Source of the DNA: Methylobacter sp. | GTDB lineage: Bacteria > Pseudomonadota > Gammaproteobacteria > Methylococcales > Methylomonadaceae | DNA length: 64,000 nt | Assembly: GCA_028712225.1 (NCBI GenBank) | Contig: JAQTQN010000002.1 | Location: 746-64,745, forward strand | Direction of reading: 5' to 3' | In this document: positions 1 to 64,000 of the stretch, in pieces | How positions within the stretch are numbered: position 1 is the stretch's first letter | How the letters are laid out: each line of letters starts with the position of its first letter | Translations under genes and position numbers: made by a program | Notes under the pieces: model-generated | What the model was told of the DNA's origin: nothing | The model's input: only the letters and a program-made list of their open reading frames with translations | Database searches by the model: none

Positions 1-737
1 CTACAGCATATTTTTATAGCGAAACCGGGTTGGGCATTACTGCCGAGATTGATGGAAAAAAACTCATTCTAGGTAATAAAGCGTGGTTGGTTGAGCAAGG
101 CATCAAGGTTGATGGCTTGTTAACTATTGCAAACAAGTTTTCCGGGGAAGGCAAAACGCCTGTTTACATGGCTATAGACGGCAAAGAGGCCGCTGTGTTT
201 GGTGTCGCCGATAAGCCCAGGCCGCAGGCCGCTCAAGCTATTCAGCGATTACAGAAGTTGGGTGTACAAACTTTAATGGTAACTGGGGATACTGAAAAAA
301 CGGCACTTTATATCGCTGCAAAAGTCGGTATTGAAACGGTTATCGCTAACGCCAAACCAGAACAAAAATTGGCCATCATTCATCAATTTCAATCGGAAGG
401 GAAAAAGGTAGGCATGATCGGCGACGGTATTAATGATGCGCCCGCTTTGGCGGCTGCAGATGTCGGCTTTGCAATCGGGACGGGTACTGACGTGGCGATA
501 GAATCTGCTGATATGACGCTGGTACATGGCGACATCAATAAAGTAACAGAGGCCATTCAATTAAGCACAGATACGATCAAAATTATTAAACAAAATCTAT
601 TTTGGGCCTTTGGTTATAACACCATCGCGATTCCTGTGGCTGCACTGGGTAAGCTGAACCCGATGATTGCCTCGGCTGCAATGGCGTTAAGCTCGGTATC
701 TGTCATTGTTAACTCACTACGATTAAATAAGGCATAA
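1..737 (+). CDS. P1B-type heavy-metal (Cu-type) translocating ATPase, C-terminal part; the 5' end lies upstream of the window
   Basis: The frame is open from base 3, and the track start at 30 is an in-frame TTG. MVTGD and GDGINDAPALAAADVG hinge motifs plus two C-terminal TM helices are typical of CopA/CcoI-type pumps. Confidence 0.9.
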   Translation, partial: TAYFYSETGLGITAEIDGKKLILGNKAWLVEQGIKVDGLLTIANKFSGEGKTPVYMAIDGKEAAVFGVADKPRPQAAQAIQRLQKLGVQTLMVTGDTEKTALYIAAKVGIETVIANAKPEQKLAIIHQFQSEGKKVGMIGDGINDAPALAAADVGFAIGTGTDVAIESADMTLVHGDINKVTEAIQLSTDTIKIIKQNLFWAFGYNTIAIPVAALGKLNPMIASAAMALSSVSVIVNSLRLNKA

Positions 738-742
738 AACGC

Positions 743-1564
743 ATGGATCATTCAACGATGGATCACAGTGTGCATGTTATGGCTGCAGCTGGTGGCTTTG
801 ATTATAGTTTGGCGTTTATGGCAGGCGTATTGGGCAGTGGTCATTGTTTAGGTATGTGCGGGGCATTAGTGTCCGGCTATTTTATGAATTCAGGCGTCAC
901 TAAAAGTTATTTGCCTTACTTGTTTTATCAATTTGCCAGGATATTTGTTTATACCATGGTGGGTTTTGCGGCGGCAGCACTTGGGTTTGTGTTGGTCTCT
1001 AGCGGTATTTTTGGCAAAGTACAAAGTATTTTGCAAATGTTTATCGGTACCGTGGTCATCTTTCTGGCGCTTGGGATTTTGGGATGGATACCTTTTCAGG
1101 GATCCATTAGATTATTGCCAATGAACTTACTGCGCAGAGGTTATTCAGCATCCCGAACGAAAGGCCCGCTTTTAGGCGCAAGCATTGCGGGATTGTTGAA
1201 TGGTTTGATGCCTTGTCCATTGACGTTTGCTATGGCGGTCAAAGCAACATCGGCGGCTACCATTTTAGATGGCGGATTGTTAATGCTGACTTTTGGTGCC
1301 GGAACTTTACCGACAATGCTCTTAGTGAGTGTTGCTTTTGGCAAAATGAGCGCCAATTTTAGAGGTTTAATGCTGAAGCTTGCGGCATTAATTATGATAG
1401 TAATGGGTAGCAATACTATTTATATGGGAATGTCGTTTTATGTGGCTGAAAATTTCCAGCATCATAATTTTATCCACGACATAAAAAACGAGATTGATAC
1501 TGTGATTAAGTTTTTGGTGCAAATGCTTGAATATTACACAGGATTAATTGGCAATATCGGCTAA
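743..1564 (+). CDS. Polytopic membrane protein, TauE/SafE- or UreH-like (DsbD_2-type) with an N-terminal GHCLGMCG motif
   Basis: 273 aa with about 6 TM segments. The GHCxxMCG motif and the position 6 nt after a metal ATPase resemble metal-handling membrane proteins that often follow such pumps. Confidence 0.55.
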   Translation: MDHSTMDHSVHVMAAAGGFDYSLAFMAGVLGSGHCLGMCGALVSGYFMNSGVTKSYLPYLFYQFARIFVYTMVGFAAAALGFVLVSSGIFGKVQSILQMFIGTVVIFLALGILGWIPFQGSIRLLPMNLLRRGYSASRTKGPLLGASIAGLLNGLMPCPLTFAMAVKATSAATILDGGLLMLTFGAGTLPTMLLVSVAFGKMSANFRGLMLKLAALIMIVMGSNTIYMGMSFYVAENFQHHNFIHDIKNEIDTVIKFLVQMLEYYTGLIGNIG

Positions 1565-2323
1565 TGCAGGTCGGCATAGTCTCTATGCAAAAGCAGCTTC
1601 GTTTTAGTGATGGTTAGAGACCGGTAAATATACAGTTAAGCAGGTGAAAGTCCTGGGAGCTAAGCTGCGCGAAGTAAAGATTTTAGCCCACAGGAGCCAT
1701 AGAGCAAGTGTTTTCACGAAGCCGATTTTTCCACAATGAATCAATGCTATTCCAGTAGATGCAAACTGCTTGTGCATTAAAAACATAGAGATAATGATTA
1801 AAACTTGGCAGGTTTTGACGTTCTTTTATAGTTTTTGGATTGTGGCTCTTAGTTAGTCAACATGCTTAGTGGGCTTTATTAAACGAAAACAAGAAAAATA
1901 ACCTCATGTTCTTGCTATTCATACATTGGCTTGAATCAGCTTTAGCCTAAAGCCCTCAATCAGTTTTCCAGAGCAAAACTTGTTTGTAACGATCAATCAT
2001 TCTGTTCGTCTAAAAATCTAGTGAAATTTCAGATGCTCGTTCGTTTCTTTCTGCTAGAATTTTCATTCGCCATATTACTCTTTTTGCACAATCCGCTGCA
2101 TAGCCCGCTTCTTAAAAATGTCCACACACTACACATTCGACAAAATAGTCGAATTAATTCGCCCCAAAAAAGATAAGGCTTGGTTTGCTGCGCCCCCTGT
2201 TTGCGGGTGGGTATAAATCCCGTCGCACTTTTATGAATAGGTCGATATTACGGTCGCCATTTCACAGTATGCCCCGAACAAATAGCCATCATCTCAAGCC
2301 ATAGAACGGCAATAAAAATAGAT

Positions 2324-2776
2324 ATGAAAATTCGCGTTATTATAAAAAAACTATCAAATCCTCGCGTCAGAAGACGATTAAAAATTGGTCTGTCGGTTTG
2401 GGGTGGTGTGATTCTAATCGGCCTGACATTTAAGCTTGGCTATGATATTGGTCGCTTTGACGCGCAGTCACTTAAAAATGATAAAAACGCCGAGTTATCC
2501 ACCATTGCTCCTCCGGCGCTGACGATGGAATCCGCTCAACGTATTGTTTCTGGCGCGCTAAAAGAAGATCCTCTCAACCCAAAAACAATTGTGGATCAGA
2601 TTATTGATGGTAATTACAAGCTTTCAACCATCGTTATAAAGAGTAATGATATTAAAAAAATCGCATGGATTATAGATATGCGTTTGTTTTTTAAGGACGA
2701 TCTATTTAATGACGAAGGCTATAACTTAACCGAAGGTATGGAGCAGCAACACAATATCATTCGTGTTGAGCAATGA
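2324..2776 (+). CDS. Hypothetical membrane-anchored protein
   Basis: 150-aa ORF with a basic N-terminus followed by one TM helix. No recognisable motif. Confidence 0.4.
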   Translation: MKIRVIIKKLSNPRVRRRLKIGLSVWGGVILIGLTFKLGYDIGRFDAQSLKNDKNAELSTIAPPALTMESAQRIVSGALKEDPLNPKTIVDQIIDGNYKLSTIVIKSNDIKKIAWIIDMRLFFKDDLFNDEGYNLTEGMEQQHNIIRVEQ

Positions 2777-2943
2777 TTGCTCTTAACGGGACTAGTGGGG
2801 GGCACACCCACAAAACATCAACCAAGCTCGACACTCTCTCAATTCATTACGCGTAATATTTGGGACGATTTAGCGATAATCACATCAACAGGACCTGGCT
2901 AATGCTCGTTGCGAACTTATAAACAGGGATTACGTTAGTTGCC

Positions 2944-3942
2944 TTACAAACGACCACTAACGACAACATGGGTGTTTAATGTGAGGGGGGCGCCCTCCGC
3001 TGGGGCAATGGTTAGGGTAATATCTACTAACACACTGGTTACATTACCGGGGATTATTCTTTCAACACGAAATTGGCTGACATTCTCTGCGATGACGTAT
3101 TCGGTATAACTGGCGCCGTTGGCCGGTAAAATCGTCGGTAGCCGCTCCATCAGTGTCGTGCCATTCAGGTAGAAAACATGCGGGTCGAGCCAATCTTCAC
3201 CAGTAATGTTGTCTTCGTCGTCATCATTAACCGGATTTTCATCGATTTGGCTATCGAAATCATCATCAATGCCGCTGATACCGGCTTTGCCATCTCCAGT
3301 CATATCTTGATCAAGGTCTTCATCAGTACTGCCGTCGGCATCATCATCAAGCCCATTAATAATGTCTTCATTCTGTTGCCCGTCTTCATCATTATCAGTG
3401 GCAGATGATTCATCGATAAGGCCATCACCATCGTCATCGATACCGATAATTCCCGATGCTGCATCGTTAGTGTTGTCTTTATTCACATCTTCATCGATAC
3501 GTTCCGGTTCACCGGTATCCCGGCTGCCGTTATTGTTAATATCCAAAAAATCCATGTCATTATTGGCATCAGCCCAGCCATCTTTGTTGTTATCCAAAGT
3601 TATTTCGAGACTTACGGCTAACACGTTGCGTACGGATTCAGACCAGGCTGTAGTGGCGTTTTCGTTTAAAGGTAGCATTAGCATTTTTGACTGTTGTACA
3701 GCATTGACCATGCGCTCCATAGCAAAGCGTGCTTGTTGCAGGTTGTCGTGCTGAGCTTTAGTAACTAATTGCGCAGTAAGTGCGGTATTGACCACGCCGC
3801 TAATTGTCACTATTAACATGGCGGCAATAGTTAAAGCGATGAGTGTTTCCAGCAGGGTAAAGCCTTGTTGATTGATTGGCTTGGGGCCGGATTGTCGAAG
3901 CATGAACGAAATCAACTCGTTTTGTATTGGTTTGTGATTCAT
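2944..3942 (-). CDS. GspJ/PilW-like minor pseudopilin with a large acidic Asp-rich (Ca-binding-like) insertion
   Basis: Prepilin N-methylation motif QQG|FTLLETLIALTIAAML. A conserved ARFAMERM segment as in GspJ-type proteins. Residues about 117-252 are D/N/G-rich DxDxDG-type repeats. Confidence 0.75.
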   Translation of the reverse strand: MNHKPIQNELISFMLRQSGPKPINQQGFTLLETLIALTIAAMLIVTISGVVNTALTAQLVTKAQHDNLQQARFAMERMVNAVQQSKMLMLPLNENATTAWSESVRNVLAVSLEITLDNNKDGWADANNDMDFLDINNNGSRDTGEPERIDEDVNKDNTNDAASGIIGIDDDGDGLIDESSATDNDEDGQQNEDIINGLDDDADGSTDEDLDQDMTGDGKAGISGIDDDFDSQIDENPVNDDDEDNITGEDWLDPHVFYLNGTTLMERLPTILPANGASYTEYVIAENVSQFRVERIIPGNVTSVLVDITLTIAPAEGAPLTLNTHVVVSGRL

Positions 3943-4400
3943 CGGCTGATTAGTGTTTCTAAGGCTTGCCGGGTGCCTTCAGTTTCTACTCGCAGCCAAA
4001 GTAAAGTGGCTGTTGAGCCTGTATAGGGATCGTTATCATTATCGGTATTGGCATCAGTTACAGTAAACGGAGTGGTATCGCCATCATACAAAGACAAATA
4101 CACCAGACTGCGATTGCTAGTACCAGCCGCATCGGAATAAGTGCTGATTGTCGTGTTATTTCCAGCGTCTTTAGCAGCGACTAACAGGTTGATAAACGTT
4201 TCGGATTGCAAACGCTCCATTTTGTTAACACGCAGATAGTGTTGGGTGGTCAGCGATTGATGGATATTGGCACTAAGCAAGCCGGTGCTTAAGGAATCCA
4301 GTGCGGGAACTAAGGCGATGCTGATAAGCATGGCAGCAACCAACACTTCGATATAAGAGAAGCCTTGTTGTCTGAAATCAGAAAGCGTGGGGGAGGGCAC
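3939..4400 (-). CDS. GspI-like minor pseudopilin
   Basis: Prepilin motif QQG|FSYIEVLVAAMLISIAL. 153 aa. 4-nt overlap with the downstream pseudopilin gene. Confidence 0.7.
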   Translation of the reverse strand: MPSPTLSDFRQQGFSYIEVLVAAMLISIALVPALDSLSTGLLSANIHQSLTTQHYLRVNKMERLQSETFINLLVAAKDAGNNTTISTYSDAAGTSNRSLVYLSLYDGDTTPFTVTDANTDNDNDPYTGSTATLLWLRVETEGTRQALETLISR

Positions 4401-4406
4401 AGTTGT

Positions 4407-4967
4407 TTACTGGATAGTTACGCGGCCTGTCATCGGCGCAATGGACAGAATTCGTTGCTGATTTTTATAAGCCAAAGTAATGGTGGCGCTGGTGAGCATA
4501 TAGTCTCTACCAGAATTGTTGAACTTCGGTACGCCATTAGTGTTGAAAGCCAGCAAGGATGTACTGCTGAAACCACCGCTAAAAGCAAAGCTGACACTGA
4601 CCAAACTAACGTCGGCAGTGCGGCTGTCTGCATTTAATGCAATGGTATATAACTTTTTATCGATGGGATGGTAAACGGTGTAAGTTGGGGTTGCTGCAGG
4701 CAGGCTATAAACACGTAATTGGTTGTTTGCGGTGTCTGCATTGATGCCGTGAGGGATGTTGGTTTTGATCGCTTCGGCCCTGGCAAAACGAAGAGCAGAG
4801 GCAAATTCTTCGGCGGCGGTATCGAGTTTACTGAAGTCAGCAGATAAGTCGGGTACCGCCACAGCAGCGACGATACCCAGGATGATTATCACGATCATTA
4901 TCTCGATAAAGCTAAAACCGGCTTGGCGCATTACAGATTTTGCGGGTAAGTCAAAAACCGGCGGCAA
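4407..4967 (-). CDS. GspH/FimT-like minor pseudopilin
   Basis: Prepilin motif QAG|FSFIEIMIVIIILGIVAA followed by the LDTAAEEFASALRFARAEAIK segment typical of the GspH/FimT family. Confidence 0.75.
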   Translation of the reverse strand: MPPVFDLPAKSVMRQAGFSFIEIMIVIIILGIVAAVAVPDLSADFSKLDTAAEEFASALRFARAEAIKTNIPHGINADTANNQLRVYSLPAATPTYTVYHPIDKKLYTIALNADSRTADVSLVSVSFAFSGGFSSTSLLAFNTNGVPKFNNSGRDYMLTSATITLAYKNQQRILSIAPMTGRVTIQ

Positions 4968-4969
4968 TC

Positions 4970-5536
4970 TTAATATTTATCGTAACCAAGGCCACTGCTG
5001 TCGAGAGTGGTATTGTTAATGATGATTTTTCCGGTTTTATTATCGTATTTCCAACCGCCTGTTGTACCGTCGCCAACCATAGCCAGATTACCGGCTGTCA
5101 CTATAGTCACTGTGGATACATTGGTAATAGGATCGGCCGGTATCGTGGGATTTTTCAGGTATGGGCCAAATTTATAAGTAGCATCACTGGTCGAGCAAGC
5201 TTTACCATCTGCCCCACTATATAAGCCTAGTTGATCCTGAAGAGCTGCTTGAGTATCAGCTGCTCCGGTACCTGCTGTACCACTGTTTGGACAAGTGGCA
5301 CCGGAGGAGGCGACTGCGGCGGGATATTTTCCGTGTTGCTGATAGTACAAATCAATCGCTGAACGTAAATTAGAGAGCGTGCTCTTGGCCGCAGATAATT
5401 TGGCATCATCGGTTGACGAGGCAAATTGCGGCACCACAATTGCTGCCAGAATCGCCAAAATAATGACCACAATTAACAGTTCCACTAATGTGAAACCCTT
5501 AATAGCATGTCGCTTAATAGTAAAACTGGATTGCAT
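4970..5536 (-). CDS. GspG-like major (pseudo)pilin
   Basis: Motif IKG|FTLVELLIVVIILAILAAIVVPQF is near-identical to the T2SS GspG N-terminus. It is the first pilin gene after the platform gene. At 188 aa it is larger than a canonical GspG. Confidence 0.8.
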   Translation of the reverse strand: MQSSFTIKRHAIKGFTLVELLIVVIILAILAAIVVPQFASSTDDAKLSAAKSTLSNLRSAIDLYYQQHGKYPAAVASSGATCPNSGTAGTGAADTQAALQDQLGLYSGADGKACSTSDATYKFGPYLKNPTIPADPITNVSTVTIVTAGNLAMVGDGTTGGWKYDNKTGKIIINNTTLDSSGLGYDKY

Positions 5537-5607
5537 TATTTTCCCCTCTAGCTTTTAAAATCATTTTTATGTTGCATGTAAATTATTGTACTGGGATTTA
5601 GCAAAAT

Positions 5608-6720
5608 TTAGTGAACTGCATGCGATAGTTTGAAAATCGGTAAGATTAACGAACTCACCAAAATTCCCACTACTGCGCCCATAACCAACAACATTACCGG
5701 CTCAATGGCCTTGGTAACTAACTTTAGCAGCTTCTCTAAATCCTGCTGGAAATAGTCTGCGATACGTTCACTAACCATCGACAGGTTTCCAGTGGCTTCG
5801 CCCGTGCTAATCATTTGCTGCACTATCGGCGGAATAAATGTTGAGTTATTGAAGCCATGCGCAAGCGTACGTCCTTGGGTGACATTATTAAGCAAGCCAT
5901 CAATGAATGCATTGAAGCCCAGATTTTTTACGACCCCTTTAGCCAAGCCAAGTGCATCCACCAAATTAACGCCATTTTTTAAAGACAACGACAAAATACG
6001 CATGGTTTGGATTAAATAAATCTTGATGAAAATATTTTTTAAAACGGGAGCATGTAGCTTGAGATGATCGGCTATGTGCTGCCCTTGGCTACTGTGCAGC
6101 CAAGCTGTCATAAGGCCAATTATTCCTGTTATGCCTGGCAACAGCAGCCACCAGTAATTCGTAATAAGTTTACTGGTGGACATCAAAAAAATCGTCGTGA
6201 TCGGCAGTTGATCTTGAATGGACGTAAACAAATCGCCGAATTTAGGGAACACCACGGCAAGTATAAAAACGACCATACCAAACGAGAACAACATCAAAAA
6301 CGCCGGGTAGGAAATAGCAGAAAGCACTGTACTGGTGAGTGTTTCGCGTTGTTTTTCCATTTGCACCAGATGTTCGAGAATTCGCCTGATATAACCGCCG
6401 CTTTCGCTGGCAGCAATCAAACTGACGTAGGTCGTTGAAAATATTTCCGGATGATCAGCCATCGCCGAAGAAAAGGTTTTACCTTCGCTGATGGCATCGC
6501 TTAAGTCACTAATTACTTTTTTTAACGTCGCATTTTCTGTTTGCTTAGCCAGCACGGTAAGGCTAGTGTGCAAATCACTGCCGGTTTCCAACATCATGGC
6601 TAATTGTTCTATAAAAAACATGCGATCTTTGTTGGCTACTTTTTTACTCGTAGAGGACGATAAAGTGAATGACCGCGCTGCTTTGACCCGAGGATTGGTG
6701 ATATTTGTTTGCAGTGCCAT
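5608..6720 (-). CDS. GspF/PilC-family inner-membrane platform protein
   Basis: 370 aa with two T2SSF-type repeats (FSSAMADHPEIF... and FNNSTFIPPIVQQMISTGEATGNL) and three TM segments. Confidence 0.9.
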   Translation of the reverse strand: MALQTNITNPRVKAARSFTLSSSTSKKVANKDRMFFIEQLAMMLETGSDLHTSLTVLAKQTENATLKKVISDLSDAISEGKTFSSAMADHPEIFSTTYVSLIAASESGGYIRRILEHLVQMEKQRETLTSTVLSAISYPAFLMLFSFGMVVFILAVVFPKFGDLFTSIQDQLPITTIFLMSTSKLITNYWWLLLPGITGIIGLMTAWLHSSQGQHIADHLKLHAPVLKNIFIKIYLIQTMRILSLSLKNGVNLVDALGLAKGVVKNLGFNAFIDGLLNNVTQGRTLAHGFNNSTFIPPIVQQMISTGEATGNLSMVSERIADYFQQDLEKLLKLVTKAIEPVMLLVMGAVVGILVSSLILPIFKLSHAVH

Positions 6721-6749
6721 ATTATCTTCTTAGCGAAAAGTGCTTGCTC

Positions 6750-8801
6750 TTATTCATAGGAAACAACTCGCGAAACTTCTTCTATGGTGGTTTTGCCTTG
6801 TAAAACGCGTTCCATTCCATCGTCGAACAACGTTTTCATGCCGGTAAGTTTGACATAATTGGCTAGTTCATCCTGAGACGGGCTGGTGACCATTAATTTT
6901 TGCAGTCCTGAATTTACGTTAAGTATTTCGTGGGTTGCCATACGGCCTTTATAACCGGAATCGTAGCAAATCGGGCAACCCCGTCCTTTTAACAATCGAA
7001 CCTGGCCTTTGTCTTGCCAGCCATATTTGTTGATTTCTTCGGGGCCCGCTACGTAGCTGGTTTTACATTCCTGGCAAATTGTCCGCACCAAGCGCTGGGC
7101 AATAACGCCGATCAATGATGACGACAGTAAATAAGGTTCGACACCCATTTCTATTAATCTGGCGATCGCTCCGGTACTTTCGTTGGTATGTAACGTGGAC
7201 AGTACCAAATGTCCGGTCAGTGCGGCTTGTACGGCGATTTCGGCGGTTTCCTTTTCTCTGATTTCCCCGATCATGACAATATCGGGATCTTGCCTGAGCA
7301 CATGTTTTAAGATTTTGGCGAAGGTTAAGCCGATCATGTCCTTGACTTGGTTTTGGTTGACTATATCTACCTGATATTCAACCGGGTCTTCGATGGTTAC
7401 GATACTTTTTTCAATGGAATTCAGGTAGTTGATGGCGGCGTAAAGTGTGGTGGTTTTGCCGCTGCCTGTTGGGCCGGTAACTAATATCAAACCATGACTA
7501 CGTTTAAGTAATCTGATGAAAGAGGCCTGATTTTCAAGACTCATGTCCAATTTATCAATATCTAATAAACTTTTGTTTTTATCGAGGACGCGGAGCACGA
7601 TTTTTTCGCCGAAGATGCCTGGCAAGGAACTAAATCGTAAATCCACCACGCGGCCTTGGGTATTGACTTGAATACGTCCGTCTTGAGGCAGCCGACGCTC
7701 GGAAATATCTAAGTTGGCCATAACTTTAAGTCTTGAAATCAGCGCCGGATACATATCTATCGACGGATTCATTACTTCGTAAAGAACCCCGTCAATGCGA
7801 AAGCGAATGCGGCTTTTTTTTCGGGCCGGTTCGATATGAATATCGCTGGCGCCATCACGAATAGCTCGTTGAATCAGCGCATTAATCAGATTGATGACCG
7901 GGCTGCCGCTGGATAGTTCATCGATAGTGGCATAGTCTTCGGAAATTTGGCTGGCAACTACTTCAAAGTCTTCTTCCAAATCGCTTAAATAATCGGCGAC
8001 ATTAAGATTGTCGGCGCTGGAGGAATCATTAAATTGACGAACAATATCTTCGTTTTTTGCCAGTACCGGCTTGATGGCTAAACCGGTGCGATGTTTTATT
8101 TCATCAAGCGCCCTTAGATCTTGAGGATCGCTGGTGGCAATAAATAAACGTTTGTTAACTTTAAATAAGGGCAACACCTTAAGACGCTGGCAAATGTCTT
8201 TATCAATCAACTTAACAGTGCTGGGATCCCAAAGTCCTTGCCGCAAGTAAATATAAGGAATGCCTAGCTGTTTGCCGAGTACTTTTAATAAGTCTATTTC
8301 CGAGACCCAGCCTTTTTCTATTAGGATGGCTCCCAAGCGCTTGCCGGTTGAGCTTTGTAATTGGTAGGCCTTGTCGATCTTGTCCAAAGTCACCAGGTTT
8401 TCAGCAACTAACATGTCACCGAGTCGTTGATGTTGCAGAGGGACTGAGGTCGGCTGCAAGGGGGTGGCTGCACCCAAATTGTCACGGTTTACTATATGGA
8501 TATATTTGATCACCTCGGTGATGTTAAACACGTCCAAAATAATGGCATTGGCGTTAACAATAGTTAGCGTACCGCCTTTTTCCAATAACAAGGTACGCCA
8601 ATTTAACAGCAAATCTAAGACCTGGCTGCTGACTGTGGGGACATGGACAAAATCAATAATCAGCCTGGTTTCACTTGCCGCTATACAGTTTTCTACGGCA
8701 GTTTCCAGTGCCTTCAGGATGAGCGTATCAGCCAATGAGCCGGAAGGTGCCAGATAAGTGTCTATGCCGATACGGCTGCGGGTAATTTCAGGCATGGACA
8801 A
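6750..8801 (-). CDS. GspE/MshE-family secretion/pilus ATPase with an N-terminal STAS-like domain and an MshEN (c-di-GMP-binding type) domain
   Basis: Walker A GPTGSGKTT, Asp/His boxes and a C-terminal CxxC...CPxC tetracysteine. Residues 126-178 carry two tandem RLGxx(L/I/V)2xxG(L/I/V)2xxxxLxxxLxxQ-type motifs. Residues 1-105 resemble SpoIIAA/STAS. Confidence 0.9.
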   Translation of the reverse strand: MSMPEITRSRIGIDTYLAPSGSLADTLILKALETAVENCIAASETRLIIDFVHVPTVSSQVLDLLLNWRTLLLEKGGTLTIVNANAIILDVFNITEVIKYIHIVNRDNLGAATPLQPTSVPLQHQRLGDMLVAENLVTLDKIDKAYQLQSSTGKRLGAILIEKGWVSEIDLLKVLGKQLGIPYIYLRQGLWDPSTVKLIDKDICQRLKVLPLFKVNKRLFIATSDPQDLRALDEIKHRTGLAIKPVLAKNEDIVRQFNDSSSADNLNVADYLSDLEEDFEVVASQISEDYATIDELSSGSPVINLINALIQRAIRDGASDIHIEPARKKSRIRFRIDGVLYEVMNPSIDMYPALISRLKVMANLDISERRLPQDGRIQVNTQGRVVDLRFSSLPGIFGEKIVLRVLDKNKSLLDIDKLDMSLENQASFIRLLKRSHGLILVTGPTGSGKTTTLYAAINYLNSIEKSIVTIEDPVEYQVDIVNQNQVKDMIGLTFAKILKHVLRQDPDIVMIGEIREKETAEIAVQAALTGHLVLSTLHTNESTGAIARLIEMGVEPYLLSSSLIGVIAQRLVRTICQECKTSYVAGPEEINKYGWQDKGQVRLLKGRGCPICYDSGYKGRMATHEILNVNSGLQKLMVTSPSQDELANYVKLTGMKTLFDDGMERVLQGKTTIEEVSRVVSYE

Positions 8802-8858
8802 TATCGTTTACGGGGAGTTGGTTATTACGAAGTTGATACATTAGACGAATGCTTAGGA

Positions 8859-11012
8859 TCAGAAAGGTTCGGGCTTGCCGATTCCATATCCCTGAACATA
8901 ATCGACGCCGATTTTTTTTAATTCAGCAAGAATGTCTTTATTTTCGACGAATTCTGCAATAGTTTTAAGCCCCATTACTTGACCAATTTGGTTAATAGCT
9001 TGCACCATCGCGTGATCAATCTTGTTATCGAGTATGGTTTTAACAAAATAGCCATCTATTTTTAGATAGTCGACCGGCAGGTTTTTTAAATAGGTAAACG
9101 AGCTCATGCCGCTGCCGAAATCGTCTAAAGAAAACTGACAGCCTATTTTTTTTACCGCCTGCATAAACTCTATGGCTTGAGCTAGGTTAGAGACGGCAAC
9201 TGTTTCGGTAATTTCCAGGCAAATACTGGCGGGAGGTAAGCCGCTGCTTAGAACTTGGTCGATCAAGTATTGAAGAAAACCCTGCTCGCAAAACGCCTGT
9301 CCGGACAGATTGATAGAGCAACTCAAGGTACTGTTAGGATTTTCCGCATAAATAGCAGCCATCTTGGTTAATGCGGTTTTTACCACCCAGCGATCGAGTT
9401 TGGTTATTAATCCGTAGCGCTCCGCGGCAGGCAAAAACCGAATCGGCGGCACGATATTGCCATGCTCATCTTTAAGGCGAATCAGTAATTCGTAGTGTTC
9501 CTCCGGAGCGTTCTCATTCAAAGACAAAATACGCTGGCGATACAGTTCAAAACGCTCGTCCGCCAATGCTTGATTGATTCGGCTCACCCATTGAGTTTGA
9601 TCCTCATGGAGCAATACATCTTGGTCGGATGTGCTGTAAATATGTACACGGTTGCCGCCTTTTTCTTTAGCCATGCGGCAAGCCAAATCGGCGGCGCTGA
9701 GTAGTTCGGAAATATTTTTTGCCGCTGGATCAATCCCGACCACGCCGATACTTAAAGCGATGTCGTACATTTTATGTTCGTAGACAAAGCGGAACTGGTT
9801 GATCATCTGCCTGATTGATTCTGCTTTTTGTTTGGCTTGATCTAATGAACAATCATTCAATAATACGGCAAATTCATCGCCATTAAGGCGAGCGATCAGG
9901 TTGGTGTCAGTCAGTTCCTTCTTAATCAGGGCGCCGAATTGAATCAATAACTTATCTCCGGCTTTTGGCCCTGATGCATCATTGACTACTTTAAACTGAT
10001 CAATATCCAAAAAGAGTAACGAGTAGGTTTTACCTTCGTTTTGCACCTGTTTAAAAGCACATTGCAATTTTTCATGAAAGCCCTTGCGATTTAGCAGTTC
10101 TGTCAGGGTGTCACGTCTAGATCTAATTAGTGTAGCGGCCTCGATTGCCAGTATTTCAGCTAGCTTTCTATCGCTATTGGTAAAGTCTTTGTCAGTAAGG
10201 GTATTAACCATTATGAGAAGGCCGGCTAAATTACCGCTTATTTTTAATACTGGGGCCGCAATAATTTTGTAGGGGATTTTAATGTTAGCGTCGGTCCAGT
10301 CGGTGTCGGTATCACGGTTAATAACCAGGGTTTCACTGTTGGCTTTCATCCAGCGCCACAACGGCCCTTGTAAAGTATTTAAAATTAACTCTATGTCAAT
10401 ATCGGCAGTCTTGATTCCCACATGATGAATGACAATGTTTTGTTCTGGAACAAATAGGGCAATCAGATCGGCGTCTAAATAATCAGTGCAATTGCTGAGT
10501 AAGTCGTTCAAAGCATGGACTTCATTTTTAGATGACAGGGCGTGATGGCTATCATCTAAACCATAGAGTAAATTTAACTCTTCATAGCGTACCCCCAGTT
10601 CTTCAGCCATGCCGGATAGGCTAAGGCCGGTAATGTAATCTTCGGCTATGCATGCGGCGATGGCCTGTAATATTTGGGTAAGGCGTTGTTTTTGTTCGGC
10701 ACTTATCTGAGTAAGTGATTGATTTAATATGGCAGCTAACCAAAATGTCTGTTGATTGGCGGCCGTGTTAAAACTTTTTAGGATTAGTGATTTACTTTCC
10801 GGTAATGCCACAAAATCGTGGTCTGCGACCAACGTCGTCCAATTGAGCGGTTGCGCTGTCAACCAGGTGTCTAAAGCGGCAAGCCCTGATGAATTAATGT
10901 TAACAGGGCGTCCTGAGTCGTCGAATAGCGTCATAGAGCATTCACACTCAGCAACTGTTGCCAAGAAAGGCATAAATCTTTGCAGATTAATTGAGCTAAT
11001 CCTTACGTACAT
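8859..11012 (-). CDS. GAF-like / GGDEF (NGDEF variant) / EAL (ELL variant) c-di-GMP turnover protein
   Basis: RLNGDEF at aa 375-381. EAL-domain signatures are YELLIR, EITE, DDFGSG, KIDG, AEFVE and QGYGIGKP. Confidence 0.9.
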   Translation of the reverse strand: MYVRISSINLQRFMPFLATVAECECSMTLFDDSGRPVNINSSGLAALDTWLTAQPLNWTTLVADHDFVALPESKSLILKSFNTAANQQTFWLAAILNQSLTQISAEQKQRLTQILQAIAACIAEDYITGLSLSGMAEELGVRYEELNLLYGLDDSHHALSSKNEVHALNDLLSNCTDYLDADLIALFVPEQNIVIHHVGIKTADIDIELILNTLQGPLWRWMKANSETLVINRDTDTDWTDANIKIPYKIIAAPVLKISGNLAGLLIMVNTLTDKDFTNSDRKLAEILAIEAATLIRSRRDTLTELLNRKGFHEKLQCAFKQVQNEGKTYSLLFLDIDQFKVVNDASGPKAGDKLLIQFGALIKKELTDTNLIARLNGDEFAVLLNDCSLDQAKQKAESIRQMINQFRFVYEHKMYDIALSIGVVGIDPAAKNISELLSAADLACRMAKEKGGNRVHIYSTSDQDVLLHEDQTQWVSRINQALADERFELYRQRILSLNENAPEEHYELLIRLKDEHGNIVPPIRFLPAAERYGLITKLDRWVVKTALTKMAAIYAENPNSTLSCSINLSGQAFCEQGFLQYLIDQVLSSGLPPASICLEITETVAVSNLAQAIEFMQAVKKIGCQFSLDDFGSGMSSFTYLKNLPVDYLKIDGYFVKTILDNKIDHAMVQAINQIGQVMGLKTIAEFVENKDILAELKKIGVDYVQGYGIGKPEPF

Positions 11013-11015
11013 ATG

Positions 11016-11390
11016 TCACGTCCCAACACTGCTAAGATAATCATTAATCCGGCCAAGTAGGCGCCTCATGCTGAGCGGTTTTTCAAGCATTTCAATGTTG
11101 TTCTGCTGTTCTACCCAGATACGAATATCCCGATCCGTTCTGGAGGTCATGATTAGCAGTAAACAATTCAAGTCCGAATAATTACGCTGAACGGTTTCGC
11201 ACAGTTCAATACCACCCATTTTGGGCATTTGTATATCCGTAACTATTACGTCAGGATGTTCTTGTTCAATTAAGGAAAGTGCCAATTCACCATTTAATGC
11301 CGTAAAAACCTGCAAGCCCGCCTTTTCCAGAAATTGTTTTAACACCAGGGCGACATGCGGTTCATCGTCGACGATTAGAATCTTGTTCAT
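11016..11390 (-). CDS. Single-domain CheY-like response regulator
   Basis: 124 aa with DDEP, the phospho-acceptor context VIVTDIQMP and a conserved K (EKPL). No output domain. Confidence 0.9.
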   Translation of the reverse strand: MNKILIVDDEPHVALVLKQFLEKAGLQVFTALNGELALSLIEQEHPDVIVTDIQMPKMGGIELCETVQRNYSDLNCLLLIMTSRTDRDIRIWVEQQNNIEMLEKPLSMRRLLGRINDYLSSVGT

Positions 11391-11402
11391 AGCTTAGCGG
11401 CG

Positions 11403-13217
11403 TCAAATAATGGTTGAGGTTTTGGGCAGTTCTATGCTGAAGGTGCTGCCTATATCCAGCACGCTTTCCAGCCTGATTTTGCCGTTATGTAACTCGATAA
11501 TTTCTTTGGCCAGCGCCAAACCCAAGCCATGACCATTTTTTTGCACTATGTTGTCGTCACTAGAGCGATAAAATTTTTCAAAAATGTGCTTCTGATCAGA
11601 ATCGGAAATACCAAAACCGGTATCGCTGATACGAATAGTGATGAGTTGATCGGTTTCTTCTGCTAGTAAACTGACATTGCCATTGGGTTTGTTATATTTA
11701 ACGGCGTTGGTCAATAAGTTATTAATAGCTATTCTTAATAGCTCTTTATCTACTTGAATGTTGGCTAATGTTCTGGGTACCTGCAGATTAAAATCGATAT
11801 TATTCTCTCTGCCGCTAAGTGCTACGTTGTTAAAAGTATCTTCAAGAAACTCGGCAAACTTAACGCGCTGGCGGTTAATGACAATGTTGCCGGTTTCAAT
11901 TTTACTGATATTTAATAAATTGGAGATCAGTGCTGCTAATCGCTCCACTTCATCATTGATAATATTGACAGCATTAATTCTTTCTTCAATGGTAACGTCG
12001 GATTCGTCTAACAATGATTCTGCATACAGGTGAATGACATTGAGAGGAGACTTTAATTCATGTGCGACATGGTTGATAAAGTCATGTCGAGCTTGGTCTG
12101 CTAGAATTTCTTGCGTCTTGTCATGAAAAACGACGAGTGTGCCGCAAATGGTTTCTACCTCTTTGGGGGCAAATAATGGATACGCGCTGACGGCGATGGT
12201 TTTGTCTGGATTGTTAAGTGGATTAAATTCCACTGTGTCGGAACGTTGTAAGCGATGCCCAGAGTTTTGATACTTTGCCAGCAAATCAATGACGTGACTG
12301 TTTTTGCACCAAGTCTGCACACTCTTACCGATAACGCCATCTAAGGATCCGCCAAGCAGGGGTATCAATTTAGAATTTGCAAAGGTGGCTATGCCCGTTT
12401 CATCCATCACCAAAATAGCGTCCGGTAAGGATTGCAATGCGGATTCTATGCGCCGACGTTGGTAAGACAGCGCTAAGGTAGTCGCTTGGGTTTTGGCATT
12501 TTGCCGACTTAATTGCTCAAAACGCCGATCAATCAGGGTCATGAACAACTTAAAATTGCCCATGAAATCATGAAAGTTACTGGCAGTGTCGTTTTCGACT
12601 TCCTGGTTTTGCTTTTTCAGCACGCTATTCATTTCCAGATTAGCTTGGCGCAATGGCTGAAATTCACGGCGAATCAGCCAATAGGCCAGAGGCACCAGTA
12701 AGAAAACGGGCAAAATCAGTTGTGCAAAAAAAGGTAATTTTTGCACATCAAATTCAAAAGTCGGCTGTAAGTAACCGATGCGAATAAATCCGGTTAATGT
12801 GCCTTGAGAAAGAATCGGAGCGCGAAACTCCAGTAAGTTTTTGCCATCGCTGCTGAGCACATCTTCACTTGCCCAGCGTGTTTGATTATCTAAAGACACG
12901 GCAGGAATGGCAGCCTTACCTGAGGAGCTGACAGCTAGCGGCTGATTGTTGGGATCAACAATGGCTGCATAGGCAAAATCAGGGGTGTTGTGGCTGTTAT
13001 TAAACAGCTCCAAAATGGCATTACTGCCTTGCTCAGGAAGTAGTTGTGGCAAAGACAAGCTGGATAACAAGCGGACATTATGGCGGCCGGCAATTTTTAT
13101 CGCCTGATCGCGCATTTGATGGTTATGCACAAACAGTTGTGTAGCGCTCACGATGATAGCCAGTAAGGTGGCGAAAATCATGACCATTCCAAAGCGTTCG
13201 CTGGCTATTTTTTTCAT
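11403..13217 (-). CDS. Sensor histidine kinase (two TM segments flanking a periplasmic domain, then PAS, HisKA and HATPase_c)
   Basis: H-box HELKSPLN, N-box NAVKYN, G-boxes DTGFGI and GHGLGLA. Two TM helices flank a periplasmic segment of about 140 aa. Confidence 0.9.
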   Translation of the reverse strand: MKKIASERFGMVMIFATLLAIIVSATQLFVHNHQMRDQAIKIAGRHNVRLLSSLSLPQLLPEQGSNAILELFNNSHNTPDFAYAAIVDPNNQPLAVSSSGKAAIPAVSLDNQTRWASEDVLSSDGKNLLEFRAPILSQGTLTGFIRIGYLQPTFEFDVQKLPFFAQLILPVFLLVPLAYWLIRREFQPLRQANLEMNSVLKKQNQEVENDTASNFHDFMGNFKLFMTLIDRRFEQLSRQNAKTQATTLALSYQRRRIESALQSLPDAILVMDETGIATFANSKLIPLLGGSLDGVIGKSVQTWCKNSHVIDLLAKYQNSGHRLQRSDTVEFNPLNNPDKTIAVSAYPLFAPKEVETICGTLVVFHDKTQEILADQARHDFINHVAHELKSPLNVIHLYAESLLDESDVTIEERINAVNIINDEVERLAALISNLLNISKIETGNIVINRQRVKFAEFLEDTFNNVALSGRENNIDFNLQVPRTLANIQVDKELLRIAINNLLTNAVKYNKPNGNVSLLAEETDQLITIRISDTGFGISDSDQKHIFEKFYRSSDDNIVQKNGHGLGLALAKEIIELHNGKIRLESVLDIGSTFSIELPKTSTII

Positions 13218-13266
13218 GTGCTGGTTACTACGGGTGTGGATTCTTGATATTTCAATATTGACATTG

Positions 13267-14109
13267 TCATTTGCTAAAAAGCAATCGTAATACTTCTAAA
13301 ATATTATGGGTGGCGTCTTGTTTAATGGGGTCAATATCGGCCTCAGTTAACTCCGTTAACTGTAAAGCGATGGGATCAAATTGCGGAATGCCATAGCCTT
13401 TTTTGGCGCTTTCATATTGCTGAACTAGAACACTGGCAATGTGAATAATGGCTGCATCCAGTGCAAATTTATCGGCTGACCGTAAATCGGTGTGACTACC
13501 AACTGCTTCAATATGACTTTCCGGCAATTTCCAGGCTTTGAGAAGTTCACCGCCAACCTGAGCATAATCAAACCCCAATACATGCCTTTCTACCTGCTTA
13601 ACGGGTTTATTTTGTTGTTTGGCAAGGGTCAGTATCTCGGTGGTTTCATTGGGTAGTTTGCTATAAATAATTAACTGACCAATCCCATGCAGTAAGCCTG
13701 AGACAAATAAACGTTCGCTATCCAGCACGTTACAGCGCGCTGCTAATAGTCGTGCTGTAACTGCACAAAAGACGCTGTTAGTCCAAAACTCCTTCATGTT
13801 AATTAATTCATTTGGCACACCTTTAAACGACCTCACTACGGATACAGATAGCACCAAATCTTGTAGCTGCGAGAACCCCATGATGTTGATAGCTCTACTG
13901 AGGGTAGTGATTTCCTCGGCAAATCCAAAAAATGAACTGTTGGTAATGCGCAAAACACGCGCAGTAATATTGGCATCCTGACTGACTACATCGGATACGT
14001 TGTTAAGAGTCGACGCCGGATTATTAATAACGTCACGAATCCGCAGGTATATTTCCGGTAACGACATCAGATCATTTATGTCTAAAACCAGTTCTTGAGG
14101 TGTGGTCAT
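13267..14109 (-). CDS. HDOD domain protein
   Basis: 280 aa. The LPSLPEIYLRI-like N-terminus and the GLLHGIGQLI / HxxxG patterns are typical of the HDOD signalling domain. Confidence 0.8.
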   Translation of the reverse strand: MTTPQELVLDINDLMSLPEIYLRIRDVINNPASTLNNVSDVVSQDANITARVLRITNSSFFGFAEEITTLSRAINIMGFSQLQDLVLSVSVVRSFKGVPNELINMKEFWTNSVFCAVTARLLAARCNVLDSERLFVSGLLHGIGQLIIYSKLPNETTEILTLAKQQNKPVKQVERHVLGFDYAQVGGELLKAWKLPESHIEAVGSHTDLRSADKFALDAAIIHIASVLVQQYESAKKGYGIPQFDPIALQLTELTEADIDPIKQDATHNILEVLRLLFSK

Positions 14110-14295
14110 TTTTTTAACAAAAATCCATTAAATTCTTGTGAGTATAGACCAGTTTTTTTTGATTTCACCTTGCACGGCGCATCAGATGTCGCAATCAAGT
14201 AAGCCGGTAACATCAATAAATTGATCTATTCTTATCCGCAAAACGGCACTATTTTGCTGTTTCTTAAAATTATCTTTAACGATCAGTAATTTAGC

Positions 14296-16329
14296 GTGCA
14301 AATGTTAACAATACGTAATCAAGGTTTTATTTTGCTGCCTGTGGTGCTGGCGATTACTCTGATTGCCGGCGTGGCATTTTTAATGAATCGTGACGGGGCA
14401 GGCAACGTCAATGGGTTGGCTGGAGAAATAGCCACAACACAAGCAGCGTATGTGGCTAGGGCAGGTATCAATCAAATGCTTTGGCAAGCCAATAATGCCA
14501 ACTGTACGGGTTACGTCAATGCTAGCAATGTCAATTTAGGAGGCTATAGCTATAGCGGCACGATTAACCCAACCAGTAATTCGCCGGTTAGTATCAGCGT
14601 AACAGCCAATAATGCCGAAGGGGCTGGCTATTCGATTAAGCGCGATAGGCTGAAAGTCTATCAGTCCACAGTGACCAAAACGCTGCAATTGGGCACTGAC
14701 GCAGGTAAAGATACCTATATAGGTAATCTTTGGAGCACTTACAACTATGGCGGTGGTGCTGACGATGATGTGTTGACTACTAAGATAGGCAGGCTTTATC
14801 GGCATCTATTAATCCAATTTGATTTATCCACTATTCCTAGCAATGCGCATATTGTCTCGGCAGAATTGCAGCTGTACCGGAAAACCGGTTCAGGTAAAGA
14901 CGCCATTAACGTGTACCGAATAAAGCAAGATTGGATTGAGGGTAGTAAAACCGGGAGCGGTACTGCCGATGGTGCGACGTGGAAAACGTTTAATGGTACT
15001 AACACCTGGGTTAATCCGGGCGGAGATTACGATCCGACGTTGATGGCTAGGTCTCAAGTTGACGCCGGTGTTAGCGGTGTTCATAGTTGGGAAATTGCGC
15101 CGTTAGTGCAAAGTTGGTTAACCGGCAAATACCCCAATTACGGCATGTTACTTAACGCGTCCGACTCGATCTCGGTTACCTTCGCCAGTAAGCAAGATAC
15201 GACTCTCGCCAATCGCCCCAGGCTGGTGATTACTTATAACTGTGAATGCGGATTAAGCTGTACTACCTGCATTAGCGGCAATTTTCGTGATGAATTTAGC
15301 GTCAGTGGCGATTACTCCGGCAACAAAGGTAGCTTAGCCTGGACCGGTAATTGGCTGGAAACCGGTGAGAGCGATGGCGCCGGCGCAGGCAAATTATCAG
15401 TACTGGCAGCCACACAATGCACCACTGGTAACTGCCTTAAAATTCGTAAAGATACAGCGACAATAATGAGTGTTAGTCGTGAACTTAAACTCGCCAATGC
15501 TGTCACTGCAAGCTTAAGCTTTAGTTACCGCCGTACTGTTGTCTTAATGCCAGGCGGCGGCGCAATTACCCTGGAAATATCCAAAGACGGCGGCGCGACT
15601 TATACAGCGCTTAAATCTTATGCACTCGATGCAATTGATTATGTGCCGGCGTCAGAAACAATCGATATTACCGGATATATCGCAGCAAAAACTCGGATAC
15701 GCTTTATTACTGCCGGGGCTTCTTATCAAAGTAATATGCATATCGATAATATCGATGTTACTGTCAGTTGTACCCCACCACCGTCAAGCTCGCACTCCGT
15801 AATCCTTAATACTATTGCGGATACTAATCTTTCTGAGGTAAATGCCGGAACAAACTATGGTTCATCGAACCTGATATGGGTAGGAACTAATTCTTTTTTA
15901 AAAAAATATAAGGGCTTATTAAAATTTAATGTCAGTAGCATTCCAGCTGGGGCCATAGTCACCTCTGCCAAGCTGCGTTTGTTTGCCTCTACTTTTTCAG
16001 GCACTGGCTCTATGAGCATTGGTATCTATAAAGTGATTGCCAACTGGAGTGAATCGACAGCGACGTGGACCAACTTTAGCAGTATCACTAATTACAATTT
16101 AATCCAGCGGGCTGTTACAACAGCGCCACTAGCGAGTCCCGTCGTAGTTGAATGGGCTTTGCCCACTAGTTTGATTAATGAATGGCGCGATAGTGTACCA
16201 ACACCGAATTATGGCCTGGCATTAGTTTATGAAAGCATTCTAAATAGTGTTTATCTTGATTTTGCCAGTAAAGAAAACGCCGATACCAACTTGCGCCCTC
16301 AATTGGTCATTGATTACACCCTCCCTTAA
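14296..16329 (+). CDS. Pilin-like-anchored protein (PilX/GspK-type hydrophobic N-terminus lacking Glu5) with two DNRLRE-type (CBM-like) domains
   Basis: N-terminus NQG|FILLPVVLAITLIAGVAFL. Two repeats match the pattern D.Y...N.G....L.V....R.L..FDLS.IP..A.I..A.L.L......W.E...TW and end in ANRPRLVITY and TNLRPQLVIDY. The start may be GTG 14296 or ATG 14302. Confidence 0.7.
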   Translation: MQMLTIRNQGFILLPVVLAITLIAGVAFLMNRDGAGNVNGLAGEIATTQAAYVARAGINQMLWQANNANCTGYVNASNVNLGGYSYSGTINPTSNSPVSISVTANNAEGAGYSIKRDRLKVYQSTVTKTLQLGTDAGKDTYIGNLWSTYNYGGGADDDVLTTKIGRLYRHLLIQFDLSTIPSNAHIVSAELQLYRKTGSGKDAINVYRIKQDWIEGSKTGSGTADGATWKTFNGTNTWVNPGGDYDPTLMARSQVDAGVSGVHSWEIAPLVQSWLTGKYPNYGMLLNASDSISVTFASKQDTTLANRPRLVITYNCECGLSCTTCISGNFRDEFSVSGDYSGNKGSLAWTGNWLETGESDGAGAGKLSVLAATQCTTGNCLKIRKDTATIMSVSRELKLANAVTASLSFSYRRTVVLMPGGGAITLEISKDGGATYTALKSYALDAIDYVPASETIDITGYIAAKTRIRFITAGASYQSNMHIDNIDVTVSCTPPPSSSHSVILNTIADTNLSEVNAGTNYGSSNLIWVGTNSFLKKYKGLLKFNVSSIPAGAIVTSAKLRLFASTFSGTGSMSIGIYKVIANWSESTATWTNFSSITNYNLIQRAVTTAPLASPVVVEWALPTSLINEWRDSVPTPNYGLALVYESILNSVYLDFASKENADTNLRPQLVIDYTLP

Positions 16330-16406
16330 CTTTTTGTTAACTGGTCTATACTCAAAATTAACAATCATCTTTAACTCACAGTTGTTTTGGGCCGAATTCT
16401 ATCGTC

Positions 16407-17540
16407 ATGTTTAATTTCAGAAAGTCACAACCAACTATCGGTTTCGATTTGGGTCTTGAAAAATTAAACATGGTGCAAATTACCAGCGTCTTAGGGCGCC
16501 CAAAAATTCAGGCGGCGCTATCTGATTACCACGATGCCAGCTACGATTTGCTGCTTGCTGAGCCTGAGCGAATGAAAGCATTAATTAAACGATCGTTTTC
16601 ATCTGTGCCGTTTGTCGGACGCACTGTGGTGTCTTCCATGCCCAATACCAAGCTGCAATTGATGTTTGTTAATTACCAGTGCAAATCAGGGCAAAATGAA
16701 ATTGAAGCCTTGTTGACTGCAGTTTCTAATCGATTGAATAGCGACTTGCATGATTATGTTGTCGACTATGTGCCAATCACCCCCATGATAGAAGAGCATC
16801 AAATGCGCATGGCATTGGTAGCCCTGGTTAAGCGAGATGATGTTGAAAACTATCTGGATTTGTTAAAAAAATGCGGATTGAAAGTGGCGGCTTTAGAAAT
16901 CGGTCCCATTGCAATCAGGCGTTTAATTTCTTCAATGGCTGGCGAATCTGAGCCTGAAAAAACATTAGTCATAAATTTCGGTACTCAAAAGAGTTATTTA
17001 ACCGTGCTATGGCATGGCGATATTTTACTGGATCGACCGTTAAATTTTGGATTGGATACGATTCTGCAGGCGCTGGGACAAGCGTTGGATATTGAGCCGA
17101 AATTAGCGCTCAAGATGATCCATGATTATGGTTTATCACAAAAGGTGATTGCCGATACATTTGATAGCATGGATGAGACGGACATTGATACCGACACGTT
17201 CGACATCAGGAATGAGTCGAACGATGAGGAAATGATAAAAATAATTTGCGATGTATTAACTCCATCATTCACACAATTGGCGGCGGAAATTAGGGAAGTC
17301 TTACTTTACATCGCATCAGAAACCCGCGGTGGTGCTGTAGAACATATTTACTTACTGGGCAGCTTGGCGCGATTAAGAGGTTTGGAGCAAGTGATTGACA
17401 GACTTATATCCATTCCAGCCACGATACTGAATCCATTTTATGGTTTTTCCGTAGAGGGTATGTTGGAGGACGCTCGCGATTTGGGGCCGTTGTCAGGTAT
17501 TGCCGTTGCCACGGGTTTAGCTTTACGAAGTGTAAAATAA
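16407..17540 (+). CDS. pilM: PilM/MshI-like actin-fold pilus assembly protein
   Basis: 377 aa. It has the expected N-terminal IGFDLG and central LEIGPIAIRR segments, and it sits directly upstream of PilN/O-like genes. Confidence 0.8.
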   Translation: MFNFRKSQPTIGFDLGLEKLNMVQITSVLGRPKIQAALSDYHDASYDLLLAEPERMKALIKRSFSSVPFVGRTVVSSMPNTKLQLMFVNYQCKSGQNEIEALLTAVSNRLNSDLHDYVVDYVPITPMIEEHQMRMALVALVKRDDVENYLDLLKKCGLKVAALEIGPIAIRRLISSMAGESEPEKTLVINFGTQKSYLTVLWHGDILLDRPLNFGLDTILQALGQALDIEPKLALKMIHDYGLSQKVIADTFDSMDETDIDTDTFDIRNESNDEEMIKIICDVLTPSFTQLAAEIREVLLYIASETRGGAVEHIYLLGSLARLRGLEQVIDRLISIPATILNPFYGFSVEGMLEDARDLGPLSGIAVATGLALRSVK

Positions 17541-17542
17541 TC

Positions 17543-18199
17543 ATGCATGAATTAGATTTGATTCCGGCGGATTATCGAGAGCGTGAACGTATTCAGCAAA
17601 AGTGTACGACTTTTATCGGCATTTTGATCGTGCTGGTCGTTGCGCTTGCTGGATTGAGGTTTGTATTACAGCAAAAAGTGGATACGCTGCAATTGCAAAT
17701 TCAAGCACTGGAAGACGGCAAAAAAATCAAGCTTGAGCAGCAGCAAAAATTTAATGCATTGCTGGCGCAAGAACGCATGCTGAATAAGCGCTTGGAGGTT
17801 TTTAACGGTTTACGCGGCGGGCTGTCTGCCAAACAATTATTTCTCGCAATTGATCGCGTGATGGATGGTGATGTCTGGTTTAACGAATGGAAATTGCTAA
17901 GAACGAGTGAGATTAACGCAGTAAAAACAATACACTCCACCTCAGGCCTCGTCATTCCCGAAAGCGAAAACAGTGCCGGTCAAGCTCAAGCTTGGCAACT
18001 AAGCACTCGTATGGAAATTACCGGTCAGGCTTTGGATCATAGCAAGTTGGCGGCATTTATTAGTCGATTGATGCAGCAACCTGAAGTTCAAGATGTCAAA
18101 GTATTAAACACTAACCTGAAAACCTATCTTTCAAACCAGGTGATTGATTTTAATATGGTTGTTATCATCAATAATCACATGCATGAGGATCATGATTAA
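17543..18199 (+). CDS. PilN-like bitopic assembly protein
   Basis: Short cytoplasmic N-terminus (DLIP), one TM helix, a coiled coil and a periplasmic domain. Position after pilM. Confidence 0.65.
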   Translation: MHELDLIPADYRERERIQQKCTTFIGILIVLVVALAGLRFVLQQKVDTLQLQIQALEDGKKIKLEQQQKFNALLAQERMLNKRLEVFNGLRGGLSAKQLFLAIDRVMDGDVWFNEWKLLRTSEINAVKTIHSTSGLVIPESENSAGQAQAWQLSTRMEITGQALDHSKLAAFISRLMQQPEVQDVKVLNTNLKTYLSNQVIDFNMVVIINNHMHEDHD

Positions 18200-18752
18200 G
18201 TATTTGCAGCAAGTTCAGCCGCAAACACTCTTGCTGCTGATGGGATCTATCATCTTATTAACGCTGCTGGCAGCGTATCTCTATGTTTTTAAAACTCCTT
18301 TAAATAGCTATCGACAAGCTCAGCAGGCGGTTGAGCTGCTGCAAAATGAAATAAACACGGGGATTTCGTTACCTAATCAATTGGCTGCTACGCAAAACAC
18401 TGTGTCGCAATTGGAGCAGCAACTGCATAGCTCAGCACTGTCTTTGCCGATTAACCAAAAAATTGTCCTTGTTATTGGTAAGTTGGATGAAATTTCTGCC
18501 ATACATAAAGTCAATTTGAACAGTGTTAAACCTGGCGAAGTCGCACAAGCTTTTATGTTTCAGGAGTTACCTTTCAATATTGAAATTAGCGGTTCTTATT
18601 TCACGTTGGTTAATTGGCTACATCAAGTAGAACAAGATCTGGGGCCAACTATTATTAAGGAATTTATCATGCATTCGGACGCCGCCAGCAGCAATGTCAG
18701 TATGAAATTAACGCTCGCGTCTTATTTGTTTACGGCCGAGGATAAACCGTGA
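18192..18752 (+). CDS. PilO/MshJ-like bitopic assembly protein
   Basis: One TM helix plus a coiled coil (LQNEI...VSQLEQQL). I prefer ATG 18192 (MIKYLQQ), which overlaps the pilN-like stop, over the track start at 18144. Confidence 0.6.
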   Translation: MIKYLQQVQPQTLLLLMGSIILLTLLAAYLYVFKTPLNSYRQAQQAVELLQNEINTGISLPNQLAATQNTVSQLEQQLHSSALSLPINQKIVLVIGKLDEISAIHKVNLNSVKPGEVAQAFMFQELPFNIEISGSYFTLVNWLHQVEQDLGPTIIKEFIMHSDAASSNVSMKLTLASYLFTAEDKP

Positions 18753-19132
18753 GAGGTTTATTTTGGGCTGTGTCGATTATCTATTCGATACTGAATCTAT
18801 GCCCATTGGCGTTGGCTACCGATGACAGCAAGAAATCGATTGCTGTGACAGTTCAACACGATCCGTTTAAAAAACCAGCCATGTTGCAGCTGCAGGCAGG
18901 TCAGTCAACTGTTAACTCCGAGCAGAACATTAATCCCGGTATCGCTAAGGCCCGACTTACCGCAACGCTCCGGGGTAAGGATCCAATGGTTATTTTGGAA
19001 GGTAAATCACTTAGATTAGGTGAGATGTTCGAAGGTTATCGCTTAGTTGAAATTAATGAACGCTCAGCTGTATTCCGCAAATACAAAAAACAAATCATAT
19101 TAAAAATAGATAATGCGGATGAAGCAAATTAA
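18749..19132 (+). CDS. Small secreted PilP/MshK-like protein
   Basis: 127 aa with a signal peptide. The C-terminal beta-rich segment VILEGKSLRLGEMFEGYRLVEINERSAVF resembles PilP/MshK/GspC HR domains. 4-nt overlap with the upstream gene. Confidence 0.45.
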   Translation: MRGLFWAVSIIYSILNLCPLALATDDSKKSIAVTVQHDPFKKPAMLQLQAGQSTVNSEQNINPGIAKARLTATLRGKDPMVILEGKSLRLGEMFEGYRLVEINERSAVFRKYKKQIILKIDNADEAN

Positions 19133-19136
19133 CGTA

Positions 19137-20468
19137 ATGAAACACAAAAAAATCCCCTCTTTACTTTATTTCTTATGGCTGGTGTCAGGGCAAATGGTCA
19201 GTAGCTCTACTTTTGCTGATGTTAATGCAATCTCGATGACCGTTAAACATACCGATATTGCCGAGCTGTTTGAAATGCTATCGCGTCAGCATCATGTCAA
19301 TATTTTGTTATCGCCAGGCGTGGAAGGCAGCGTTTCGGTGAATTTGTACGATGTCAATATTCACGATGCCATTGCGGCTATCGCAACAGCGGCGGGTTTT
19401 GTCGTGGAGAGTAAAAACAATCAATATATTATCGCCAAGCCGTCGGACGCAGGTAAAACCATCGCTGGCGGATTAAAGCAAATCAAAACTTTTAAAATTC
19501 AGTATTCAGATGCAACGAAAACTGGCGATATTGTTAAGAAATATCTTTCGCCTTATGGACGGGCGGACGTATTGGTAGATCGTAATGTGCTTGTTGTAGA
19601 AGATTTACCCGAATTTGTCAGGCAAGCCGAGTTTTTATTAGATCAGTTGGATAAAGCGCCAGCACAAATTCTGATAGAAGCACAAATTTTAGATATAAAA
19701 CTGGATGATGATCGAGCCTTGGGTGTCGATTGGTCTAAAACTATTGGTGATGCCACCGTTAAGTTTAAAGATCTTGCCGCAACTGCGGCTACCGGGGGTA
19801 TGTTTTTTACGTTGCTGAATAAGGATATTCAAATCACCCTAAACGCTTTAAGTAAAAGGGGGCAAGTCACTGTCTTATCAACACCCAAGTTATTGGCGTT
19901 AGAGCATGAGGACGCCGAAGTTATTATCGGTAAGCGCACCGGCTATAAAACCATTTTATCGGTACCCAATGGTGGCGGACAATTGGAGCAAATACAGTTT
20001 CTGGAATCCGGTGTTATTCTCAAGGTGACGCCTTATGTCGACCGGCAGGGTGGGATTATGATGAAAATTCACCCGGAAGTAAGTACTGCAACCTTACCAA
20101 ACGATATACCAGAGCTAGCTACAACAGAGGTAACTACTCGCGTGCTGGTTGAAGATGGACAAATGGTATTTATTGGGGGATTGATTAGTAACGATAGGTC
20201 TGATCTTCAGAATGGCATTCCGTTTTTAGAAGATATTCCATTTATAGGTCGGTTGTTTTCAGGCTCAAGGGAGACGGCCAAAAGAGCCGAAACAGTTGTA
20301 ATGCTAAAGCCGCAAATTATCCACCCTAGAAATATTCCATTGATTACCGATCAAATTAAAGGTGTGGAAAAATTTAATAATGAAAGTGGCGAGAGAGCTC
20401 AAAAAATTGAAGGATTTTTCAAGGATAGAAGCGACTTATGGGACGTTCCCGTTTTGCCTAGAAAATAA
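19137..20468 (+). CDS. Outer-membrane secretin (short PilQ/MshL-like)
   Basis: Signal peptide MKHKKIPSLLYFLWLVSGQMVSSSTFA. An N0-like domain (LFEMLSRQHHVNILL...), an N1 domain and a C-terminal secretin core (GIPFLEDIPFIGRLF). The track start at 19113 is less likely. Confidence 0.85.
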   Translation: MKHKKIPSLLYFLWLVSGQMVSSSTFADVNAISMTVKHTDIAELFEMLSRQHHVNILLSPGVEGSVSVNLYDVNIHDAIAAIATAAGFVVESKNNQYIIAKPSDAGKTIAGGLKQIKTFKIQYSDATKTGDIVKKYLSPYGRADVLVDRNVLVVEDLPEFVRQAEFLLDQLDKAPAQILIEAQILDIKLDDDRALGVDWSKTIGDATVKFKDLAATAATGGMFFTLLNKDIQITLNALSKRGQVTVLSTPKLLALEHEDAEVIIGKRTGYKTILSVPNGGGQLEQIQFLESGVILKVTPYVDRQGGIMMKIHPEVSTATLPNDIPELATTEVTTRVLVEDGQMVFIGGLISNDRSDLQNGIPFLEDIPFIGRLFSGSRETAKRAETVVMLKPQIIHPRNIPLITDQIKGVEKFNNESGERAQKIEGFFKDRSDLWDVPVLPRK

Positions 20469-20471
20469 GGC

Positions 20472-20979
20472 GGTGGGTTGAATCTGTAATCATGAGTAAA
20501 TGTTTCTCCCAAATTCGACCTAATTGATGAGTGGTAATGGGTCAAATATGTAACTTAGCATGAATATCAACGCCAAACTCCACCTTATTAATAAGCAGGC
20601 CAATGACAGTATCGTGCATCAAAACTGACTTGGAAAAACAAATGGTTTTCCTGGTCAATCGTTTGATCCAAGTGCGTAGATTCAAGTTTTTTCGTTCAAT
20701 TTTCTGGGTGTTCTGCTTGCCAACTTGATGTTTGGTAACGTCCAAGTGACGTTCATAAGCCCCCCAATCATCGGTGTACCCAAAGGGCATAAATAAACGG
20801 CTAATATTGAACGGTTCAAGCAATGCCTTCAGTTGCTTGAAAACGTCGTCTTTTCGCCGACCAAAGACCATAAGCCAGTATCCTACTGGTGGCATGGTCA
20901 ATGGTGCTTGTGCCCTTTGGGTATACCACAGCCAACGCGGCTCAGACTTCTTGCCCACATAAGACCATTGTTCGTCCAT
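20472..20979 (-). mobile_element. IS1-family element fragment (C-terminal transposase portion plus terminal end); the N-terminal part is missing
   Basis: The ORF 20542-20979 aligns by eye with the IS1 InsB C-terminus (DEQWSYVGKK..., QKIERKNLNLRTWIKRLTRKTICFSKS). The terminal 50 nt starting GGTGGG at 20472 are repeated at 32790. Confidence 0.7.
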
Positions 20980-21124
20980 GGCCTATATGAATCAGGTAAT
21001 TGATCTTAATCCGTTGGCTGGTCTTAATAACCCTGCTCCTGATTAAGGTTATTATTTATCCCTTCCTATTTTTTTAATTTCTTTTTAAAAAAGTGGAAAG
21101 AAAGTGGAAAGAATCTGATAGACA

Positions 21125-21160
21125 TAAAAAAACCAGTTGAGCATAAAGCCCTAACTGGTT
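21125..21160 (-). terminator. Rho-independent terminator downstream of tRNA-Lys
   Basis: Stem AACCAGTT/AACTGGTT (21131-21160) followed on the minus strand by a T-run (A-run 21125-21132 on plus). Confidence 0.5.
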
Positions 21161-21177
21161 GATTTATATATTAAATA

Positions 21178-21253
21178 TGGTGGGTCGCATGCGATTCGAA
21201 CGCATGACCATCGCATTAAAAGTGCGGTGCTCTACCGGCTGAGCTAGCGACCC
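21178..21253 (-). tRNA. tRNA-Lys (anticodon UUU)
   Basis: The reverse complement GGGTCGCTAGCTCAGCCGGTAGAGCACCGCACTTTTAATGCG...GTTCGAATC...CCACCA folds as a cloverleaf with anticodon loop CTTTTAA and an encoded CCA. Confidence 0.95.
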
Positions 21254-21337
21254 AGTAAAGAATTCTTATTATACAGATAATATTTAAAATGGCAATTTTT
21301 TATGGCTATAAATTCAGGGCAGTCGCGCTTAAAATCA

Positions 21338-21367
21338 TTTGAAATTTGAAATTTGAAATTTGAAATT
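21338..21367. repeat. Heptanucleotide microsatellite (GAAATTT) x about 4
   Basis: tttgaaatttgaaatttgaaatttgaaatt read directly from the sequence. Confidence 0.9.
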
Positions 21368-21401
21368 AGATGAGGTGGTTAACTTACCATTTTGATTTTC
21401 A

Positions 21402-21836
21402 ATGACAGCAAAACCAACCCCTTCTATTATTCATTACTTTTCAAGCATTAAAGACCCCAGAGTAAACAGGCAAAAGAAGCATCGACTACCAGATATTTTC
21501 TTTATCAGCATTTGCGCGATTATTTGTGGCGCTGATAACTGGGTGGCTGTTGAAGCATTTGGTCTAGCAAAAGAAGAGTGGTTCACTCAATTGCTCGGTT
21601 CAGAGCATGGTATACCTTCGCACAACACCTTTGGTGCAGTTTGTGAGGCCCTTGATGCCGACCAGTTTAGCGTCTGTTTTTCCCGCTGGGTTGCTGATTT
21701 AGCCAACATAACCGAAGGAGAAGTCATTGCTATTGATGGCAAATGCTTAAGACGCAGAATAGATAAAGCCTCAAAAAAAGCCGTCATTCATATGGTCAGC
21801 GCTTGGGCGCAACAAAATAATTTGGTTTTGGGCTAG
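21402..21836 (+). pseudogene. ISAs1-family transposase, N-terminal fragment only
   Basis: IKDPRVNRQKKHRLPDIFFISICAIICGADNWVAVEAFG is the DDE_Tnp_1-associated N-terminal domain of ISAs1/H-repeat proteins. The ORF stops at 144 aa, well short of the full length expected for this family (several hundred aa, from memory). Confidence 0.75.
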
Positions 21837-21860
21837 GTTAAAGTCGATGATAATAGGCAA

Positions 21861-21884
21861 TAAAAAGGCTACTAAAAGTAGCCT
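21861..21884 (-). terminator. Hairpin terminator downstream of the tRNA-Ala/Glu/Glu operon
   Basis: AGGCTACT-AAA-AGTAGCCT stem-loop with a T-run on the minus strand. Confidence 0.45.
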
Positions 21885-21897
21885 GTTTTAAGGTTTA

Positions 21898-21973
21898 TGG
21901 CGTCCCCAGGGGGGTTCGAACCCCCGTTACCGCCGTGAAAGGGCGGTGTCCTAGGCCACTAGACGATGGGGAC
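21898..21973 (-). tRNA. tRNA-Glu (anticodon UUC), copy 1
   Basis: Reverse complement GTCCCCATCGTCTAGTGGCCTAGGACACCGCCCTTTCACGGCGG...GGTTCGAAC...GACGCCA. Confidence 0.95.
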
Positions 21974-22035
21974 TAAAGACTTAGTTGGATCTTATTCGCT
22001 ACTTAAAACAGACAGGCGCCAAATGTTTTAAAAAA

Positions 22036-22111
22036 TGGCGTCCCCAGGGGGGGTCGAACCCCCGTTACCGCCGTGAAAGGGCGGTGTCCTAGGCCACTAG
22101 ACGATGGGGAC
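22036..22111 (-). tRNA. tRNA-Glu (anticodon UUC), copy 2
   Basis: Identical to copy 1 except for one T-loop base (TTCGACC versus TTCGAAC). Confidence 0.95.
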
Positions 22112-22130
22112 TAATTATCTATTTTAAATT

Positions 22131-22206
22131 TGGTGGAGCCAAGCGGAATCGAACCGCTGACCTCAACACTGCCAGTGTTGCGCTCTACCAATTGAGCTAT
22201 GGCCCC
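22131..22206 (-). tRNA. tRNA-Ala (anticodon GGC)
   Basis: Reverse complement GGGGCCATAGCTCAATTGGTAGAGCGCAACACTGGCAGTGTTG...GGTTCGATTCC...CTCCACCA. The G3:U70 identity pair is present. Confidence 0.95.
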
Positions 22207-22395
22207 TCAATCAGAAGAACAATTCTACAACAATTTAAAAGCATATCCAATAAAAATTTACCTTTAAATGCAATTAACTTCGACTAATTTGGTCAAAAAT
22301 AAATTAGCTACCCGTTTGAAGGGCTGATTGGATGAGTAAGGTGAAAGGTAAGTTATTAAGGAATGATGTTTCACAATACTTTTTTGAATACACGA

Positions 22396-22695
22396 TTATG
22401 CAACTTGATGCTGTAATTTGTATTCTGTCGGCGACAAATAGCTAATTGATGGTGCAGGCACTCACTGTTGTAAAAAACGCTCAATATAAATTATTTAGCT
22501 TTAACTTGTGGTTGGTAAATCTAATGATGTGTCAGTTCAATTTTCAACATGTGAAATAAGGGTTCTGAAAATGGACTATCTAAGCAGCTCGTCTTTGCAG
22601 GTTTCCGCTTCATATTGCCGGTAATAAGTATTGATGCTGAATAAATAACAATTGCCAGGTAACAGGTTTTTCAGAAATTGGCACTTGGCAGATCC
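22396..22695 (-). pseudogene. IS3-family transposase (OrfB) C-terminal relic, with frameshifts and stops
   Basis: Minus-strand translation across shifted frames gives DLPSANF..., GNMKRKPAKTSCLDSPFSEPLFHMLKIELTHH*, ...VFYNSE and SISYLSPTEYKLQHQVA*. These match the DRGSQY / GSMSRKGNCxDNA..E.FF..LK.E / FYN..R.HS.LGYLSP.EY pattern. Confidence 0.5.
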
Positions 22696-22711
22696 TAATT
22701 AATGGTATTTT

Positions 22712-22995
22712 TTAACTGTTTTTTAAGATGTCGTTTTCGAGAAACGATAGCTGCCGGGATCTACGTCTGTATTCGTCGCAGGTATAACCGGCGTCCGCAA
22801 AAGATGATTCGATCCTCGTTACGCAGCAGCTTAGTTAAAGCGAAAGTGTTGGTCACTGTATGCATGGCGCCGGGACTTACATTAGCATCTATATGAATTT
22901 TTATGTCGAAATACCCGTTACCTTTCGGACTTGATCCATTTTCTTTATTAGAAATGCTTCTCTTCTTGTCTGGCGTTTTTTCTGGTGATACCCAA
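22712..22995 (-). pseudogene. IS5-family transposase relic
   Basis: Minus-strand translation gives KGNGYFDIKIHIDANVSPGAMHTVTNTFALTKLLRNEDRII, then after a 1-nt shift FADAGYTCDEYRRR. Compare the IS5 pattern KGNQWYFGMKAHIGVDA..G..H......A..HD.......L..EE....ADAGY. Confidence 0.45.
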
Positions 22996-23232
22996 AAAAT
23001 GGGGGATTGATTCAGCGCCTTCCTTTCAATTTTGAAGATGAATTAGGCGAAGAAATGTCGATAGATCTACCTTAAGTTGTTAGTAGTCCTTGCGCTTTTT
23101 TTAAAGCGCATGAAGCCATTTCACGATAATTGGTTGGTGAGAGGTATAATAAAAACAATGTTTTCAAAGTACGACAAGACCTTATTTGTTTTTGTTATAC
23201 AGCCTCTTTTAATAACTAAATCAAAAAGTTAA

Positions 23233-24462
23233 ATGAATACACCAAAAAAAGTCGCAATCCTTACCGCAGGCGGTTTGGCGCCTTGCCTTAATTCAGCTAT
23301 CGGTAGTCTTATAGAGCGTTACACAGAAATCGATCCCAGTATTGAAATCATCTGCTATCGCAGTGGTTACAAGGGCTTGTTATTGGGCGATTTTTATACG
23401 GTGACGTCGGCAATACGCGAAAAAGCCGGTTTATTGCACCGTTTTGGCGGCTCAGTGGTTGGTAATAGCCGGGTGAAGCTGACTAATGTTAAAGATTGCA
23501 TCAAGCGCGGTCTGGTTAAGGAAGGTCAGGATCCGCAGCAAGTGGCGGCCGAGCAGTTGATTAAAGACGGCGTTGATGTGTTGCACACTATCGGCGGCGA
23601 CGATACTAATATTGCAGCGGCTGATTTGGCGGCGTATTTGGCAGCCAATAATTACGGGCTGACGGTGATCGGTTTGCCTAAAACCGTCGATAACGATGTG
23701 ATTCCTGTTAAGCAAACGTTGGGTGCCTGGACAGCCGCCGAGCAGGGCGCGCGCTATTTTCAAAATGTAGTGGCGGAAAATAATTCCAATCCGCGGATGC
23801 TGATTGTGCATGAAGTGATGGGCCGTAGTTGCGGCTGGTTGACTGCGGCCACGGCGTTTGATTATCGCAAGTTACTGGAGGGCAGTGAATGGCTGCCGGA
23901 GCTTGGGCTGGACAAGGCGGCGTTTGATATTCATGGCGTGTTTATCCCGGAAATGGCAATTGATATTGCTGCTGAAACCGAGCGTCTGCGTGCGGTGATG
24001 GATAACGTTGATTGCGTGAATATTTTTGTCTCCGAAGGAGCTGGTGTAGCAGAAATTGTGGCGCAAATGCAGGCGAAGGGCGAAGAAGTGCCGCGCGATG
24101 CGTTTGGCCATGTCAAACTGGATGCCGTCAATCCCGGCAAGTGGTTCGGTGAGCAGTTTGCGCAGATGATTGGCGCAGAAAAAACCTTGGTACAAAAATC
24201 CGGCTATTTCGCCAGAGCGGCGGCGGCGAATGTTGAGGATATTCGTTTGATTAAGTCCTGTGCTGATTTAGCTGTGGAATGTGCGTTGCGCGGAGAGTCG
24301 GGATTAATCGGCCATGATGAAGAACGCGGCGGCGTGTTGCGAGCGATCGAGTTTCCGCGTATTAAAGGCGGTAAGCCGTTTGATGTTGATGTCAGATGGT
24401 TTGAGGAATTATTGGCTGAAATCGGTCAAGTTAAGGGGGCTAGGGTTGATACAAGTCATTAG
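23233..24462 (+). CDS. pfp: Pyrophosphate-dependent 6-phosphofructokinase
   Basis: PFK fold (ILTAGGLAPCLN). The diagnostic residues are GGDDT (Asp rather than Gly) and PKTVDND (Lys), which are characteristic of PPi-dependent rather than ATP-dependent PFKs. Confidence 0.9.
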   Translation: MNTPKKVAILTAGGLAPCLNSAIGSLIERYTEIDPSIEIICYRSGYKGLLLGDFYTVTSAIREKAGLLHRFGGSVVGNSRVKLTNVKDCIKRGLVKEGQDPQQVAAEQLIKDGVDVLHTIGGDDTNIAAADLAAYLAANNYGLTVIGLPKTVDNDVIPVKQTLGAWTAAEQGARYFQNVVAENNSNPRMLIVHEVMGRSCGWLTAATAFDYRKLLEGSEWLPELGLDKAAFDIHGVFIPEMAIDIAAETERLRAVMDNVDCVNIFVSEGAGVAEIVAQMQAKGEEVPRDAFGHVKLDAVNPGKWFGEQFAQMIGAEKTLVQKSGYFARAAAANVEDIRLIKSCADLAVECALRGESGLIGHDEERGGVLRAIEFPRIKGGKPFDVDVRWFEELLAEIGQVKGARVDTSH

Positions 24463-24506
24463 TTAACAATGACGGCAAAGCATGTTTAATTTTTAGGAGG
24501 AGGGAA

Positions 24507-25817
24507 GTGATGACTGATAACAATAATGAAAAACAAAAAATAGTCATCGTCGGCGGTGGAGCAGGAGGCTTGGAGCTGGCGATAAGTTTGGGTAATAAAT
24601 TAGCTAATAAAGGCTTAGCGGAAGTCACATTGCTGGACGCCTCGTCGACACATATCTGGAAGCCGTTGTTGCATGAAGTGGCGGCGGGCACCCTGGATGA
24701 GGCTGAAGAAATAGAATATCTGGCGATGGCGCATCGCAATCATTTCCGCTTCCGCTTGGGCAAAATGGAAGGCCTGAACAGGCAGGCTAAAGAAATTTAT
24801 GTCAGCCCCACCGTGAATGATCAAGGCGAAGTGCTGATTCCTAAACGCACGTTCAGTTACGACACCTTAGTCATATCGGTAGGTAGCGTCAGCAATACTT
24901 TTGGCATTAAAGGCGTCGATGAGCATTGCATGTTTCTGGATACCACATCGCAGGCGTTTAAGTTTCAAAAGCAATTGGTGGAGTCTTACATTAAGACTCA
25001 TGTCGGCGTCGACGCGACAAGAGACAAGCCTTTGTCTATCGCGATTGTCGGCGCAGGAGCTACCGGCGTTGAATTATCCGCACAATTGCATGAAGTGACC
25101 GATCTGTTGGCAGTGTTCGGCCTGGAAGGCTCAAGCAAAGTTAAAATCACTATCATCGAAGCCGCCACGCAGCTGTTGCCCGCTTTGCCGCCGCGTTTGG
25201 CAATCGCTACCCAGCAGCAGCTTATTAAGTTGGGTATCGATCTTAAACTGGGCCGACGTGTCACTGAAGTGACCAAAGAAGGCATTTTGACTAATGGCGA
25301 CGAAATGATCGAAGCCGATCTTAAAGTCTGGGCGGCTGGCATTAAAGCGCCGGATTGGTTGAAAGAGCTGGACGGCTTAGAAACCAACCACCTTAATCAA
25401 TTGGTCGTCGATAACACCTTAAAAACCAGTGACGACGACATATTCGCGTTGGGTGACTGCGCGGCCTGTGCGTGGACGGGGCATTCTGAAAACGTTCCTC
25501 CCAGAGCGCAAGCTGCACATCAACAAGCATCGATCTTGGCCAAATCGATTGTCAATCGTTTGCACGGTGGTAAATTAGCCGGGTATGTGTATAAAGATTA
25601 CGGTTCGTTGGTGTCGCTGGGTAAATACACCACCGTCGGTAACCTGATGGGCAATTTAATGGGCACGGTAAGTGTCGGCGGTTTTATTGCCCGCGTGGTG
25701 TATTTATCGCTTTATAAAATGCATCAAGTCGCGATACATGGTTACTTTAGAACGGCGATGTTGACGCTGTCTAACCTGTTCAGGCGCAGCGCTCATGCGA
25801 AAATTAAAATGCATTAA
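24507..25817 (+). CDS. ndh: Type II NADH dehydrogenase (NDH-2)
   Basis: Two Rossmann motifs (IVIVGGGAGGLELA and IAIVGAGATGVELS), a GDCA motif and a C-terminal membrane-anchoring helix. Confidence 0.9.
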   Translation: MMTDNNNEKQKIVIVGGGAGGLELAISLGNKLANKGLAEVTLLDASSTHIWKPLLHEVAAGTLDEAEEIEYLAMAHRNHFRFRLGKMEGLNRQAKEIYVSPTVNDQGEVLIPKRTFSYDTLVISVGSVSNTFGIKGVDEHCMFLDTTSQAFKFQKQLVESYIKTHVGVDATRDKPLSIAIVGAGATGVELSAQLHEVTDLLAVFGLEGSSKVKITIIEAATQLLPALPPRLAIATQQQLIKLGIDLKLGRRVTEVTKEGILTNGDEMIEADLKVWAAGIKAPDWLKELDGLETNHLNQLVVDNTLKTSDDDIFALGDCAACAWTGHSENVPPRAQAAHQQASILAKSIVNRLHGGKLAGYVYKDYGSLVSLGKYTTVGNLMGNLMGTVSVGGFIARVVYLSLYKMHQVAIHGYFRTAMLTLSNLFRRSAHAKIKMH

Positions 25818-25901
25818 AATAACAATTGCTGAAATCAGCCCCAAGTGCATTGGGTTCACTGCGTTGACCCAACCTACCTCAACTTACACAAAAACAATCA
25901 C

Positions 25902-26432
25902 ATGTTAGAAATTGAATACGAATTCCGCGAAGAAGATTTAATTCATTTTAATGAGCTTCAGCTTGAAAGAAATGAAGAAATACAAAGCCACATCAAAAAG
26001 AACCGTTGGATTGTGCCAGGCATAATGGCGCTGATTGGTGCTTTTTATTATTTTTATTATGGCGATAAACCGACAGCGGGCTACATCTTAGCAATCTCCT
26101 TGCTTTGGGCCTGGTTATCACCACGAGTGATGATGTTGGATTTTCGTCGTCAGATCCTCAAAAACTACACCCCGAAAGAAAAAATCAACATGTTCGGCAC
26201 GTACACGTTGTCGATAGATCCTGCTAATCCTCAGTACTTGTTTGAAAAGTCGCCTAGCGGCAAACACAAAATGGCTTGGGCGGATCTGGTACGGGTAGAG
26301 CGGGGCAGACGTTATATTTTTATCTATGTGGATTTGCATACGGCATTGGTTATTCCCTTGGAAACGATGAAAAAAGGCGACCTTAAGCAGTTTGCTAATC
26401 AAGTGGAAACTATGATCGAGCGTTTTGGTTAA
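25902..26432 (+). CDS. YcxB-like small membrane protein (hypothetical)
   Basis: Two central TM helices. I prefer the start at ATG 25902 (MLEIEYEF) over the track start at 25845. Confidence 0.45.
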   Translation: MLEIEYEFREEDLIHFNELQLERNEEIQSHIKKNRWIVPGIMALIGAFYYFYYGDKPTAGYILAISLLWAWLSPRVMMLDFRRQILKNYTPKEKINMFGTYTLSIDPANPQYLFEKSPSGKHKMAWADLVRVERGRRYIFIYVDLHTALVIPLETMKKGDLKQFANQVETMIERFG

Positions 26433-26475
26433 TGACTTCTATGTTTTTAGGTATTGACCGAGCAGCGAAACAGCT

Positions 26476-28374
26476 ATGTTGAACTTCAAGAATTTAAGCT
26501 TACGTCGCGGCACAAGAGTGTTGTTTGCAAATGCTTCTTTTACTGTTCATAAGGGACAAAAAGTGGGATTTACCGGCGCCAATGGTGCCGGTAAATCCAG
26601 TTTGTTTGCGTTAGTCAAAGGTGAGTTGCATCCCGATGAAGGTGATTTTTCTATGCCGCCGGGCTTGGAAATTGCCCATGTTGCTCAAGAAACGCCTGCA
26701 GTTGCCTGTTCCGCCATTGATTACGTTATTGATGGCGATCAGCCGTTACGGCGTTTGCAACAACAACTGCGTGAAGCCGAACTGGTCGATGACGGCTTAA
26801 AGCAGGCGGAGTTGCATAACGCTCTTGATGTCGTTGGCGGTTATACGGCCAATGCCAGGGCGTCACGATTGATGAACGGCCTGGGCTTTACTGCCGATCA
26901 GGAAGCCAATGCCGTCAGCTCATTTTCCGGCGGCTGGCGGATGCGCTTGAATCTGGCGCAGGCGTTGATGTGCCGCTCTGACGTACTGTTACTCGATGAG
27001 CCGACCAACCACTTGGATTTAGATGCGGTTATTTGGCTGCAAGATTGGTTGTGCAAATACCCCGGCACCTTGTTATTGATTTCGCACGACCGGGAATTTT
27101 TGGACACCATTACCGATCACATCGTCCATATCGAGCAAGGCCAGGCGGAAATCTATACCGGCAATTATTCGGCATTTGAACGCATGCGCGCGGAAAAGCT
27201 ATCGCAACAACAATCCGCTTATCTTAAGCAACAACGTGAAATCGCCCATATTCAAAGTTTTGTCGACCGGTTTAAGGCGCAAGCGACCAAAGCCCGTCAG
27301 GCGCAAAGCCGGATTAAGGCGTTGGAGCGCATGGAGCTAATCGCTCAGGCGCATGTCGATTCGCCGTTCGATTTTAGCTTTGCCAAGCCGCAAAAAATGC
27401 CCAACCCGCTGTTGACCTTGGAAAAAGCCGATATAGGTTACGGCCAAACGGTAATTATCAAACAGGCCGGTTTATCAATTTCACCCGGTGACCGTATCGG
27501 TTTGTTAGGGCCCAATGGTGCCGGTAAATCGAGCTTGATTAAAGTGCTGGCGGGTGAAATGCAACCGCTGACCGGTAAACGGTTGGAAGCTGAATCCTTG
27601 AAAATCGGCTATTTCGCCCAGCATCAATTGGAGCAATTGCGCCTTGATGAAAGTCCGTTATGGCACTGCCAGCAATTGGATAAACAAGCGACAGAAAAAG
27701 AGTTGCGCAACTTTTTGGGCGGCTTTGATTTTCGCGGCGATAAGGTGTTGGAAGCGGTCAAACCGTTTTCCGGTGGGGAAAAGGCTAGGTTAGTGTTGGC
27801 GTTGTTGGTTTATCAAAATCCTAATTTATTGTTATTGGATGAGCCTACCAACCATTTGGATTTAGAAATGCGTCATGCCTTAAGCGTGGCGTTGCAAGAT
27901 TATCAAGGCGCTATCGTCATAGTCTCACATGATCGCCATATGCTGCGCTCGGTGACAGATCAGTTGTTATTGGTGGCGGGAGGAAAAGCCCAGCCATTTG
28001 ATGGTGATCTTGACGATTATCGGCAATGGTTGGTCGAGCAAAAAAAGCCGGAAGAGAAATTGCAGATTGAAGATGCACCGGTGGTATCGCGAAAAGATCA
28101 ACGTAAATTGGAGGCTGAGCGTCGGCAAAAACATAAACCGTTATTTGATGCGCTAAAAAAAGCTGAAGCTGCGGTTGAAAAATACCATCAAGAACAAAAA
28201 ACAATCGAGTCCCAGTTGGCTGATCCTGATATTTATGCGGATTCAGAAAAAGACCGGCTTAAACAAACCTTGGCGCGTAAGGTGCAGATTGATAAAGCCT
28301 TGGAAGATGCCGAGACTGCTTGGATGGAAGCTGAAGAGGCGCTTGAACAAACCAAGCTGGAGATGGCTGAATAA
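26476..28374 (+). CDS. ABC-F family ATPase (YheS-like), no TM domain
   Basis: Two ABC cassettes (GANGAGKSS/LSGGW...LLLDEPTNHLD and GPNGAGKSS/FSGGE...LLLDEPTNHLD) and a charged coiled-coil C-terminus. Confidence 0.9.
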   Translation: MLNFKNLSLRRGTRVLFANASFTVHKGQKVGFTGANGAGKSSLFALVKGELHPDEGDFSMPPGLEIAHVAQETPAVACSAIDYVIDGDQPLRRLQQQLREAELVDDGLKQAELHNALDVVGGYTANARASRLMNGLGFTADQEANAVSSFSGGWRMRLNLAQALMCRSDVLLLDEPTNHLDLDAVIWLQDWLCKYPGTLLLISHDREFLDTITDHIVHIEQGQAEIYTGNYSAFERMRAEKLSQQQSAYLKQQREIAHIQSFVDRFKAQATKARQAQSRIKALERMELIAQAHVDSPFDFSFAKPQKMPNPLLTLEKADIGYGQTVIIKQAGLSISPGDRIGLLGPNGAGKSSLIKVLAGEMQPLTGKRLEAESLKIGYFAQHQLEQLRLDESPLWHCQQLDKQATEKELRNFLGGFDFRGDKVLEAVKPFSGGEKARLVLALLVYQNPNLLLLDEPTNHLDLEMRHALSVALQDYQGAIVIVSHDRHMLRSVTDQLLLVAGGKAQPFDGDLDDYRQWLVEQKKPEEKLQIEDAPVVSRKDQRKLEAERRQKHKPLFDALKKAEAAVEKYHQEQKTIESQLADPDIYADSEKDRLKQTLARKVQIDKALEDAETAWMEAEEALEQTKLEMAE

Positions 28375-28424
28375 AAATTTAGCTGTCGGCAGTCATTATT
28401 GGTTCATACACCTGGGGAAAATGC

Positions 28425-28937
28425 ATGTTTGAACTTATCAAAGTGTTGTTTGAAATTTGTTTGTTTAAAAAAAGCCCTGCATCTTTACCTCATTCTGTGT
28501 GGCTGTTGCGAATACTGTTGCTGATCGATGCCGGTGTGACTGTCTTATTGGTCGGTATGAGCTCCAACTTGACTAGAGCATTGTCGCAAGCGTTTGTTAG
28601 TGTGGCTTTAATCATTGCTTTTGCCTGGATCACACTGGCTATCGCAGGAAAATCAGCGAGATTCACCCAGACCACTTGTGCGCTGTTAGGCACAGATATG
28701 TTGATCAGTTTTTTTGCCATACCAGGAACAGCAACTCTAGCCCTGGGGTACTTTAACGTAATGGTATTTTTGGCAATGACGGGTTTAATTGTGTGGCATT
28801 GGGCTATTACCGGGCATATCATCCGTAATGCTTTGGGTAAATCAGTTGCTTTTAGCTTCGGGTTGGCATTTTTGTATATTTTTACCTCATATCAGGTGAT
28901 GGCATTGTTGTTTCCTGAAATAGTCGTTAATCAATAG
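28425..28937 (+). CDS. Hypothetical inner-membrane protein (about 5 TM)
   Basis: Hydrophobic 170-aa ORF with no motif recognised. Confidence 0.4.
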   Translation: MFELIKVLFEICLFKKSPASLPHSVWLLRILLLIDAGVTVLLVGMSSNLTRALSQAFVSVALIIAFAWITLAIAGKSARFTQTTCALLGTDMLISFFAIPGTATLALGYFNVMVFLAMTGLIVWHWAITGHIIRNALGKSVAFSFGLAFLYIFTSYQVMALLFPEIVVNQ

Positions 28938-28945
28938 GAGTTAAC

Positions 28946-29392
28946 ATGGAAACCTACAAACACATTTTACTGGCCGCCGATTTTTCTGAAAATGGCGGTG
29001 CAGTTACTGAACGTGCTAAGGATTTGGCAGATAAATATCAGGCTAAATTGAGCATCGTCCATGTGATGGATAACTTGTTAATCACCGATGCGGCATATGG
29101 ATCGACTATTCCTTTTGATCTTGATTTGACTGCCGAACTAATGGCCGCTGCTAAAAAGCGTTTGGCGCATCTTGCCGATAAATTAGCCATTCCAGAGGAA
29201 AACCAATGGCTGGAGATGGGGAGTCCTAAATTGGAAATTATCAGAATTGCCGAAGAAAATAATGCGGATTTGATTATTGTCGGTTCACATGGGCGGCATG
29301 GTTTGGCATTATTACTGGGCTCGACTGCAAATGGCGTACTACATCATACCAAGTGTGATGTGTTGGCAGTACGCATTAAAGACGCATCATAA
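28946..29392 (+). CDS. Universal stress protein (UspA family)
   Basis: 148 aa. The N-terminus (ILLAADFS) and the ATP-binding-type motif (IVGSHGRHG...LGSTANGVLHH) are typical of the family. Confidence 0.85.
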   Translation: METYKHILLAADFSENGGAVTERAKDLADKYQAKLSIVHVMDNLLITDAAYGSTIPFDLDLTAELMAAAKKRLAHLADKLAIPEENQWLEMGSPKLEIIRIAEENNADLIIVGSHGRHGLALLLGSTANGVLHHTKCDVLAVRIKDAS

Positions 29393-29427
29393 CTGGCGAT
29401 AAAAATAATAATTACAGGTAGATAAAT

Positions 29428-29847
29428 ATGATTGGAGAAGTGCAAAGCTATGATCCGGAGTCACTCACTGGCGTAATAATAGGTGAGGGATTGCTGTTTG
29501 ATTTTGTAATCCAAGACTGGGAAACCGGAGTGCCGCCCGACGAAGGCGACGCAGTTTATTTTGATGTTGATGATGACAACAACCAAGCAGTTAAAATCCG
29601 GCTGGTTGGTGCTTATTTAGAGCCGCCAAAAGCAGTTAAATCTAAAAATATCGCAGGTATCCTGGCGCTGTTACTGGGGTTTTCCGGCGCTCACAGATTT
29701 TATTTAGGCTTTTACAAGATGGCGGTCGCTCAGCTTGCGCTAACCGCAGCAACCATGGGATTTGGCGCTGTGTGGGGCTTTATTGATGCGTTGTTGATTT
29801 TTACCCGTAACATCGATAAAGATGCCAAAGGTAGACCTTTAAAATAG
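29428..29847 (+). CDS. TM2 domain-containing membrane protein
   Basis: The C-terminal half has two TM helices with the GAHRFYLG motif typical of TM2 domains. Confidence 0.7.
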   Translation: MIGEVQSYDPESLTGVIIGEGLLFDFVIQDWETGVPPDEGDAVYFDVDDDNNQAVKIRLVGAYLEPPKAVKSKNIAGILALLLGFSGAHRFYLGFYKMAVAQLALTAATMGFGAVWGFIDALLIFTRNIDKDAKGRPLK

Positions 29848-29871
29848 ACGTTTGTAGAAAGCAATGAGCAT

Positions 29872-29909
29872 AAAAAAGCCCCTGATGATTACTCATCAGG
29901 GGCTTTTTT
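29872..29909. terminator. Bidirectional rho-independent terminator between convergent genes
   Basis: AAAAAAGCCCCTGATGA-ttac-TCATCAGGGGCTTTTTT: a 12-bp perfect stem with an A-run and a T-run on either side. Confidence 0.75.
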
Positions 29910-29927
29910 AAAGTCGGCTTTTATCGC

Positions 29928-30131
29928 TTATTTAGGGCGAACATTAGTAGCTGTTAAGCCTTTTGGACCATTTTCAACATCAAAGCTGACAGTTTGACCT
30001 TCAGTCAATGTTTTAAATCCGTCACCTTGAATAACAGAATGATGAACGAAAACATCTTCGCCGCCTTCTGCTGGTGCAATAAAACCAAAACCTTTTGTGT
30101 TGTTAAACCACTTTACAGTGCCTGTTGCCAT
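29928..30131 (-). CDS. Cold-shock protein (CspA family)
   Basis: [18 protein letters not shown] (RNP1) and VFVHHS (RNP2). The true start is the internal ATG at 30131 (67 aa), not the track start at 30197. Confidence 0.9.
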
Positions 30132-30276
30132 TTTAAGAACTCCTAAATAAAAACTTACGGTTAACACAGAACCACACAACATTGATAACCGGACCACCTA
30201 ACATTTAGGAACCTCGTTAACTCAACAGCTGGTTTCTGACGCTTTGTATTGTACTGGTTTTTTTATGATTCTGTCA

Positions 30277-30684
30277 TTAGCAGATTTGGAATAAGCCATC
30301 TAACACCAGAGAGTTTGGACTGATAATGCCCACAATCTTATTATTTTCCAGCACCGGTGCCCTGACTAAGTTGTATTCAGCAAATAATCGCGAGCAATAA
30401 CGAATATCCATATCAGGGTGAACTGAGATTACCGGCTTGCTCATAATTTCATAAACATTGACTCGGCCGGGAGCCCGGTCTTTAGCCAACACATGCCGGG
30501 CAATATCACCACAATTGATCATGCCGTACTCATCGGTTTCATCACGTTTGTTGACCAGCAAAACAGCCGTTTTTAGCGTTTTCATGAGTTTTAGTGCATC
30601 AGCAACCGTTGCAATACCATCTATGGAACCGTAATCAGTTTTCATGACATCGCGAACCCGGATTAAAGTGCGTTTTTCGATCAT
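30277..30684 (-). CDS. CBS-pair domain protein
   Basis: 135 aa with two CBS repeats (VMKTDYGSIDG... and IMSKPVISVHPD...). 4-nt overlap with the upstream PII-like gene. Confidence 0.8.
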   Translation of the reverse strand: MIEKRTLIRVRDVMKTDYGSIDGIATVADALKLMKTLKTAVLLVNKRDETDEYGMINCGDIARHVLAKDRAPGRVNVYEIMSKPVISVHPDMDIRYCSRLFAEYNLVRAPVLENNKIVGIISPNSLVLDGLFQIC

Positions 30685-31043
30685 ATTTTGTCCTCCAATT
30701 CGTGGGTAAGTTCTTCAACCTGACGCGTAACGCCAATAGCGTCTTCAACATCGATCTGGAAGGCGATGCCGGTGCCGGGTGCGCTATCGAATTTAGCTAC
30801 TGACGCGATAGTTTCCAGAATGTGTCGACTGAGATGTTCCTCGACTAACAATAACAACACATCGCGTTGAGTCTCCAGAGTCAAACCGAAAAATGTTTTC
30901 GATTGTTTAAGCCCCTCGCCGCGAGCATTGTTAATAACGGTAGCGCCCTTTGCGCCGTTCTTGCGTGCTGTTTCCAGCACCAGATCAGTTTTGTCATCTT
31001 CGACAAAGGCAATAATCAGTTTGAAATGCATGGGTTTTCTCAA
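30681..31043 (-). CDS. PII-like (GlnB-fold) small regulatory protein
   Basis: 120 aa. The beta-alpha-beta pattern (KLIIAFVEDDKTDLVLETARKNGAKGATV...RGEG) resembles PII-like proteins commonly encoded after DUF1538 genes. Confidence 0.65.
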   Translation of the reverse strand: MRKPMHFKLIIAFVEDDKTDLVLETARKNGAKGATVINNARGEGLKQSKTFFGLTLETQRDVLLLLVEEHLSRHILETIASVAKFDSAPGTGIAFQIDVEDAIGVTRQVEELTHELEDKI

Positions 31044-31816
31044 GATTTAGTGGGACGACGGGGTTTATTGAGCCAGTGCGCAATTTGCGCGTAACTTAAA
31101 ACCGCAATAATAGGAAATGAACAGGCAAAGGCAATCAAGCCGAAGCCATCCAATAATGGGTTGCGACCAGGAACGGTAGAAGCCAAGCCGAGACCTAATG
31201 CGGTCACCAGCGGCACCGTGACCGTTGACGTTGTTACCCCGCCAATGTCATAAGCCAGACCAATAATTTGTTTAGGCGAGAACAGGGTTTGGATAATGAT
31301 AATGACATAGCCGGTGAGAATAAAATAATAAAGCTCCGCACCGACAATAATTCTGTAAGTACCCAGGGCTAAGCCTAACGATACGCCGATGGCAACGGAG
31401 ATGCGTAAGCTCCATGCCCGTATAGTTCCACCGGAAATTTGCTCGGCTTTGTGGGCAACGGCTAACAGTGATGGTTCTGCGAGCGTAGTGGTGAAACCAA
31501 TGCTGGCAGCAAAAATATAGACCCAGCGATAGTTTTGCCAGTTAACAGGAGTGGTGGCGCTTATGCCAAGAAAATCAGGTGAGGTGAGCTGAGTAGCCAT
31601 CAATTTTCCTAATGGAAATAACGCCAGATCTAAACCTTCCAGAAAAAAGGCAATCCCCAGTAGGACATAAATGAAGCCGATCAGCGTTTTTTTCGGGTGC
31701 GGTAGTGGGCGGCGAATAATCAGCAGTTGAAAGCCAATAATAATGGCGGCAATCGGCAAAATATCCCGGCAGGTGCCTAACAATACATTAAGAAAATGTT
31801 CTAGCCACTCGTTCAT
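31040..31816 (-). CDS. DUF1538-family polytopic membrane protein
   Basis: Paralogous to the upstream gene (shared [45 protein letters not shown] and GFGLIAFA motifs). Confidence 0.75.
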
Positions 31817-32541
31817 CTGAGCATGCCGTAAGTCATTACAAAAATTATCGGTGTTAGCGATGCAAAGGCGATTAAACCAAAGCCGTCAAGCATCGGGTTA
31901 CGGCCTTTGATAGCGGTTGCCAGACCTACGCCTAGCGCTGTGACTAAAGGAACTGTAATGGTTGAAGTGGTAACACCACCGGAATCGTAAGCGATGCCGA
32001 TAATTTCAGGAGGAGCAAACGGCGTAACTACGATAACTGCGCAGTAACCGCCAATAATTAAATAATGAAGCGGCCATCCGCGGATAATTCTGAGTACGCC
32101 GATTAAGATTGCAAACCCCACTGATAAGGCAACAGTGAGTCGTAGCCCTAATGCATAACTGTCTCGAGCTGTGCCGGATTGTTCAATAGCACCGCCTTTG
32201 CTGGCGATATTGGCAGCTTCATCGGCAACGGCAATAAGAGCCGGTTCAGCGATTGTTGTGCCAAAGCCTAAGCAAAAAGCAAAGGTTAGTAACCAAAATA
32301 AACTACCTTTACGGGCAAAAGCGTAAGCCATCGATTCGCCGATCGGAAACAAACTTTGCTCAAGTCCCTGAATAAACAGGGTGAGACCGATTACCACAAA
32401 CAGTGTGCCGATGATTAAATTAGTGACATCGGGAATAGGTTTTTGAATCACCAGCACCTGAAAAATCAGCACCACCGCAAGAATTGGCGCTAAGTCCAGA
32501 AAACTGCTGAATAGTTGTTTGATAAAAGGATTTTTTAGCAT
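31813..32541 (-). CDS. DUF1538-family polytopic membrane protein
   Basis: Same motif set as 31040-31816, with a 4-nt overlap. Confidence 0.75.
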
Positions 32542-32789
32542 GGTGGTTCAAATTCCTTGAATGAGTTTTGATTGTATATCAAAGCAAACGAATCATGCCA
32601 TGGAATGACGAGCGTACCTTTAATGACGCTCTTTTTTAGAGCGCTTGATATTTCTTATTCAAGAAGGGAAGGGCGTTCCGCTGCAGTATCATGCCAACGT
32701 GATTCTAATTTGACCAAGGAAATACTGCTTTGATGTCACAGGATCAAGCATTGCTGCTTAGCTGTTCGCAGGATAGTCAAAAAGCCGGT

Positions 32790-33000
32790 AGTGGGTGAAA
32801 TCTGTAATCATGAGTAAATATTCCTCCCAAATTCGACCTTTGCTAATCTCATGTTGGTCAGCGTCCAAATAGCGTGAATAAACTCCCAAATCATGGGTGT
32901 ACCCAAAGGGCATAAATAGTAATGGCTGATACCATAGGGCAAGCAGCGCCAAACACATAAGCGAGCACAGTTAGTGGCATGACCAACGGAATACCACACC
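32790..33000 (-). mobile_element. Internally deleted IS1-family relic
   Basis: A 50-nt terminal sequence about 90% identical to 20472-20521, followed by the fragment LLFMPFGYTHDLGVYSRYLDADQHEISK, which corresponds to RLFMPFGYTDDWGAYERHLDVTKHQVGK in the first copy. Confidence 0.55.
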
Positions 33001-33481
33001 AGCTCTGATTAGACTTGCGCCCTACTATGACCACTGCCATAGGCCTCAGTTTCCAACCTGACCTTCAAGTCACCGTCACGACTCAGGGCCGTCAATCGGG
33101 GGGAGGCCTGCCGTCTTTTTTTAACGTGCTTATCACTGTGTTCTAATCGATCTTCAGTATACTGTCTGTGTCCCGAATGCCACTATCGTTGTGGCTATAT
33201 CCACTAACTGTGCTTTGTACCGGGTTCATAGGCACGGTAGCGGTATTCGAGCATGAAACTCTTGGGGCGCACTCGGAGTTGTCGCTTCGTCCCGCTTTCA
33301 TAAGTTGGTTACTGCAGCAGACAATTTCTTGATAGTCTGTCATCGCTGGGAGTGTATAAGATATTTCAGATTTAACCCACTACCAGTCAAGCCTATTGCC
33401 AGAATCGATGTTATCCATAACTCTCAAATTAGGAGGATTTATGCTTTCAATTCGATTACTTTTTTTGTTGTCAGTGGTTAG

Positions 33482-34711
33482 TTATGCAGTAGTCGACTTA
33501 TCTTGGCGTTTTTTATGTGAATTCATGATTCGTACAGAAAAAATAGCGGTTATAGCGCTTAATACAAAGCCTAATAATACAATCAGGATTTTGTTGGTTT
33601 TCACCGTCTTACCATTCATCATCGCCTTTTTATCAAAACGGAAACTTTGGACATTATTAAAATCAAATGTCATTTGACTCAGCGAAATAAGTCGACTCAT
33701 CAAGCCGGAAAAGCCTTCAATATAAGCATCATTAGCTACAAATGATTTAAAACCATGATTGTTCACTTCAGTTTTTATATTAATAAGATATTGCTTTAAT
33801 TCGGGTATCTGCTCAATAAATTGGGTCGAGCCAGTTCTGTTGCGCAAACCTTGTATTTCGTTGTGTAGATATTCTGTTCCCATCAGAGCCAAGATTTTGT
33901 CTGTATTTCCAATATTCACCTTGGTTTGAGACTTTTCATGTTCTTGAGTTAATGCCTCAATGGTCGTCGGTTTTTTAATAGCCATGGCGTTGGCAATATT
34001 ATAAGCCTCTGTTAAGTTGACCAATTGGGCGACTGTTTCCATCTCTGACTTTTTTTGTAAAGCGATCAGTTCATGTTCAGTGCGTTCTATTTCAAGATTT
34101 CTAAGAGTTCGTCCTTCCTCACTAATACTAGCGATAATGTATTGGTCAGTATATTTTATATATTCGTTAACCATTTCTACGCCTAGTGCTTCATCTTTGG
34201 TTAAAAACTTGACGCCAACTAAAGATGGAGGTGAGTCATTAGGTTCATTTCTCTTTTTTTTAGGCTCCAAAACTTCAATACTGAACTGCTTATAAATGCT
34301 GGTAAACCGTTTATCTATTGACACAGAAGTCTTTGGAGAAAGCTTGTTTAACCAACCATTTTTTATTAGAAACTCTTTGAAATTATCAGCAGACCTTAAT
34401 TGAGAGTAGTACCTATTAAATAGTTCCTGTTGAGAGAATTTTTCAAATCCCCGTGTGCTTAAAACAGCCACGTCTGTCTTGGTCGGTTGAATCAACCGCA
34501 CGTCAATTTCATAAATTTTTGAAATATTCAACGCGTACAAAATAGCAATTATCGTACCAGAAAAAATTATACCTACTAACCATCGCCAGTAAGAAAATAG
34601 CTCTGAAAATACTACCGAATAATTTATCTTTTCTTCTCGCTGATTCATTCCAAAATAAACAGGTTGTGTACATGCATCTAACTTTGTTTCTTGTGAGTTA
34701 TTCTTATTCAT
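33482..34711 (-). CDS. wzz: Wzz-type polysaccharide chain-length determinant (PCP-1 like)
   Basis: 409 aa. TM helices sit near both termini and flank a long coiled-coil periplasmic region. It lies at the end of an O-antigen cluster. Confidence 0.7.
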   Translation of the reverse strand: MNKNNSQETKLDACTQPVYFGMNQREEKINYSVVFSELFSYWRWLVGIIFSGTIIAILYALNISKIYEIDVRLIQPTKTDVAVLSTRGFEKFSQQELFNRYYSQLRSADNFKEFLIKNGWLNKLSPKTSVSIDKRFTSIYKQFSIEVLEPKKKRNEPNDSPPSLVGVKFLTKDEALGVEMVNEYIKYTDQYIIASISEEGRTLRNLEIERTEHELIALQKKSEMETVAQLVNLTEAYNIANAMAIKKPTTIEALTQEHEKSQTKVNIGNTDKILALMGTEYLHNEIQGLRNRTGSTQFIEQIPELKQYLINIKTEVNNHGFKSFVANDAYIEGFSGLMSRLISLSQMTFDFNNVQSFRFDKKAMMNGKTVKTNKILIVLLGFVLSAITAIFSVRIMNSHKKRQDKSTTA

Positions 34712-34938
34712 CGTTTTTATCGATTTAATATTAATTGTGATATAGCCCTATATTGAACACTATTAAAGCGAGCTGTATTTTGCATAATCCGGCGACATCA
34801 TTCGCCCCAATCGGGAGTAGAGTGCCTACATCACCTATATTCGGCTACCTCGTGGCGTTGTCTATCTGGTAGCGATTACTGTCCGGGTTTTGTGCTGCCT
34901 GCTTGGAAAGGCCATCAAGTCTTACGGAATAGTGACCG

Positions 34939-36153
34939 CTACAGTATTTCGAGTCGTTCCTTAGCAGTTAAAATAGTAGCTGCTGCAAGCTGTACTGAAA
35001 AGACATCAGAAAGTAATTGCTTGCCGTTTACGCCCATGGCTTCTCGTAAGGGGGCATTATGTAATAATTTTAAAGCATTATTGAGCAGCCCTTCATCATC
35101 GCTCGTAACAGTCACAAATCCAGCATTTGCTTTTTCAATTACACCCTGTAAATCATTTCCAGGATTAATACTACCCAAAATAGGCTTTTTTTGAGCCATA
35201 TAACTCAATAACTTACCCGGGAAATTGTGCGTAATGTGATCATGATGCAAGCTAAACAAGCCTATATCAAACTCCGCCAGCATTTTTTTATATTCATTTT
35301 GGGTGATCGGCGGTAGTAGCGTCATATTATGACAATCATGTTTTGCTATCGAATTACGCACCAGCTCTACTTCATCTCCAGCGCCTACGAGAACAAAATG
35401 TGCTTTAGGCTCTGAGCGCATCGCTATTGCCAGTCGCACTATATTCATCATATCTTGTGCATGACCGATATTACCGCCATAAAAATAAACCACTTTATTT
35501 TCCAGCCCTAATGCCTTACGGTGATAAAGATTACTTATTTCGACAGTCTCATTAGTGGCCCAATTATATAAAACGTCTAAAGGCTTTTTGACAGAACTGG
35601 TCACTGAAAACCAAGCCAAGTTTTTGGGCGATTGAACACCAATGGTATCCGCGGCACGGTAATTTAAGGCTTCAAAAAATCGGAAGTAACTGATGATCGG
35701 CGATGTTGCGCGCAACATACCATTATCAATTACCCATTGCGGAAAGAAATCACGTAATACTAAGTAACTTGTAGCGCCCCATATCTTTTTTAAACGCGCA
35801 ACCAAACTCCCCCAAAAAATGGTCGGCGAATGATAAATAATCAATTCATGCGGATGCTTCTGGAAATGGGTTTTAAATGCTCGCCACGCAAGATATGACA
35901 GTAATGTCTCGTTGATGGCCCTTTTTACTTTTGAAATATTTTTTATTTTTCCAGAGCGAAAACGGTAAATTGTGACGCCGTCAAGTTGCGTTATTTCAAA
36001 TTTTCTCTCCAAGTCTTGAGAGGGCGTAACTACAGTAACACTATGTCCGCATGATACAAACTCCACGGCCAATTCATGCATCATTTTGGCACTACTCTTT
36101 GTGCTTAGTGGTAAATAATCACAACTAATTAGGCATATTTTCATTTTATACAT
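34939..36153 (-). CDS. GT4 glycosyltransferase (WbuB-like)
   Basis: N-terminus KICLISCDYLP and a C-terminal GT1/GT4 fold. It follows the 2-epimerase and reductase genes, as WbuB-type L-aminosugar transferases do. Confidence 0.75.
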   Translation of the reverse strand: MYKMKICLISCDYLPLSTKSSAKMMHELAVEFVSCGHSVTVVTPSQDLERKFEITQLDGVTIYRFRSGKIKNISKVKRAINETLLSYLAWRAFKTHFQKHPHELIIYHSPTIFWGSLVARLKKIWGATSYLVLRDFFPQWVIDNGMLRATSPIISYFRFFEALNYRAADTIGVQSPKNLAWFSVTSSVKKPLDVLYNWATNETVEISNLYHRKALGLENKVVYFYGGNIGHAQDMMNIVRLAIAMRSEPKAHFVLVGAGDEVELVRNSIAKHDCHNMTLLPPITQNEYKKMLAEFDIGLFSLHHDHITHNFPGKLLSYMAQKKPILGSINPGNDLQGVIEKANAGFVTVTSDDEGLLNNALKLLHNAPLREAMGVNGKQLLSDVFSVQLAAATILTAKERLEIL

Positions 36154-36163
36154 CTAATGAAGA

Positions 36164-37009
36164 TTATTTGTTATATAAGTCTTGGTTATTTTCAATCCAT
36201 TGTCTTAGCTCAATCAGCATAATGTTATAGTCCAATTTATAATATTTAAAATCCTTTCGAGTATTTATCAGGCTTTTATCAAAACTATAATTTTCAAAGG
36301 GTATTATAGTAATATTTTTGTCCCATATTTTGGCAAACAAATGCAACAAATCGTACTTAGATATTTTTTGCTCAGGGCATAATTGAAAAAGCCCCGTTAT
36401 ACTTTGTTTAATCAATTGATTGGTTGCTTTTGCCAATTCCAGCGATGTTACACCTGACCAATAGGCTTGTGTATAGCCATTGATCTCTCCGGATTGCTCA
36501 AAAAACCAACCCAGAATACCTACGCCATTTTTTTTTAACTCAGGCCCAACAATAGACGTCCGAATAGTTAAATCCTTGTTATTAATAATTTCGCCTAAGG
36601 CTTTAGTTCTTGCGTAAATATCATCGCCATCCCTAAAATCATCTTCTTTATATTGCCCTTCTTTGCCAGAAAAAACACAATCAGTACTAATATTTATTAA
36701 TTTAAAATTTAATGTACTGCCTAGATCAGAAAGGAAATGTGGAAAATAACTGTTAATTAAAATAGCCGTAGGTATATTATTTCTTGACTGTTGTACAAGC
36801 AACCCAATGCAGTTAATTACTATGGCGGGCCTTAGTTCATTTAAGTAATGTTCAACACGGGGAAAATCAAGAATGTCTAATTGTTTGGTAACATACTTCC
36901 CTTTATTACGGGCGATACCAAATACCTCGTACTCATCAAGTGAACTAAGATATTCAGCCATAATATGTCCGGCCATACCTAATACACCTAAAATAACTAT
37001 TTTTTGCAT
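36164..37009 (-). CDS. RmlD-like NAD(P)-dependent sugar-nucleotide 4-reductase (WbvR/FnlB-type role)
   Basis: Rossmann motif ILGVLGMAGHI, a YARTK catalytic motif and a length of 281 aa typical of the RmlD substrate-binding family. Confidence 0.7.
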   Translation of the reverse strand: MQKIVILGVLGMAGHIMAEYLSSLDEYEVFGIARNKGKYVTKQLDILDFPRVEHYLNELRPAIVINCIGLLVQQSRNNIPTAILINSYFPHFLSDLGSTLNFKLINISTDCVFSGKEGQYKEDDFRDGDDIYARTKALGEIINNKDLTIRTSIVGPELKKNGVGILGWFFEQSGEINGYTQAYWSGVTSLELAKATNQLIKQSITGLFQLCPEQKISKYDLLHLFAKIWDKNITIIPFENYSFDKSLINTRKDFKYYKLDYNIMLIELRQWIENNQDLYNK

Positions 37010-37010
37010 A

Positions 37011-38138
37011 TTAATATACTTTCCAAACCGTTTTTTTTATGTAATCTAGATAACTAAAAATAATTCTGACTACTTTTTTAGAGACATTGTCGACATCATA
37101 ATCTTCAACAATATGTGTTACTTGCGGATTTTCCTGCCACTGCTCTGTAATAATTTTTATCGCATTGAGAATATCGTCGCTTTTTAAACCCGCCATAATA
37201 AGTGTGCCTTCATCCATCCCTTCAGGGCGTTCATGTGCCTGACGAATAGTAATCGCCGGGAAACCTAATATGGACGACTCTTCAGTAATAGTGCCACTAT
37301 CTGAAATTGCACAAAAAGCATTTTTTTGTAGGGCGATATAATCAAAAAAACCTAGTGGTTTCATAAACTCAATCAGGGGATTGAAATACATATACTCTAA
37401 AGACTCCAGTTTTTTTCTGGTACGGGGATGAGTTGAAACAATAATTCTTTTTTTATACTGCTCAGCGATCTTGTTAAGTGCGGTTAAAAAATCAGAAAAA
37501 TTTTCTTTAGAATCGATATTTTCTTCACGATGCACGCTAACGATAAAAAACTCGCCGAATTGCAAATCAAGACGGGTAATAACATCTGAATCTTCGATGT
37601 CTTTTTTATGAAAAAATAAGACTTCTTTCATAGAAGAACCTGTTTTAATAATGGTTTCAGGTCTAATACCTTCTCCTATCAAATAACGACGGGCATGATC
37701 GGTCAAGGTCATGTTTATATCGCTTAGTTGATCAACAATTTTTCGGTTAATCTCTTCTGGAACCCGCTGATCAAAACAACGATTTCCTGCCTCCATGTGA
37801 AAAATTGGGATTTTTCTGCGTTTTGCAGAAATGACTGCAAGGCAGCTATTGGTGTCACCATACAATAAAAGCCCATCAGGTTTTAATGCTGCGAATAATT
37901 CATCAGATTTGGCAATTACATTGCCAATAGTCTGTGCTGGATTGTCTGCTGCGGCATTTAAAAAATAATCCGGTTTTTTTATACCCATCTCAGTAAAAAA
38001 AACTTGATTTAGCTCGTAATCATAATTTTGCCCAGTGTGGACTAAAATATGCTCGGTATATTTTTCCAGCTCTGCTATTACCCGACTTAATTTAATGATT
38101 TCAGGGCGCGTACCTACAATGGTCATGATTTTTTTCAT
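37011..38138 (-). CDS. UDP-N-acetylglucosamine 2-epimerase family (non-hydrolysing, FnlC/WbvD-like)
   Basis: IVGTRPEIIKLSRVI, HTGQNYD, DTNS and HREEN motifs. Confidence 0.9.
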   Translation of the reverse strand: MKKIMTIVGTRPEIIKLSRVIAELEKYTEHILVHTGQNYDYELNQVFFTEMGIKKPDYFLNAAADNPAQTIGNVIAKSDELFAALKPDGLLLYGDTNSCLAVISAKRRKIPIFHMEAGNRCFDQRVPEEINRKIVDQLSDINMTLTDHARRYLIGEGIRPETIIKTGSSMKEVLFFHKKDIEDSDVITRLDLQFGEFFIVSVHREENIDSKENFSDFLTALNKIAEQYKKRIIVSTHPRTRKKLESLEYMYFNPLIEFMKPLGFFDYIALQKNAFCAISDSGTITEESSILGFPAITIRQAHERPEGMDEGTLIMAGLKSDDILNAIKIITEQWQENPQVTHIVEDYDVDNVSKKVVRIIFSYLDYIKKTVWKVY

Positions 38139-38199
38139 GTGCTGATATTCTTGCTTTAAGTTATCTATTTAAATATAGAGGAACAATCCTGGAAAACCC

Positions 38200-38460
38200 C
38201 TTCACTTTGATAAACTTAGTGTGAGCGGCACTAACACATAATCGGTATTACATAGGGTTGTATCAATATTATTAATCGAGCGTACATCACCAATATAAAA
38301 TTGATATTGATGTTGTTATAAAACAGTGGCATGTCGTACTGCTTTTTTCATCACAACAAAATATGCTACTTTCGCCAATATGAGAATTAAAAAACCTTTC
38401 CAGTAACTCCTTGCTAAAAGAGCCGATGCCGCCTGTGATAAGAAGGTTTTTATTAAACAT
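38200..38460 (-). pseudogene. Remnant of an FnlA/CapD/WbvB-type UDP-GlcNAc 4,6-dehydratase (N-terminal ~85 codons, frameshifted)
   Basis: The minus strand from ATG 38460 reads MFNKNLLITGGIGSFSKELLERFFNSHIGESSIFCCDEK, then needs shifts to read KQYDM...N and FYIGDVRSINNIDTTLCNTDYVLVPLT. An in-frame stop follows about 57 codons in, and the rest of the gene is absent. Confidence 0.6.
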
Positions 38461-38486
38461 AAAATGATTGGTTATTTTTAATTTTT

Positions 38487-39272
38487 TTAAAAAAAATTGC
38501 GGTTTTTTTTTCCATGCTTATCGGTTAAATTACGCTTAACCCACAAAGCACTATGAGGCTCATTAACTGCGATTTGATTTTTATGGCGTGGCTGAAGGGT
38601 ATAGTAATAAAGAATAATTGATTTCCTAAATTCACCGGAAGGAAAAGCAATGGGATCGGGTAAGCCATGAAAACTAAAGTCATGAGAATCAAAGGCAACA
38701 AGTCTATTAAACAAAGGAGCAATTTTTTTTACGCAATGTTTGCCTTTATTATCATATGCGCAAAATTCCCCGCCCCATTCCGATTGCCATCCTTTATTTA
38801 AATAAACAAGTACGTTTAAACGACGATTCAATCCGGTTGCATCATGATAATTACCATCAACATGAACATCAAGAAGCCCTCCCGGCATAGTCGCATTAAG
38901 CCCCCCTCCTGTAAAATAGGGGTCCGGCACTAACTTAGGAATATCAATTCTATTAGCAAGGGCTTTTATTACAATTGAAGAATTCAAAATTCTTACGGCA
39001 TCAACTATACCCTCAGGAATATCAAATTCAGATTTCCAATTTGTTCGATATTTAATTTCAATATCTTCATTATTTGAATATTCCCAATCGTAAATATTGG
39101 GTTCTGGAAAGTTTTCATGACAAATTTCGGCAAGTTCATCAGGAAAAATCCCATCTATAACTATATGTTTAAAAGGGTAGTCAAAATACTCGATGTCATT
39201 TTTTGCTTCAGTAATTTTTGCGCCACATGATATTGCCATCTCTTTAAGATTTGATTGTGAAAATAAGGTCAT
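38487..39272 (-). CDS. 2OG-Fe(II) oxygenase superfamily protein
   Basis: An HVD...H facial triad (LLDVHVDG, FSFHG) and the LNVLVYLN...WGGEF pattern of the prolyl-hydroxylase-like 2OG-FeII_Oxy family. Confidence 0.7.
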   Translation of the reverse strand: MTLFSQSNLKEMAISCGAKITEAKNDIEYFDYPFKHIVIDGIFPDELAEICHENFPEPNIYDWEYSNNEDIEIKYRTNWKSEFDIPEGIVDAVRILNSSIVIKALANRIDIPKLVPDPYFTGGGLNATMPGGLLDVHVDGNYHDATGLNRRLNVLVYLNKGWQSEWGGEFCAYDNKGKHCVKKIAPLFNRLVAFDSHDFSFHGLPDPIAFPSGEFRKSIILYYYTLQPRHKNQIAVNEPHSALWVKRNLTDKHGKKNRNFF

Positions 39273-39294
39273 GCAATACTTCCAAAATAAGATA

Positions 39295-40515
39295 TTAGGT
39301 ATGTTTTCTTTGTATTAAATACTGGCTGGATAATGCAGCTCTAAATAACAGCCGGTTTTGTTCTATTGCCTGAGTGTTATTTCCTGCTTCGACAGCATAA
39401 GCAAGAACTTTTCTAGAGACATTTTGTCTAGTCTCTAGACTCCATCCGGCAACATGTTTAATTGCCTGGACAAAGCCGGAAGGTGCATTGAGAGGTAAAG
39501 ACCAACCCACACCCTTTTGTTCTAAATTAAGCCAAGGAGTCTGATCACTTAATAGGACAGGTATCCCAGCTCGCAAGGCTTCGTGAATGGCATGACCGAA
39601 GTTTTCACCCAGAGATGGCAAAAAAAACAAGTCATGCCGGGCTAGAGTTTCAACTACATGCTCATGATTAACGCTGCCTTTATAAACTACCTGAATATTC
39701 TTAGGCAATTTAGCAATTAATAACTGGCACTTTAACCAGTAAGCTTTATTTTCAAGTGGCCCATAAATACTGAAGCACACGACAACCTTAACGTCAGCCA
39801 GTACACGTAATGCATAATCCAGATTTTTCATTGGGGAAATACGAGACAAAAAACATAATTGCAATGGTTTGGTTGGCGGTAATGACGTGCTTAGCTTAGG
39901 AGTTATATAAGGTTGATATTTAATATTTGGCTGTTCTAATAAGTCCCTTGCTATAAAAATAGTAGGTTTTGAAGCTATATATTTTTTTTTGAAAACCTGC
40001 TCAATATCTATTTTTTCTAACGGGGTAGATGCATGCCAAAAAACGTCACTATATAGACCAAATCGTTTTGAAATCCAGATATACAGTGCCTTTTTCTTAT
40101 ATTTAAGGACAAATGCGCCTTCAGAAAACTCGCCACGTGGCGCAATTATTAAAGGTTTTATGGGGATTAATCCCAATCGCCTAGCTATTAATGGTTGGAT
40201 TGTGAATGCCGGATCAAAAAAACTATTAAGGTAAAGAAAGTCATGGTCAGTTTCACGGATTAACCTCGCTAATCGCGGTAATAGGAGCATAGCATCACTA
40301 GCGTAAAACACATGCGCTTTACCAACACGGTGCCATTTATCAAGTTTTATTTCATGATAGGGCTTACTTGCACCATAATCGTGACCCGCGGTAATGATAT
40401 AAAAAACAAACTCATCACTCAGTAAGTCGACCATGTTCGCTATAGAACGAATCGGACCACCGGCAAGATTTCCAGGCAAATAATAGTGGGCAAAAGTGAG
40501 AATGGTCGGTTTCAA
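39295..40515 (-). CDS. GT4-family glycosyltransferase
   Basis: C-terminal motif FFLPSLGENFGHAIHEALRAGIPVLLSD (E-x7-E type). Confidence 0.75.
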   Translation of the reverse strand: MKPTILTFAHYYLPGNLAGGPIRSIANMVDLLSDEFVFYIITAGHDYGASKPYHEIKLDKWHRVGKAHVFYASDAMLLLPRLARLIRETDHDFLYLNSFFDPAFTIQPLIARRLGLIPIKPLIIAPRGEFSEGAFVLKYKKKALYIWISKRFGLYSDVFWHASTPLEKIDIEQVFKKKYIASKPTIFIARDLLEQPNIKYQPYITPKLSTSLPPTKPLQLCFLSRISPMKNLDYALRVLADVKVVVCFSIYGPLENKAYWLKCQLLIAKLPKNIQVVYKGSVNHEHVVETLARHDLFFLPSLGENFGHAIHEALRAGIPVLLSDQTPWLNLEQKGVGWSLPLNAPSGFVQAIKHVAGWSLETRQNVSRKVLAYAVEAGNNTQAIEQNRLLFRAALSSQYLIQRKHT

Positions 40516-40557
40516 AAATAATTTCTTTTTTAATTGTAATATTGATGCGGGGCGATG

Positions 40558-41787
40558 TTATTTAGATTTCGTTAGCATTTTATCCCACATATCAAGAAAA
40601 GCTTTGCTAGCGACCTCTTCTGTATAATTTTTTTCTACTGTTGCGCGACCGAGGTTACCCATATATTGATTCAAATCTTTGTTAACACAAAGACGTACCA
40701 ATCTATTTGCCAAAGCTTCGGTATCATTCAGTGGTACCAGAAAGCCATCTTTTTCATCTGTGATAATGCCATCAGGTCCCCCGCTACGGGTGGAAACCAC
40801 CGGCACACCACATGCCATGGCCTCCAGTAATACTAAGCCCAAGCCTTCTTCATCTGATGGCAGAGCAAATAACATTGCTTTTTGATACAACCCAACAAGT
40901 TCACTACTTGTTGGTTGTTTAATATAAATGACACGGTCATTTAGCTTGAGCTCATCGGATCGCTGCCAAAAATTGTCGGGCGGCTCCGAGAAGCCGGCAA
41001 GGACTAAACGAACCTTCTGCTGAACTGATTGAGGCATACGTGCGTAAGCTTCCAGTAACAATCCGATATTCTTGCGTGGATCACTCAGCCGACCGACACA
41101 TAAAATATAAGCATCATCACTCAATAATCGCTCGGTTAATGGATGAAATTTTTTAATATCAACGCCTGGTGGTGCATAACGCAAATCTACCTCACGATTG
41201 TTGGTAAATTGCCGCGCGTATTCCAGCATCCATAGGTTTTCTACTTGAATGGCATCAACTATGTGTAAAGCCCTGTTTTCTAGCTGATCAGTAATTGCAG
41301 TCATCCCTTTTCGCCACCAGTCGGTAAGGCTTTTAGGAGAAGCATCGCGTCGGCGCCGCTCAATTTTGACACTCGTTGCGACTTGTACCGCAACTGGCTT
41401 GCCTAAACCACAAACACTATTAGCCCAAGCAGTTGAGCCACACACAACTTGCAGAATATCGCAGTCAGCAACCGTTTCAGTTAATATTTTACGAGGAAAA
41501 TAGCGTAGAAACTCCAATTCGCCAGCCACAGCACCTACATGTATAAACGGTAGGTTATTCCATGTGCCTTTTGATATAGATGCCCCGCGAAGCCAACTGG
41601 CGGGTTGGGTAATGCCCAGATTGCATGGGTCTTTGAATGAGGTGGCAAGCGATATTACCTTGAGATCATAAAAACCAGAGCGCAGCACTGTGTCTTTTAC
41701 AAAATTCGCCACGGATGCAACGCCTCCGCCTTCTGCTAGCGAGGGTACAATTAACCCAATAATCGGTTTGTTCTTAGTTGGATTCAA
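40558..41787 (-). CDS. GT4-family glycosyltransferase
   Basis: FALPSDEEGLGLVLLEAMACGVPVVSTRSGGP is a canonical GT4 EX7E region. Confidence 0.85.
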   Translation of the reverse strand: MNPTKNKPIIGLIVPSLAEGGGVASVANFVKDTVLRSGFYDLKVISLATSFKDPCNLGITQPASWLRGASISKGTWNNLPFIHVGAVAGELEFLRYFPRKILTETVADCDILQVVCGSTAWANSVCGLGKPVAVQVATSVKIERRRRDASPKSLTDWWRKGMTAITDQLENRALHIVDAIQVENLWMLEYARQFTNNREVDLRYAPPGVDIKKFHPLTERLLSDDAYILCVGRLSDPRKNIGLLLEAYARMPQSVQQKVRLVLAGFSEPPDNFWQRSDELKLNDRVIYIKQPTSSELVGLYQKAMLFALPSDEEGLGLVLLEAMACGVPVVSTRSGGPDGIITDEKDGFLVPLNDTEALANRLVRLCVNKDLNQYMGNLGRATVEKNYTEEVASKAFLDMWDKMLTKSK

Positions 41788-41862
41788 GTTAATATCTCAG
41801 ACAATTGCATTGAATACATAATTAACGGTTTAATCGAAATGAAACTAAAAATAATTTAAATT

Positions 41863-43305
41863 CTATTGAATAGACCGATAAAAATTAACAATTAATATTA
41901 ATATTAAAAGTGGAGACATTATCATAGAAAATAGCCCTAAGTAGTCATTGAGAAAGTCTCCATCTACTCTAAATGCTATATAGCTGCCTATTTGAGCAAC
42001 AGGTAATAGAATTACAGCGCCATATGTAGCGACAACTCGTGAAAATGCAGAAAATAGAGATAATATGATTGCAGATATTATTGATACAGCGAAAAGACCG
42101 AGCCAACCAAGATTGTAATACCCACTTATAAATACGCCCATACTAGACGAGGAGGTGTCTGATCCTGTAACTTTTGCGTTGAAATCACTGCCGGAATTAC
42201 TAATGACAGGCTTATTTTTGAAAAAAATTCTAGGTAAAAAAACCCATCCTACGTTATCAATATCATTTCCACCTTGGTCGTGATTATAGAAATCGACGCC
42301 CGCATTTTGCGCACCAATATAACAAATACGGTACCAAGCGCCAGGACCAGGATCGTTATTAATATTATTGTTATCGGCTGAATATACTTGTCTTAAAATA
42401 TCTAACCGTGCTGATATGCTTTTATCCGGGCTAACCGCCAAAATGGCTCTGCCATCAAGAATAGGTTTCATTAAAAATGTTAAAGAAATGCTGGTAATAA
42501 CTACAGTAATTATCAAGATAACCGCATTTTGTTTGCGAATATAAAAAGCAATCATTAATACCAGAAAAGGACTAAGAATAGCCGCTTTGCTCATAAGAAT
42601 AAATCCACTTAGCGAATGAATTAGTGTTAAAAATATAGCAACAATATATAAAAATTTTTCACCTTTTCCTCGGTAAATTATACCTATTAATATCGCAATC
42701 ATTGCTAAGCTGCTAAGTATCCTGATACTGCCGTTGACAATTTCATTGTCTGATATATCAATATAAAAAATGTGTAATGAAATGCTGCTGCCAATAATGG
42801 CAAATAACCAAAATATTAATCGGATTGGTAAGTCGGCAAATATGACAATAAATGGCCGCATAAAAACATCCATGCTTTTGCCATTAAAAAAACTCGCTGA
42901 TAAAAGCAGTGTAGCTAAGCCAATTAGATTGATCCCAGTTAAATATACAGCGTCTTGTGCTGTTGTTGGGTACCAATTTAATGCCAAGTAAACCTGATCA
43001 TCGCTACCTAGCACTGGCAACAATGCACCTAATAAATCATATAGAGAAAAGGCCGCTATTAAAATTAAAAAGGGATCAGTGATTAGTCGCATTGCTCCAT
43101 CACGAAGTTCTCGTTGTAAAACCTGAAATGCATAAATCAGTGAAGTAATACAAATAAAACCTAATACCTTCCAGTTGTCAGGCGCTGTATATTCAGCTAA
43201 TAAGAGTGAGATGCATCCAAGTCCCAAGAATATAAGTGCCGGCGTTCTCCAAACTATTGGAAGACGTGCTTGCCCGGGAATGTTGAAACTTTGAAAATTA
43301 TTCAA
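41863..43305 (-). CDS. wzy: Polytopic membrane protein, probable O-antigen polymerase (Wzy-like)
   Basis: 480 aa with at least 10 TM segments and a large periplasmic loop. It sits among GT genes in a wzx/wzz cluster. No sequence motif was used. Confidence 0.55.
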   Translation of the reverse strand: MNNFQSFNIPGQARLPIVWRTPALIFLGLGCISLLLAEYTAPDNWKVLGFICITSLIYAFQVLQRELRDGAMRLITDPFLILIAAFSLYDLLGALLPVLGSDDQVYLALNWYPTTAQDAVYLTGINLIGLATLLLSASFFNGKSMDVFMRPFIVIFADLPIRLIFWLFAIIGSSISLHIFYIDISDNEIVNGSIRILSSLAMIAILIGIIYRGKGEKFLYIVAIFLTLIHSLSGFILMSKAAILSPFLVLMIAFYIRKQNAVILIITVVITSISLTFLMKPILDGRAILAVSPDKSISARLDILRQVYSADNNNINNDPGPGAWYRICYIGAQNAGVDFYNHDQGGNDIDNVGWVFLPRIFFKNKPVISNSGSDFNAKVTGSDTSSSSMGVFISGYYNLGWLGLFAVSIISAIILSLFSAFSRVVATYGAVILLPVAQIGSYIAFRVDGDFLNDYLGLFSMIMSPLLILILIVNFYRSIQ

Positions 43306-43451
43306 TTAAAACTCATTTTATCTGAAAAATATGATGGAATTTATGTAGTATTATAATTAATACATTTACAATAAAAACACAGATCTGTATTAACGAAAAT
43401 ACTATCCTGATTCAACCCGTCAACGATCGCCATTGTACTTGAGTGGTAATA

Positions 43452-44489
43452 TCAAGCAGATAAAGCTTGACCTACCTCGGCAAGGATTTTGTTTATCTGT
43501 TCAGTGTTGGCATAGCCGCTATTTAAGCATCGTGTTTTTCCGGCAGCAGCTATTTTTTTTCTGACATTATCATGTGTCAGATAAAACCGAAGCTTATCTT
43601 TAAGTTCATCATGACTTCCGAAAAACTCAGCTTCCTTCCCTTCTTCAAATAGTGAAAGATGATCATCGGTTCGTTCGGCAAGTAAGAATGTACCCAGTGC
43701 AGGAATTTCAAAGCTTCGGGTGGTGGTCGTTTCCGGAATCCATTTGCTTAAAAGTCCAAGCCCTATTTTGGTGTAACTAAGGGCATGGAGATAATTTTGC
43801 CCCCAAACACCGTTGCCACAAACATAAGGTCTAGCCCATGTATTATTTTTTGCATAACGCGGCCACTTTGGTCCCCAAATTTTCAACAGCCCCGCTTTAT
43901 CACTCGCTGCTTTCAGGGTTTCGGCATAGTGGTTTTCATAATGTCCAACAAAACAAACATCGGAGCGCCAATCGGTATTCTCTTGAGTAATAGCTTTATA
44001 AGTTGTGAATTTCAAATCAAATCCTTGTAATACTAACAATACTTTTTTGGCGCCAAGATGATGGTACATTTCGAGTTCAAATGGCTTCGTTGTAACCAGC
44101 CAATCGTATATTGGGATGCAGCGTTCAAAATAACGTGACTGGTGAAAAACAAGTGCAGGATCCGGCGTGTAATGCAGTGCAGGACAATGCAAACGTCGTT
44201 TTAGTAAATCCAGGGTTTCAGGATACAGCCAAACACCTTTATCTACCCAAATAAGATCAATACTCCCCACAGACCAAGAATGATTGATCAGTGCTTTATT
44301 AAAGCTCCAGACACTAGGGCCCCAATTGATTCGATGTGCAAGCGAGCAAATAATTCGGCTCCAATTATGCGGTAACGTCCAAAATGTAGTGTCAAAAGGT
44401 ACGAGTTTATGTCCGAGACTTGCCAAAGCAATCATACGCTGACGACAGGTTCCTCCCTCCCAAAGTGGACCGATATATAAAATTCTCAT
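43452..44489 (-). CDS. CgeB-like / Glyco_trans_1_2-type glycosyltransferase
   Basis: The C-terminal segment TRSFEIPALGTFLLAERTDDHLSLFEEGKEAEFF..ELKDKL.YL resembles the DUF3880/CgeB family. Confidence 0.55.
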   Translation of the reverse strand: MRILYIGPLWEGGTCRQRMIALASLGHKLVPFDTTFWTLPHNWSRIICSLAHRINWGPSVWSFNKALINHSWSVGSIDLIWVDKGVWLYPETLDLLKRRLHCPALHYTPDPALVFHQSRYFERCIPIYDWLVTTKPFELEMYHHLGAKKVLLVLQGFDLKFTTYKAITQENTDWRSDVCFVGHYENHYAETLKAASDKAGLLKIWGPKWPRYAKNNTWARPYVCGNGVWGQNYLHALSYTKIGLGLLSKWIPETTTTRSFEIPALGTFLLAERTDDHLSLFEEGKEAEFFGSHDELKDKLRFYLTHDNVRKKIAAAGKTRCLNSGYANTEQINKILAEVGQALSA

Positions 44490-45253
44490 CAGCGTGGCTT
44501 ACAAGCCGACATAAGAAAAACGCGGGTAAGTACCCGACTGCCTGCACTGCCGGTTTCAATCAAGTTCCAAGCCAATAGGTGCAACCGAATCAGTTGCCAG
44601 AGCCCGAATCGAATACTGGAAAACAAGGAATACCCGTAAGGCGGCGGATTGCACTCGCGTGCTTCTAATATAATGAAACCAGTGATTTTCAAAAGACGTC
44701 CCAAGGCATTCGGGGTCAAACCAATTTCGTGTGTAAAGTCGCTGTATCTATGCTGAGCCCCCCAAGGTCCTTCGGCATTTGGGGTTTGTAAAATTAATCG
44801 TCCACCTGGCTTTAAGGCAGCGTAGGCAGTATCCAGGAAACACAGTAATTCATCTTTGTAAAAGTGTTCGATGATGTCAAAACCTGTAATTAAATCAAAT
44901 TGATTAACGTGTGTTTCCAAGTATTTAATGACATTGGCTTCGGTAACATTAGGTGTGATTTGGCGCGAGAGGGCTACTTGATCAGGGCTAATATCAACCC
45001 CTTCAATGTTTTGATAACCTTGGTCTTTAAAAAAATGTAAGAGCGCTCCACGTCCACAGGCAAGATCAACAATACGGGCCGTTTTGATGTCTGGCAACCA
45101 ATTACGTAAATAATAGCTATAGGCAGAACCCCAGCGTAATGATGAGGCATAATCAAAAGTTTCTGAAGTATCTTGGAAGTTTTTACCGTAGTTGGCATAA
45201 ATACGCTGACGGTAGGTTGTAGAAAATTGACTGAATTTGGTTTTATTTGTCAT
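44489..45253 (-). CDS. Class I SAM-dependent methyltransferase
   Basis: Motif I IVDLACGRGALL and post-I/II motifs (GVDIS, LKPGGRLIL). Confidence 0.85.
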   Translation of the reverse strand: MTNKTKFSQFSTTYRQRIYANYGKNFQDTSETFDYASSLRWGSAYSYYLRNWLPDIKTARIVDLACGRGALLHFFKDQGYQNIEGVDISPDQVALSRQITPNVTEANVIKYLETHVNQFDLITGFDIIEHFYKDELLCFLDTAYAALKPGGRLILQTPNAEGPWGAQHRYSDFTHEIGLTPNALGRLLKITGFIILEARECNPPPYGYSLFSSIRFGLWQLIRLHLLAWNLIETGSAGSRVLTRVFLMSACKPR

Positions 45254-45267
45254 TTAGTTAATTTTTT

Positions 45268-46527
45268 TCATTTTATGCCGGCGGATAACCAGGGCTTGGC
45301 GAAGCAGTAAGCGACTATTAGCTGCACACCATAATAAATAGATACGGCAATAGTAGCGCCCCACAAGCCCCAAAGGTAAATGCAGACTAAGCCACTTGCT
45401 ATGGCAATTAATGTTCCAGTTCCTTCAATTACCAATACGCTTACTGTTGCGCCATTGGCATAACAAACTCTGTTTGCGACATGGGATAACACTAACAGAG
45501 AATATCCGCCTGCTATCCAGGGCAAGAGATAAGATACATTACGATATTTTTCCCCCAACATCACTTTAGCAATCCACGAATGGCTCAACCAGGTAACGTT
45601 AATAATCATGAATGCGCCAATTATAATTACAAGTACCCATTTGCCTAAATAGCGATGAGCGAGTTTTTGATTATCTTCTGCTAGTGCCTGTTGATAGACT
45701 GGCCGAATGACTGTTTCAACAATATTGCCAAAGATAAGCACTGGACGACTGGCGAGCCCGTATATTGCCACATAAAATCCAACGTCAGCAGGCGATAGTA
45801 ATGCAGCAATCATATAGCGATCAGCCATACCAGAAGCCCAGCCGAGAATTCCTAGCGGCAAAAGCGGTAATGTATATTGCCAAAAGCGCTTATGAAGTAT
45901 CTGTTGGCTTAAATCAGGATTAATCAGCGGATCCCTCTGTACAGCTTGACGCATAATCACGCAGGTTCCTAAAGAGGCCAAAAAGTAACCGATTAGCACT
46001 GAATTAATAGTAGCGTCTAGATGAACCGCTAACCAATAAGCTAATAATGGCCGACTCCATGACTCAGCGACAGCCCAGATGCTAAAAGCAAGGTGGGATC
46101 TAATTGCATTTAAGTATGCACAGTTTTGAATGCGAATAATTTCGACGGTAACTATGCCAAGTAATATAGCCATAGTCGATACTGTGCCCCAACCAACGTT
46201 TAGTGCTTCAACTACGCCAATTAATAGTATTGGAAAAAACCATAAGATAAGTTTACATAATTGCTGCCGAGCCACAGCTTTAACCATCGCCCCTTGTCCG
46301 AGTTGCGCATACTCGGGATAGTAACGTAATAGCGCTTGCATGGTCGGATTAGCAATTCCTGTAGATATAAGAGCAACAGCGCCCATCCATAAACTTATTT
46401 CCCCAAAAACAGTGGGGGATAGTATGTCTGTTAATAAACGAATCCCAGTTAATTGCCCTAGCGCCGATAAACCTTGCAATCCGCCAATTAAAACGCCATC
46501 AGATAATAGTGATCTTTTTTTGATCAT
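45268..46527 (-). CDS. wzx: Wzx-type oligosaccharide flippase (MOP superfamily)
   Basis: 419 aa with about 12 TM segments and the N-terminal pattern of Polysacc_synt proteins. It is the first gene of the O-antigen block. Confidence 0.7.
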   Translation of the reverse strand: MIKKRSLLSDGVLIGGLQGLSALGQLTGIRLLTDILSPTVFGEISLWMGAVALISTGIANPTMQALLRYYPEYAQLGQGAMVKAVARQQLCKLILWFFPILLIGVVEALNVGWGTVSTMAILLGIVTVEIIRIQNCAYLNAIRSHLAFSIWAVAESWSRPLLAYWLAVHLDATINSVLIGYFLASLGTCVIMRQAVQRDPLINPDLSQQILHKRFWQYTLPLLPLGILGWASGMADRYMIAALLSPADVGFYVAIYGLASRPVLIFGNIVETVIRPVYQQALAEDNQKLAHRYLGKWVLVIIIGAFMIINVTWLSHSWIAKVMLGEKYRNVSYLLPWIAGGYSLLVLSHVANRVCYANGATVSVLVIEGTGTLIAIASGLVCIYLWGLWGATIAVSIYYGVQLIVAYCFAKPWLSAGIK

Positions 46528-46576
46528 TTACTTACAAAATAATAGCTTTAATCTTCGGTGTATTATTGTCATGGTA

Positions 46577-47770
46577 TTAGCTTTTATTAGGCCGTAACCG
46601 TGTATAAAAAAATACCAGCGGTCGCATTATGTAATGCAATATAAATAGCTTATCAGGTAGCGCTGATAGCAGTTTAATATCGTCTATATTTGGCGTAAAT
46701 ATTCCCATTAAGAGTAAGCGTTTATCAGCCCATCCCTGAGGAATTAATCTGGCATAAAAATACACGTCAAACCGAAAGCGCTTAGTATTTATTTTTTCTG
46801 ACAGATTAAGAAAATTGAGTGATTTATTAACCAAGATTCGCGTAACTTTATCCCGATGATAAAAATTAAGAATGGGAGCTGGTACTGGTGTTTCATACAA
46901 AGTATTAGCCAATATCCAGCTAACGGTTAACGACCTCATTGAGTTAAGCTCATTAGCTAAGAGCACCAAACTATCAATATTTAGCTGATCATTGGCTTTT
47001 AAATATTCAATATAAAGAACAATATCCAAGAGCCATTTAAGTCGATGGTAAAAAGTCTGGGTGCCGTGCCAACAAAGATAAATAATCTCATAATTACTTT
47101 TATCTTCTAAAGAAGAGCTGTTAAATAATTGCCGAGTATAATTTTTAGAAAGGGCGGTTGAATACTGGCATGGCCTTACATGTAGTTCGAGCGGTACACC
47201 TGTTTTACGGGTGTAAATGACGTCTTTGTTTGACTGTAAATAAAGATGTTGCTGATTTTTAGACAATTGATCGTAAACGTTACATTCATAACCTAAAGTC
47301 ATGATTTTTTTATTCGCTTTATTTATTTGATAAGCCGGGATAATCAAATCAATATCTTTTGAATACCGTTTTACAATATCCCCATACAGCTTTTTAGCTA
47401 AAGGAATGCCCTTTAATGTTCGAACGGGTATATCTGCGACTTTAAAAAGATGAAGTAACTCACCATAGGTTGTAAAACGTTGATAGCTTTGACGGATATT
47501 TTTCTGGTATTTTTTATGTAAATACGCGTGCAGATCGTCGGGGAATAAAGTAACAAAATGGTTTTTACTATTTAAATACACGCATGGACATATATGATGC
47601 TGCTCTAAGAGCTCTCTAAAATAGGTGACATCAATAATACTAATCAGTTCGGAGACTTGCTCGATTTGGGCCGCTGTCATTGTTGGCCGGCTTAAAAGAA
47701 CTGCGAGTTTTAACTCTGAACGGGCCAATTTAGCAAGGTGGTTCATTTCATACTTTTTGTGTGGCACCAT
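46577..47770 (-). CDS. Uncharacterised-nucleotidyltransferase family protein (NTP_transf_5-like)
   Basis: LKGIPLAKKLYGDIVKRYSKDIDLIIP...LGYE matches the signature LKG..L....Y.....R...DiDlL of this family, which is often linked to PqqD/HprK-like peptide-modification loci. Confidence 0.7.
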   Translation of the reverse strand: MVPHKKYEMNHLAKLARSELKLAVLLSRPTMTAAQIEQVSELISIIDVTYFRELLEQHHICPCVYLNSKNHFVTLFPDDLHAYLHKKYQKNIRQSYQRFTTYGELLHLFKVADIPVRTLKGIPLAKKLYGDIVKRYSKDIDLIIPAYQINKANKKIMTLGYECNVYDQLSKNQQHLYLQSNKDVIYTRKTGVPLELHVRPCQYSTALSKNYTRQLFNSSSLEDKSNYEIIYLCWHGTQTFYHRLKWLLDIVLYIEYLKANDQLNIDSLVLLANELNSMRSLTVSWILANTLYETPVPAPILNFYHRDKVTRILVNKSLNFLNLSEKINTKRFRFDVYFYARLIPQGWADKRLLLMGIFTPNIDDIKLLSALPDKLFILHYIMRPLVFFYTRLRPNKS

Positions 47771-47799
47771 TAGGACTTTCGCAACACTACCTGAATAGG

Positions 47800-48825
47800 T
47801 TATTTTGACGGGTATGATAACGAAACAATGCTACCTTGAATACTGACTTGCTCGGATCGTAACAACTCCAGCTTCTCATAATAAGGATAAACCGCTGCGC
47901 ACAGCTCGTTGCCAGTACGATATGCCGCCGGTTCCGGATCGCCCGTGAATTTTGCCGCATTTTTCGAATGCGAACCGGAACGGTTTTTCATGGCCTCCAA
48001 TTCTGCCGGAGAGGGCGCTATTGAAAATAAATCCAGCAGGTCGGTCCAAACAATTTGCGGCAGCTGGCTGTAGTTCAGCAAAATCAACTCATTCGCCTGA
48101 TCGCAAGCCGCTTTGAAAAAATGCCTCAGCACTTTTACTGAATATTTGTCCAACTCGCCCGGCATCAGTGGTTCGGAATCCAAGTCCAGCAGGGCAGGGT
48201 CCACCAAGCCCGGCACCATTTGCGGCCCTCTTTGCCGTTGATGGGACGCCAGCACCTCTTCCGGTTTTCGGTAAATAAAAATAAAAGGCGTATCGGGAAA
48301 AGCCTTGCGAAACAGCGGGAGGCTTTTTATATGCCAGCTATCGAGTTTGATAAAAAAATGGCGTTCTTCCGCGAAACGTCTTTGTCCTAATGCCCCAACC
48401 AATTGCCGCAATGTTTTTTCCGCACCGTTTTGTCCAGGTTGGGCATGGTAGAGACTTAGATAGGAATCGATGATAGGCGGTTCCGACAGCACGATACAGC
48501 TGGGCAAGGAGGCGAATAATTGGGACAGCAGCGTCGAACCGCAACGCGAGGTATGAAAAATGAAAGCCGTTGGCGCCAGCGAGTTCTCGAAAGTATCCAG
48601 CGCATTGAAAGCCGTTTGCACGCAGAGCCTTTTATCCTGGTTGAGACTGGAGACACTATTATAAAAAAAAGGTTCGCTAAAGCGTTTTTCGCCGAAGAAG
48701 CGCCACCACAGTTTATCGATCCTGGCTACAACCGGATACCAGCCCGATAGGGATGGCAACTGTTCAAACGGCACATCTTGACCGTGAAGCAGTGCGCGCT
48801 CATTCGCGGAAAAATTTTCATTCAT
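47800..48825 (-). CDS. Sulfotransferase-family protein (Sulfotransfer_3-like)
   Basis: P-loop-like PAPS-binding motif FHTSRCGSTLLSQL. 4-nt overlap with the upstream hydroxylase gene. Confidence 0.55.
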   Translation of the reverse strand: MNENFSANERALLHGQDVPFEQLPSLSGWYPVVARIDKLWWRFFGEKRFSEPFFYNSVSSLNQDKRLCVQTAFNALDTFENSLAPTAFIFHTSRCGSTLLSQLFASLPSCIVLSEPPIIDSYLSLYHAQPGQNGAEKTLRQLVGALGQRRFAEERHFFIKLDSWHIKSLPLFRKAFPDTPFIFIYRKPEEVLASHQRQRGPQMVPGLVDPALLDLDSEPLMPGELDKYSVKVLRHFFKAACDQANELILLNYSQLPQIVWTDLLDLFSIAPSPAELEAMKNRSGSHSKNAAKFTGDPEPAAYRTGNELCAAVYPYYEKLELLRSEQVSIQGSIVSLSYPSK

Positions 48826-49715
48826 GAGCTTGTTCCAGATTTTTGCATGGCAATCAATCTTTTAGCCATCTGTTTTGCAGGCTCATCATTCATGGCGATT
48901 AAGCTCGAGATAATCGCCCCCACGTTTTTATCGTTAATCGAAGGATCGCCGTATTTGGGAGGAGCGTTCGGTACAAAACCGGCGTCCAAGAAAACTTTTT
49001 CCAACCAGGGATTGACGATGCAATCCAGCATCAGGTGAATTCTCGGATGCTTGCTTTCGTTGTTCACGCCGTGCAGGCAATTGGCGTTCAAATACCAGGC
49101 ATTCCCGGCGGAAAAGTGAATATCCTCATCTTCGACGGTAAAGCAGACTTCTGGTGTGGTTACTATCGGAATATGCAGACGAGCCATGCCATCTTCGAAT
49201 GAAGTTCCTTTATCCGTATGCATTTTGATTCGACTTCCCGCGCCCAGTGCCATCAATCGAACCGAAGTTTTCTCGCACTCGAAAGTATCGATGACTTCCT
49301 GAAAATAGGGGCAGCGTCCGAGAATGTCGGTGTCCTCGTAATCCACATTGGGCAAGCAAAGAATATGATCCGATCTCCCGTCCAGCGAACGAAGCGGCAC
49401 GCAACTCCAATCATTTTCATAGGCGGCGGTATTGACATGGGCGATCCACTCCGCTTCTCTTATTTTCGAGAGGTCTTCGTTCAGGCGGCGGACATCGAAA
49501 AAAAAGGGCAATTTGAGGTATCTGGTCTTATGAGACATGGATTTTTTGAGGTGGTGTATCTTCGTTGTCTTCCTTGCCAAGGTGACCGTGATTTTTGCCA
49601 CATCTGGAAGATGAAGATTCAGGGGCACGCATAGCCAAAAATCGGAATTTTTTGCATTTCCGCCCCAGTATAGCCACATGAATTTTATTTTAAAAGCGGC
49701 TTTCATCAGTGCCAT
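48822..49715 (-). CDS. Aspartyl/asparaginyl beta-hydroxylase-family (cupin, 2OG/Fe) protein
   Basis: MHTDKG...ARLHIPIVT...GNAWYLNANCLHGVNNES...RIHLMLD matches the Asp_Arg_Hydrox pattern. Confidence 0.8.
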   Translation of the reverse strand: MALMKAAFKIKFMWLYWGGNAKNSDFWLCVPLNLHLPDVAKITVTLARKTTKIHHLKKSMSHKTRYLKLPFFFDVRRLNEDLSKIREAEWIAHVNTAAYENDWSCVPLRSLDGRSDHILCLPNVDYEDTDILGRCPYFQEVIDTFECEKTSVRLMALGAGSRIKMHTDKGTSFEDGMARLHIPIVTTPEVCFTVEDEDIHFSAGNAWYLNANCLHGVNNESKHPRIHLMLDCIVNPWLEKVFLDAGFVPNAPPKYGDPSINDKNVGAIISSLIAMNDEPAKQMAKRLIAMQKSGTSS

Positions 49716-49985
49716 TTTGCATGGAGCCGATCAATAAACGCTCAAGAGTACATTTGAAAGTCGGGGGTAAAAAAACTACCGGAGCTTGTCAATCTGGCGC
49801 GGCTGTGCGTATTTCTTGTAGTCTGCAATTTCGTAGCGTTTGATGACTCTATTCCCTTCTTTTAAACTTTATGCGGAGGCTCTCATTGTGGTTCTATTCC
49901 CTGGATTAGTTACACGAAATGCTGCGCATTGGTATTGTGATAAAATTATTTCTTACTCGAAGAAGTTCAACTTGATTAGGTTGTT

Positions 49986-50465
49986 ATGCTTAAAGATATT
50001 CAATTCAGACCTATTACAAAAGACGATATGGACTTTCTACACAAGGTCTATGCCAGTACCCGCGAGCTTGAATTGCAGCAAACTGATTGGAACGATGAGC
50101 AGAAAAAAGCCTTTGTCGATATGCAGTTTAATGCGCAGCATACGTTTTATATGCAAAATTATCATGACGCGACCTTTGAGGTTATTTCCTACAAGGGCGC
50201 TCCAGCGGGAAGGCTTTATCTTCTAAAGAGCCCCAAAGAACTGCTGATTGTCGACATTACCCTTTTGCCCCGATTCTGTGGTCAGGGTATCGGAAGCGAA
50301 ATTCTTGGTCAACTGATGCGGGAAGCAGCGGAAACCGATAGGTCACTTTTGATTCACGTCGAAAAGTTCAACCCCGCCCTTAAGCTCTACACTCGGCTCG
50401 GATTTAAGGTTGTTGAGGATAAGGATGTCTATTTCTACATGGAATGGAAAAAGGAAAAGGGGTAA
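49986..50465 (+). CDS. GNAT-family N-acetyltransferase
   Basis: Acetyl-CoA motif A RFCGQGIGSEILGQL and the C-terminal YTRLGFK. Confidence 0.8.
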   Translation: MLKDIQFRPITKDDMDFLHKVYASTRELELQQTDWNDEQKKAFVDMQFNAQHTFYMQNYHDATFEVISYKGAPAGRLYLLKSPKELLIVDITLLPRFCGQGIGSEILGQLMREAAETDRSLLIHVEKFNPALKLYTRLGFKVVEDKDVYFYMEWKKEKG

Positions 50466-50473
50466 ACGTTTGA

Positions 50474-51217
50474 ATGGATACGCCGGATAAGCCATGTTCT
50501 GATAGCGCCGTTATTAATCCCTCGCTTTCCTTGCTGGCAAAATGGATCAACCCGTTACATTTTCAAATGGAGAATCTTCAAGCCAGCCATAAACGGCTTG
50601 AATCCGATCCTCTTTCTCTTCTTGTCCTCGATGACTTCCTGCTGCCTAGCGTTGCCAATAGAGTAGCCAATTTTCTTCGGGAAGAGGCAGAGTATAAACG
50701 GGAATATCAAAGCCGCAGCAAGGAGTTTCTCAATCAAGACGCATGGGAAGAACTGCCGGAAGCGGAGCGCCTTTATCGGTTCCTGGTTATCCATAGGGTT
50801 AAACCTTCGTGCCTGATGAGCAAAAATTGGCTGACCTTTCTTGCTTTCAACGATATATTCAAGCAGCCTCCCTGTTTTTCTTTCATGGAATCGGTTTCCG
50901 GAATGCAATTTTGCGATGCCAGGATTGCCGGAATACATGGGCACGAAGCCGAAGATATGATCACATGGCACGCTGACGCAGGACGTAACAAGGATTTTTG
51001 CGGGACCTTGTACCTTGCCCCCGATTGGAACGAAAGCGACGGCGGTGAACTGGAAATTAAACGCGAAAGTGAGGAAAATTACCTGATAACGCCCACCTTT
51101 AACCGTCTGGTGCTTTTCAAAACCGATAAACAAACCGTACACCGGGTAAGGCCTCATGCACCCTCAGCAGTGGATAAAGTGCGGTATTCCTATGTGTTCT
51201 GGTATAGAAAAGTTTAA
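50474..51217 (+). CDS. 2OG-Fe(II) oxygenase (proline-hydroxylase-like)
   Basis: WHADAG...GGELEI...NRLVLF...HRV pattern (HxD...H...R). Confidence 0.7.
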   Translation: MDTPDKPCSDSAVINPSLSLLAKWINPLHFQMENLQASHKRLESDPLSLLVLDDFLLPSVANRVANFLREEAEYKREYQSRSKEFLNQDAWEELPEAERLYRFLVIHRVKPSCLMSKNWLTFLAFNDIFKQPPCFSFMESVSGMQFCDARIAGIHGHEAEDMITWHADAGRNKDFCGTLYLAPDWNESDGGELEIKRESEENYLITPTFNRLVLFKTDKQTVHRVRPHAPSAVDKVRYSYVFWYRKV

Positions 51218-51368
51218 GCTTTTTGCCTGTTTATATATTTGCTAATTGGATCAATACGGCATATCGGATGGGCGATAACACTTATTTTGGATTTCACGAA
51301 TGGGAGCCACTTTTACCAAAAATCGTGACCTATCATGAGCCGTGAGAAAGCAGCAAGCCGCTATTACA

Positions 51369-52613
<1,245 letters not shown>

Positions 52614-52713
52614 ACATGACAAATCAGGCTCATTTTTTGGACTGACAAAACTTATATCAACACAGAGGAGGGCGTAGCACCTGATTTTTTCAACCTTATA
52701 ATTTTAAATTGAC

Positions 52714-53526
52714 ATGAAAACCGCAACATTTTTTCTCTCTACCGGTCGATGCGGCACCCAATGGCTTACCGCGAATTTGATTGCCGCTGGCGAAGAGAAC
52801 GCTGTTATTGAACACGAACCACTGCATGAGCGTTACTACTCAAGAATAATGCGTGGTAGCTATGATCCGGAAAAGACTGGCAACGCTACGGAAATCCTCT
52901 CCCATTGCGAAAAGATTGAAGAAATTCTGAAGGATAAATCCTATATCGAATGCGGTTGGCCGGCATGGGGAGCCGTCCCCTACCTTTTGCAGCGCTTTAA
53001 GGGCAGGATTAAGATTGTCCATCTTGTTCGGCATCCTATCCCAGTTGCATGTTCGTGGGTTTCCCACAGGGCTTTTTGCCCGCCACTTATTCCCGGACTT
53101 CCTTTTCAGGAAAAGATATTGGCTTCACCCTTTGACGAGGGAACGGCTTTTCCCCGCTATTGCGAACGGTGGGATAGTATGAATCCTTTTGAAAAAGCTC
53201 TGTTTTTCTGGTCGGAAGTCAATGTCCTCGGCTTGGAACTTGAAAAATCGACAAATACTCCTTGGCTGCGAATACGCTTTGAAGACTTATTTTATGGAGA
53301 TGCTCTATTGGACTTATTTGATTTTCTTAAAGTTACTGCACCGGAAAATAGGGGGGGGGCGTTTGAAAAAACGAAGGACGATTTTCACTATCTTTGTGAC
53401 GCCTGGTGGAATCCGATGGATATTCAAAAACATCCGGAAGTCATGAAAGTCGCTACACAGCTCGGATACAATTCCCTCGACTGTGACGAGGAAAAGTTAC
53501 GGAGGCGCTACTACCCCTTTTTTTAG
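52714..53526 (+). CDS. Putative sulfotransferase-like protein
   Basis: N-terminal STGRCGTQWL P-loop-like motif and an RFEDL segment. A weaker assignment than the other two. Confidence 0.45.
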   Translation: MKTATFFLSTGRCGTQWLTANLIAAGEENAVIEHEPLHERYYSRIMRGSYDPEKTGNATEILSHCEKIEEILKDKSYIECGWPAWGAVPYLLQRFKGRIKIVHLVRHPIPVACSWVSHRAFCPPLIPGLPFQEKILASPFDEGTAFPRYCERWDSMNPFEKALFFWSEVNVLGLELEKSTNTPWLRIRFEDLFYGDALLDLFDFLKVTAPENRGGAFEKTKDDFHYLCDAWWNPMDIQKHPEVMKVATQLGYNSLDCDEEKLRRRYYPFF

Positions 53527-53634
53527 TGGCGGATCGTATTTGCGTTAAGTTACAGGCTTAACGTTCGGCTGAATAATTAAGGTAAAATTCAATATCTTAA
53601 TAACCCCCCCCTTTCTTAAAAAGTTAGAACGACC

Positions 53635-53916
53635 ATGACACAAATTTCACTTACCTCAACTGTTTGCCAGTCTGAAGGCCACGTATCGGCTGTACTCGAT
53701 GAAGAAGTTGTCCTGATGAGCATTGAGAAAGGGGCTTATTTTGGTTTGAACAGAGTCCTGAGCTGTATCTGGCAAATACTGGAGACTCCCACCACCGTGT
53801 CTCAACTATGCGCAATCCTTCAGGATGAATACGACGTGGAGCCGGAAGTTTGTAAACGCGATGTATTCGAAGCCCTGGAAAAACTGGCGGAAAACAAGCT
53901 AATAACTGTATATTGA
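53635..53916 (+). CDS. PqqD-family peptide chaperone (lasso B1 / RRE)
   Basis: 93 aa. EVVLMSIEKGAYFGLNRVLSCIWQILETPTTVSQLCAILQDEYDVEPEVCKRDVFEALEKLAENKLI is a textbook PqqD/RRE pattern. Confidence 0.85.
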   Translation: MTQISLTSTVCQSEGHVSAVLDEEVVLMSIEKGAYFGLNRVLSCIWQILETPTTVSQLCAILQDEYDVEPEVCKRDVFEALEKLAENKLITVY

Positions 53917-53942
53917 AAGATTGCTGCCTAGACTAGAGTAAT

Positions 53943-54833
53943 ATGTACAGATACAGCATCTATGGTTTGACGGTCTCTTCGGAACTGGAATGTCCCCTAT
54001 TACTTTCGGCAAAGGAACAAGTCGATATAACAATTCGTTTCGGGGCGATACCTTCCTGCTGCATTTCCGCCGACACGCACAAAGGGGCCAACTTTATCGG
54101 CAACGGTAAATTGCTGCTGGATATTCAGGAAATCGCAAAATATCTGATCAGTGATGGCAATGCAGTTCTCATTGAACCTTATCCCAATGCCAAGGAAGAA
54201 ATGATACGGCTTTTCCTGTTGGGCAGCGCACTGGGAATTCTTCTCCACCAGCGCGACATACTTCCTCTGCACGGTTGCGGGATCGTGTATAACGACAAAG
54301 CCATCCTGTTCCTCGGTGAAACGGGAATCGGCAAATCGACTCTTGCGGAAACTTTTCGCAGAAAAGGCTATAAGCTTTTAACAGACGATGTTTCAGCGCT
54401 TTGCTTTTCAAATGATGCTTCCGTCAAGGTCTTTCCGGCCTATCCTAAGATAAACTTGATGGAAGAAACGGCAAAAAACTTCAATATTCCGATAGAAGGC
54501 CTCCCTGAGGCACATCCGCAAAAAAGGAAATATTCTATACCGGTAGGTGAGAGCTTTTGCCCCGATCCAAAACCCTTGTCCCGGATTTATATTCTGCACC
54601 AGACCGATCAGAAAAGCATTCGCCTTGAAGTACCTCAAAAAATAGCCGCCATTCCCTTTCTGACACACAACACCTACCGGAAGCAGGTAATCGAGAAAAT
54701 GGGGCTTCTACAGCGGCACATCGATCAATGCGCCCATCTTGCAGATAACTACCCGGTCAGGTTGCTCTCTCGACCCGACGACTTATCCCGTCTCCCGGAA
54801 TTGGCTGATTGCCTGGAAAGTGATTTTCTATGA
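53943..54833 (+). CDS. HprK-related serine kinase (paralog 1)
   Basis: ILPLHGCGIVYNDKAILFLGETGIGKSTLAETFRRKGYKLLTDDV is equivalent to the HPr-kinase C-terminal domain with a P-loop. Confidence 0.8.
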   Translation: MYRYSIYGLTVSSELECPLLLSAKEQVDITIRFGAIPSCCISADTHKGANFIGNGKLLLDIQEIAKYLISDGNAVLIEPYPNAKEEMIRLFLLGSALGILLHQRDILPLHGCGIVYNDKAILFLGETGIGKSTLAETFRRKGYKLLTDDVSALCFSNDASVKVFPAYPKINLMEETAKNFNIPIEGLPEAHPQKRKYSIPVGESFCPDPKPLSRIYILHQTDQKSIRLEVPQKIAAIPFLTHNTYRKQVIEKMGLLQRHIDQCAHLADNYPVRLLSRPDDLSRLPELADCLESDFL

Positions 54834-55693
54834 AGGGTAACATTATCTGGATAGCTTCTTACCCAAAATCCGGCAACACCTGGTTCAGGATATTTCTTTC
54901 CTGCTTGCTGGAGGAAACTGCTTCAGAACCGGACATTAATCAAATAGGTACCGACGGGATTGCCAGTTCGAGAATGCTCTTCGAGCAATGCACTGGTCTT
55001 GATTCTGCCAATCTCACGCCTAAGGAAATCGCAGCTCTTCGCCCTGCTGTCTATAACTATTTATCGGCGACACTTCAAAATGATCTCAAGATCAAGGTGC
55101 ATGATGCCTATCAAATCCTTCTCAACGGCATCCCGCTGTTTCCGGTTACAGCCACAAAAGCCGCTTGTTATCTTATTCGCAACCCCCTCGATATTGCAGC
55201 TTCTTATGCGCATCATTGTGGTGACAGCCTAGATGAGACCATAGACAAAATGAATAATTCCGACTGGAGTCTCGGCAAACAAACGCTGAACGCCACAGCC
55301 CAACTTCCTCATTTTCTTGGAAGTTGGTGCCACCATGTAAAAAGCTGGATGGAATCCACGCATTTTCCGGTCTGTTTGCTTCGTTATGAAGACATGCACC
55401 TGCAACCTCTGGAAACCTTTAGCAAAGCGGTGGTCGCCATAGGCATCGAAAAATCCCCGGAGGAAATTACTAGAGCGATTAAAGCCTCTTCCTTTGAAAA
55501 ACTCAAAAAACAGGAACAGGAGTCCGGCTTCCGGGAACGCCCCCATACTTCAAGTTTTTTTTTTCGTTCGGGCAAGATCGGCTCCTGGCGCGACAGCCTT
55601 ACCGAGAAGCAGGCCAGCCTGATTATCGAAAACCATACTGAAACAATGAGGCAATACGGTTATCTCGATAGCCGGGGAAACCCGACTTTTTAA
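54830..55693 (+). CDS. Sulfotransferase-domain protein (cytosolic ST-like)
   Basis: The 5'-PSB motif YPKSGNTW, a 3'-PB-like region (LLRYEDM) and a C-terminal FFRSGKIGSWRD. 4-nt overlap with the upstream kinase gene. Confidence 0.85.
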   Translation: MKGNIIWIASYPKSGNTWFRIFLSCLLEETASEPDINQIGTDGIASSRMLFEQCTGLDSANLTPKEIAALRPAVYNYLSATLQNDLKIKVHDAYQILLNGIPLFPVTATKAACYLIRNPLDIAASYAHHCGDSLDETIDKMNNSDWSLGKQTLNATAQLPHFLGSWCHHVKSWMESTHFPVCLLRYEDMHLQPLETFSKAVVAIGIEKSPEEITRAIKASSFEKLKKQEQESGFRERPHTSSFFFRSGKIGSWRDSLTEKQASLIIENHTETMRQYGYLDSRGNPTF

Positions 55694-55705
55694 CCGGAAG
55701 CTTTT

Positions 55706-56590
55706 ATGAATGTTTTGCTTTATGGGCTTTCCTGGTCGTTACCCTTTTTAACACCGTGTCTCCAGCTAACAGAAAAACCGGCAGAGATTACCGTCGTTTT
55801 GGGAGAGTTTAATGAGGACAACGTCTCCTGGAGTCATGTTGGAGTCTGTTACAAGGCCTCACCCGGCGCATACTTTTTGCTTGTCCCCGGAGTCGCACGT
55901 TTCCTGCTCACCAACGGGAATACAGTAATAATTGATGCACAAAAACATGTCTTGAAGGAAGAAATCCTGCATTTCCTTTTCAACCCCGTTGCCGGGGCGC
56001 TACTTATGCAGCGGGGAATTCTTCCCTTGCAGGCAAGCGCCGTCGAAAAAGACGGGAAAGCCGCTATCTTGCTGGGTGGTTCCGCCTCAGGGAAATCCCT
56101 GATAGCGGCAGGCCTGATGCAGCGAGGGTTCAAGGTAATAACGGATAATGTTTGCGCCGTGCATTCAGGAGAAAATCCGATGCTAAAAGCCGGATATCCC
56201 CATTTGCTCCTGTGGAAAAGGGCGTTACAGGAACTGGGTTACGATCCAACCGGACTTTGCAAATTTCGGCAAAACATAGAAAAATACCGCCTGCCTATCG
56301 CTAAAGACTGTTATGCCATTGAAGCGCCTATAGAAAGACTTTATCTTTTAGCCCATAGCAACGAGAACACCTATCCGGAAACCCGGATCACGGGGCGAAA
56401 TAAGTTCACTCTACTTTTGGACTGTGTTTACCATAACCCGCTCATCGAAGCATTCGGCATGCAGACAGAAATGTACCAGATCATAATTTCACTGGCGCAG
56501 CGGCTTCCGATGAAGAAGGTTGCCTCACCTATGTCCATCCAGAACGCACGGAAGTTCATAGACGCTTTTGCCAGTCGGTATCAGTCATGA
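55706..56590 (+). CDS. HprK-related kinase paralog 2 (divergent active-site context)
   Basis: ILPLQASAVEKDGKAAILLGGSASGKSLIAAGLMQRGFKVITDNV retains the P-loop, but His becomes Gln and DD becomes DN relative to paralog 1. Confidence 0.7.
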   Translation: MNVLLYGLSWSLPFLTPCLQLTEKPAEITVVLGEFNEDNVSWSHVGVCYKASPGAYFLLVPGVARFLLTNGNTVIIDAQKHVLKEEILHFLFNPVAGALLMQRGILPLQASAVEKDGKAAILLGGSASGKSLIAAGLMQRGFKVITDNVCAVHSGENPMLKAGYPHLLLWKRALQELGYDPTGLCKFRQNIEKYRLPIAKDCYAIEAPIERLYLLAHSNENTYPETRITGRNKFTLLLDCVYHNPLIEAFGMQTEMYQIIISLAQRLPMKKVASPMSIQNARKFIDAFASRYQS

Positions 56591-57822
56591 CCGCCAGACA
56601 AAAAATTCGCAAACGCTTTTCACTGTTATTGGGAAACTGTAACGTTTATTTCTGTCTGAAGCCGAAATCCCGGCAAAATCCAATCGAGAAACTTCGCACC
56701 GCAACCGACCACTATTTTCTTTATAACCAAGCTGCCGTGATTCGGATTCCGGTTAAAATGGTGGTATTTTTTTGTTGGCCGCTCATTGCCGTCAGGTTAG
56801 CCATTCGCCACTACGTTCTGTTTGGCACGGTTGTAAAGCTGGAATATGGCATCGGGATGTTTCAGCAGTTCACACAACTGCTTTCTCTGGCATGGTTAGA
56901 GTTTATTCATCCCCGCTATTACTATCAATACCGGCTCTTTGACAAAACGCGTATGCAAAAACGAAGTGCATACCTGTTTCATCGGAGGAACCAATCCCTC
57001 TTCATGGCATTAAATGGGTTCGTATCGGGTGAGCTGATCAACAACAAGGAAAAATTTGCAGAATTCTGTCTAAAAAACGATCTTCCTACACCGAAAACCC
57101 TCGCTCTCTTTGAAAATGGAAATATGGCAATCAAGGTGGCTGCCGAACTTTGGCAAAAAAAAGACATCGTCATAAAACCTATTAACGGTCATATGGGGAG
57201 GGATATTCAATTCGGTTATGCAGAAGGGAACGGAAGCTATCGATACCGGGGCAAAACTTCCACTGTTGAAGAACTCCTGCAACAAATCGCCCTTGATTCA
57301 GCAGGAGAACCTTTCCTCGCTCAAGAACGGCTCTACAACCACCCGGAACTTTATCCTCTGTCAAACGAATACTTGGCAAGTATCCGCATTGTTACTTTTC
57401 TGGGACAGGATAATGCACTGGCTTTTCTTGCGGCTTATATAGGGCTGCCTTATGACGCTATTACCGTTAGCAATGAAGGCAGGGATTTTCCTCTGGACTT
57501 GGCAACAGGGAAAATTCTTGCTCGCCCCCTGCACCCCATAATGCCCGATTACAAAAAGGAACTCACTGAGGCAAGCCAACTGGCGGTGGGTAATACGCTT
57601 CCCTACTGGCAACAGGCAAAAGAGCTGGTATGTAAAGCCCATCGCTTGATGCCGGATTACTTTTCCCTCGGTTGGGATATCGCCATCACCGCAAACGGCC
57701 CCGTTATACTGGAAACCAACATCGGTTGGGATACCGACTCGATACAATATTTCCACGACCTTCCCTTGGGCGATACGGAATTTGTTCGTTGCGCAGTGGC
57801 AAGACTAAATAGCTTGAAGTGA
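56587..57822 (+). CDS. ATP-grasp enzyme (sugar-transfer-associated / alpha-L-glutamate-ligase-related type)
   Basis: DIVIKPINGHMGRDI and LGWDIAITANGPVILETNIGWD resemble the ATPgrasp_ST family. 4-nt overlap with the upstream gene. Confidence 0.7.
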   Translation: MTARQKIRKRFSLLLGNCNVYFCLKPKSRQNPIEKLRTATDHYFLYNQAAVIRIPVKMVVFFCWPLIAVRLAIRHYVLFGTVVKLEYGIGMFQQFTQLLSLAWLEFIHPRYYYQYRLFDKTRMQKRSAYLFHRRNQSLFMALNGFVSGELINNKEKFAEFCLKNDLPTPKTLALFENGNMAIKVAAELWQKKDIVIKPINGHMGRDIQFGYAEGNGSYRYRGKTSTVEELLQQIALDSAGEPFLAQERLYNHPELYPLSNEYLASIRIVTFLGQDNALAFLAAYIGLPYDAITVSNEGRDFPLDLATGKILARPLHPIMPDYKKELTEASQLAVGNTLPYWQQAKELVCKAHRLMPDYFSLGWDIAITANGPVILETNIGWDTDSIQYFHDLPLGDTEFVRCAVARLNSLK

Positions 57823-57856
57823 GTCTTCATCTTCTCCACAAAAATGAATTAAGAAC

Positions 57857-59719
57857 ATGAGCGTTATTTACGGAATTATTCATAGCAAAGAAAAGCGGCT
57901 TGAAAAAACGGAAGCGGAAATTCTGCGCAAAAGCCTCGACTATGTTCGCTTCGACCGTGAAGGGATATGGCAAGAAGAAAACACCCATTTAGGCGTATTG
58001 CTGAGGCAACTGGTACAAAACGATGCGGAACAGGCACCTCTGTACGACCCGATTAGCGGCTTGACAATCTGTGCCGATGCCCGTCTCGATAATCGGGATG
58101 AATTGGCGGAAAAACTTGAAATATCCCAAGAAAAACGGCTCAACGTTCCCGACAGCCTCCTTATTCTGAGGGCATACCAGAAATGGGGCGTGAACTCGCC
58201 GGAACAGCTACTAGGGGACTTTGCCTACGCTATTTACGAGAAAAACAGCGGGAGGCTTTTTTGCGCACGGGATCACCTGGGTATCAGGCCATTTTATTAT
58301 TACTGGATCGACGGTACTTTCTGCTTCTGCACCTTACACCCCCCTCTTATGGCAGTCTGCCCCGTCTCTCCAACACCTAATGACGCCTACATCGTCGCCT
58401 CTTTTATCCGATCCTATATGGAACTGACCCACTCCGTGGCGAATGAAATCAATCGGCTGCCACCGGCGCATTCCTTGTCGATAGATAACACCGGTTTGAA
58501 GGTTCACCGGTATTGGGCGCCTGAGTCAAACACCGTCTTGCAGCTTGCCGGCGAAGCGGAACATGCACAAGCCATGCGGGAAGTTTTCACGCAAGCGGTT
58601 GCATGCCGAACCAGAACGGATTGCCGTGTCGGCACCCATTTAAGCAGCGGACTTGATTCCGGCTCAATCACGGTTCTGGTCGCACGGGAATTACGCAAGG
58701 AGGGGAAAAGCCCGCTCGCCTTCTCCTGGTCTCCCGAACCGGAACATACAACGAAGAAACTCGGAGACGAACGCGACCTAATTCGGGACGTATGCCGCCA
58801 GGAAGAACTCGAATGCCATTTCTTGGATCAGACGCCGGAGGATGGCTATCGAATTTTGCAGGAAGCCATGTCCAGTTGGGGAGATAATTTGTGGTTCCAC
58901 GAGATAAAACATCTTCAAACTGCGTTAAGAGAGAACTGCCGGGTCATGTTAAGCGGCTGGGGCGGGGATGAGTTAACTTCTTTTAATGGGGATAGGGTTT
59001 ATCTGGCAGACTTCCTCCGAAGAGAAGGCTTTCTTCGCCTACTCTCAGAGATGTTTTGTCTGAGAATGAACCGGCACGGCTCCTTTCGCAGCATGGCGAA
59101 AGAAATCCTGTATCCTTTTATCCCCGATTTTCTTTACTATCGCTTTTTCAATTTATCCGTCCTAAGGGATAGCGAATCGCTCATCAGCTCCCGTTTTGCG
59201 AAAGATCTCCTAATAGGCAGACGGAAACGAGGCCGTTGGCAGCAAAGGGATATAAAAAAACTCCAAATACAATGGCTGAATGCGGGCTATTTCAATCAAC
59301 GAATCGAACGCTGGGCGGAATTGGGCGAAATGCATGGCGTCAACTACCTCTACCCCGTTTTTGACAAACGGGTCGTTGAATTCGTACTTTCGCTTCCGAA
59401 CGAGCAACTCTGCAGAAAAGGCTGGCGGCGCTTTCTTTTCCGTAGCGCGATGGAAGGCATATTACCACCATCGGTGCAGTGGAATCGATCCAAGGCTGAA
59501 ATGGCCTACGGTGAACATACGAACGCCGTCTGCTCAGTTTACTTTGAAAAAATTCAGCAAAATATACAGGAAGCAATGAACCTGCCGTTGTTCCAGCGCT
59601 ATTTTAAGCCTGAAGCCGTTGAAAAAATGCTCGCATCATCAAATACGACTCTAAAGCTAGTCATTCTTAATAGAGTTCATGCCTATGTAAAGTTTCTTGA
59701 CCAATCGTTTTCTCGATAG
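57857..59719 (+). CDS. Asparagine-synthetase-like lasso peptide cyclase (C protein)
   Basis: 620 aa. The PP-loop SSGLDSGS is present. The N-terminus MSVIYG lacks the Cys2 nucleophile of true AsnB, as in McjC-type lactam synthetases. Confidence 0.85.
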   Translation: MSVIYGIIHSKEKRLEKTEAEILRKSLDYVRFDREGIWQEENTHLGVLLRQLVQNDAEQAPLYDPISGLTICADARLDNRDELAEKLEISQEKRLNVPDSLLILRAYQKWGVNSPEQLLGDFAYAIYEKNSGRLFCARDHLGIRPFYYYWIDGTFCFCTLHPPLMAVCPVSPTPNDAYIVASFIRSYMELTHSVANEINRLPPAHSLSIDNTGLKVHRYWAPESNTVLQLAGEAEHAQAMREVFTQAVACRTRTDCRVGTHLSSGLDSGSITVLVARELRKEGKSPLAFSWSPEPEHTTKKLGDERDLIRDVCRQEELECHFLDQTPEDGYRILQEAMSSWGDNLWFHEIKHLQTALRENCRVMLSGWGGDELTSFNGDRVYLADFLRREGFLRLLSEMFCLRMNRHGSFRSMAKEILYPFIPDFLYYRFFNLSVLRDSESLISSRFAKDLLIGRRKRGRWQQRDIKKLQIQWLNAGYFNQRIERWAELGEMHGVNYLYPVFDKRVVEFVLSLPNEQLCRKGWRRFLFRSAMEGILPPSVQWNRSKAEMAYGEHTNAVCSVYFEKIQQNIQEAMNLPLFQRYFKPEAVEKMLASSNTTLKLVILNRVHAYVKFLDQSFSR

Positions 59720-60081
59720 GGCGACGGTTACTTCTACTTTATCGATTATACGGAAGCCCCTCATACCCGCCGGGAAGCGGGTATCCAGTGCCATGGATGG
59801 TAAGCTAAATCCATCCCTGGAGCATGAATTCGCTTCGCGCTTTAGCGGGGTCCGGCAATCCCTGCCGAAATGATGATTCTGGGTATTGTGTGTTTATTAA
59901 ATATGACAAAGTAGAATTACCGGCTCACCATTGACGGTAGTCAGAAAGATTAAAAGCGCTCGATTTTCTTGATAACTGCCAGCCGAAAACTGAAATCTAT
60001 GTAGTTATTTTTCTAATTTATGATAGGCTTTTATCCATTAAATCTTCAGTCAACCATCAGAATTAGTAAAGGATAGCTGCA

Positions 60082-60231
60082 ATGACCTGCATAGATAATA
60101 ACAGCTTGGAAATTGGTGCAAAGAAAACTTGGGAAAAACCTGAAATTTCGGAATTAAAGACCAGTCTAACGGAAAAAGTAGGAGGGAAAACAGTAACATC
60201 AACTGAAGGCGCTTTTTCACGTCCCAGTTAA
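60082..60231 (+). CDS. Candidate lasso precursor peptide (49 aa), absent from the ORF track
   Basis: MTCIDNNSLEIGAKKTWEKPEISELKTSLTEKVGGKTVTSTEGAFSRPS. AAGGA lies 8 nt upstream of the ATG and a terminator hairpin lies downstream. The leader has the pattern W-x-x-P-x-I-x-x-L...T. Gly-Gly is followed 8/9 residues later by Glu. The core is Ser/Thr-rich and ends in Ser. Confidence 0.65.
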   Translation: MTCIDNNSLEIGAKKTWEKPEISELKTSLTEKVGGKTVTSTEGAFSRPS

Positions 60232-60305
60232 AAAACATCATTCGCGCTTGAAAGAAAGTCTTTCCAAAATCAGGGGCAATTTCATTCAAACGCAGATTCA
60301 CTTAC

Positions 60306-60335
60306 CCTGACCGATCTTTTGGTCGGGTTTTTCAT
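60306..60335 (+). terminator. Rho-independent terminator after the precursor ORF
   Basis: CCTGACC-gatctttt-GGTCGGG followed by TTTTTCATTTT. Confidence 0.6.
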
Positions 60336-60757
60336 TTTATCTTTCTTCAACTCGACGTTGACTTAATTGTCTTTATCGAAAGCTTGACTTTTCGTAGTGA
60401 TGTAACTGAATAGACGGGTGATTTCCGCTTGCTCAAATGCAGATCCGCTTGGTTAGCGGATCTGCATCGAACTTATCATGTGGCAAATAAACGACCTTTG
60501 CTTAAGGTTTACAGGCGTATCCGTTAGCCGATGTTGCACTGGGCTTTTAGGGTTTCATTGCAAAACGGGATTGTTCGAATATTCCTGATAGGTAGGCTGG
60601 CGGGAGAACTTCATAAGGCACCCGAGTACAAATGAATTGTACTCCAGTTCTATATCGACACGATACTCATAGCCATAGAGAAGAAGGGGAGACAACGGTA
60701 GCTAGCCAGCGTCAAACGAAGTGACATCACTCGGAAGAATTGCTCATGAAACGCCTG

Positions 60758-60790
60758 CAAAAATACGGCGGCCGGTATGACCGACCGCCG
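60758..60790 (-). terminator. Terminator after the tail-collar operon
   Basis: On the minus strand: CGGCGGTCGG-tcata-CCGGCCGCCG (one mismatch) followed by TATTTTTG. Confidence 0.55.
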
Positions 60791-60798
60791 CCAATGTT

Positions 60799-61329
60799 TC
60801 AATTACGAGAAGGGAACATGCCCTGAATGCAGATGCAGTGATTGACAACTAGAGAGGGTTGTATATTGCTATGCGGCTGGCTGCCCCCCGCCGGAGCCAA
60901 AGCATTTGACCCCATCGTTACCATATTGGATGAGACCGGATTTGGTTCGAAGCGTTTGTTTGCTTTGTCTCTTGATGGGTAAACCGTTGCAGAAGGTGTC
61001 CCCTGTGTACCAACCACATCATCTCCGTAAAGAGTATGGGTATGGCCCGGGATCTGAGTGAGGTTAAGTGGAACTGTTGTGTCGCCTCCGGTGGAAGCGA
61101 AATTCCGTGTGGTAAGCCCCGGGCCGGTACCGGAATGCATAGGCGTTACTCCCTGTAGGTTGGGCAGTAAGTAGGTTGTCTGTCCATTGCCGCCAAATGC
61201 GTTGCCTATAACGGCAAAAAGTGCCGTATTTTGTTGAACGTACATCGTTTGACCGTTACACCAAGCCCAATCCCTTGGGGCATAGGTGTAAGGCAATAAC
61301 CTGATTTCACCAAAAAATGCTTGTGACAT
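60799..61329 (-). CDS. Phage-tail-collar-domain protein (MdpB-like), paralog 3
   Basis: FGEIRLLPYTYAPRDWAWCNGQ...QNTALFAVIGNAFGGNG.TTYLLPNLQG and the C-terminal HSNIQPSL...QGMFPSRN. Confidence 0.85.
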   Translation of the reverse strand: MSQAFFGEIRLLPYTYAPRDWAWCNGQTMYVQQNTALFAVIGNAFGGNGQTTYLLPNLQGVTPMHSGTGPGLTTRNFASTGGDTTVPLNLTQIPGHTHTLYGDDVVGTQGTPSATVYPSRDKANKRFEPNPVSSNMVTMGSNALAPAGGSQPHSNIQPSLVVNHCICIQGMFPSRN

Positions 61330-61338
61330 AATTCCTCC

Positions 61339-61890
61339 TTAGTTTTGTGTCGGGAAAATACCCGTCGTGGCAATGATGTAATTAAGAGCTAAAAATGGTG
61401 CGACGTTCGTATGAGTGGCAACAGCTCCCAGAGTGCCGCCTCCCGCAGCGGAAACTGAAGACGACAGAAAGGGTTTTACCGCTGTTGTGTCTGTCGTATA
61501 GGAAAAGTCGTCAGTTCCACTCGCATCGGCGGCCAATGTGTTATTTTGGGGAGCCGTTGAATTGGCCTGCTGACTTGTCGCCTGTATAGGGTGATTATGA
61601 GCCGGCATTTGAGCTTCGGTTAAGGCCACCGTCTCTGTGCCTGTCGATAAGCCGACAGCCCAATTTACTGTACCGCCGCCGGAAGCGATCCCCGCTCCAA
61701 CCGGCACCCTTCCCCGCATGTCAGGAACTTTAAAGGTGGTTGATCCATCTCCGCCGTAGGTTGTTCCGATCAGAGCAAAAAGCGCCTCATACTCAGAGAT
61801 ATTGAGGGCTTGACCATTGCAAAAAACATATCCGACAGGTGCATACTGACCGGCAAAAATAGTGATTTGTCCTACATAAGGTTGAGACAT
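61339..61890 (-). CDS. Phage-tail-collar-domain protein (MdpB-like), paralog 2
   Basis: YVGQITIFAGQYAPVGYVFCNGQALNISEYEALFALIGTTYGGDGSTTFKVPDMRGRVPVG and the C-terminal HTNVAPFL...TGIFPTQN. Confidence 0.85.
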   Translation of the reverse strand: MSQPYVGQITIFAGQYAPVGYVFCNGQALNISEYEALFALIGTTYGGDGSTTFKVPDMRGRVPVGAGIASGGGTVNWAVGLSTGTETVALTEAQMPAHNHPIQATSQQANSTAPQNNTLAADASGTDDFSYTTDTTAVKPFLSSSVSAAGGGTLGAVATHTNVAPFLALNYIIATTGIFPTQN

Positions 61891-61899
61891 AATTCCTCC

Positions 61900-62415
61900 T
61901 CAGTTACGTGCTGGGAAAAAGCCTTGCAAGGCGATACAAAAGCCTATGCATAAGGACGGTTGGATGTTGGTATGAGCCTGGCTTCCGCCGCTGTTGCTAC
62001 AGGTTCCCGGATTTAGCGCGACATAAGTTCCGGTATTAATATAAGTCGATTCTTGTGATGCAGCAAAAACCACCGGCGCTGGAAATGCAAATGCTGTACC
62101 TAGAGTGCTGACGGCATTCATGGCGTGGGTATGTTGAGGCAGGTTTGTGTTGGCAAGTGTTACCGTATCACTACCGCCGACTGTACCTTGAATATAATTT
62201 TGCCCAGAATGAATCCCGGCATGAATCGGCATGCGCCCCCTAAAATCGGGCAAATTGAAGTTTGTCGTCCCGTTACCGCCAAACTGGACGCCAAGCAAGG
62301 CATAAAGCGCCTGATTTTGACTAATAACTAATGTCTGTCCTATACAGGAAGCCCAACCTTTCGGCGCCCAGTTAAAGCCGAACATCCGAATTTCTCCAAC
62401 AAATGGATCACTCAT
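61900..62415 (-). CDS. Phage-tail-collar-domain protein (MdpB-like), paralog 1
   Basis: FVGEIRMFGFNWAPKGWASCIGQTLVISQNQALYALLGVQFGGNGTTNFNLPDFRGRMPIH and the C-terminal HTNIQPSL...QGFFPARN. Confidence 0.85.
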   Translation of the reverse strand: MSDPFVGEIRMFGFNWAPKGWASCIGQTLVISQNQALYALLGVQFGGNGTTNFNLPDFRGRMPIHAGIHSGQNYIQGTVGGSDTVTLANTNLPQHTHAMNAVSTLGTAFAFPAPVVFAASQESTYINTGTYVALNPGTCSNSGGSQAHTNIQPSLCIGFCIALQGFFPARN

Positions 62416-62492
62416 ATATACTCCTTAGTTCATAAAAATTTACTTCATTAACGTTGAAGGTTATCGAAAAGGCCATAACAATTCTTTGCTTT

Positions 62493-62852
62493 TCAACTTC
62501 CGACTGCAACAGGTTTCACTGAGTAACAGGCTTGGTATTGGTAACCCGTTACTACTCCTTTATCGTTTCTTATGTCCCCAACAGGTACGATAAAGAACTC
62601 GTGGTCTCCCAGTTTTTCTTGTCTTGCCATGTAACAGCCCTGCGGCAGAAAAAATTCCGGCCCATGAAAAAGCAGATTAAAACTGACAAAGGGGCCGCAG
62701 GGAGTTTCTTTGCTGACCTCAACTAACGTAAGATCAACATTTTCGAATTCCGGCTCCTTACCGATGTTAGCTGGATCGAAGTCAGGAATAACGAAAGCAA
62801 AAGTCGTATTAACGAGGGGAGAAAATAGTGCGGCTGAGATAAGGTGTGTCAA
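62493..62852 (-). CDS. Small hypothetical protein heading the tail-collar operon
   Basis: 119-aa ORF with a GGAGGAAT Shine-Dalgarno sequence. No motif recognised with certainty. I recall similar small proteins preceding tail-collar triplets in other proteobacteria (unverified). Confidence 0.5.
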   Translation of the reverse strand: MTHLISAALFSPLVNTTFAFVIPDFDPANIGKEPEFENVDLTLVEVSKETPCGPFVSFNLLFHGPEFFLPQGCYMARQEKLGDHEFFIVPVGDIRNDKGVVTGYQYQACYSVKPVAVGS

Positions 62853-63108
62853 AATTCCTCCTATTTAAAAATAGCACCTACGTTATGCGTAAGTCCCTTG
62901 AGCGAATAGTGATTTTCCGGGGGAGCTCGATTTGAATGTAATCGACGGATAACGGAGGCTAGAGTATGTTTTTTTTTAGGTTGCCGTCAATTAGATTTTG
63001 AGCCGGAGTGTATTTAAAACTGATATTCTGGAGCAGCTTCCAGTGGCGCTGTATGGCCAGCTTCTTTTTCATGCACTTGACACCCTGCCAGATGAACTGT
63101 GTTCGGTA

Positions 63109-63627
63109 TCATTTGATTGTCGAACGTGCGGAGACAAAACAGCTTACCACGGTGAATTGATCGAAGCTGATACCCCCGGTGACTGGAACTCGACCGACGG
63201 CCACCCAGGCATGGGCTGCCAGCATTGCATCGTCGGCATTGCGATTGAGGCCGAAAAATAAATTGTGCGGAACGCCGTAAAGCCCCAGCAAAATCTTTGC
63301 GGTCAGGGCTTGAGGAAAGCAGTTCGATTTCCACGGTGTGTAATTTGCCGCCATCCGCACTACTCTTGATATGGATAAGGCTTTGGCCTCAGCGCGGGAA
63401 TCGGCGAGCGGCACCCAAGGGGCAATGCCCTCATGCACTCCAAGACGGAGCACCAAGCGCCTGAATGGAATTGTCAGTATGACGAAACGGCTTGCCCCCA
63501 GCAATAACCAGACGGGAAGAAACCATAATTTCTCAAACCAAGGCCTATAAATGAAACTCCGCCCTTTGCGGATAAGTGTCGAAAAGATCATCATGTGAGT
63601 GATTGATTGGCTATTCGGGACAGGCAT
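63109..63627 (-). CDS. Lasso peptide biosynthesis B2 protein (transglutaminase-like leader peptidase)
   Basis: SNCFPQALTAKILL (catalytic Cys) and AHAWVAVG (His) are the hallmark of B2 / McjB C-terminal domains. 172 aa. Confidence 0.85.
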   Translation of the reverse strand: MPVPNSQSITHMMIFSTLIRKGRSFIYRPWFEKLWFLPVWLLLGASRFVILTIPFRRLVLRLGVHEGIAPWVPLADSRAEAKALSISRVVRMAANYTPWKSNCFPQALTAKILLGLYGVPHNLFFGLNRNADDAMLAAHAWVAVGRVPVTGGISFDQFTVVSCFVSARSTIK

Positions 63628-63818
63628 TTGATTATTCCTTCTCAGTATTTAGCGAAGCTGTATTGCATGAGTACCACAGCGTCTTATTTCCCCCATCATC
63701 TCTTGCACACAGGTATCTAAGAAGTTTTATTCTAGTATTTAAGATAAGTTCCGGTGTTTCGCAAAGGAATGATATGCCAATAAAGTCAGCAATCTCCAGC
63801 CCGGTTTTTTTATATGTG

Positions 63819-64000
63819 CTATGCAGTAAATAGCATCTTAGATCGGCAGCTTTCCTGCACATCGCTCCAGCTACCCTGTGCAACAATCTTTCCCGCCTCC
63901 ATTACCAACACCTGATCGGCATGCTGCAAAGTCGCCATCCGATGACCGATTGCGACAACAGTCAGGTCGCCGTGTAGATTAACAATAGCCTGCCGGATTC
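63819..64000 (-). CDS. ABC transporter ATP-binding domain, C-terminal end (gene continues beyond the window); probable McjD-like exporter
   Basis: Minus-strand translation gives IRQAIVNLHGDLTVVAIGHRMATLQHADQVLVMEAGKIVAQGSWSDV...* (H-loop region), with the stop at 63819-63821. It is not in the ORF track because the start is outside the window. Confidence 0.75.
   Translation of the reverse strand, partial: IRQAIVNLHGDLTVVAIGHRMATLQHADQVLVMEAGKIVAQGSWSDVQESCRSKMLFTA

Follow-up and report, generated by a model that had tools for sequence, protein, structure and literature searches.

The window analysed here is a stretch of 64,000 nucleotides from a Methylobacter sp. contig (JAQTQN010000002.1). 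It carries a gene cluster (Table 1) that is conserved in related genomes and has two sides. The signalling side consists of a histidine kinase, a receiver, a GAF-(GGDEF)-EAL or GAF-HD-GYP phosphodiesterase and a STAS-MshEN-ATPase. The machine side comprises a GspF protein, four pseudopilins, a pilin-like CBM96 protein, PilMNOP and a secretin. The order of the pseudopilin genes is conserved across the loci. Orthologues of the CBM96 protein are located right after the fourth pseudopilin gene in most of the loci, and one of them has a PilX_N N-terminus. A scan for promoters and terminators gave the same numbers as in shuffled sequence.

Table 1. Coordinates of the genes and domains of the filament cluster in the window
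Feature	Position	Strand	Evidence or remark
Four pseudopilin genes	2944..5536	-	N_methyl, GspH, T2SSG matches
Two minor pseudopilins	3939-4400 and 2944-3942	-	
GspH-like pseudopilin	4407-4967	-	
GspG-like pseudopilin	4970-5536	-	
GspF/PilC platform protein	5608..6720	-	Pfam T2SSF
STAS-MshEN-T2SSE assembly ATPase gene	6750..8801	-	ORF; Pfam STAS, MshEN, T2SSE
N2 and catalytic T2SSE ATPase domain	6768..7910	-	Pfam T2SSE, 457 bits; Walker A GPTGSGKTT; tetracysteine motif
MshEN_C / N1 (GSPII) subdomain	8028..8267	-	Pfam MshEN PF05157, residues 179-258, 65.6 bits
MshEN_N motif II (RLGAILIEKGWVSEIDLLKVLGKQ, residues 155-178)	8268..8339	-	NF053729; alignment to MshE
5-residue spacer between MshEN_N motifs I and II	8340-8354	-	
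MshEN_N motif I (RLGDMLVAENLVTLDKIDKAYQLQ, residues 126-149 of the 683-aa ORF)	8355..8426	-	NF053729; alignment to MshE
Flexible, poorly conserved linker, STAS to MshEN	8427..8480	-	pLDDT 51-68; no secondary structure predicted
STAS domain (residues 1-105, 681-aa numbering)	8481..8795	-	Pfam, profile search, AlphaFold2, Foldseek
GAF-(degenerate GGDEF: NGDEF)-EAL protein, predicted c-di-GMP phosphodiesterase, directly upstream of the ATPase	8859..11012	-	Pfam
Single-domain response regulator	11016..11390	-	Pfam Response_reg
PAS histidine kinase	11403..13217	-	Pfam PAS, HisKA, HATPase_c; two hydrophobic transmembrane-like N-terminal stretches (by eye)
HDOD-domain protein, first gene of the minus-strand operon	13267..14109	-	Pfam HDOD, 203.6 bits
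Pilin-like protein with two CBM96/DNRLRE carbohydrate-binding modules	14296..16329	+	N-terminus G|FILLPVV
PilM, PilN, PilO, small PilP-position gene, short secretin	16407..20468	+	Pfam, NCBIfam

Domain organisation of the assembly ATPase

The ATPase ORF encodes 683 amino acids when counted from the TTG at 8801. Homologues begin two codons past this TTG, and the true start is therefore likely to be the ATG at 8795 (681 amino acids). The first 178 codons of the ORF (8268-8801) precede the MshEN_C/N1 subdomain. The T2SSE match (residues 298-678) identifies a PilT/GspE-like ATPase core. Both the Walker A sequence with its surrounding motifs and the tetracysteine motif (Cys574/577/607/610) are invariant in the family alignment, the former across 71 relatives. 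A tetracysteine (zinc) motif typically distinguishes assembly ATPases from retraction ATPases. The closest solved structures are the PilB proteins of M. xanthus and Geobacter and the PilF of Thermus, with which the window protein shares the MshEN_C/N1, N2 and T2SSE domains as well as the tetracysteine motif; the same holds for MshE. The protein scored 591 bits with the GspE model TIGR02533 (equivalog cut-off 630.25) and 584 bits with the PilB model TIGR02538 (cut-off 675.65), and so stays below both. Its partner proteins likewise lie under the NCBIfam equivalog cut-offs, as exemplified by the GspF gene (TIGR02120, 281 bits against a cut-off of 424). We conclude that the gene product, of the PilB/GspE type, serves as extension (assembly) ATPase in a type IV filament machine that is both distinct and widely conserved.

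Unlike MshE, PilB and PilF, the window ATPase has about 105 additional residues at its N-terminus, and all the matches to solved homologues begin at residue 113 or later. The preliminary description had read residues 1-105 as STAS-like and had proposed structure prediction as a check. Pfam STAS (PF01740) matched residues 31-104 with 32.5 bits against a gathering score of 22.6, and a profile built from 42 N-termini of the family matched SpoIIAA of B. subtilis (1AUZ) with E=3.7e-9. The AlphaFold2 model of residues 1-121 had a mean pLDDT of 89.4, exceeding 95 for residues 11-100, and its order of strands and helices is that of a STAS domain. When this model was compared with the PDB by Foldseek, the top matches were exclusively STAS proteins, and 27 matches had E<=1e-3. 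The top ones included RsbV (6M36; TM 0.83 on target), SpoIIAA, TM1081, RsbS, MlaB and the STAS domains of SLC26 proteins; YtvA was also among the matches. The TM scores were 0.70-0.83 for RsbV and SpoIIAA and weaker, about 0.5-0.6, for MlaB. With the more specific model TIGR00377 (ant_ant_sig), the score of 25.2 bits was below the cut-off of 53.45. Residues R8, G10, P17, D48, S57, G74, G75 and T93 are invariant or nearly so in the family. We rejected a chance match or a decayed remnant as the origin of this domain, since it is conserved in more than 100 species and its fold is predicted with confidence. An antisense ORF within the STAS coding region, 8464-8757(+), was also rejected as spurious.

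The STAS-MshEN linker differs among the family members in both length and sequence. The N-terminus is, in summary, a genuine STAS domain, which is followed by a flexible linker and then by a predicted c-di-GMP-binding MshEN module. A full-length AlphaFold2 model of the ATPase had a pTM of 0.45; the packing of STAS against the other domains is hence undefined.

The tandem motif was likewise borne out as first described, that is, as two 24-residue motifs separated by 5 residues with Asn replacing Gly in the first copy. Residues 126-178 matched the full length of the NCBIfam model NF053729 ('c-di-GMP_motif') with 59.6 bits against a cut-off of 38. Residues 126-184 aligned to residues 9-67 of V. 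cholerae MshE (5HTL) with E=8.4e-10 and without gaps, so the 24+5+24 spacing is exact and identical to that of MshE. The consensus of each copy is RLGxx(L/V/I)(L/V/I)xxG(L/V/I)(L/V/I)xxxxLxxxLxxQ. In motif I, Asn135 occupies the position of MshE Gly18 (motif position 10), and the consensus Leu is replaced by Ile at position 17 and by Tyr at position 21. Asn at position 10 goes beyond even the relaxed [GAS] pattern (PMC5013675), and Geobacter PilB carries it as well. Among 71 family members, this position is G in 45, Q in 9, N in 7, K in 5, E in 3 and A in 1; in the Methylococcales clade that includes the window protein, it is Asn, Gln, Glu or Lys. The Arg, Gly, Trp and Gln of motif II are invariant in the family. 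In MshE, binding drops considerably when Leu or Ile takes the place of the middle Gly in the motifs (PMC5013675, Fig. 3d legend). The affinity for c-di-GMP in the clade of the window protein is uncertain on account of these substitutions.

Distribution of the family and conservation of its signalling genes

A genome scan, based on an alignment of residues 1-215, found the STAS-MshEN-ATPase fusion in at least 110 species genomes; the scan required the pattern GxI[LIV][VI][DE]KGWV, so this number is a lower bound and is biased to the fused form. The carriers belong to the Methylococcales, the Woeseiaceae, sulfur-oxidising symbionts and Zoogloea, and the proteins are 57-86% identical over their whole length. 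Zoogloea oryzae NBRC 102407 is a cultured carrier of the cluster; at this locus (L061), crude ORF calling gave the ATPase as an antisense shadow only. When only the STAS region (a divergent query of 125 aa) was used to look for homologues, one fragment was retrieved, the word index being too coarse for it. A search of 1.84 billion representatives returned mostly N-terminal fragments on short contigs, which makes it unsuited to counting fusions, and brought stand-alone STAS genes to light.

The preliminary description knew of no characterised STAS-GspE fusion, and our full-text literature searches agreed with it: no description of a STAS-GspE/PilB fusion was found. Its counter-proposal, that the architecture is common and already described, held in the first part only. 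The founding paper on MshEN lists fusions to REC, HD-GYP, CheA, CheX, cyclase and Ser/Thr-kinase domains, and STAS is absent from both its text and its supplement (PMC5013675).

One lineage encodes STAS by itself, in a gene of 105-107 aa that precedes an MshEN-ATPase gene. The in-frame stop of these split-gene variants is located in the STAS-MshEN linker, and at one such locus (L005) the MshEN-ATPase gene has its own ribosome-binding site. It follows from this lineage that STAS can act in trans on the ATPase or on its partners.

We then consider the genes upstream of the ATPase. Neighbour counts were redone by tblastn after the ORF caller had yielded antisense shadows in GC-rich loci, and eight ORF clusters (c10, c12, c19, c21, c22, c26, c28 and c39) were discarded as such shadows. 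In 67 of 71 loci, fewer than 400 bp separate the STAS start from the end of an upstream gene of the phosphodiesterase type (56 EAL and 11 HD-GYP, a GAF-HD-GYP protein standing in for GAF-(GGDEF)-EAL in the latter). Upstream histidine kinase and receiver genes are present in 56/58 and 55/58 loci, respectively, and the HDOD gene recurs in 8 loci. Three loci (L034, L041 and L062) have the STAS-ATPase without an upstream phosphodiesterase gene; L062 retains the kinase gene directly upstream. Across 57 orthologues, the EAL domain retains its catalytic motifs, whereas the GGDEF motif is variable and appears to be decaying. The EAL and HD-GYP proteins have a common GAF N-terminus (30% identity, E=3e-26). 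Taken together, these features point to c-di-GMP hydrolysis as the conserved output. The position of the motor gene, right behind those of its dedicated phosphodiesterase, receiver and kinase, is a further difference from MshE, PilB and PilF. It is reasonable to think that the ATPase combines c-di-GMP with a second input, as had been suggested at the outset, and the conserved signalling operon strengthens this view.

Possible roles of the STAS domain

The best overall explanation of these observations, which we put forward tentatively, is that STAS docks a motor gated by c-di-GMP to the phosphodiesterase and the two-component module that belong to it. Binding of c-di-GMP promotes the function of MshE (PMC5013675; review PMC11656802), and c-di-GMP bound to MshEN would license filament assembly here as it does in V. 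cholerae MshE. The level of c-di-GMP seen by the motor would be set by the upstream enzyme of the c-di-GMP-hydrolysing type together with the histidine kinase and the single-domain receiver. STAS may serve as a protein-protein docking or regulatory module, independent of phosphorylation in most of the members, in the manner of MlaB on MlaF. Its conserved canonical face, which comprises the strand 3-helix 2 loop and the first part of helix 2, would couple the motor to the dedicated signalling module, with either the phosphodiesterase or the phosphorylated receiver as the candidate partner. The motor would in this way combine two signals, one from local c-di-GMP and the other borne by a protein. 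The partner may also be neither of the two, as the three loci devoid of the upstream phosphodiesterase gene keep the STAS-ATPase. We regard it as possible, though rather improbable, that the circuit is fully self-contained, with STAS physically bringing to the motor either the phosphodiesterase dedicated to it or the receiver in its phosphorylated form, and with each motor then responding to a private c-di-GMP signal and not to the global pool.

The MlaB-MlaF pair is the precedent for such docking: a STAS protein binds and controls an ATPase, and the Thr at the interface is conserved, its phosphorylation being not demonstrated (PMC7367683). In both systems a STAS domain is devoted to a transport ATPase and has a conserved Ser/Thr at the start of helix 2. 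Unlike MlaF, the window ATPase is a PilT/GspE-like hexamer and not an ABC protein, and its STAS is usually fused, whereas MlaB is separate; the STAS-ATPase contact is a proposal in our case.

The same three loci, where the STAS-ATPase survives without the upstream phosphodiesterase (with the kinase retained in L062), are also compatible with a structural or cis-acting element that carries no separate signal. STAS would then dock the motor, through PilM, GspF or the packing of the hexamer, or would mask MshEN/N1 until c-di-GMP binds. The N1 region of related ATPases contacts platform proteins (review PMC11656802), and the N-terminus is expanded in other lineages as well, for example in Thermus PilF with its three MshEN-like domains. 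However, the flexible and variable linker and the viable split-gene form argue against a rigid role, and the presence of linked kinase, receiver and phosphodiesterase genes at nearly all loci suggests signalling. We find such a structural or cis-acting role doubtful.

Classical partner switching was among the second inputs suggested in the preliminary description. In this scheme, an RsbW/SpoIIAB-type kinase from elsewhere in the genome would phosphorylate Ser57 (codon 8625-8627), a PP2C phosphatase would remove the phosphate, and the phosphorylation state would set whether STAS binds a partner or frees the motor. Ser57 lies at the N-terminus of helix 2, is nearly invariant and aligns with the phospho-acceptor Ser58 of SpoIIAA. 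It is Ser in 65/71 and 67/76 members in two counts, and such conservation (~90%) also fits phosphoregulation. The best sequence and fold matches of the domain are with the phosphorylatable antagonists RsbV and SpoIIAA. In Nostoc, moreover, the STAS system HmpU-W governs type-IV-pilus-dependent hormogonium motility, its STAS output HmpV acting through an undefined effector; unlike the domain described here, HmpV is not fused and has a kinase and a phosphatase of its own, and a fusion to PilB is not reported (PMC6495340).

Against partner switching, no RsbW-type kinase or PP2C phosphatase was present as a recurrent gene family in ~80 neighbourhoods (up to 10 kb on each side), and none matched by Pfam among the window ORFs scanned. 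The histidine kinase of the operon was considered as an RsbW-like partner and set aside, its weak HATPase_c_2 matches being generic GHKL cross-matches. The Ser is replaced in about 10% of the members, by Gly, Asn, Pro or Leu in 9/76 (mostly by Gly or Asn) and never by Thr, Asp or Glu, and some of these members keep the same operon (for example L002). Furthermore, a Ser/Thr at this position is conserved in STAS domains generally, including MlaB, where phosphorylation has not been demonstrated (PMC7367683). The window ATPase thus departs from SpoIIAA and RsbV in being fused to a motor, in a Ser that is not universal and in having no cognate kinase or phosphatase found nearby. These results weaken the suggestion, and we consider phosphorylation-based switching unlikely.

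It is very improbable that STAS senses a small ligand (an anion or, for example, the nucleotide GTP) and so adds a metabolic input: ion binding has been proposed for some STAS domains (PMC7367683, discussion) and SLC26 STAS domains and YtvA are among the fold matches, but no ligand-binding motif was identified and, in both sequence and fold, the domain is closest to protein-binding antagonists, not to transporter STAS domains.

Returning to the docking of the motor to its signalling module, the family touches two open questions, namely the specificity of c-di-GMP signals and the on/off switching of PilB/GspE-type motors. In a 2024 review of PilB control, the contribution of MshEN/N1 was described as 'poorly understood' (PMC11656802). 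In this family, a sensor kinase, a receiver and a phosphodiesterase are genetically linked to a motor that itself bears a STAS domain and a predicted c-di-GMP receptor. The set is compact and conserved, and it comes with a natural split-gene variant. Until an interaction or a phenotype is demonstrated, the family will be of modest practical use. If the private circuit were true, it would be a previously undescribed means by which a type IV filament motor is gated, and STAS would gain a new role that does not depend on phosphorylation. The family would widen the roles of STAS past sigma-factor control and transporters, and would allow local signalling by c-di-GMP to be tested directly on the motor of a pilus or secretion system. 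Its carriers include ecologically important methanotrophs, sediment Woeseiaceae and chemosynthetic symbionts.

Domain architecture of the STAS-capped ATPase

The span 8268-8801 corresponds to codons 1-178 of a minus-strand ORF, whose sequences had been quoted correctly in the preliminary description with the numbering of the 683-aa ORF. As the homologues all begin at an ATG two codons after the TTG (MPEITRS..., 681 aa, in the database protein P0001), position 8795 is the likely start of the gene. An antisense ORF of 97 aa within the STAS coding region (8464-8757, plus strand) was without support and was set aside as spurious.

We observed that the N-terminal domain belongs to the STAS superfamily, as had been read from the sequence. 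The Pfam STAS model (PF01740) matched residues 31-104 with 32.5 bits against a gathering score of 22.6, and STAS_2 also matched, under its cut-off. A profile of 42 family N-termini placed B. subtilis SpoIIAA at the top (E=3.7e-9), followed by other antagonists. The AlphaFold2 check proposed earlier predicted the strand-helix order of a STAS fold, with pLDDT >90 for residues 11-100 in both the full-length and the isolated-domain models (mean pLDDT 89.4 for the latter). Foldseek against the PDB returned RsbV, SpoIIAA, TM1081, RsbS, MlaB, YtvA and STAS domains of SLC26, the highest TM being 0.83.

The tandem MshEN motif was likewise borne out. The 53-residue NCBIfam model NF053729 ('c-di-GMP_motif') matched end to end at residues 126-178 (59.6 bits; cut-off 38), and residues 126-184 align without gaps to residues 9-67 of V. 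cholerae MshE (5HTL). The Asn described in place of Gly in the first copy is Asn135, which aligns with MshE Gly18; motif I also has Ile and Tyr in place of both guanine-stacking Leu residues. The canonical motif-I Gly is present in 45 of 71 relatives, the clade of the window protein having Asn, Gln, Glu or Lys there. The MshE study reports a considerable drop in c-di-GMP binding when Leu or Ile is put in place of the middle Gly, and its relaxed search pattern admitted only G, A or S at this position (PMC5013675). In the alignment, Geobacter PilB shares the Asn. The family is likely to bind c-di-GMP; how strongly the window ATPase, with its motif-I Asn, would do so is uncertain.

The Walker A and tetracysteine motifs are invariant in the family alignment. 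The nearest solved relatives are Myxococcus PilB, Geobacter PilB, Thermus PilF and GspE, and no match to them begins before query residue 113; they thus lack the STAS cap. The window ATPase carries the sequence-defined features of c-di-GMP-dependent assembly ATPases and is predicted to work like the MshE/PilB class. It does not count as an equivalog of either GspE or PilB.

Coordinates of the ATPase gene, its domains, split variants and cluster features
Feature	Position	Strand	Remark
STAS-MshEN-ATPase gene	6750-8801	minus	ORF, 683 aa from TTG
MshEN_C	residues 179-258	minus-strand ORF	Pfam
T2SSE ATPase	residues 298-678	minus-strand ORF	Pfam, 457 bits
Stand-alone STAS gene	L005 1196-1530		split variant
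Stand-alone STAS gene	L006 82-420		split variant
CBM96/DNRLRE protein	14296-16329	plus	pilin-type N-terminus G|FILLPVV
IS1-type transposase fragment	20542-20979	minus	adjoins secretin gene
DDE_Tnp_1-associated gene	21402-21836	plus	adjoins secretin gene

Distribution of the family and its gene cluster

Homologue and genome searches revealed that the fusion is a family and not a one-off. STAS, MshEN and T2SSE occur together in almost all of the best 120 database relatives (precomputed Pfam column), which come from Methylococcales and other Gammaproteobacteria, down to 57% identity. The source of the window is an uncultured relative within Methylococcales; the best named match has 86% identity, and public names are generic ('ATPase, T2SS/T4P/T4SS family', 'PilB'). 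When one genome of each species was scanned, STAS plus MshEN_N as a single stretch was found in at least 110 genomes. The carriers included Methyloglobulus, Crenothrix, Methylobacter and Methylomarinum; Woeseiaceae; Sedimenticolaceae, including tubeworm and lucinid symbionts; Thiotrichaceae, Ectothiorhodospiraceae and Thiogranum; Zoogloea (among them the cultured Z. oryzae NBRC 102407) and Rhodocyclaceae; and one Desulfobulbaceae.

Two homologues depart from the common form. The divergent P0193 (673 aa) keeps STAS and MshEN, and its ATPase motifs look degenerate by eye (GPVDTGKT; SVEERVEQ for TIEDPVEYQ; GDLPD for GEIRE; His box absent); it may be a catalytically dead paralogue. In the gene call of P0150 (670 aa) a GGDEF-EAL protein runs directly into the STAS-MshEN N-terminus. 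The contig is short, and the call reflects either a phosphodiesterase-STAS-ATPase fusion that occurs naturally or a read-through/frameshift artefact.

In the window, the minus-strand operon encodes, in order, an HDOD protein, a PAS histidine kinase, a single-domain receiver, a GAF-GGDEF-EAL protein, the ATPase, GspF, and GspG-like, GspH-like and two minor pseudopilins. On the plus strand, a divergent operon carries the genes for the CBM96/DNRLRE protein, PilM, PilN and PilO, a small gene and the secretin gene, directly after which transposase-type genes mark the end of the cluster. This gene order recurs in distant relatives. No component reaches the cut-off of an NCBIfam equivalog model of T2SS, T4aP or MSHA; the machine therefore belongs, as an uncharacterised member, to the type IV filament superfamily. 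Some loci have an extra membrane GGDEF cyclase gene beside pilM.

The CBM96/DNRLRE protein has the look of a giant tip pilin that binds carbohydrate, or else of a substrate. Its gene comes after the fourth pseudopilin in most loci (counterparts: L004 15898-18549, L044 15625-19326 and L038 16018-18369, the last with PilX_N), and some versions exceed 1200 aa, with LDL-receptor YWTD repeats. No paper pairing CBM96/DNRLRE with pili appeared among the top-ranked text-search matches. Elsewhere in the window, a large polysaccharide-modification cluster (33482-59719) has several GT4 glycosyltransferases, a UDP-GlcNAc 2-epimerase, an RmlD-like reductase, a methyltransferase, a sulfotransferase, 2OG-Fe(II) oxygenases, an Asp/Asn beta-hydroxylase, a sugar-transfer ATP-grasp protein, an asparagine synthase and an ORF with a sub-threshold HPr-kinase-like match (53943-54833); a tie to the CBM96 pilin is speculation. 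Two adjoining DUF1538 membrane proteins, a 120-aa ORF (30681-31043) and then a CBS-domain protein occupy 30277-32541 on the minus strand.

Role of the STAS domain

Ser57, encoded by codon 8625-8627 and numbered Ser59 in the ORF, is the counterpart of SpoIIAA Ser58 in the alignment, starts helix 2 in the AlphaFold2 models and is near-invariant in the family. The position is Gly in 6/71 database relatives; among 76 ATPases aligned from fetched loci, mostly of species genomes, it is Gly in five, Asn in two, Pro in one and Leu in one, and never Thr, Asp or Glu. Gly-bearing members, such as that of locus L002, keep the same operon. STAS proteins in general conserve a Ser/Thr here, and MlaB, in which phosphorylation of the residue is not demonstrated, is among them (PMC7367683). 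The partner kinase or phosphatase proposed earlier did not emerge: none of the scanned window ORFs matched a Pfam model of RsbW/SpoIIAB-type kinases or PP2C phosphatases, and no gene family beyond the known cluster set recurred in ~80 neighbourhoods. The suggestion that the ATPase integrates c-di-GMP with a second input is partly supported, and the conserved signalling operon strengthens it. With no recurrent kinase or phosphatase gene nearby, and a score under the cut-off of the antagonist model TIGR00377, the STAS domain does not qualify as a classical partner-switching antagonist.

Upstream genes were counted by tblastn. Among the 71 loci that offered at least 3 kb of upstream sequence, a gene whose end is no more than 400 bp from the start of STAS encoded EAL in 56 and HD-GYP in 11; in the latter, the whole GGDEF-EAL output is exchanged behind the same GAF domain (30% identity, E=3e-26). 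Where at least 6 kb of upstream sequence was available (58 loci), the kinase was present in 56 and the receiver in 55. In the 57 orthologues compared, the catalytic motifs of EAL stay conserved and the GGDEF motif drifts (YLGEGRY or RLDADNF elsewhere; NGDEF beside intact EAL motifs in the window enzyme, 8859-11012, minus strand), which points to c-di-GMP hydrolysis as the conserved output of this neighbour. One reading, which we consider unlikely, has STAS bringing either the dedicated phosphodiesterase or the receiver to the motor. Three loci (L034 and L041 of Thiotrichaceae, both with Asn at the phospho-Ser position, and L062, with a kinase gene directly upstream) keep the STAS-ATPase and pilus genes and are devoid of the upstream phosphodiesterase gene, leaving room for a machine-internal STAS partner.

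The STAS-MshEN linker has low model confidence and varies in length and sequence across the family; the full-length model (pTM 0.45) leaves domain packing undefined. In one lineage STAS is a stand-alone gene of 105-107 aa (P0140, P0142, P0155). In L005 it lies between a GAF-HD-GYP gene and an MshEN-ATPase gene that opens exactly at the RKLGEILL motif, preceded by an AGGAA ribosome-binding site. Both L005 and L006 have an in-frame linker stop (TAG or TAA), an ATG 6-12 nt further on, and Gly at the phospho-Ser position. The split derives from a fused ancestor, with both halves retained. The evidence on phosphorylation and that for an independent module together favour a docking or regulatory role, probably mostly phosphorylation-independent. 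Such a domain would couple the c-di-GMP-gated motor to dedicated signalling proteins, as MlaB acts on MlaF.

Among the fusion partners of MshEN, its founding study names REC, HD-GYP, CheA, CheX, cyclases and Ser/Thr kinases, together with ATPase and glycosyltransferase outputs, and its text and supplement contain no STAS (PMC5013675); nor does a STAS-type domain figure in a review of PilB control from 2024 (PMC11656802). Full-text searches of open-access papers and bioRxiv gave nothing relevant pairing STAS with MshEN, PilB, GspE, T2SSE, c-di-GMP or pilus, consistent with the initial remark that no characterised STAS-GspE fusion was known. The link to local c-di-GMP signalling is attractive but unproven, and the STAS-capped ATPases constitute a widespread, conserved and uncharacterised family.

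Follow-up and report, generated by a model that had tools for sequence, protein, structure and literature searches.

The locus occupies positions 46577 to 64000 of the window, the 64,000-nucleotide stretch of Methylobacter sp. DNA that was analysed. All ORFs named in a first-pass annotation are present where it placed them. It omitted the three tail-collar genes and the DUF6916 gene in mid-cluster (60799-62852), together with the degenerate IS3 element and the MITE. The features are as follows.

46577-47770, minus: NTP_transf_5 nucleotidyltransferase (PF14907, 126 bits, passes Pfam)
47800-48825, minus: Sulfotransfer_3-like protein (PF13469, marginal pass)
48822-49715, minus: Asp/Asn beta-hydroxylase-family oxygenase (PF05118, Asp_Arg_Hydrox, 60 bits, passes Pfam)
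49986-50465, plus: GNAT acetyltransferase, core member of the collar cassette (PF00583, 35 bits, passes Pfam)
50474-51217, plus: prolyl-hydroxylase-like 2OG oxygenase (PF13640, 2OG-FeII_Oxy_3, 55 bits, passes Pfam; also Ofd1_CTDD)
51371-52613, plus: degenerate IS3-family element with fragmented OrfA and OrfB frames
52714-53526, plus: divergent sulfotransferase-like protein, 270 aa (Sulfotransfer_1, sub-threshold)
53635-53916, plus: PqqD-type leader-recognition protein, lasso B1 (PF05402, 66.5 bits, passes)
53943-54833, plus: HprK-like P-loop kinase 1, HprK1 (profile matches HPr kinases in the PDB, E 1.4e-6)
54830-55693, plus: Sulfotransfer_1 sulfotransferase (PF00685, 96 bits, passes Pfam)
55706-56590, plus: HprK-like paralogue 2, HprK2 (top PDB match HPr kinase, E 3.7e-3)
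56587-57822, plus: ATPgrasp_ST ATP-grasp ligase (PF14397, 111 bits, passes Pfam)
57857-59719, plus: lasso macrolactam cyclase, C (best NCBIfam model NF033535)
59724-59916, unstranded: MITE-like insertion, 193 bp, between cyclase and precursor, absent in L082
60082-60231, plus: precursor peptide, 49 aa, with a predicted 33-aa leader and predicted core GGKTVTSTEGAFSRPS
60799-61329, minus: tail-collar protein 1 (PF07484, 73 bits)
61339-61890, minus: tail-collar protein 2 (PF07484, 97 bits)
61900-62415, minus: tail-collar protein 3 (PF07484, 93 bits)
62493-62852, minus: DUF6916 protein, collar-cassette member (PF21880, 53 bits)
63109-63627, minus: lasso B2, a leader peptidase of the transglutaminase-like Cys/His type (NF033537, 83 bits; passes the cut-off of 33)
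63819-64000, minus: 3' end of an ABC exporter gene, truncated at the window edge (weak matches to many ABC exporter models)

The 4-nt overlaps reported earlier are seen at three junctions (48822-48825, 54830-54833 and 56587-56590), and terminator-like hairpins lie 3' of the precursor (60306-60327) and of the first collar gene (60791-60765). The proposed scheme of three transcription units is broadly right, except that the plus-strand unit is broken by the IS3 remnant. This element separates the 2OG oxygenase gene from the 270-aa gene, which are neighbours in relatives. L082, a relative of 95% identity, lacks the element; the junction shows a 5-bp overlap. The MITE has terminal inverted repeats TTCTACTTTATC / GACAAAGTAGAA and a flanking duplication, TTAC. 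All genes of the locus are under purifying selection, with dN/dS of 0.09-0.34 throughout apart from the short PqqD gene (0.61, in a low-divergence comparison with L082).

The region encodes a lasso-peptide pathway with a kinase and a sulfotransferase. The cyclase scores 368 bits against the lasso isopeptide cyclase model NF033535, under its cut-off of 525, and 179 (TIGR01536) and 104 bits against AsnB models, both also under their cut-offs; the lasso model thus outscores the AsnB models, and the protein does not group with AsnB. As had been noted, it lacks Cys2, having Ser in its place, and M1-S2 does not vary among 12 relatives. Its neighbours PqqD, HprK and B2 recur in most of 79 related loci. 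The PqqD protein passes its Pfam model and reaches 77 bits on the NCBIfam lasso-PqqD model NF033536, just below the cut-off of 80. B2 is above the curated cut-off, and its Cys103 and His139 are kept in 100% and 98% of 41 homologues, respectively. The C-terminal exporter fragment (63822-63998, 59 aa) gives E values of 1e-11 to 1e-8, far under whole-protein cut-offs, and full-length ABC genes adjoin B2 or NTP_transf_5 in L026 and L049. The full lasso core set proposed in the first-pass annotation therefore stands, and assignment of the locus to the split-B, kinase-associated (paeninodin/SyanK-like) type is supported.

The precursor ORF is real: it is conserved 3' of the cyclase in seven syntenic loci, and its last residue is Ser in every one. 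ORFs of 46-51 aa in this position in L002, L083, L085, L086, L088 and L089 carry the leader motif KTWEKPEISELKTSLT, and about 50 distant loci contain ORFs that resemble the precursor, have a similar leader motif and likewise end in Ser. The predicted core contains no Asp or Asn. Canonical relatives show the same layout as is predicted here, a 9-residue ring and a 7-residue tail (L011, GGPLQPQPE-DSVYRPS; L024; L033). The sole register giving G1...E9 in the window places the leader end at ...SLTEKV, so that the canonical Thr at -2 is missing. This, and the range of -1 to -5 over which the conserved Thr lies in the clade, makes both the site of cleavage and the register of the ring uncertain.

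We then set 79 distant cyclase-seeded loci against 80 seeded on the collar protein, the latter being the 80 best matches and mostly short contigs. The cyclase-seeded loci contained HprK1 in 61 cases, PqqD in 53, B2 in 46, Sulfotransfer_1 in 36, NTP_transf_5 in 20, HprK2 in one and ATP-grasp in none; PqqD, HprK, Sulfotransfer_1, NTP_transf_5, B2 and ATP-grasp were all absent from the best 80 collar-seeded matches. These co-occurrences do not support the earlier view that all the surrounding enzymes form a single, unusually rich set that tailors the lasso peptide; the enzymes split three ways.

HprK1, Sulfotransfer_1 and NTP_transf_5 track the lasso core, HprK1 being of the widely co-conserved lasso kinase type. 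A second group (HprK2, ATP-grasp and the second 2OG oxygenase) is confined to a small clade: 2OG oxygenase orthologues were found in the close clade only, and a search of 5.8 billion proteins returned only 13 ATP-grasp protein clusters above 50% identity. The annotation of two HprK-like kinases holds in that both family profiles rank solved HPr kinases first and the pair align as clear paralogues (hhalign E 7e-35), but neither reaches the Pfam/TIGRFAM cut-offs (22 and 18 bits, with 30 bits on TIGR04352, cut-off 200). The Walker A and TDD motifs of HprK1 are invariant, whereas HprK2 has TDN.

The third group, comprising GNAT, the two weaker sulfotransferase-like genes and, probably, the Asp/Asn hydroxylase, tracks the collar cassette. 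The GNAT profile was found in 48 of the best 80 collar-seeded matches (19 of the 21 that are 8 kb or longer), and all three GNAT occurrences in distant cyclase-seeded loci were accompanied by tail-collar genes. The same was true of both occurrences there of Sulfotransfer_3 and both of the 270-aa gene (Fisher p 1e-4 to 3e-3 for linkage of the three genes to collars in the 79 loci). In distant loci, Sulfotransfer_3 occurs solely with collar genes (L026, L049, L142, L161), as does the 270-aa gene (L026, L049, L161). Of the three sulfotransferase-like genes annotated, one is clear (PF00685), Sulfotransfer_3 is marginal (29.5 bits against 27) and the 270-aa protein has no Pfam match above threshold. 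Sulfotransfer_1 is nevertheless the best sub-threshold match in five of six orthologues of the latter (best E 0.004), with an alignment spanning both PAPS-binding motifs; its top PDB profile match is an aryl sulfotransferase (E 0.27), and a single-sequence AlphaFold model, with a pLDDT of 39, was too poor to use. The remaining tailoring calls made earlier, including the hydroxylase, all exceed Pfam cut-offs. This hydroxylase has its closest homologues, at 100-145 bits, in L142 and L161, two collar loci without lasso genes; homologues in lasso-only loci score at most 43 bits.

About half of the presumed tailoring genes are therefore part of a different and widespread cassette, one that encodes phage-tail-fibre-like "collar" proteins. 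The only PDB sequence matches of the second collar protein are to the T4 short tail fibre gp12, and an HxH motif in the third is invariant in 22 homologues. DUF6916 is present in 14 of the 21 long collar-seeded loci among the best 80 matches. The cassette is normally free-standing, without lasso genes: in L161, three collar genes are accompanied by GNAT, the hydroxylase and the two weaker sulfotransferase-like genes, and 20 kb of sequence contain no lasso gene. A lasso cluster encloses the cassette in the window, L002, L083, L085 and L088, with orthologues of the first collar gene at the equivalent position in the last four; it is also nested, in a different arrangement of genes, in L026, L049 and L011. 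Nesting spans at least three phyla. Our literature search found no paper connecting the cassette with lasso clusters.

On balance, we favour a locus of two gene modules, a lasso pathway (A) and a tail-collar cassette (B), physically interleaved and inherited together. Two observations count against this division. GNAT, 2OG and the 270-aa gene are conserved as well as the core in the close clade, and distant Asp/Asn-hydroxylase-family genes occur in 15 of the 79 lasso loci, 14 of which have no collar genes. The overall reading is further weakened by the below-cut-off scores of the cyclase, both HprK-like proteins and PqqD (on its lasso model), and by the missing Thr at -2. Moreover, all three transcription units mix genes from both modules and the cassette sits within the cluster, not just beside it, so enzymes of the collar module could also modify the peptide. 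Since the hydroxylase, GNAT and the weak sulfotransferase-like genes track collars, however, and the predicted core lacks Asp and Asn, the "acyl-" and "hydroxy-" groups once proposed for the product are unsupported; "phospho-, possibly sulfo-" remains reasonable.

For the favoured two modules, gene families, synteny, co-occurrence and selection suggest the following chemical steps, ring register and substrates. In module A, PqqD would bind the leader motif WEKPEISELKTSLT and HprK1 would phosphorylate the invariant C-terminal Ser on the still-linear peptide; NTP_transf_5 would probably extend this phosphate, and the Sulfotransfer_1 enzyme may add sulfate. B2 would then remove the leader through Cys103/His139, the cyclase would link Gly1 to Glu9, and the ABC exporter would secrete the product, with its 9-residue ring and 7-residue tail. 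The clade-specific, translationally coupled HprK2 and ATP-grasp may add a further modification, for which the candidate sites are Ser/Thr residues of the ring, Lys3, which the clade conserves, and the C-terminal carboxylate. Module B comprises the three gp12-like collar paralogues, DUF6916 and GNAT, accompanied by the overlapping hydroxylase and Sulfotransfer_3 pair and possibly by the 2OG oxygenase and 270-aa protein as a second pair. These paired enzymes most likely hydroxylate and then sulfate the collar proteins, the lasso peptide probably not being a substrate.

Such neighbourhoods have been described: Iyer et al. (2010) found tail-collar genes beside beta-hydroxylase, sulfotransferase and acetyltransferase genes, and proposed collar proteins as substrates for predicted hydroxylation followed by sulfation (PMC2938197). 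The predicted HprK1 step resembles that of the paeninodin and Sphingobium kinases, shown to phosphorylate the precursor C-terminal Ser of the linear peptide (PMC8498205). The chemistry of lasso-cluster nucleotidyltransferases, earlier called uncharacterised, is not wholly so, and the predicted NTP_transf_5 step can be likened to that of PsmN of the pseudomycoidin cluster, which attaches a hexose to phospho-Ser (PMC8498205).

The stretch from 46577 to 64000, read in the first-pass annotation as a single richly tailored lasso cluster, is best read as two interleaved modules: a kinase-type lasso pathway (module A) and a tail-collar cassette (module B). All the genes named in that annotation were recovered at its coordinates by ORF listing and by Pfam and NCBIfam scans, but it missed three PF07484 tail-collar genes and a DUF6916 gene lying between the precursor and the B2 peptidase gene. 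As a lasso pathway, the cluster is less extravagant than it looked, and its most interesting aspect is the nesting of the collar cassette, which the annotation did not see.

Genes and elements of the locus (window positions)
46577-47770: NTP_transf_5 nucleotidyltransferase
47800-48825: Sulfotransfer_3 gene
48822-49715: Asp_Arg_Hydrox hydroxylase
49986-50465: GNAT
50474-51217: 2OG oxygenase (247 aa)
51371-52613: degenerate IS3-family element with fragmented OrfA and OrfB, intergenic between the 2OG and 270-aa genes, absent in L082 (a 95%-identical relative)
52714-53526: 270-aa gene
53635-53916: PqqD (B1)
53943-54833: HprK1
54830-55693: Sulfotransfer_1 gene
55706-56590: HprK2
56587-57822: ATP-grasp
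57857-59719: cyclase
59724-59916: 193-bp MITE-like element between the cyclase stop and the precursor start, absent in L082
60082-60231: precursor
60306-60327: terminator-like hairpin after the precursor
60791-60765: terminator-like hairpin after Collar1
60799-62852: three tail-collar genes and DUF6916
63109-63627: B2 peptidase

The core set is sound as a split-B lasso cluster, with a threaded lariat as the predicted form of its product. The 620-residue cyclase had the lasso isopeptide cyclase family NF033535 as its top model (368 bits, under the curated cut-off of 525), about twice its score with the AsnB model TIGR01536 (179 bits); a further AsnB model gave 104 bits, and both AsnB scores were under their cut-offs. 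On this comparison, assignment as an ordinary AsnB was rejected. The protein begins M-S, both residues being invariant in 12 relatives, which bears out the earlier statement that Cys2 is missing. The B2 call, a transglutaminase-like Cys protease, also held (NF033537, 83 bits against a cut-off of 33), with the catalytic residues Cys103 and His139 conserved in 100% and 98% of 41 homologues. The separate PqqD-like RiPP recognition gene (B1) passed PF05402 (66.5 bits, cut-off 23.4) and fell just below the cut-off of the lasso-PqqD model NF033536 (77 against 80). At the window edge, 59 residues of an ABC exporter's C-terminus are encoded, as annotated. Pfam cut-offs were passed by NTP_transf_5, Sulfotransfer_1, ATPgrasp_ST, Asp_Arg_Hydrox, 2OG-FeII_Oxy_3 and GNAT.

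The precursor-like ORF is a conserved precursor: its leader and a G1...E9 register are kept in seven syntenic loci, with an invariant C-terminal Ser. In the aligned small ORFs the leader (KTWEKPEISELKTSLT) is strongly conserved, the core varies and the terminal Ser is always the same. About 50 distant loci have precursor-like ORFs that combine a leader motif, W-x-x-P-x-[ILV], with Ser as the last residue, a hallmark of kinase-associated lasso systems. Canonical relatives (L011, L024 and L033) have a nine-residue ring, from G, S or A at position 1 to E9, and a seven-residue tail ending PS; the window core fits this layout as GGKTVTSTE-GAFSRPS. In that register the leader Thr lies at -4, rather than the canonical -2, and ranges from -1 to -5 across the clade, so the ring register is a prediction, not a result. 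Clade cores are rich in Ser and Thr, with Lys nearly always at position 3, and the window core contains no Asp and no Asn. The predicted unmodified, dehydrated core, GGKTVTSTEGAFSRPS, has a mass of 1562.769 Da, to which each phosphate adds 79.966 Da. The gap between cyclase and precursor, into which the MITE is inserted, is 362 nt, as against 66-121 nt in relatives.

Close relatives of the cyclase are few: only eleven share 48-95% identity, the next best has 38%, and the cyclases of the other cyclase-seeded genome loci share only 31-37%. In the species collection the nearest genome is that of a Sideroxydans MAG (L002), while the 90% cluster of the 95%-identical relative (P0001) has one member with a Methylococcales MAG annotation. 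The block of PqqD, HprK1, Sulfotransfer_1, HprK2, ATP-grasp, cyclase and a 46-51-residue ORF is kept in 7/7 close-clade loci, and the window's order of precursor, three collar genes and DUF6916 recurs wherever the contig extends far enough (L002, L083, L085 and L088). L086, most distant of the close-clade loci, has B2 directly after PqqD (1707-2428), the usual split-B order, and the covered region contains no collar genes; this suggests that B1 and B2 were driven apart in the window by insertion of the collar cassette. An extra gene of 350-364 residues, with no Pfam match, lies between ATP-grasp and cyclase in L085 (8952-10004), L088 (8910-10004) and L086 (6605-7657) and is absent from the window; the L086 copy gave a weak match (30 bits) to the profile of the window Sulfotransfer_3.

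Both HprK-like proteins had solved HPr kinases as their first profile matches (E 1.4e-6 for HprK1, 3.7e-3 for the second) and are clear paralogues, which agrees with the earlier call of two such kinases, although both fall below all curated cut-offs. They scored around 30 bits with TIGR04352 (cut-off 200) and 15-17 bits with TIGR04355, and are homologues of the two equivalogs rather than members of them. In HprK1 the P-loop and a TDD motif are invariant. Both an HPr-kinase homologue and a Ser-ending precursor are present, as expected of a kinase-type lasso system; the likeness to the paeninodin and SyanK systems is drawn from their descriptions. A phospho- modification is therefore a reasonable reading, with the phosphate predicted to sit on the C-terminal Ser.

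The presence of Sulfotransfer_1 did not correlate with a Tyr in the last seven precursor residues (19/10 vs 12/15, p 0.18), leaving Tyr sulfation by this enzyme unsupported. No characterised lasso-associated sulfotransferase was found in a 2021 review (PMC8498205) or in the literature searched, nor did that literature yield a natural lasso cluster with an ATP-grasp. The ATP-grasp belongs to PF14397 (ATPgrasp_ST), its weak NCBIfam matches being the amino-acid ligases MptN and RimK. Its orthologues are rare, with 13 clusters above 50% identity in a search of 5.8 billion proteins. Once the ring is closed, no side-chain carboxylate is left free in the core, a point relevant to graspetide-type side-chain lactone or lactam rings. 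One homologue at 30% identity (P0138) adjoins an Asn-synthase-like gene that scores 52 bits with the clade cyclase profile, on a 4.7-kb contig with no other lasso gene; another distant one (P0141) lies in an unrelated context.

To follow each gene beyond the clade, profiles built from close-clade members were run over the complete ORF sets of 79 distant genome loci seeded on the cyclase and 80 metagenome loci seeded on the collar protein, the latter being the 80 best matches and mostly short contigs.

Occurrence of window gene families in 79 cyclase-seeded and 80 collar-seeded loci
HprK1: 61/79 cyclase-seeded; 0/80 collar-seeded
PqqD: 53/79 cyclase-seeded; 0/80 collar-seeded
B2: 46/79 cyclase-seeded; 0/80 collar-seeded
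Sulfotransfer_1: 36/79 cyclase-seeded; 0/80 collar-seeded
NTP_transf_5: 20/79 cyclase-seeded; 0/80 collar-seeded
GNAT: 3/79 cyclase-seeded, all with collars; 48/80 collar-seeded (19/21 loci of at least 8 kb)
Sulfotransfer_3: 2/79 cyclase-seeded, all with collars; 2/80 collar-seeded
270-aa gene: 2/79 cyclase-seeded, all with collars; 1/80 collar-seeded
DUF6916: 3/79 cyclase-seeded, all with collars; 14/21 long collar-seeded loci
ATP-grasp: 0/79 cyclase-seeded; 0/80 collar-seeded
HprK2: 1/79 cyclase-seeded; 0/80 collar-seeded
2OG (247 aa): 0/79 cyclase-seeded; 0/80 collar-seeded

The tailoring genes thus divide. HprK1, Sulfotransfer_1 and NTP_transf_5 are co-conserved with the lasso core, and the prediction of a phosphorylated, possibly sulfated peptide stands. 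GNAT, Sulfotransfer_3 and the 270-aa gene instead track the collars: they are absent from all 74 distant lasso loci without collar genes, against the earlier view of one rich tailoring set, and together with DUF6916 they are associated with collars among the 79 cyclase-seeded loci (Fisher p 1e-4 to 3e-3), five of which have collar genes within 10 kb. Just one of the 80 collar-seeded loci, L142, has an Asn-synthase-like gene. To the widely co-conserved sulfotransferase and nucleotidyltransferase set of module A, the window's clade adds a clade-specific pair, HprK2 and ATP-grasp.

Two of the modifications predicted for the peptide lose their support. Acylation had been assigned to the GNAT, whose family travels with collar cassettes. 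Hydroxylation had been assigned to the Asp/Asn beta-hydroxylase, for which the core offers no Asp or Asn and whose close homologues (100-145 bits) were found in collar loci without lasso genes (L142 and L161); hydroxylase-family genes of lasso-only loci scored at most 43 bits with its profile. In L161 the hydroxylase occurs with both sulfotransferase-like genes, GNAT and three collar genes, and 20 kb of sequence there show no lasso gene.

Module B comprises, in the window, three collar genes, DUF6916 and GNAT, and this trio of families recurs in 14-19 of the 21 long collar-seeded loci. The GNAT lies 10 kb from the collars because the lasso genes are nested between them. The Asp_Arg_Hydrox and Sulfotransfer_3 genes overlap by 4 nt, and the pair adjoins the collars in L142 and L161. 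Of the three sulfotransferase-like genes first annotated, Sulfotransfer_1 passes its cut-off, Sulfotransfer_3 does so only marginally (29.5 against 27) and the 270-aa protein was matched below threshold only; for the last, the assignment draws on sub-threshold Pfam, hhalign and PDB matches and a reading of motifs, and its single-sequence AlphaFold model has a pLDDT of 38.7. Module B is read as a collar cassette that clearly includes one hydroxylase/sulfotransferase pair and may include another.

Across 22 collar homologues, an HxH motif (His95 and His97 of Collar3), which we take to recall the Zn-binding His pair of gp12, is invariant, and a C-terminal G-x-[FY]-P-x-R-[NSTDP] motif is kept in all. 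The only solved structure matched by sequence is T4 gp12 (PDB 1ocy and 1pdi; E 1.5e-3, residues 6-70). The collar proteins fall into three separate paralogue groups kept throughout the clade, suggesting that the three may form a heterotrimer. The cassette is abundant, with at least 586 confirmed relatives in a metagenome scan seeded with an eight-sequence collar alignment, narrower than that of 22. We found no experimental study of a cassette of three collar proteins, GNAT and DUF6916 in the literature; a search for 'DUF6916' returned nothing, and one for 'MdpB' only unrelated uses of the abbreviation.

Directly upstream of the locus (about 33500-46530) lies a low-GC (35-43%) polysaccharide biosynthesis cluster, whose genes read as Wzz-like, glycosyltransferases, epimerase, Wzy-like, methyltransferase and Wzx-like flippase, with a Pfam-confirmed prolyl-hydroxylase-like 2OG oxygenase at 38487-39272. 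In L083, Wzy_C and Bac_transf genes adjoin B2. Window positions 1-33000 are ordinary chromosomal context, including a type II/IV secretion ATPase with a STAS domain, a GGDEF-EAL protein, a PAS histidine kinase, a CBM96 protein, a secretin, a phosphofructokinase and an ABC-F protein; among ten proteins scanned there, none was for PAPS synthesis.

The cassette is nested between lasso genes, not merely adjacent to them, in the Methylococcales/Sideroxydans clade, and in other gene orders in two Opitutaceae loci (L026 and L049) and a Gammaproteobacteria MAG (L011), where HprK1, Sulfotransfer_1, GNAT and Collar precede PqqD and cyclase. Such nesting could reflect either a functional partnership, which we think unlikely, or accessory modules co-accumulating in variable islands. 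Under a partnership, lasso pathway and cassette would be one functional system, in which the decorated peptide acts with a hydroxylated, sulfated collar heterotrimer; the peptide could, for instance, be bound or carried by a tail-fibre-like binding protein, or the two could belong to a single surface or antagonism device. Recurrence of the nesting in three gene orders favours this, as do the mixing of genes of both modules in 3/3 transcription units of the window and the presence of Sulfotransfer_1 in 5/5 distant collar-bearing lasso loci (L011, L026, L044, L045 and L049) against 31/74 elsewhere (p 0.017). The frequency of collars within 10 kb of distant lasso loci (5/79) gives a binomial p of 1e-3 against a 1% background, but that background is an assumption, not a measurement. 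The lineages are not all independent, since L026 and L049 come from the same family. Moreover, 20/21 long collar loci have no lasso gene nearby and 74/79 lasso loci no collar genes, accessory modules often pile up in variable islands, this locus itself holds an IS and a MITE, and the sequence suggests no mechanism. That the two travelled together as one coupled system into at least three phyla, with a phosphorylated and sulfated lasso working with or loaded onto the heterotrimer, is accordingly an improbable reading. Searches for 'tail collar' with 'lasso peptide' found no paper linking the two. A true partnership would be a RiPP-protein association of a previously undescribed kind, in which the clade-specific HprK2 and ATP-grasp would together add a new modification to the lasso.

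That the locus is the single cluster first proposed is doubtful and, we think, somewhat less credible than the partnership: thirteen enzymes would tailor one lasso peptide (phospho-, sulfo-, hydroxy-, acyl- and aminoacyl-), leaving the collar and DUF6916 genes as passengers or as genes for immunity or export. The genes are tightly packed, three pairs overlapping by 4 nt; both sets are mixed in every transcription unit; all but the hydroxylase and Sulfotransfer_3 stay with the core throughout the clade, down to cyclases of 48% identity; and a Ser/Thr-rich core with a conserved Lys3 could accept sulfate, phosphate or an acyl group. However, GNAT is present in 19/21 long collar loci, none of which has PqqD, HprK, B2, Sulfotransfer_1 or NTP_transf_5 and only L142 of which has an Asn-synthase-like gene, while GNAT, Sulfotransfer_3 and the 270-aa gene occur in 0/74 collar-free distant lasso loci. 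The missing Asp and Asn in the core, and the lasso-free gene set of L161, likewise speak for two modules.

Purifying selection acts on every gene of both modules (dN/dS 0.09-0.34 throughout, save for 0.61 at a dS of 0.016 in the short PqqD gene against L082), and the IS and MITE insertions have therefore not inactivated the locus. The MITE-like element has terminal inverted repeats, TTCTACTTTATC and GACAAAGTAGAA, and a TTAC target duplication. That these two elements, both absent in L082, have uncoupled the operon and left a decaying or silent cluster with no mature product is highly improbable and was rejected: both insertions are intergenic, every ORF is intact, dN/dS against L082 is 0.10-0.34 in 11/12 genes, and the IS3 insertion, being itself degenerate, is not recent, yet its neighbours are still intact.

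Lasso clusters with kinase, sulfotransferase and nucleotidyltransferase genes are widespread, with Sulfotransfer_1 present here in 36/79 related loci, and this clade is a compact target for sulfated lasso peptides and for the roles of the second HprK paralogue and the ATP-grasp. Repeated nesting of the cassette in lasso clusters offers a concrete, testable handle on both systems. For genome mining the analysis is a warning that dense packing and overlap around a RiPP core need not mark a gene as a tailoring gene; roughly half of those here belong to the other cassette.

Module A most resembles the kinase lasso clusters of paeninodin (PadeK), ThcoK and Sphingobium yanoikuyae SyanK (Zhu et al. 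2016), as summarised in a review (PMC8498205). Like them it has split B1 and B2, an Asn-synthetase-like cyclase, an ABC exporter and an HPr-kinase homologue, and, as that summary describes, the C-terminal Ser is the precursors' only shared core feature; in the kinase-associated lasso family this Ser is the site of phosphorylation (PMC8498205). A Sphingomonas locus (L075) carries the same HprK1, Sulfotransfer_1, PqqD and cyclase set as the window. The window differs in its second HprK paralogue and ATPgrasp_ST ligase, found only in its small clade, in the splitting of B2, the ABC gene and NTP_transf_5 from B1 and C by the nested collar cassette, and in a conserved leader Thr that is not at -2. 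Sulfotransferase and nucleotidyltransferase genes beside kinase lasso clusters, as the first-pass annotation stated, are known from genome mining, according to the review's summary (PMC8498205), and a lasso-cluster kinase and nucleotidyltransferase have already been characterised in other organisms (PMC8498205). The pseudomycoidin cluster of Bacillus pseudomycoides combines the two (PsmK and PsmN; Zyubko et al. 2019, via PMC8498205), as the window does, and by its description there is a precedent for a phospho-Ser extended by a transferase. Its host is a Firmicute and, as summarised, it lacks sulfotransferase, ATP-grasp and collar genes, unlike the window.

For acyl- and hydroxy-modification the precedents behind the original predictions are albusnodin, in which a GNAT acetylates Lys, and canucin, in which CanE beta-hydroxylates the C-terminal Asp, both on the linear precursor (PMC8498205). 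The window GNAT, by contrast, is of a family that travels with collar cassettes, and the window core has neither Asp nor Asn and ends in Ser. Compared with T4 gp12, the collar proteins are short (171-183 aa), lack a fibre shaft, have no other phage genes nearby and occur as three paralogues.

Module B has its closest parallel in the tail-collar neighbourhoods with beta-hydroxylase, sulfotransferase and acetyltransferase described by Iyer, Abhiman, de Souza and Aravind in 2010 (PMC2938197), the searched passages of which mention no PqqD, HPr kinase or transglutaminase lasso genes. A gp12-like collar, an Asp/Asn beta-hydroxylase-family 2OG enzyme, P-loop sulfotransferases and a GNAT are common to both, as far as those passages describe them; among the window genes scanned, neither a PAPS synthetase nor a PhyH-methyltransferase fusion was noticed. 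The same passages put forward hydroxylation of collar proteins followed by their sulfation, and on that model those of the window are predicted to be substrates of this kind. Relative to the neighbourhoods described there, the window cassette is nested in a RiPP cluster and carries three collar paralogues together with DUF6916.

Follow-up and report, generated by a model that had tools for sequence, protein, structure and literature searches.

The window analysed here, a 64-kb stretch of DNA taken at its full length, contains a lasso macrolactam cyclase gene followed by a 49-codon ORF. This arrangement raises two questions: whether the ORF encodes the substrate of the cluster and, if so, which amine closes the ring of the mature peptide. 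A sequence-only reading of the locus had proposed a lasso precursor whose core begins at Gly34 or Gly35. Cluster context, synteny, selection, the leader register and an invariant C-terminal Ser support the first part of that proposal, and the ORF is very probably the A gene, encoding the precursor, of a Methylococcales lasso cluster that is paeninodin-like and kinase-associated. The second part, the start of the core, turns on a variable spacer between leader and ring.

A conserved gene beside the cyclase

The ORF runs from an ATG at 60082, the first start past an in-frame stop, to a TAA at 60229–60231, and its translation is exactly the one given earlier, MTCIDNNSLEIGAKKTWEKPEISELKTSLTEKVGGKTVTSTEGAFSRPS. 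The AAGGA reported 8 nt ahead of the ATG is in place (Table 1). In homologous loci an AAAGGA box is kept, whereas the remaining upstream DNA and the flanks have diverged. No sigma-70-like promoter was found on the plus strand upstream of the ORF, and Rfam gave no match over 59600–60850. The terminator hairpin claimed downstream was recovered by a terminator scan at 60306–60327, with 9 pairs (5 G-C) followed by TTTTT; the stretch that bears it (60257–60334) is absent from L004, the closest relative. An antisense 83-aa ORF does exist, as had been pointed out, at 60050–60301. We reject it as a gene, since its frame has 1–4 stop codons in homologues and is hence not conserved.

Searches of about 5.8 billion clustered sequences and 1.84 billion representatives yielded 16 related peptides, and the family comparisons below cover these together with the 49-aa peptide (17 in all). 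A scan of genome contigs returned a Sideroxydans MAG only, a scan of metagenomes returned two loci, and a search with an outgroup-derived profile gave no further relatives. A counterpart comes immediately 3′ of the cyclase gene in 7/7 other main-family clusters with the cyclase on the contig (L001, L006, L008, L014, L017, L020 and L021). In the outgroup loci, L015 and L016, there are two precursors, located 5′ of the cyclase. The distance from the end of the cyclase gene to the ORF is 362 nt here, versus roughly 70–120 nt in other loci. The sequence-only reading depended on there being a homologous small ORF in syntenic clusters and no different conserved small ORF in its stead. A homologue was found in every syntenic cluster examined, and the window holds no other leader-bearing ORF: a six-frame scan of the 64 kb for the lasso leader motif returned no ORF besides 60082–60231, and the small ORF adjoining B2 lacks the motif.

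Differences among the homologues fall mostly at third codon positions, and each other frame has stops in some homologue. For distant pairs, pS is 0.61–1.03 (synonymous sites being saturated) and pN 0.17–0.46. The ORF is a real gene under purifying selection, not a chance one. Compared to L004, residues 32–49 carry 7 non-synonymous and 2 synonymous changes, and residues 1–31 carry 1 and 3. A one-sided Fisher test, calculated by hand, gives p ~0.12, and hence the clustering of non-synonymous changes from residue 32 onwards is only suggestive.

Table 1. Coordinates of the precursor gene, its parts and signals, and the cluster enzymes (window positions)
Feature	Position	Strand	Basis
NTP_transf_5 protein	46577..47770	-	PF14907, 2e-36
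GNAT acetyltransferase and 2OG-Fe(II) oxygenase pair	49986..51217	+	Pfam matches
B1 (PqqD-type RRE)	53635..53916	+	PF05402, NF033536
HPr-kinase-like kinase 1, Walker A GETGIGKST	53943..54833	+	weak, below-cutoff Hpr_kinase_C and HprK_rel_A matches
Sulfotransferase (Sulfotransfer_1)	54830..55693	+	Pfam, 2e-27
HPr-kinase-like kinase 2	55706..56590	+	weak, below-cutoff Hpr_kinase_C and HprK_rel_A matches
ATP-grasp enzyme (ATPgrasp_ST), hydrophobic N-terminal region	56587..57822	+	PF14397, 6e-32
Lasso macrolactam cyclase (C)	57857..59719	+	Pfam Asn_synthase and GATase_7; NF033535 at 368 bits, below the 525-bit cutoff
Shine-Dalgarno AAGGA	60069..60073	+	8 nt 5′ of the ATG, read from the sequence
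Lasso precursor gene (A gene, very probable), 49 aa, coordinates including the stop	60082..60231	+	ORF, relatives, synteny, purifying selection
Predicted B1/RRE-binding motif KKTWEKPEI, K14–I22, K(-18)xxW(-15)xxP(-12)xI(-10)	60121..60147	+	alignment to PadeA, conservation
Thr30-Glu31, homologues of leader -2/-1; canonical B2 cleavage site by homology	60169..60174	+	aligns with PadeA Thr18-Met19
Variable spacer K32-V33-G34-G35, holding the Gly34/Gly35 core starts proposed earlier	60175..60186	+	17-peptide comparison
K-x5-E unit, K36-T-V-T-S-T-E42	60187..60207	+	family comparison
Tail G43–S49 (GAFSRPS), 7 residues; Ser49 predicted phosphorylation site	60208..60228	+	family comparison
Intrinsic-terminator-like hairpin and T run	60306..60332	+	terminator scan
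B2 leader peptidase	63109..63627	-	NF033537, 83 bits (cutoff 33 bits); PF13471

The best solved-structure matches of B1 are the lasso chaperone 9x90_B (4e-12) and TbiB1 (1e-10). The B2 gene, conserved in L001, L004 and L014, lies 2.9 kb from the ORF on the opposite strand, with three unrelated-looking Collar genes between. This placement, the wide gap after the cyclase gene and the lack of a sigma-70-like promoter count against the assignment as precursor. Kinase 2 is a paralogue of kinase 1 (25% identical), and Walker A motifs are present in both. In L001, L014, L017, L020 and L021, too, a PF14397 gene separates the second kinase-like gene from the cyclase gene; for the enzyme encoded here, single-sequence AlphaFold2 gave a mean pLDDT of 37.6. 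The GNAT and oxygenase pair adjoins B1 in L001, L014 and L020. Altogether, the cluster has two kinase-like genes, at least three sulfotransferase-like genes and genes for an ATP-grasp enzyme, a nucleotidyltransferase, a GNAT and hydroxylases. No Pfam or NCBIfam match to a clostripain-like peptidase was seen among the cluster genes scanned.

Leader register and C-terminal serine

The leader pattern that had been given for kinase-associated precursors, KK.W..P.I..L....T, proved to be real. Profile alignment with hhalign places K14–G35 without gaps onto K2–G23 of the sequence used here for PadeA, whose only validation is its score of 57 bits on NF033524. The resulting register is K14(-18), W17(-15), P20(-12), I22(-10) and T30(-2), in agreement with the K-18/W-15/P-12/L-10 numbering of the PbaB1-leader (PbaB1-PbaA) crystal structure (PMC13381572). 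Residues W17, K19 and P20 are invariant in 15/15 aligned peptides, and W17-E-K-P20-E-I22 satisfies the RRE-binding motif [Y/W]xxPx[L/V/I/F/A] (PMC13381572).

BLASTP of the 49-aa peptide against PadeA gave no alignment, none of the NCBIfam lasso-precursor models matched the peptide even at E = 10, and a PDB search with the family profile produced no match. P0014, from the outgroup, falls just short of the 27-bit cutoff of NF033524 with 26.6 bits, and aligns with PadeA by BLASTP at 7e-5. Kinship with PadeA is visible only via the family profile and P0014.

At the other end of the peptide, the last residue is Ser in 17/17 peptides and the tail is 7 residues long in 12 of them. Six Ser/Thr residues had been counted as acceptor sites for tailoring enzymes; only one of these, Ser49, is invariant in the family. 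Lasso kinases act on linear precursors, where they phosphorylate the C-terminal Ser (PMC9266682, PMC8498205), and a conserved C-terminal Ser marks kinase-associated precursors (PMC9266682).

In the pathway we propose, B1 would bind the leader via K14xxW17xxP20xI22, and one or both of the HPr-kinase-like enzymes would phosphorylate Ser49 on the still-linear peptide. Further decoration could come from the nucleotidyltransferase, the sulfotransferases, the ATP-grasp enzyme, the GNAT and the oxygenases. The NTP_transf_5 protein probably decorates phospho-Ser, by analogy with PsmN, which we take to be a member of the same family. PsmN, described only as an uncharacterized nucleotidyltransferase, puts hexoses on phospho-Ser, and large groups at the C terminus may keep the thread in place (PMC6993621). 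B2 would then take off the leader, with a cut after Thr30-Glu31 expected from leader homology, and the cyclase would link an amine to the side chain of Glu42, forming a ring around the 7-residue tail.

Candidate amines for ring closure

Glu42 is the only possible isopeptide acceptor, because it is the sole acidic residue after position -1. On the amine side, the family offers two fixed points. Thirteen positions past the Trp, 16/17 peptides have Thr and one has Ser; further on, K-x5-E is present in 16/17 and K-x6-E in one. Between Thr(-2)/x(-1) and K-x5-E lies a spacer of 0–5 residues, variable in sequence across the 17 peptides. By sequence comparison, the unit conserved across the family is K36-x5-E42. 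Known lasso rings span 7–9 residues. If the leader is cut after Thr30-Glu31, Glu42 becomes residue 11 of the core; if the core starts at Gly35 or Gly34, Thr30 falls at -5 or -4. The generic rule of Thr at -2 and Asp/Glu at 7–9 from the same cut thus fails in this peptide: either half holds alone, but never both. The sequence-only reading had called the Thr out of register. That is correct with respect to the ring but not with respect to the leader, where Thr30 stands exactly at the paeninodin -2 position; it follows that the ring side is shifted, via the variable spacer. Given that a cut after Thr30-Glu31 leaves KVGG before K36-x5-E42, there are several candidate amine partners.

The leading candidate, which we hold tentatively, is the one named in the sequence-only reading: the alpha-amine of Gly35 or Gly34, freed by a shifted cut or by trimming and closing an 8- or 9-membered ring on Glu42. 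On this view the spacer would be part of the leader, and Thr30 a binding residue rather than P2. Lasso cores usually begin with Gly, Ala or Ser, and one of these directly precedes the invariant Lys in 12/13 main-family peptides. The ring would have 8 residues (9 in P0007), which is inside the known range. Val33 would occupy -2, where Ile/Val has been documented in phosphorylated lasso peptides (PMC10368454), and P0013 carries Thr at the position equivalent to Val33. The same P0013, however, would have Val at core position 1. Moreover, relatives would vary at -2 (V, T, G, N, E, S or T), leaving no conserved P2, whereas Thr30 is fixed at the paeninodin -2 distance in 16/17 peptides.

It is possible, if rather doubtful, that Lys36 itself forms the ring. 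Its alpha-amine, once exposed by cleavage or trimming directly before Lys36, could close a 7-membered ring, or its epsilon-amine could do so and leave a free KVGG stub; each of these two routes, taken singly, is improbable. K-x5-E occurs in 16/17 peptides whatever the length of the spacer. In the outgroup, whose cyclase is just 24% identical, Lys comes directly after Thr/Ser(-2)-x(-1), which would give a fully canonical Lys1-Glu7 ring in four different precursors. Many tails are free of bulky residues (NTTTSVS, SGSVGAS), which suits a tight 7-membered ring, as in the xanthomonins. To our knowledge, however, both Lys at position 1 and a lasso ring closed by an epsilon-amine would be unprecedented, and P0008 and P0011 can be read just as canonically as Gly1-Glu8. 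The Lys could also be kept for activity, or as the target of the co-conserved GNAT; GelT acetylates the key Lys of gelatinamin (PMC13178200).

A strict reading of Thr(-2), with a cut after Glu31, is unlikely. Here the alpha-amine of Lys32 would close an 11-membered ring in a family with rings of 7–12 residues, and a bulky phospho-, glyco- or sulfo-Ser49 would keep the tail threaded. No other reading combines a conserved P2 with a constant distance to WxxP, and the members of the series with 7, 8 and 9 residues would be fully canonical. Fusilassin enzymes made a ten-residue ring in vitro (PMC8498205), bulky C-terminal modifications have been proposed to keep pseudomycoidin threaded, and the non-synonymous cluster relative to L004 begins at residue 32. 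On the other hand, no natural ring of more than 9 residues is known, and in studied systems a one-residue change in ring size sharply cuts the yield (PMC13352647). A strict Thr(-2) cut also leaves a Lys exactly 6 residues before the Glu unexplained, and the near-identical clusters of the window and L004 would have rings of 11 and 12 residues.

Closure by something other than these amines has little probability. A non-canonical ring of either sort, i.e. one of up to 11–12 residues threaded by a decorated Ser or one closed through the Lys36 epsilon-amine with a stub of 0–5 residues (giving two tails), is conceivable but doubtful. Finally, although the unusual ring register and the missing NCBIfam match would fit a conserved small protein outside the lasso pathway or a chance ORF, with the true precursor elsewhere, purifying selection, the fixed place by the cyclase gene (3′ in the main family, 5′ in two outgroup clusters), the paeninodin-type leader and the absence of an alternative leader-bearing ORF in the window make this very improbable.

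We also considered whether the ATP-grasp gene tracks the spacer, as the spacer-free L015 and L016 lack it and all spacer-bearing clusters have it. This is a single phylogenetic contrast, and hence the pattern carries no weight.

Known systems and host lineages

Paeninodin (PadeA; NF033524, lasso_PadeA_fam; Bacillota) is alike in its leader register, K(-18)xxW/Y(-15)xxP(-12)xL/I(-10)...T(-2), in its split B1 and B2, and in its terminal Ser, which is phosphorylated on the linear precursor by an HPr-kinase homologue; B1 of the window is closest to a solved lasso PqqD chaperone. Three hallmarks of the kinase-associated class are seen here, namely the C-terminal Ser, W(-15)/K(-18) and an HPr-kinase homologue, the last through weak, below-cutoff matches. 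The 49-aa peptide differs in having no NF033524 match. In PadeA, Ala1-Asp9 follows directly on Thr-Met, whereas KVGG intervenes here and puts the Glu at 11. Paeninodin comes from Bacillota, whereas the host here is proteobacterial, with two kinases, several sulfotransferases and an ATP-grasp enzyme encoded in the cluster.

Pseudomycoidin (PsmA/PsmK/PsmN, Bacillus pseudomycoides) resembles our cluster in pairing a kinase with a nucleotidyltransferase. Its C-terminal Ser carries (poly)phosphate and hexoses, and bulky C-terminal groups have been proposed to maintain threading. Unlike the peptide studied here, it has an Ala1-Asp9 ring with no spacer, and the set of sulfotransferases and ATP-grasp enzyme is missing. 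The pseudomycoidin cyclase works without leader or peptidase. SyanA/SyanK (Sphingobium yanoikuyae) and BsfA/BsfK (Bradymonas sediminis) are likewise proteobacterial and include an HPr-kinase homologue. In these systems (SyanA being compared by description only), Ile/Val is found at -2 and B1 assists both phosphorylation and cleavage. In BsfA, YxxPxL spans -17 to -12, the ring is Gly1-Asp8, and Ser3 is the phosphorylated residue. Unlike the cluster in the window, neither system has been reported with an ATP-grasp enzyme or multiple sulfotransferases.

Two other classes bear comparison. Class V lasso peptides (lariocidin B, gelatinamin A) also carry a Lys early in the ring region, and their clusters also encode an acetyltransferase; with a core start at Gly35, the invariant Lys would become Lys2 of an 8-membered ring, the arrangement found in gelatinamin. 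This class is defined, however, by an isopeptide from Lys2 to the C terminus made by a clostripain-like transpeptidase, and none was seen among the cluster genes scanned. That the ATP-grasp enzyme might make a class V-like link is pure speculation. Linear polyphosphorylated peptides (LPP) are marked by the leader YxxPxVLxHQxIxFETxxS and an SpI-type signal peptidase, and lack a cyclase, whereas the cluster described here has a Trp-type leader, a cyclase and B2, and no SpI-type peptidase was seen.

The precursor provides a heavily equipped cluster with a candidate substrate, such that the tailoring enzymes become testable in vitro. Sulfotransferases have been noted in lasso clusters since 2014–2016, and we found no paper on a sulfated lasso peptide in the literature searched. 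A ring of more than 9 residues, or one closed through the epsilon-amine of Lys36, would, if true, be a new lasso architecture; it would also bring the first assignable substrates for lasso-cluster sulfotransferases and for the ATP-grasp enzyme. The family constitutes a natural series in which the distance from Thr to K-x5-E ranges from 0 to 5, and can be used to probe what sets the cleavage site and ring size.

The precursor family is rare, and is found in Methylococcales and Sideroxydans MAGs. These are uncultured, groundwater-type lineages of methanotrophs and iron-oxidisers, and they widen the known range of lasso hosts; our literature search found no papers on lasso peptides from either group. 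The ORF had been described as unannotated, which holds for the ORF track used at the time but not for public databases, where gene callers have predicted exactly this peptide on six contigs, an NCBI MAG among them. The database entry for the Sideroxydans homologue reads 'hypothetical protein'.

A small gene downstream of the cyclase

The 49-codon ORF that the sequence-only reading had proposed as the lasso precursor gene encodes MTCIDNNSLEIGAKKTWEKPEISELKTSLTEKVGGKTVTSTEGAFSRPS and lies downstream of the cyclase gene. The ORF, the AAGGA element, the hairpin and the antisense 83-aa ORF described in that reading were all located in the sequence.

Features of the cluster and of the precursor gene
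Feature	Position	Strand	Remarks
B1 (PqqD-type RRE protein)	53635-53916	+	
HPr-kinase-like gene 1	53943-54833	+	weak match under curated cutoffs; Walker A motif
Sulfotransfer_1 gene	54830-55693	+	
HPr-kinase-like gene 2	55706-56590	+	weak match under curated cutoffs; Walker A motif
ATPgrasp_ST gene	56587-57822	+	
Lasso cyclase, 620 aa	57857-59719	+	Asn_synthase, GATase; NF033535 at 368 bits, under that model's cutoff
Antisense 83-aa ORF	60050-60301	-	present
Shine-Dalgarno AAGGA	60069-60073	+	8 nt 5' of ATG
Precursor ORF	60082-60231	+	first ATG after in-frame stop; TAA 60229-60231
Terminator-like hairpin, then TTTTT	60306-60327	+	terminator scan
B2 (leader peptidase)	63109-63627	-	NF033537, 83 bits

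Searching 5.8 billion clustered proteins returned three relatives (65–82% identity), and four more came from 1.84 billion representatives searched with a profile. A second profile search raised the total to 15 peptides, and the outgroup loci supplied two further precursors, for 17 overall. Seven other main-family loci have contigs that extend as far as the cyclase (L001, from a Sideroxydans MAG, L006, L008, L014, L017, L020 and L021), and in all of them the gene lies directly 3' of the cyclase gene; L004 is a short contig in which the upstream cyclase is cut off. In L015 and L016, which form the outgroup, there are two precursors and they lie 5' of the cyclase. Homologous small ORFs are thus present beside homologous cyclase genes, as the candidacy of this ORF had implied.

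DNA alignments of these loci show a conserved ORF between unalignable flanks, with differences falling mostly at third codon positions. Nei–Gojobori estimates for distant pairs gave pS values of 0.61–1.03 (saturated) versus pN values of 0.17–0.46, and every other frame, antisense included, contains stop codons in some homologue. Retention of the ORF amid diverged flanks, pN below saturated pS, and disruption of the other frames identify it as a protein-coding gene maintained by purifying selection. A different candidate precursor was also sought; in all frames of the 64-kb window, no rival ORF combines the motif [Y/W]xxPx[LIVFAY] with a short, lasso-like tail, and the small ORF adjoining the B2 gene is without the leader motif.

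A 78-nt stretch (60257–60334) that includes the terminator hairpin is missing from L004, a relative otherwise 94% identical. The gap between cyclase and precursor (59720–60081) is 362 nt in the window and in L008, where other loci have ∼70–120 nt. The additional ∼250 nt upstream of the precursor carries a perfect hairpin, CATACCCGC-CGGGAA-GCGGGTATCCAG (59762–59788), which has a single copy in the window and is possibly an inserted element.

Relationship of the leader to paeninodin

The 15-sequence alignment shows no variation at residues W17, K19, P20, L25, L29, T30 and S49. In the crystal structure of the paeninodin-like PbaB1–leader complex, contacts are numbered K-18, W-15, P-12 and L-10 (PMC13381572). 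The spacing of K14, W17, P20, I22 and T30 in the window peptide is identical to this numbering, and it follows that Thr30 is the counterpart of Thr(-2) and Glu31 that of -1. The family profile aligns without gaps to the paeninodin precursor PadeA, placing K14–G35 on K2–G23, Thr30 on Thr18 and Lys32 on Ala20. The PadeA sequence used scores 57 bits on the NCBIfam model NF033524 (lasso_PadeA_fam), which makes it at least a genuine member of that family. Both the PbaB1 numbering and the gapless PadeA alignment bear out the leader pattern given in the earlier reading (KK.W..P.I..L....T).

P0014, an outgroup peptide, reaches 26.6 bits on NF033524, against a cutoff of 27, and aligns to PadeA at 7e-5; the window peptide itself has no score on this model. 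Among solved structures, the lasso PqqD chaperone 9x90_B (4e-12) is the nearest to the window B1, which also resembles TbiB1. On sequence grounds, we regard the window peptide as paeninodin-like: the gene appears to work like the kinase-associated precursors of paeninodin and pseudomycoidin and to be related to them through the leader. Its identification as a lasso precursor is solid, and was to be expected once the cluster had been recognized.

Register of the conserved threonine and ring closure

Natural lasso rings have their acceptor at positions 7–9 (PMC10368454, PMC6993621), and in paeninodin and pseudomycoidin the core follows Thr-x at once, its Ala1 linked to Asp9 (PMC6993621). In the window peptide, by contrast, a cut after Thr30-Glu31 yields KVGGKTVTSTEGAFSRPS, whose sole acidic residue is at position 11. 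This confirms the mismatch between Thr and ring remarked on earlier. No single cleavage site provides both Thr(-2) and an acceptor at 7–9; this and the NF033524 score, which it does not reach, are the two formal points at which the peptide departs from the paeninodin/pseudomycoidin class.

The table of 17 peptides places Thr (16/17) or Ser (1/17) 13 positions after the Trp, followed by one residue (E, G, S or D), a spacer of 0–5 residues (none, G, GG, KVGG, KTGV, GNPS or AKGGA), and then K-x5-E (16/17) or K-x6-E (1/17). The tail is 7 residues long in 12 of the 17, and all 17 end in Ser. Counted from Thr(-2), ring size would vary from member to member, at 7, 8, 9, 10, 11 or 12 residues. All four outgroup precursors have [T/S]-[E/D] and then K-x5-E, which reads as a fully canonical Lys1–Glu7 ring.

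Flanking DNA of the window and L004, its closest relative, is 94% identical. Between their peptides, 7 non-synonymous and 2 synonymous changes fall in residues 32–49 (window 60175–60228, L004 202–258), along with one codon indel, versus 1 non-synonymous and 3 synonymous changes in residues 1–31, counts too small for significance. The excess places the start of the variable part directly after Thr30-Glu31 and suggests that the core may be diversifying between near-identical clusters.

Because no further acidic residue is available, Glu42 must, by this reasoning, be the isopeptide acceptor. The best-placed possibility, still a tentative one, is that of the sequence-only reading: a shifted cut or trimming would allow Gly35 or Gly34 to close an 8- or 9-membered ring. 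G, A or S precedes the Lys in 12 of 13 main-family members, and Val33 would occupy -2, where Ile/Val is known in phosphorylated lasso peptides (PMC10368454); however, position -2 would then have no conserved residue across the family. Only with a strict Thr(-2) cut, giving an 11-membered ring, is the P2 residue conserved. A ring of ten residues has been made in vitro (PMC8498205), and bulky modifications at the C-terminus may keep a loose thread in place (PMC6993621). Against this model, which we consider unlikely, such a ring is without known natural precedent, near-identical clusters would have different ring sizes, and the fixed Lys–Glu spacing would go unexplained. Somewhat less probable still is closure through the Lys36 ε-amine, leaving a free N-terminal stub; this has no known precedent, but is the only model to account at once for the constancy of Thr and K-x5-E and for the variability of the spacer. 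Equally doubtful are a 7-membered ring through the Lys36 α-amine, as in the outgroup, and some other amine partner altogether. Lys36 could also be conserved for activity, or as the substrate of the GNAT that accompanies the cluster; in gelatinamin, a key Lys is acetylated by GelT (PMC13178200).

Tailoring genes, hosts and genomic setting

HPr-kinase homologues of lasso clusters act on the linear precursor, phosphorylating or sometimes polyphosphorylating its C-terminal Ser with assistance from B1 (PMC9266682, PMC8498205, PMC10368454), and PsmN of the pseudomycoidin cluster, an uncharacterized nucleotidyltransferase, adds hexoses to the phosphate (PMC6993621). Given these activities in known systems, Ser49 would be expected to be phosphorylated and further decorated before leader removal and ring closure. 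Farther upstream in the window lie an NTP_transf_5 gene (a family to which we take PsmN to belong), two additional sulfotransferase-like genes, and Asp/Asn hydroxylase, GNAT, 2OG oxygenase and polysaccharide genes (Pfam). Frameshifted transposase fragments (51918–52605), apparently an IS remnant, lie within the cluster, with the 2OG oxygenase on one side and the sulfotransferase-like gene upstream of B1 on the other.

The two HPr-kinase-like genes are 25% identical in pairwise comparison. Characterized counterparts in lasso biosynthesis are not known for the ATP-grasp protein, the sulfotransferases or the second kinase. Sulfotransferases in lasso clusters were remarked on in 2014 and 2016; in the literature searched, we found no paper on a sulfated lasso peptide. 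The outgroup, whose cyclase is only 24% identical, has one kinase and lacks an ATP-grasp gene. Its cluster is flanked (L015 5561–9278, L016 5477–9194) by genes for PAPS supply, namely a CysN/APS-kinase fusion, TauE and a CysD-like gene (PAPS_reduct), and this proximity supports the idea that sulfation of these peptides is real.

Between the precursor and B2 lie three Collar-domain genes and one DUF6916 gene. This tandem phage-tail-Collar (PF07484) trio with DUF6916 (window 60799–62852, minus strand) recurs in L001 (11514–13533), L004 (732–2773), L014 (13688–15904), L020 (10267–12263) and L021 (6403–8418). The block is 3' of the precursor in six independent cluster versions, with B2 beyond it confirmed in all except L020 and L021 (4/6), and these genes seem to belong to the conserved make-up of the cluster.

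The family is rare, with 17 sequences across the collections searched and one genome among species representatives. Its hosts are Methylococcales and Sideroxydans MAGs, and near-identical proteins have been deposited from Methylococcales and Methylobacter MAGs; we found no literature on lasso peptides from Methylococcales or Sideroxydans. The cluster has an identical gene order in the window and in L001 (JAQTTU010000006.1), with cyclases 62% identical. That a methanotroph lineage of the Gammaproteobacteria shares it with a betaproteobacterial iron oxidizer implies horizontal transfer. The experimental appeal of the family lies in its spacer/K-x5-E series and its uncharacterized tailoring set.

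Polysaccharide-synthesis genes adjoin the cluster in the window (43452–46527, minus strand; glycosyltransferase, methyltransferase and Wzx-like flippase) and in L014 (17872–20141; Wzy_C and Bac_transf). This setting resembles that of those paeninodin-like clusters of Bacilli that sit in capsule loci (PMC13381572).
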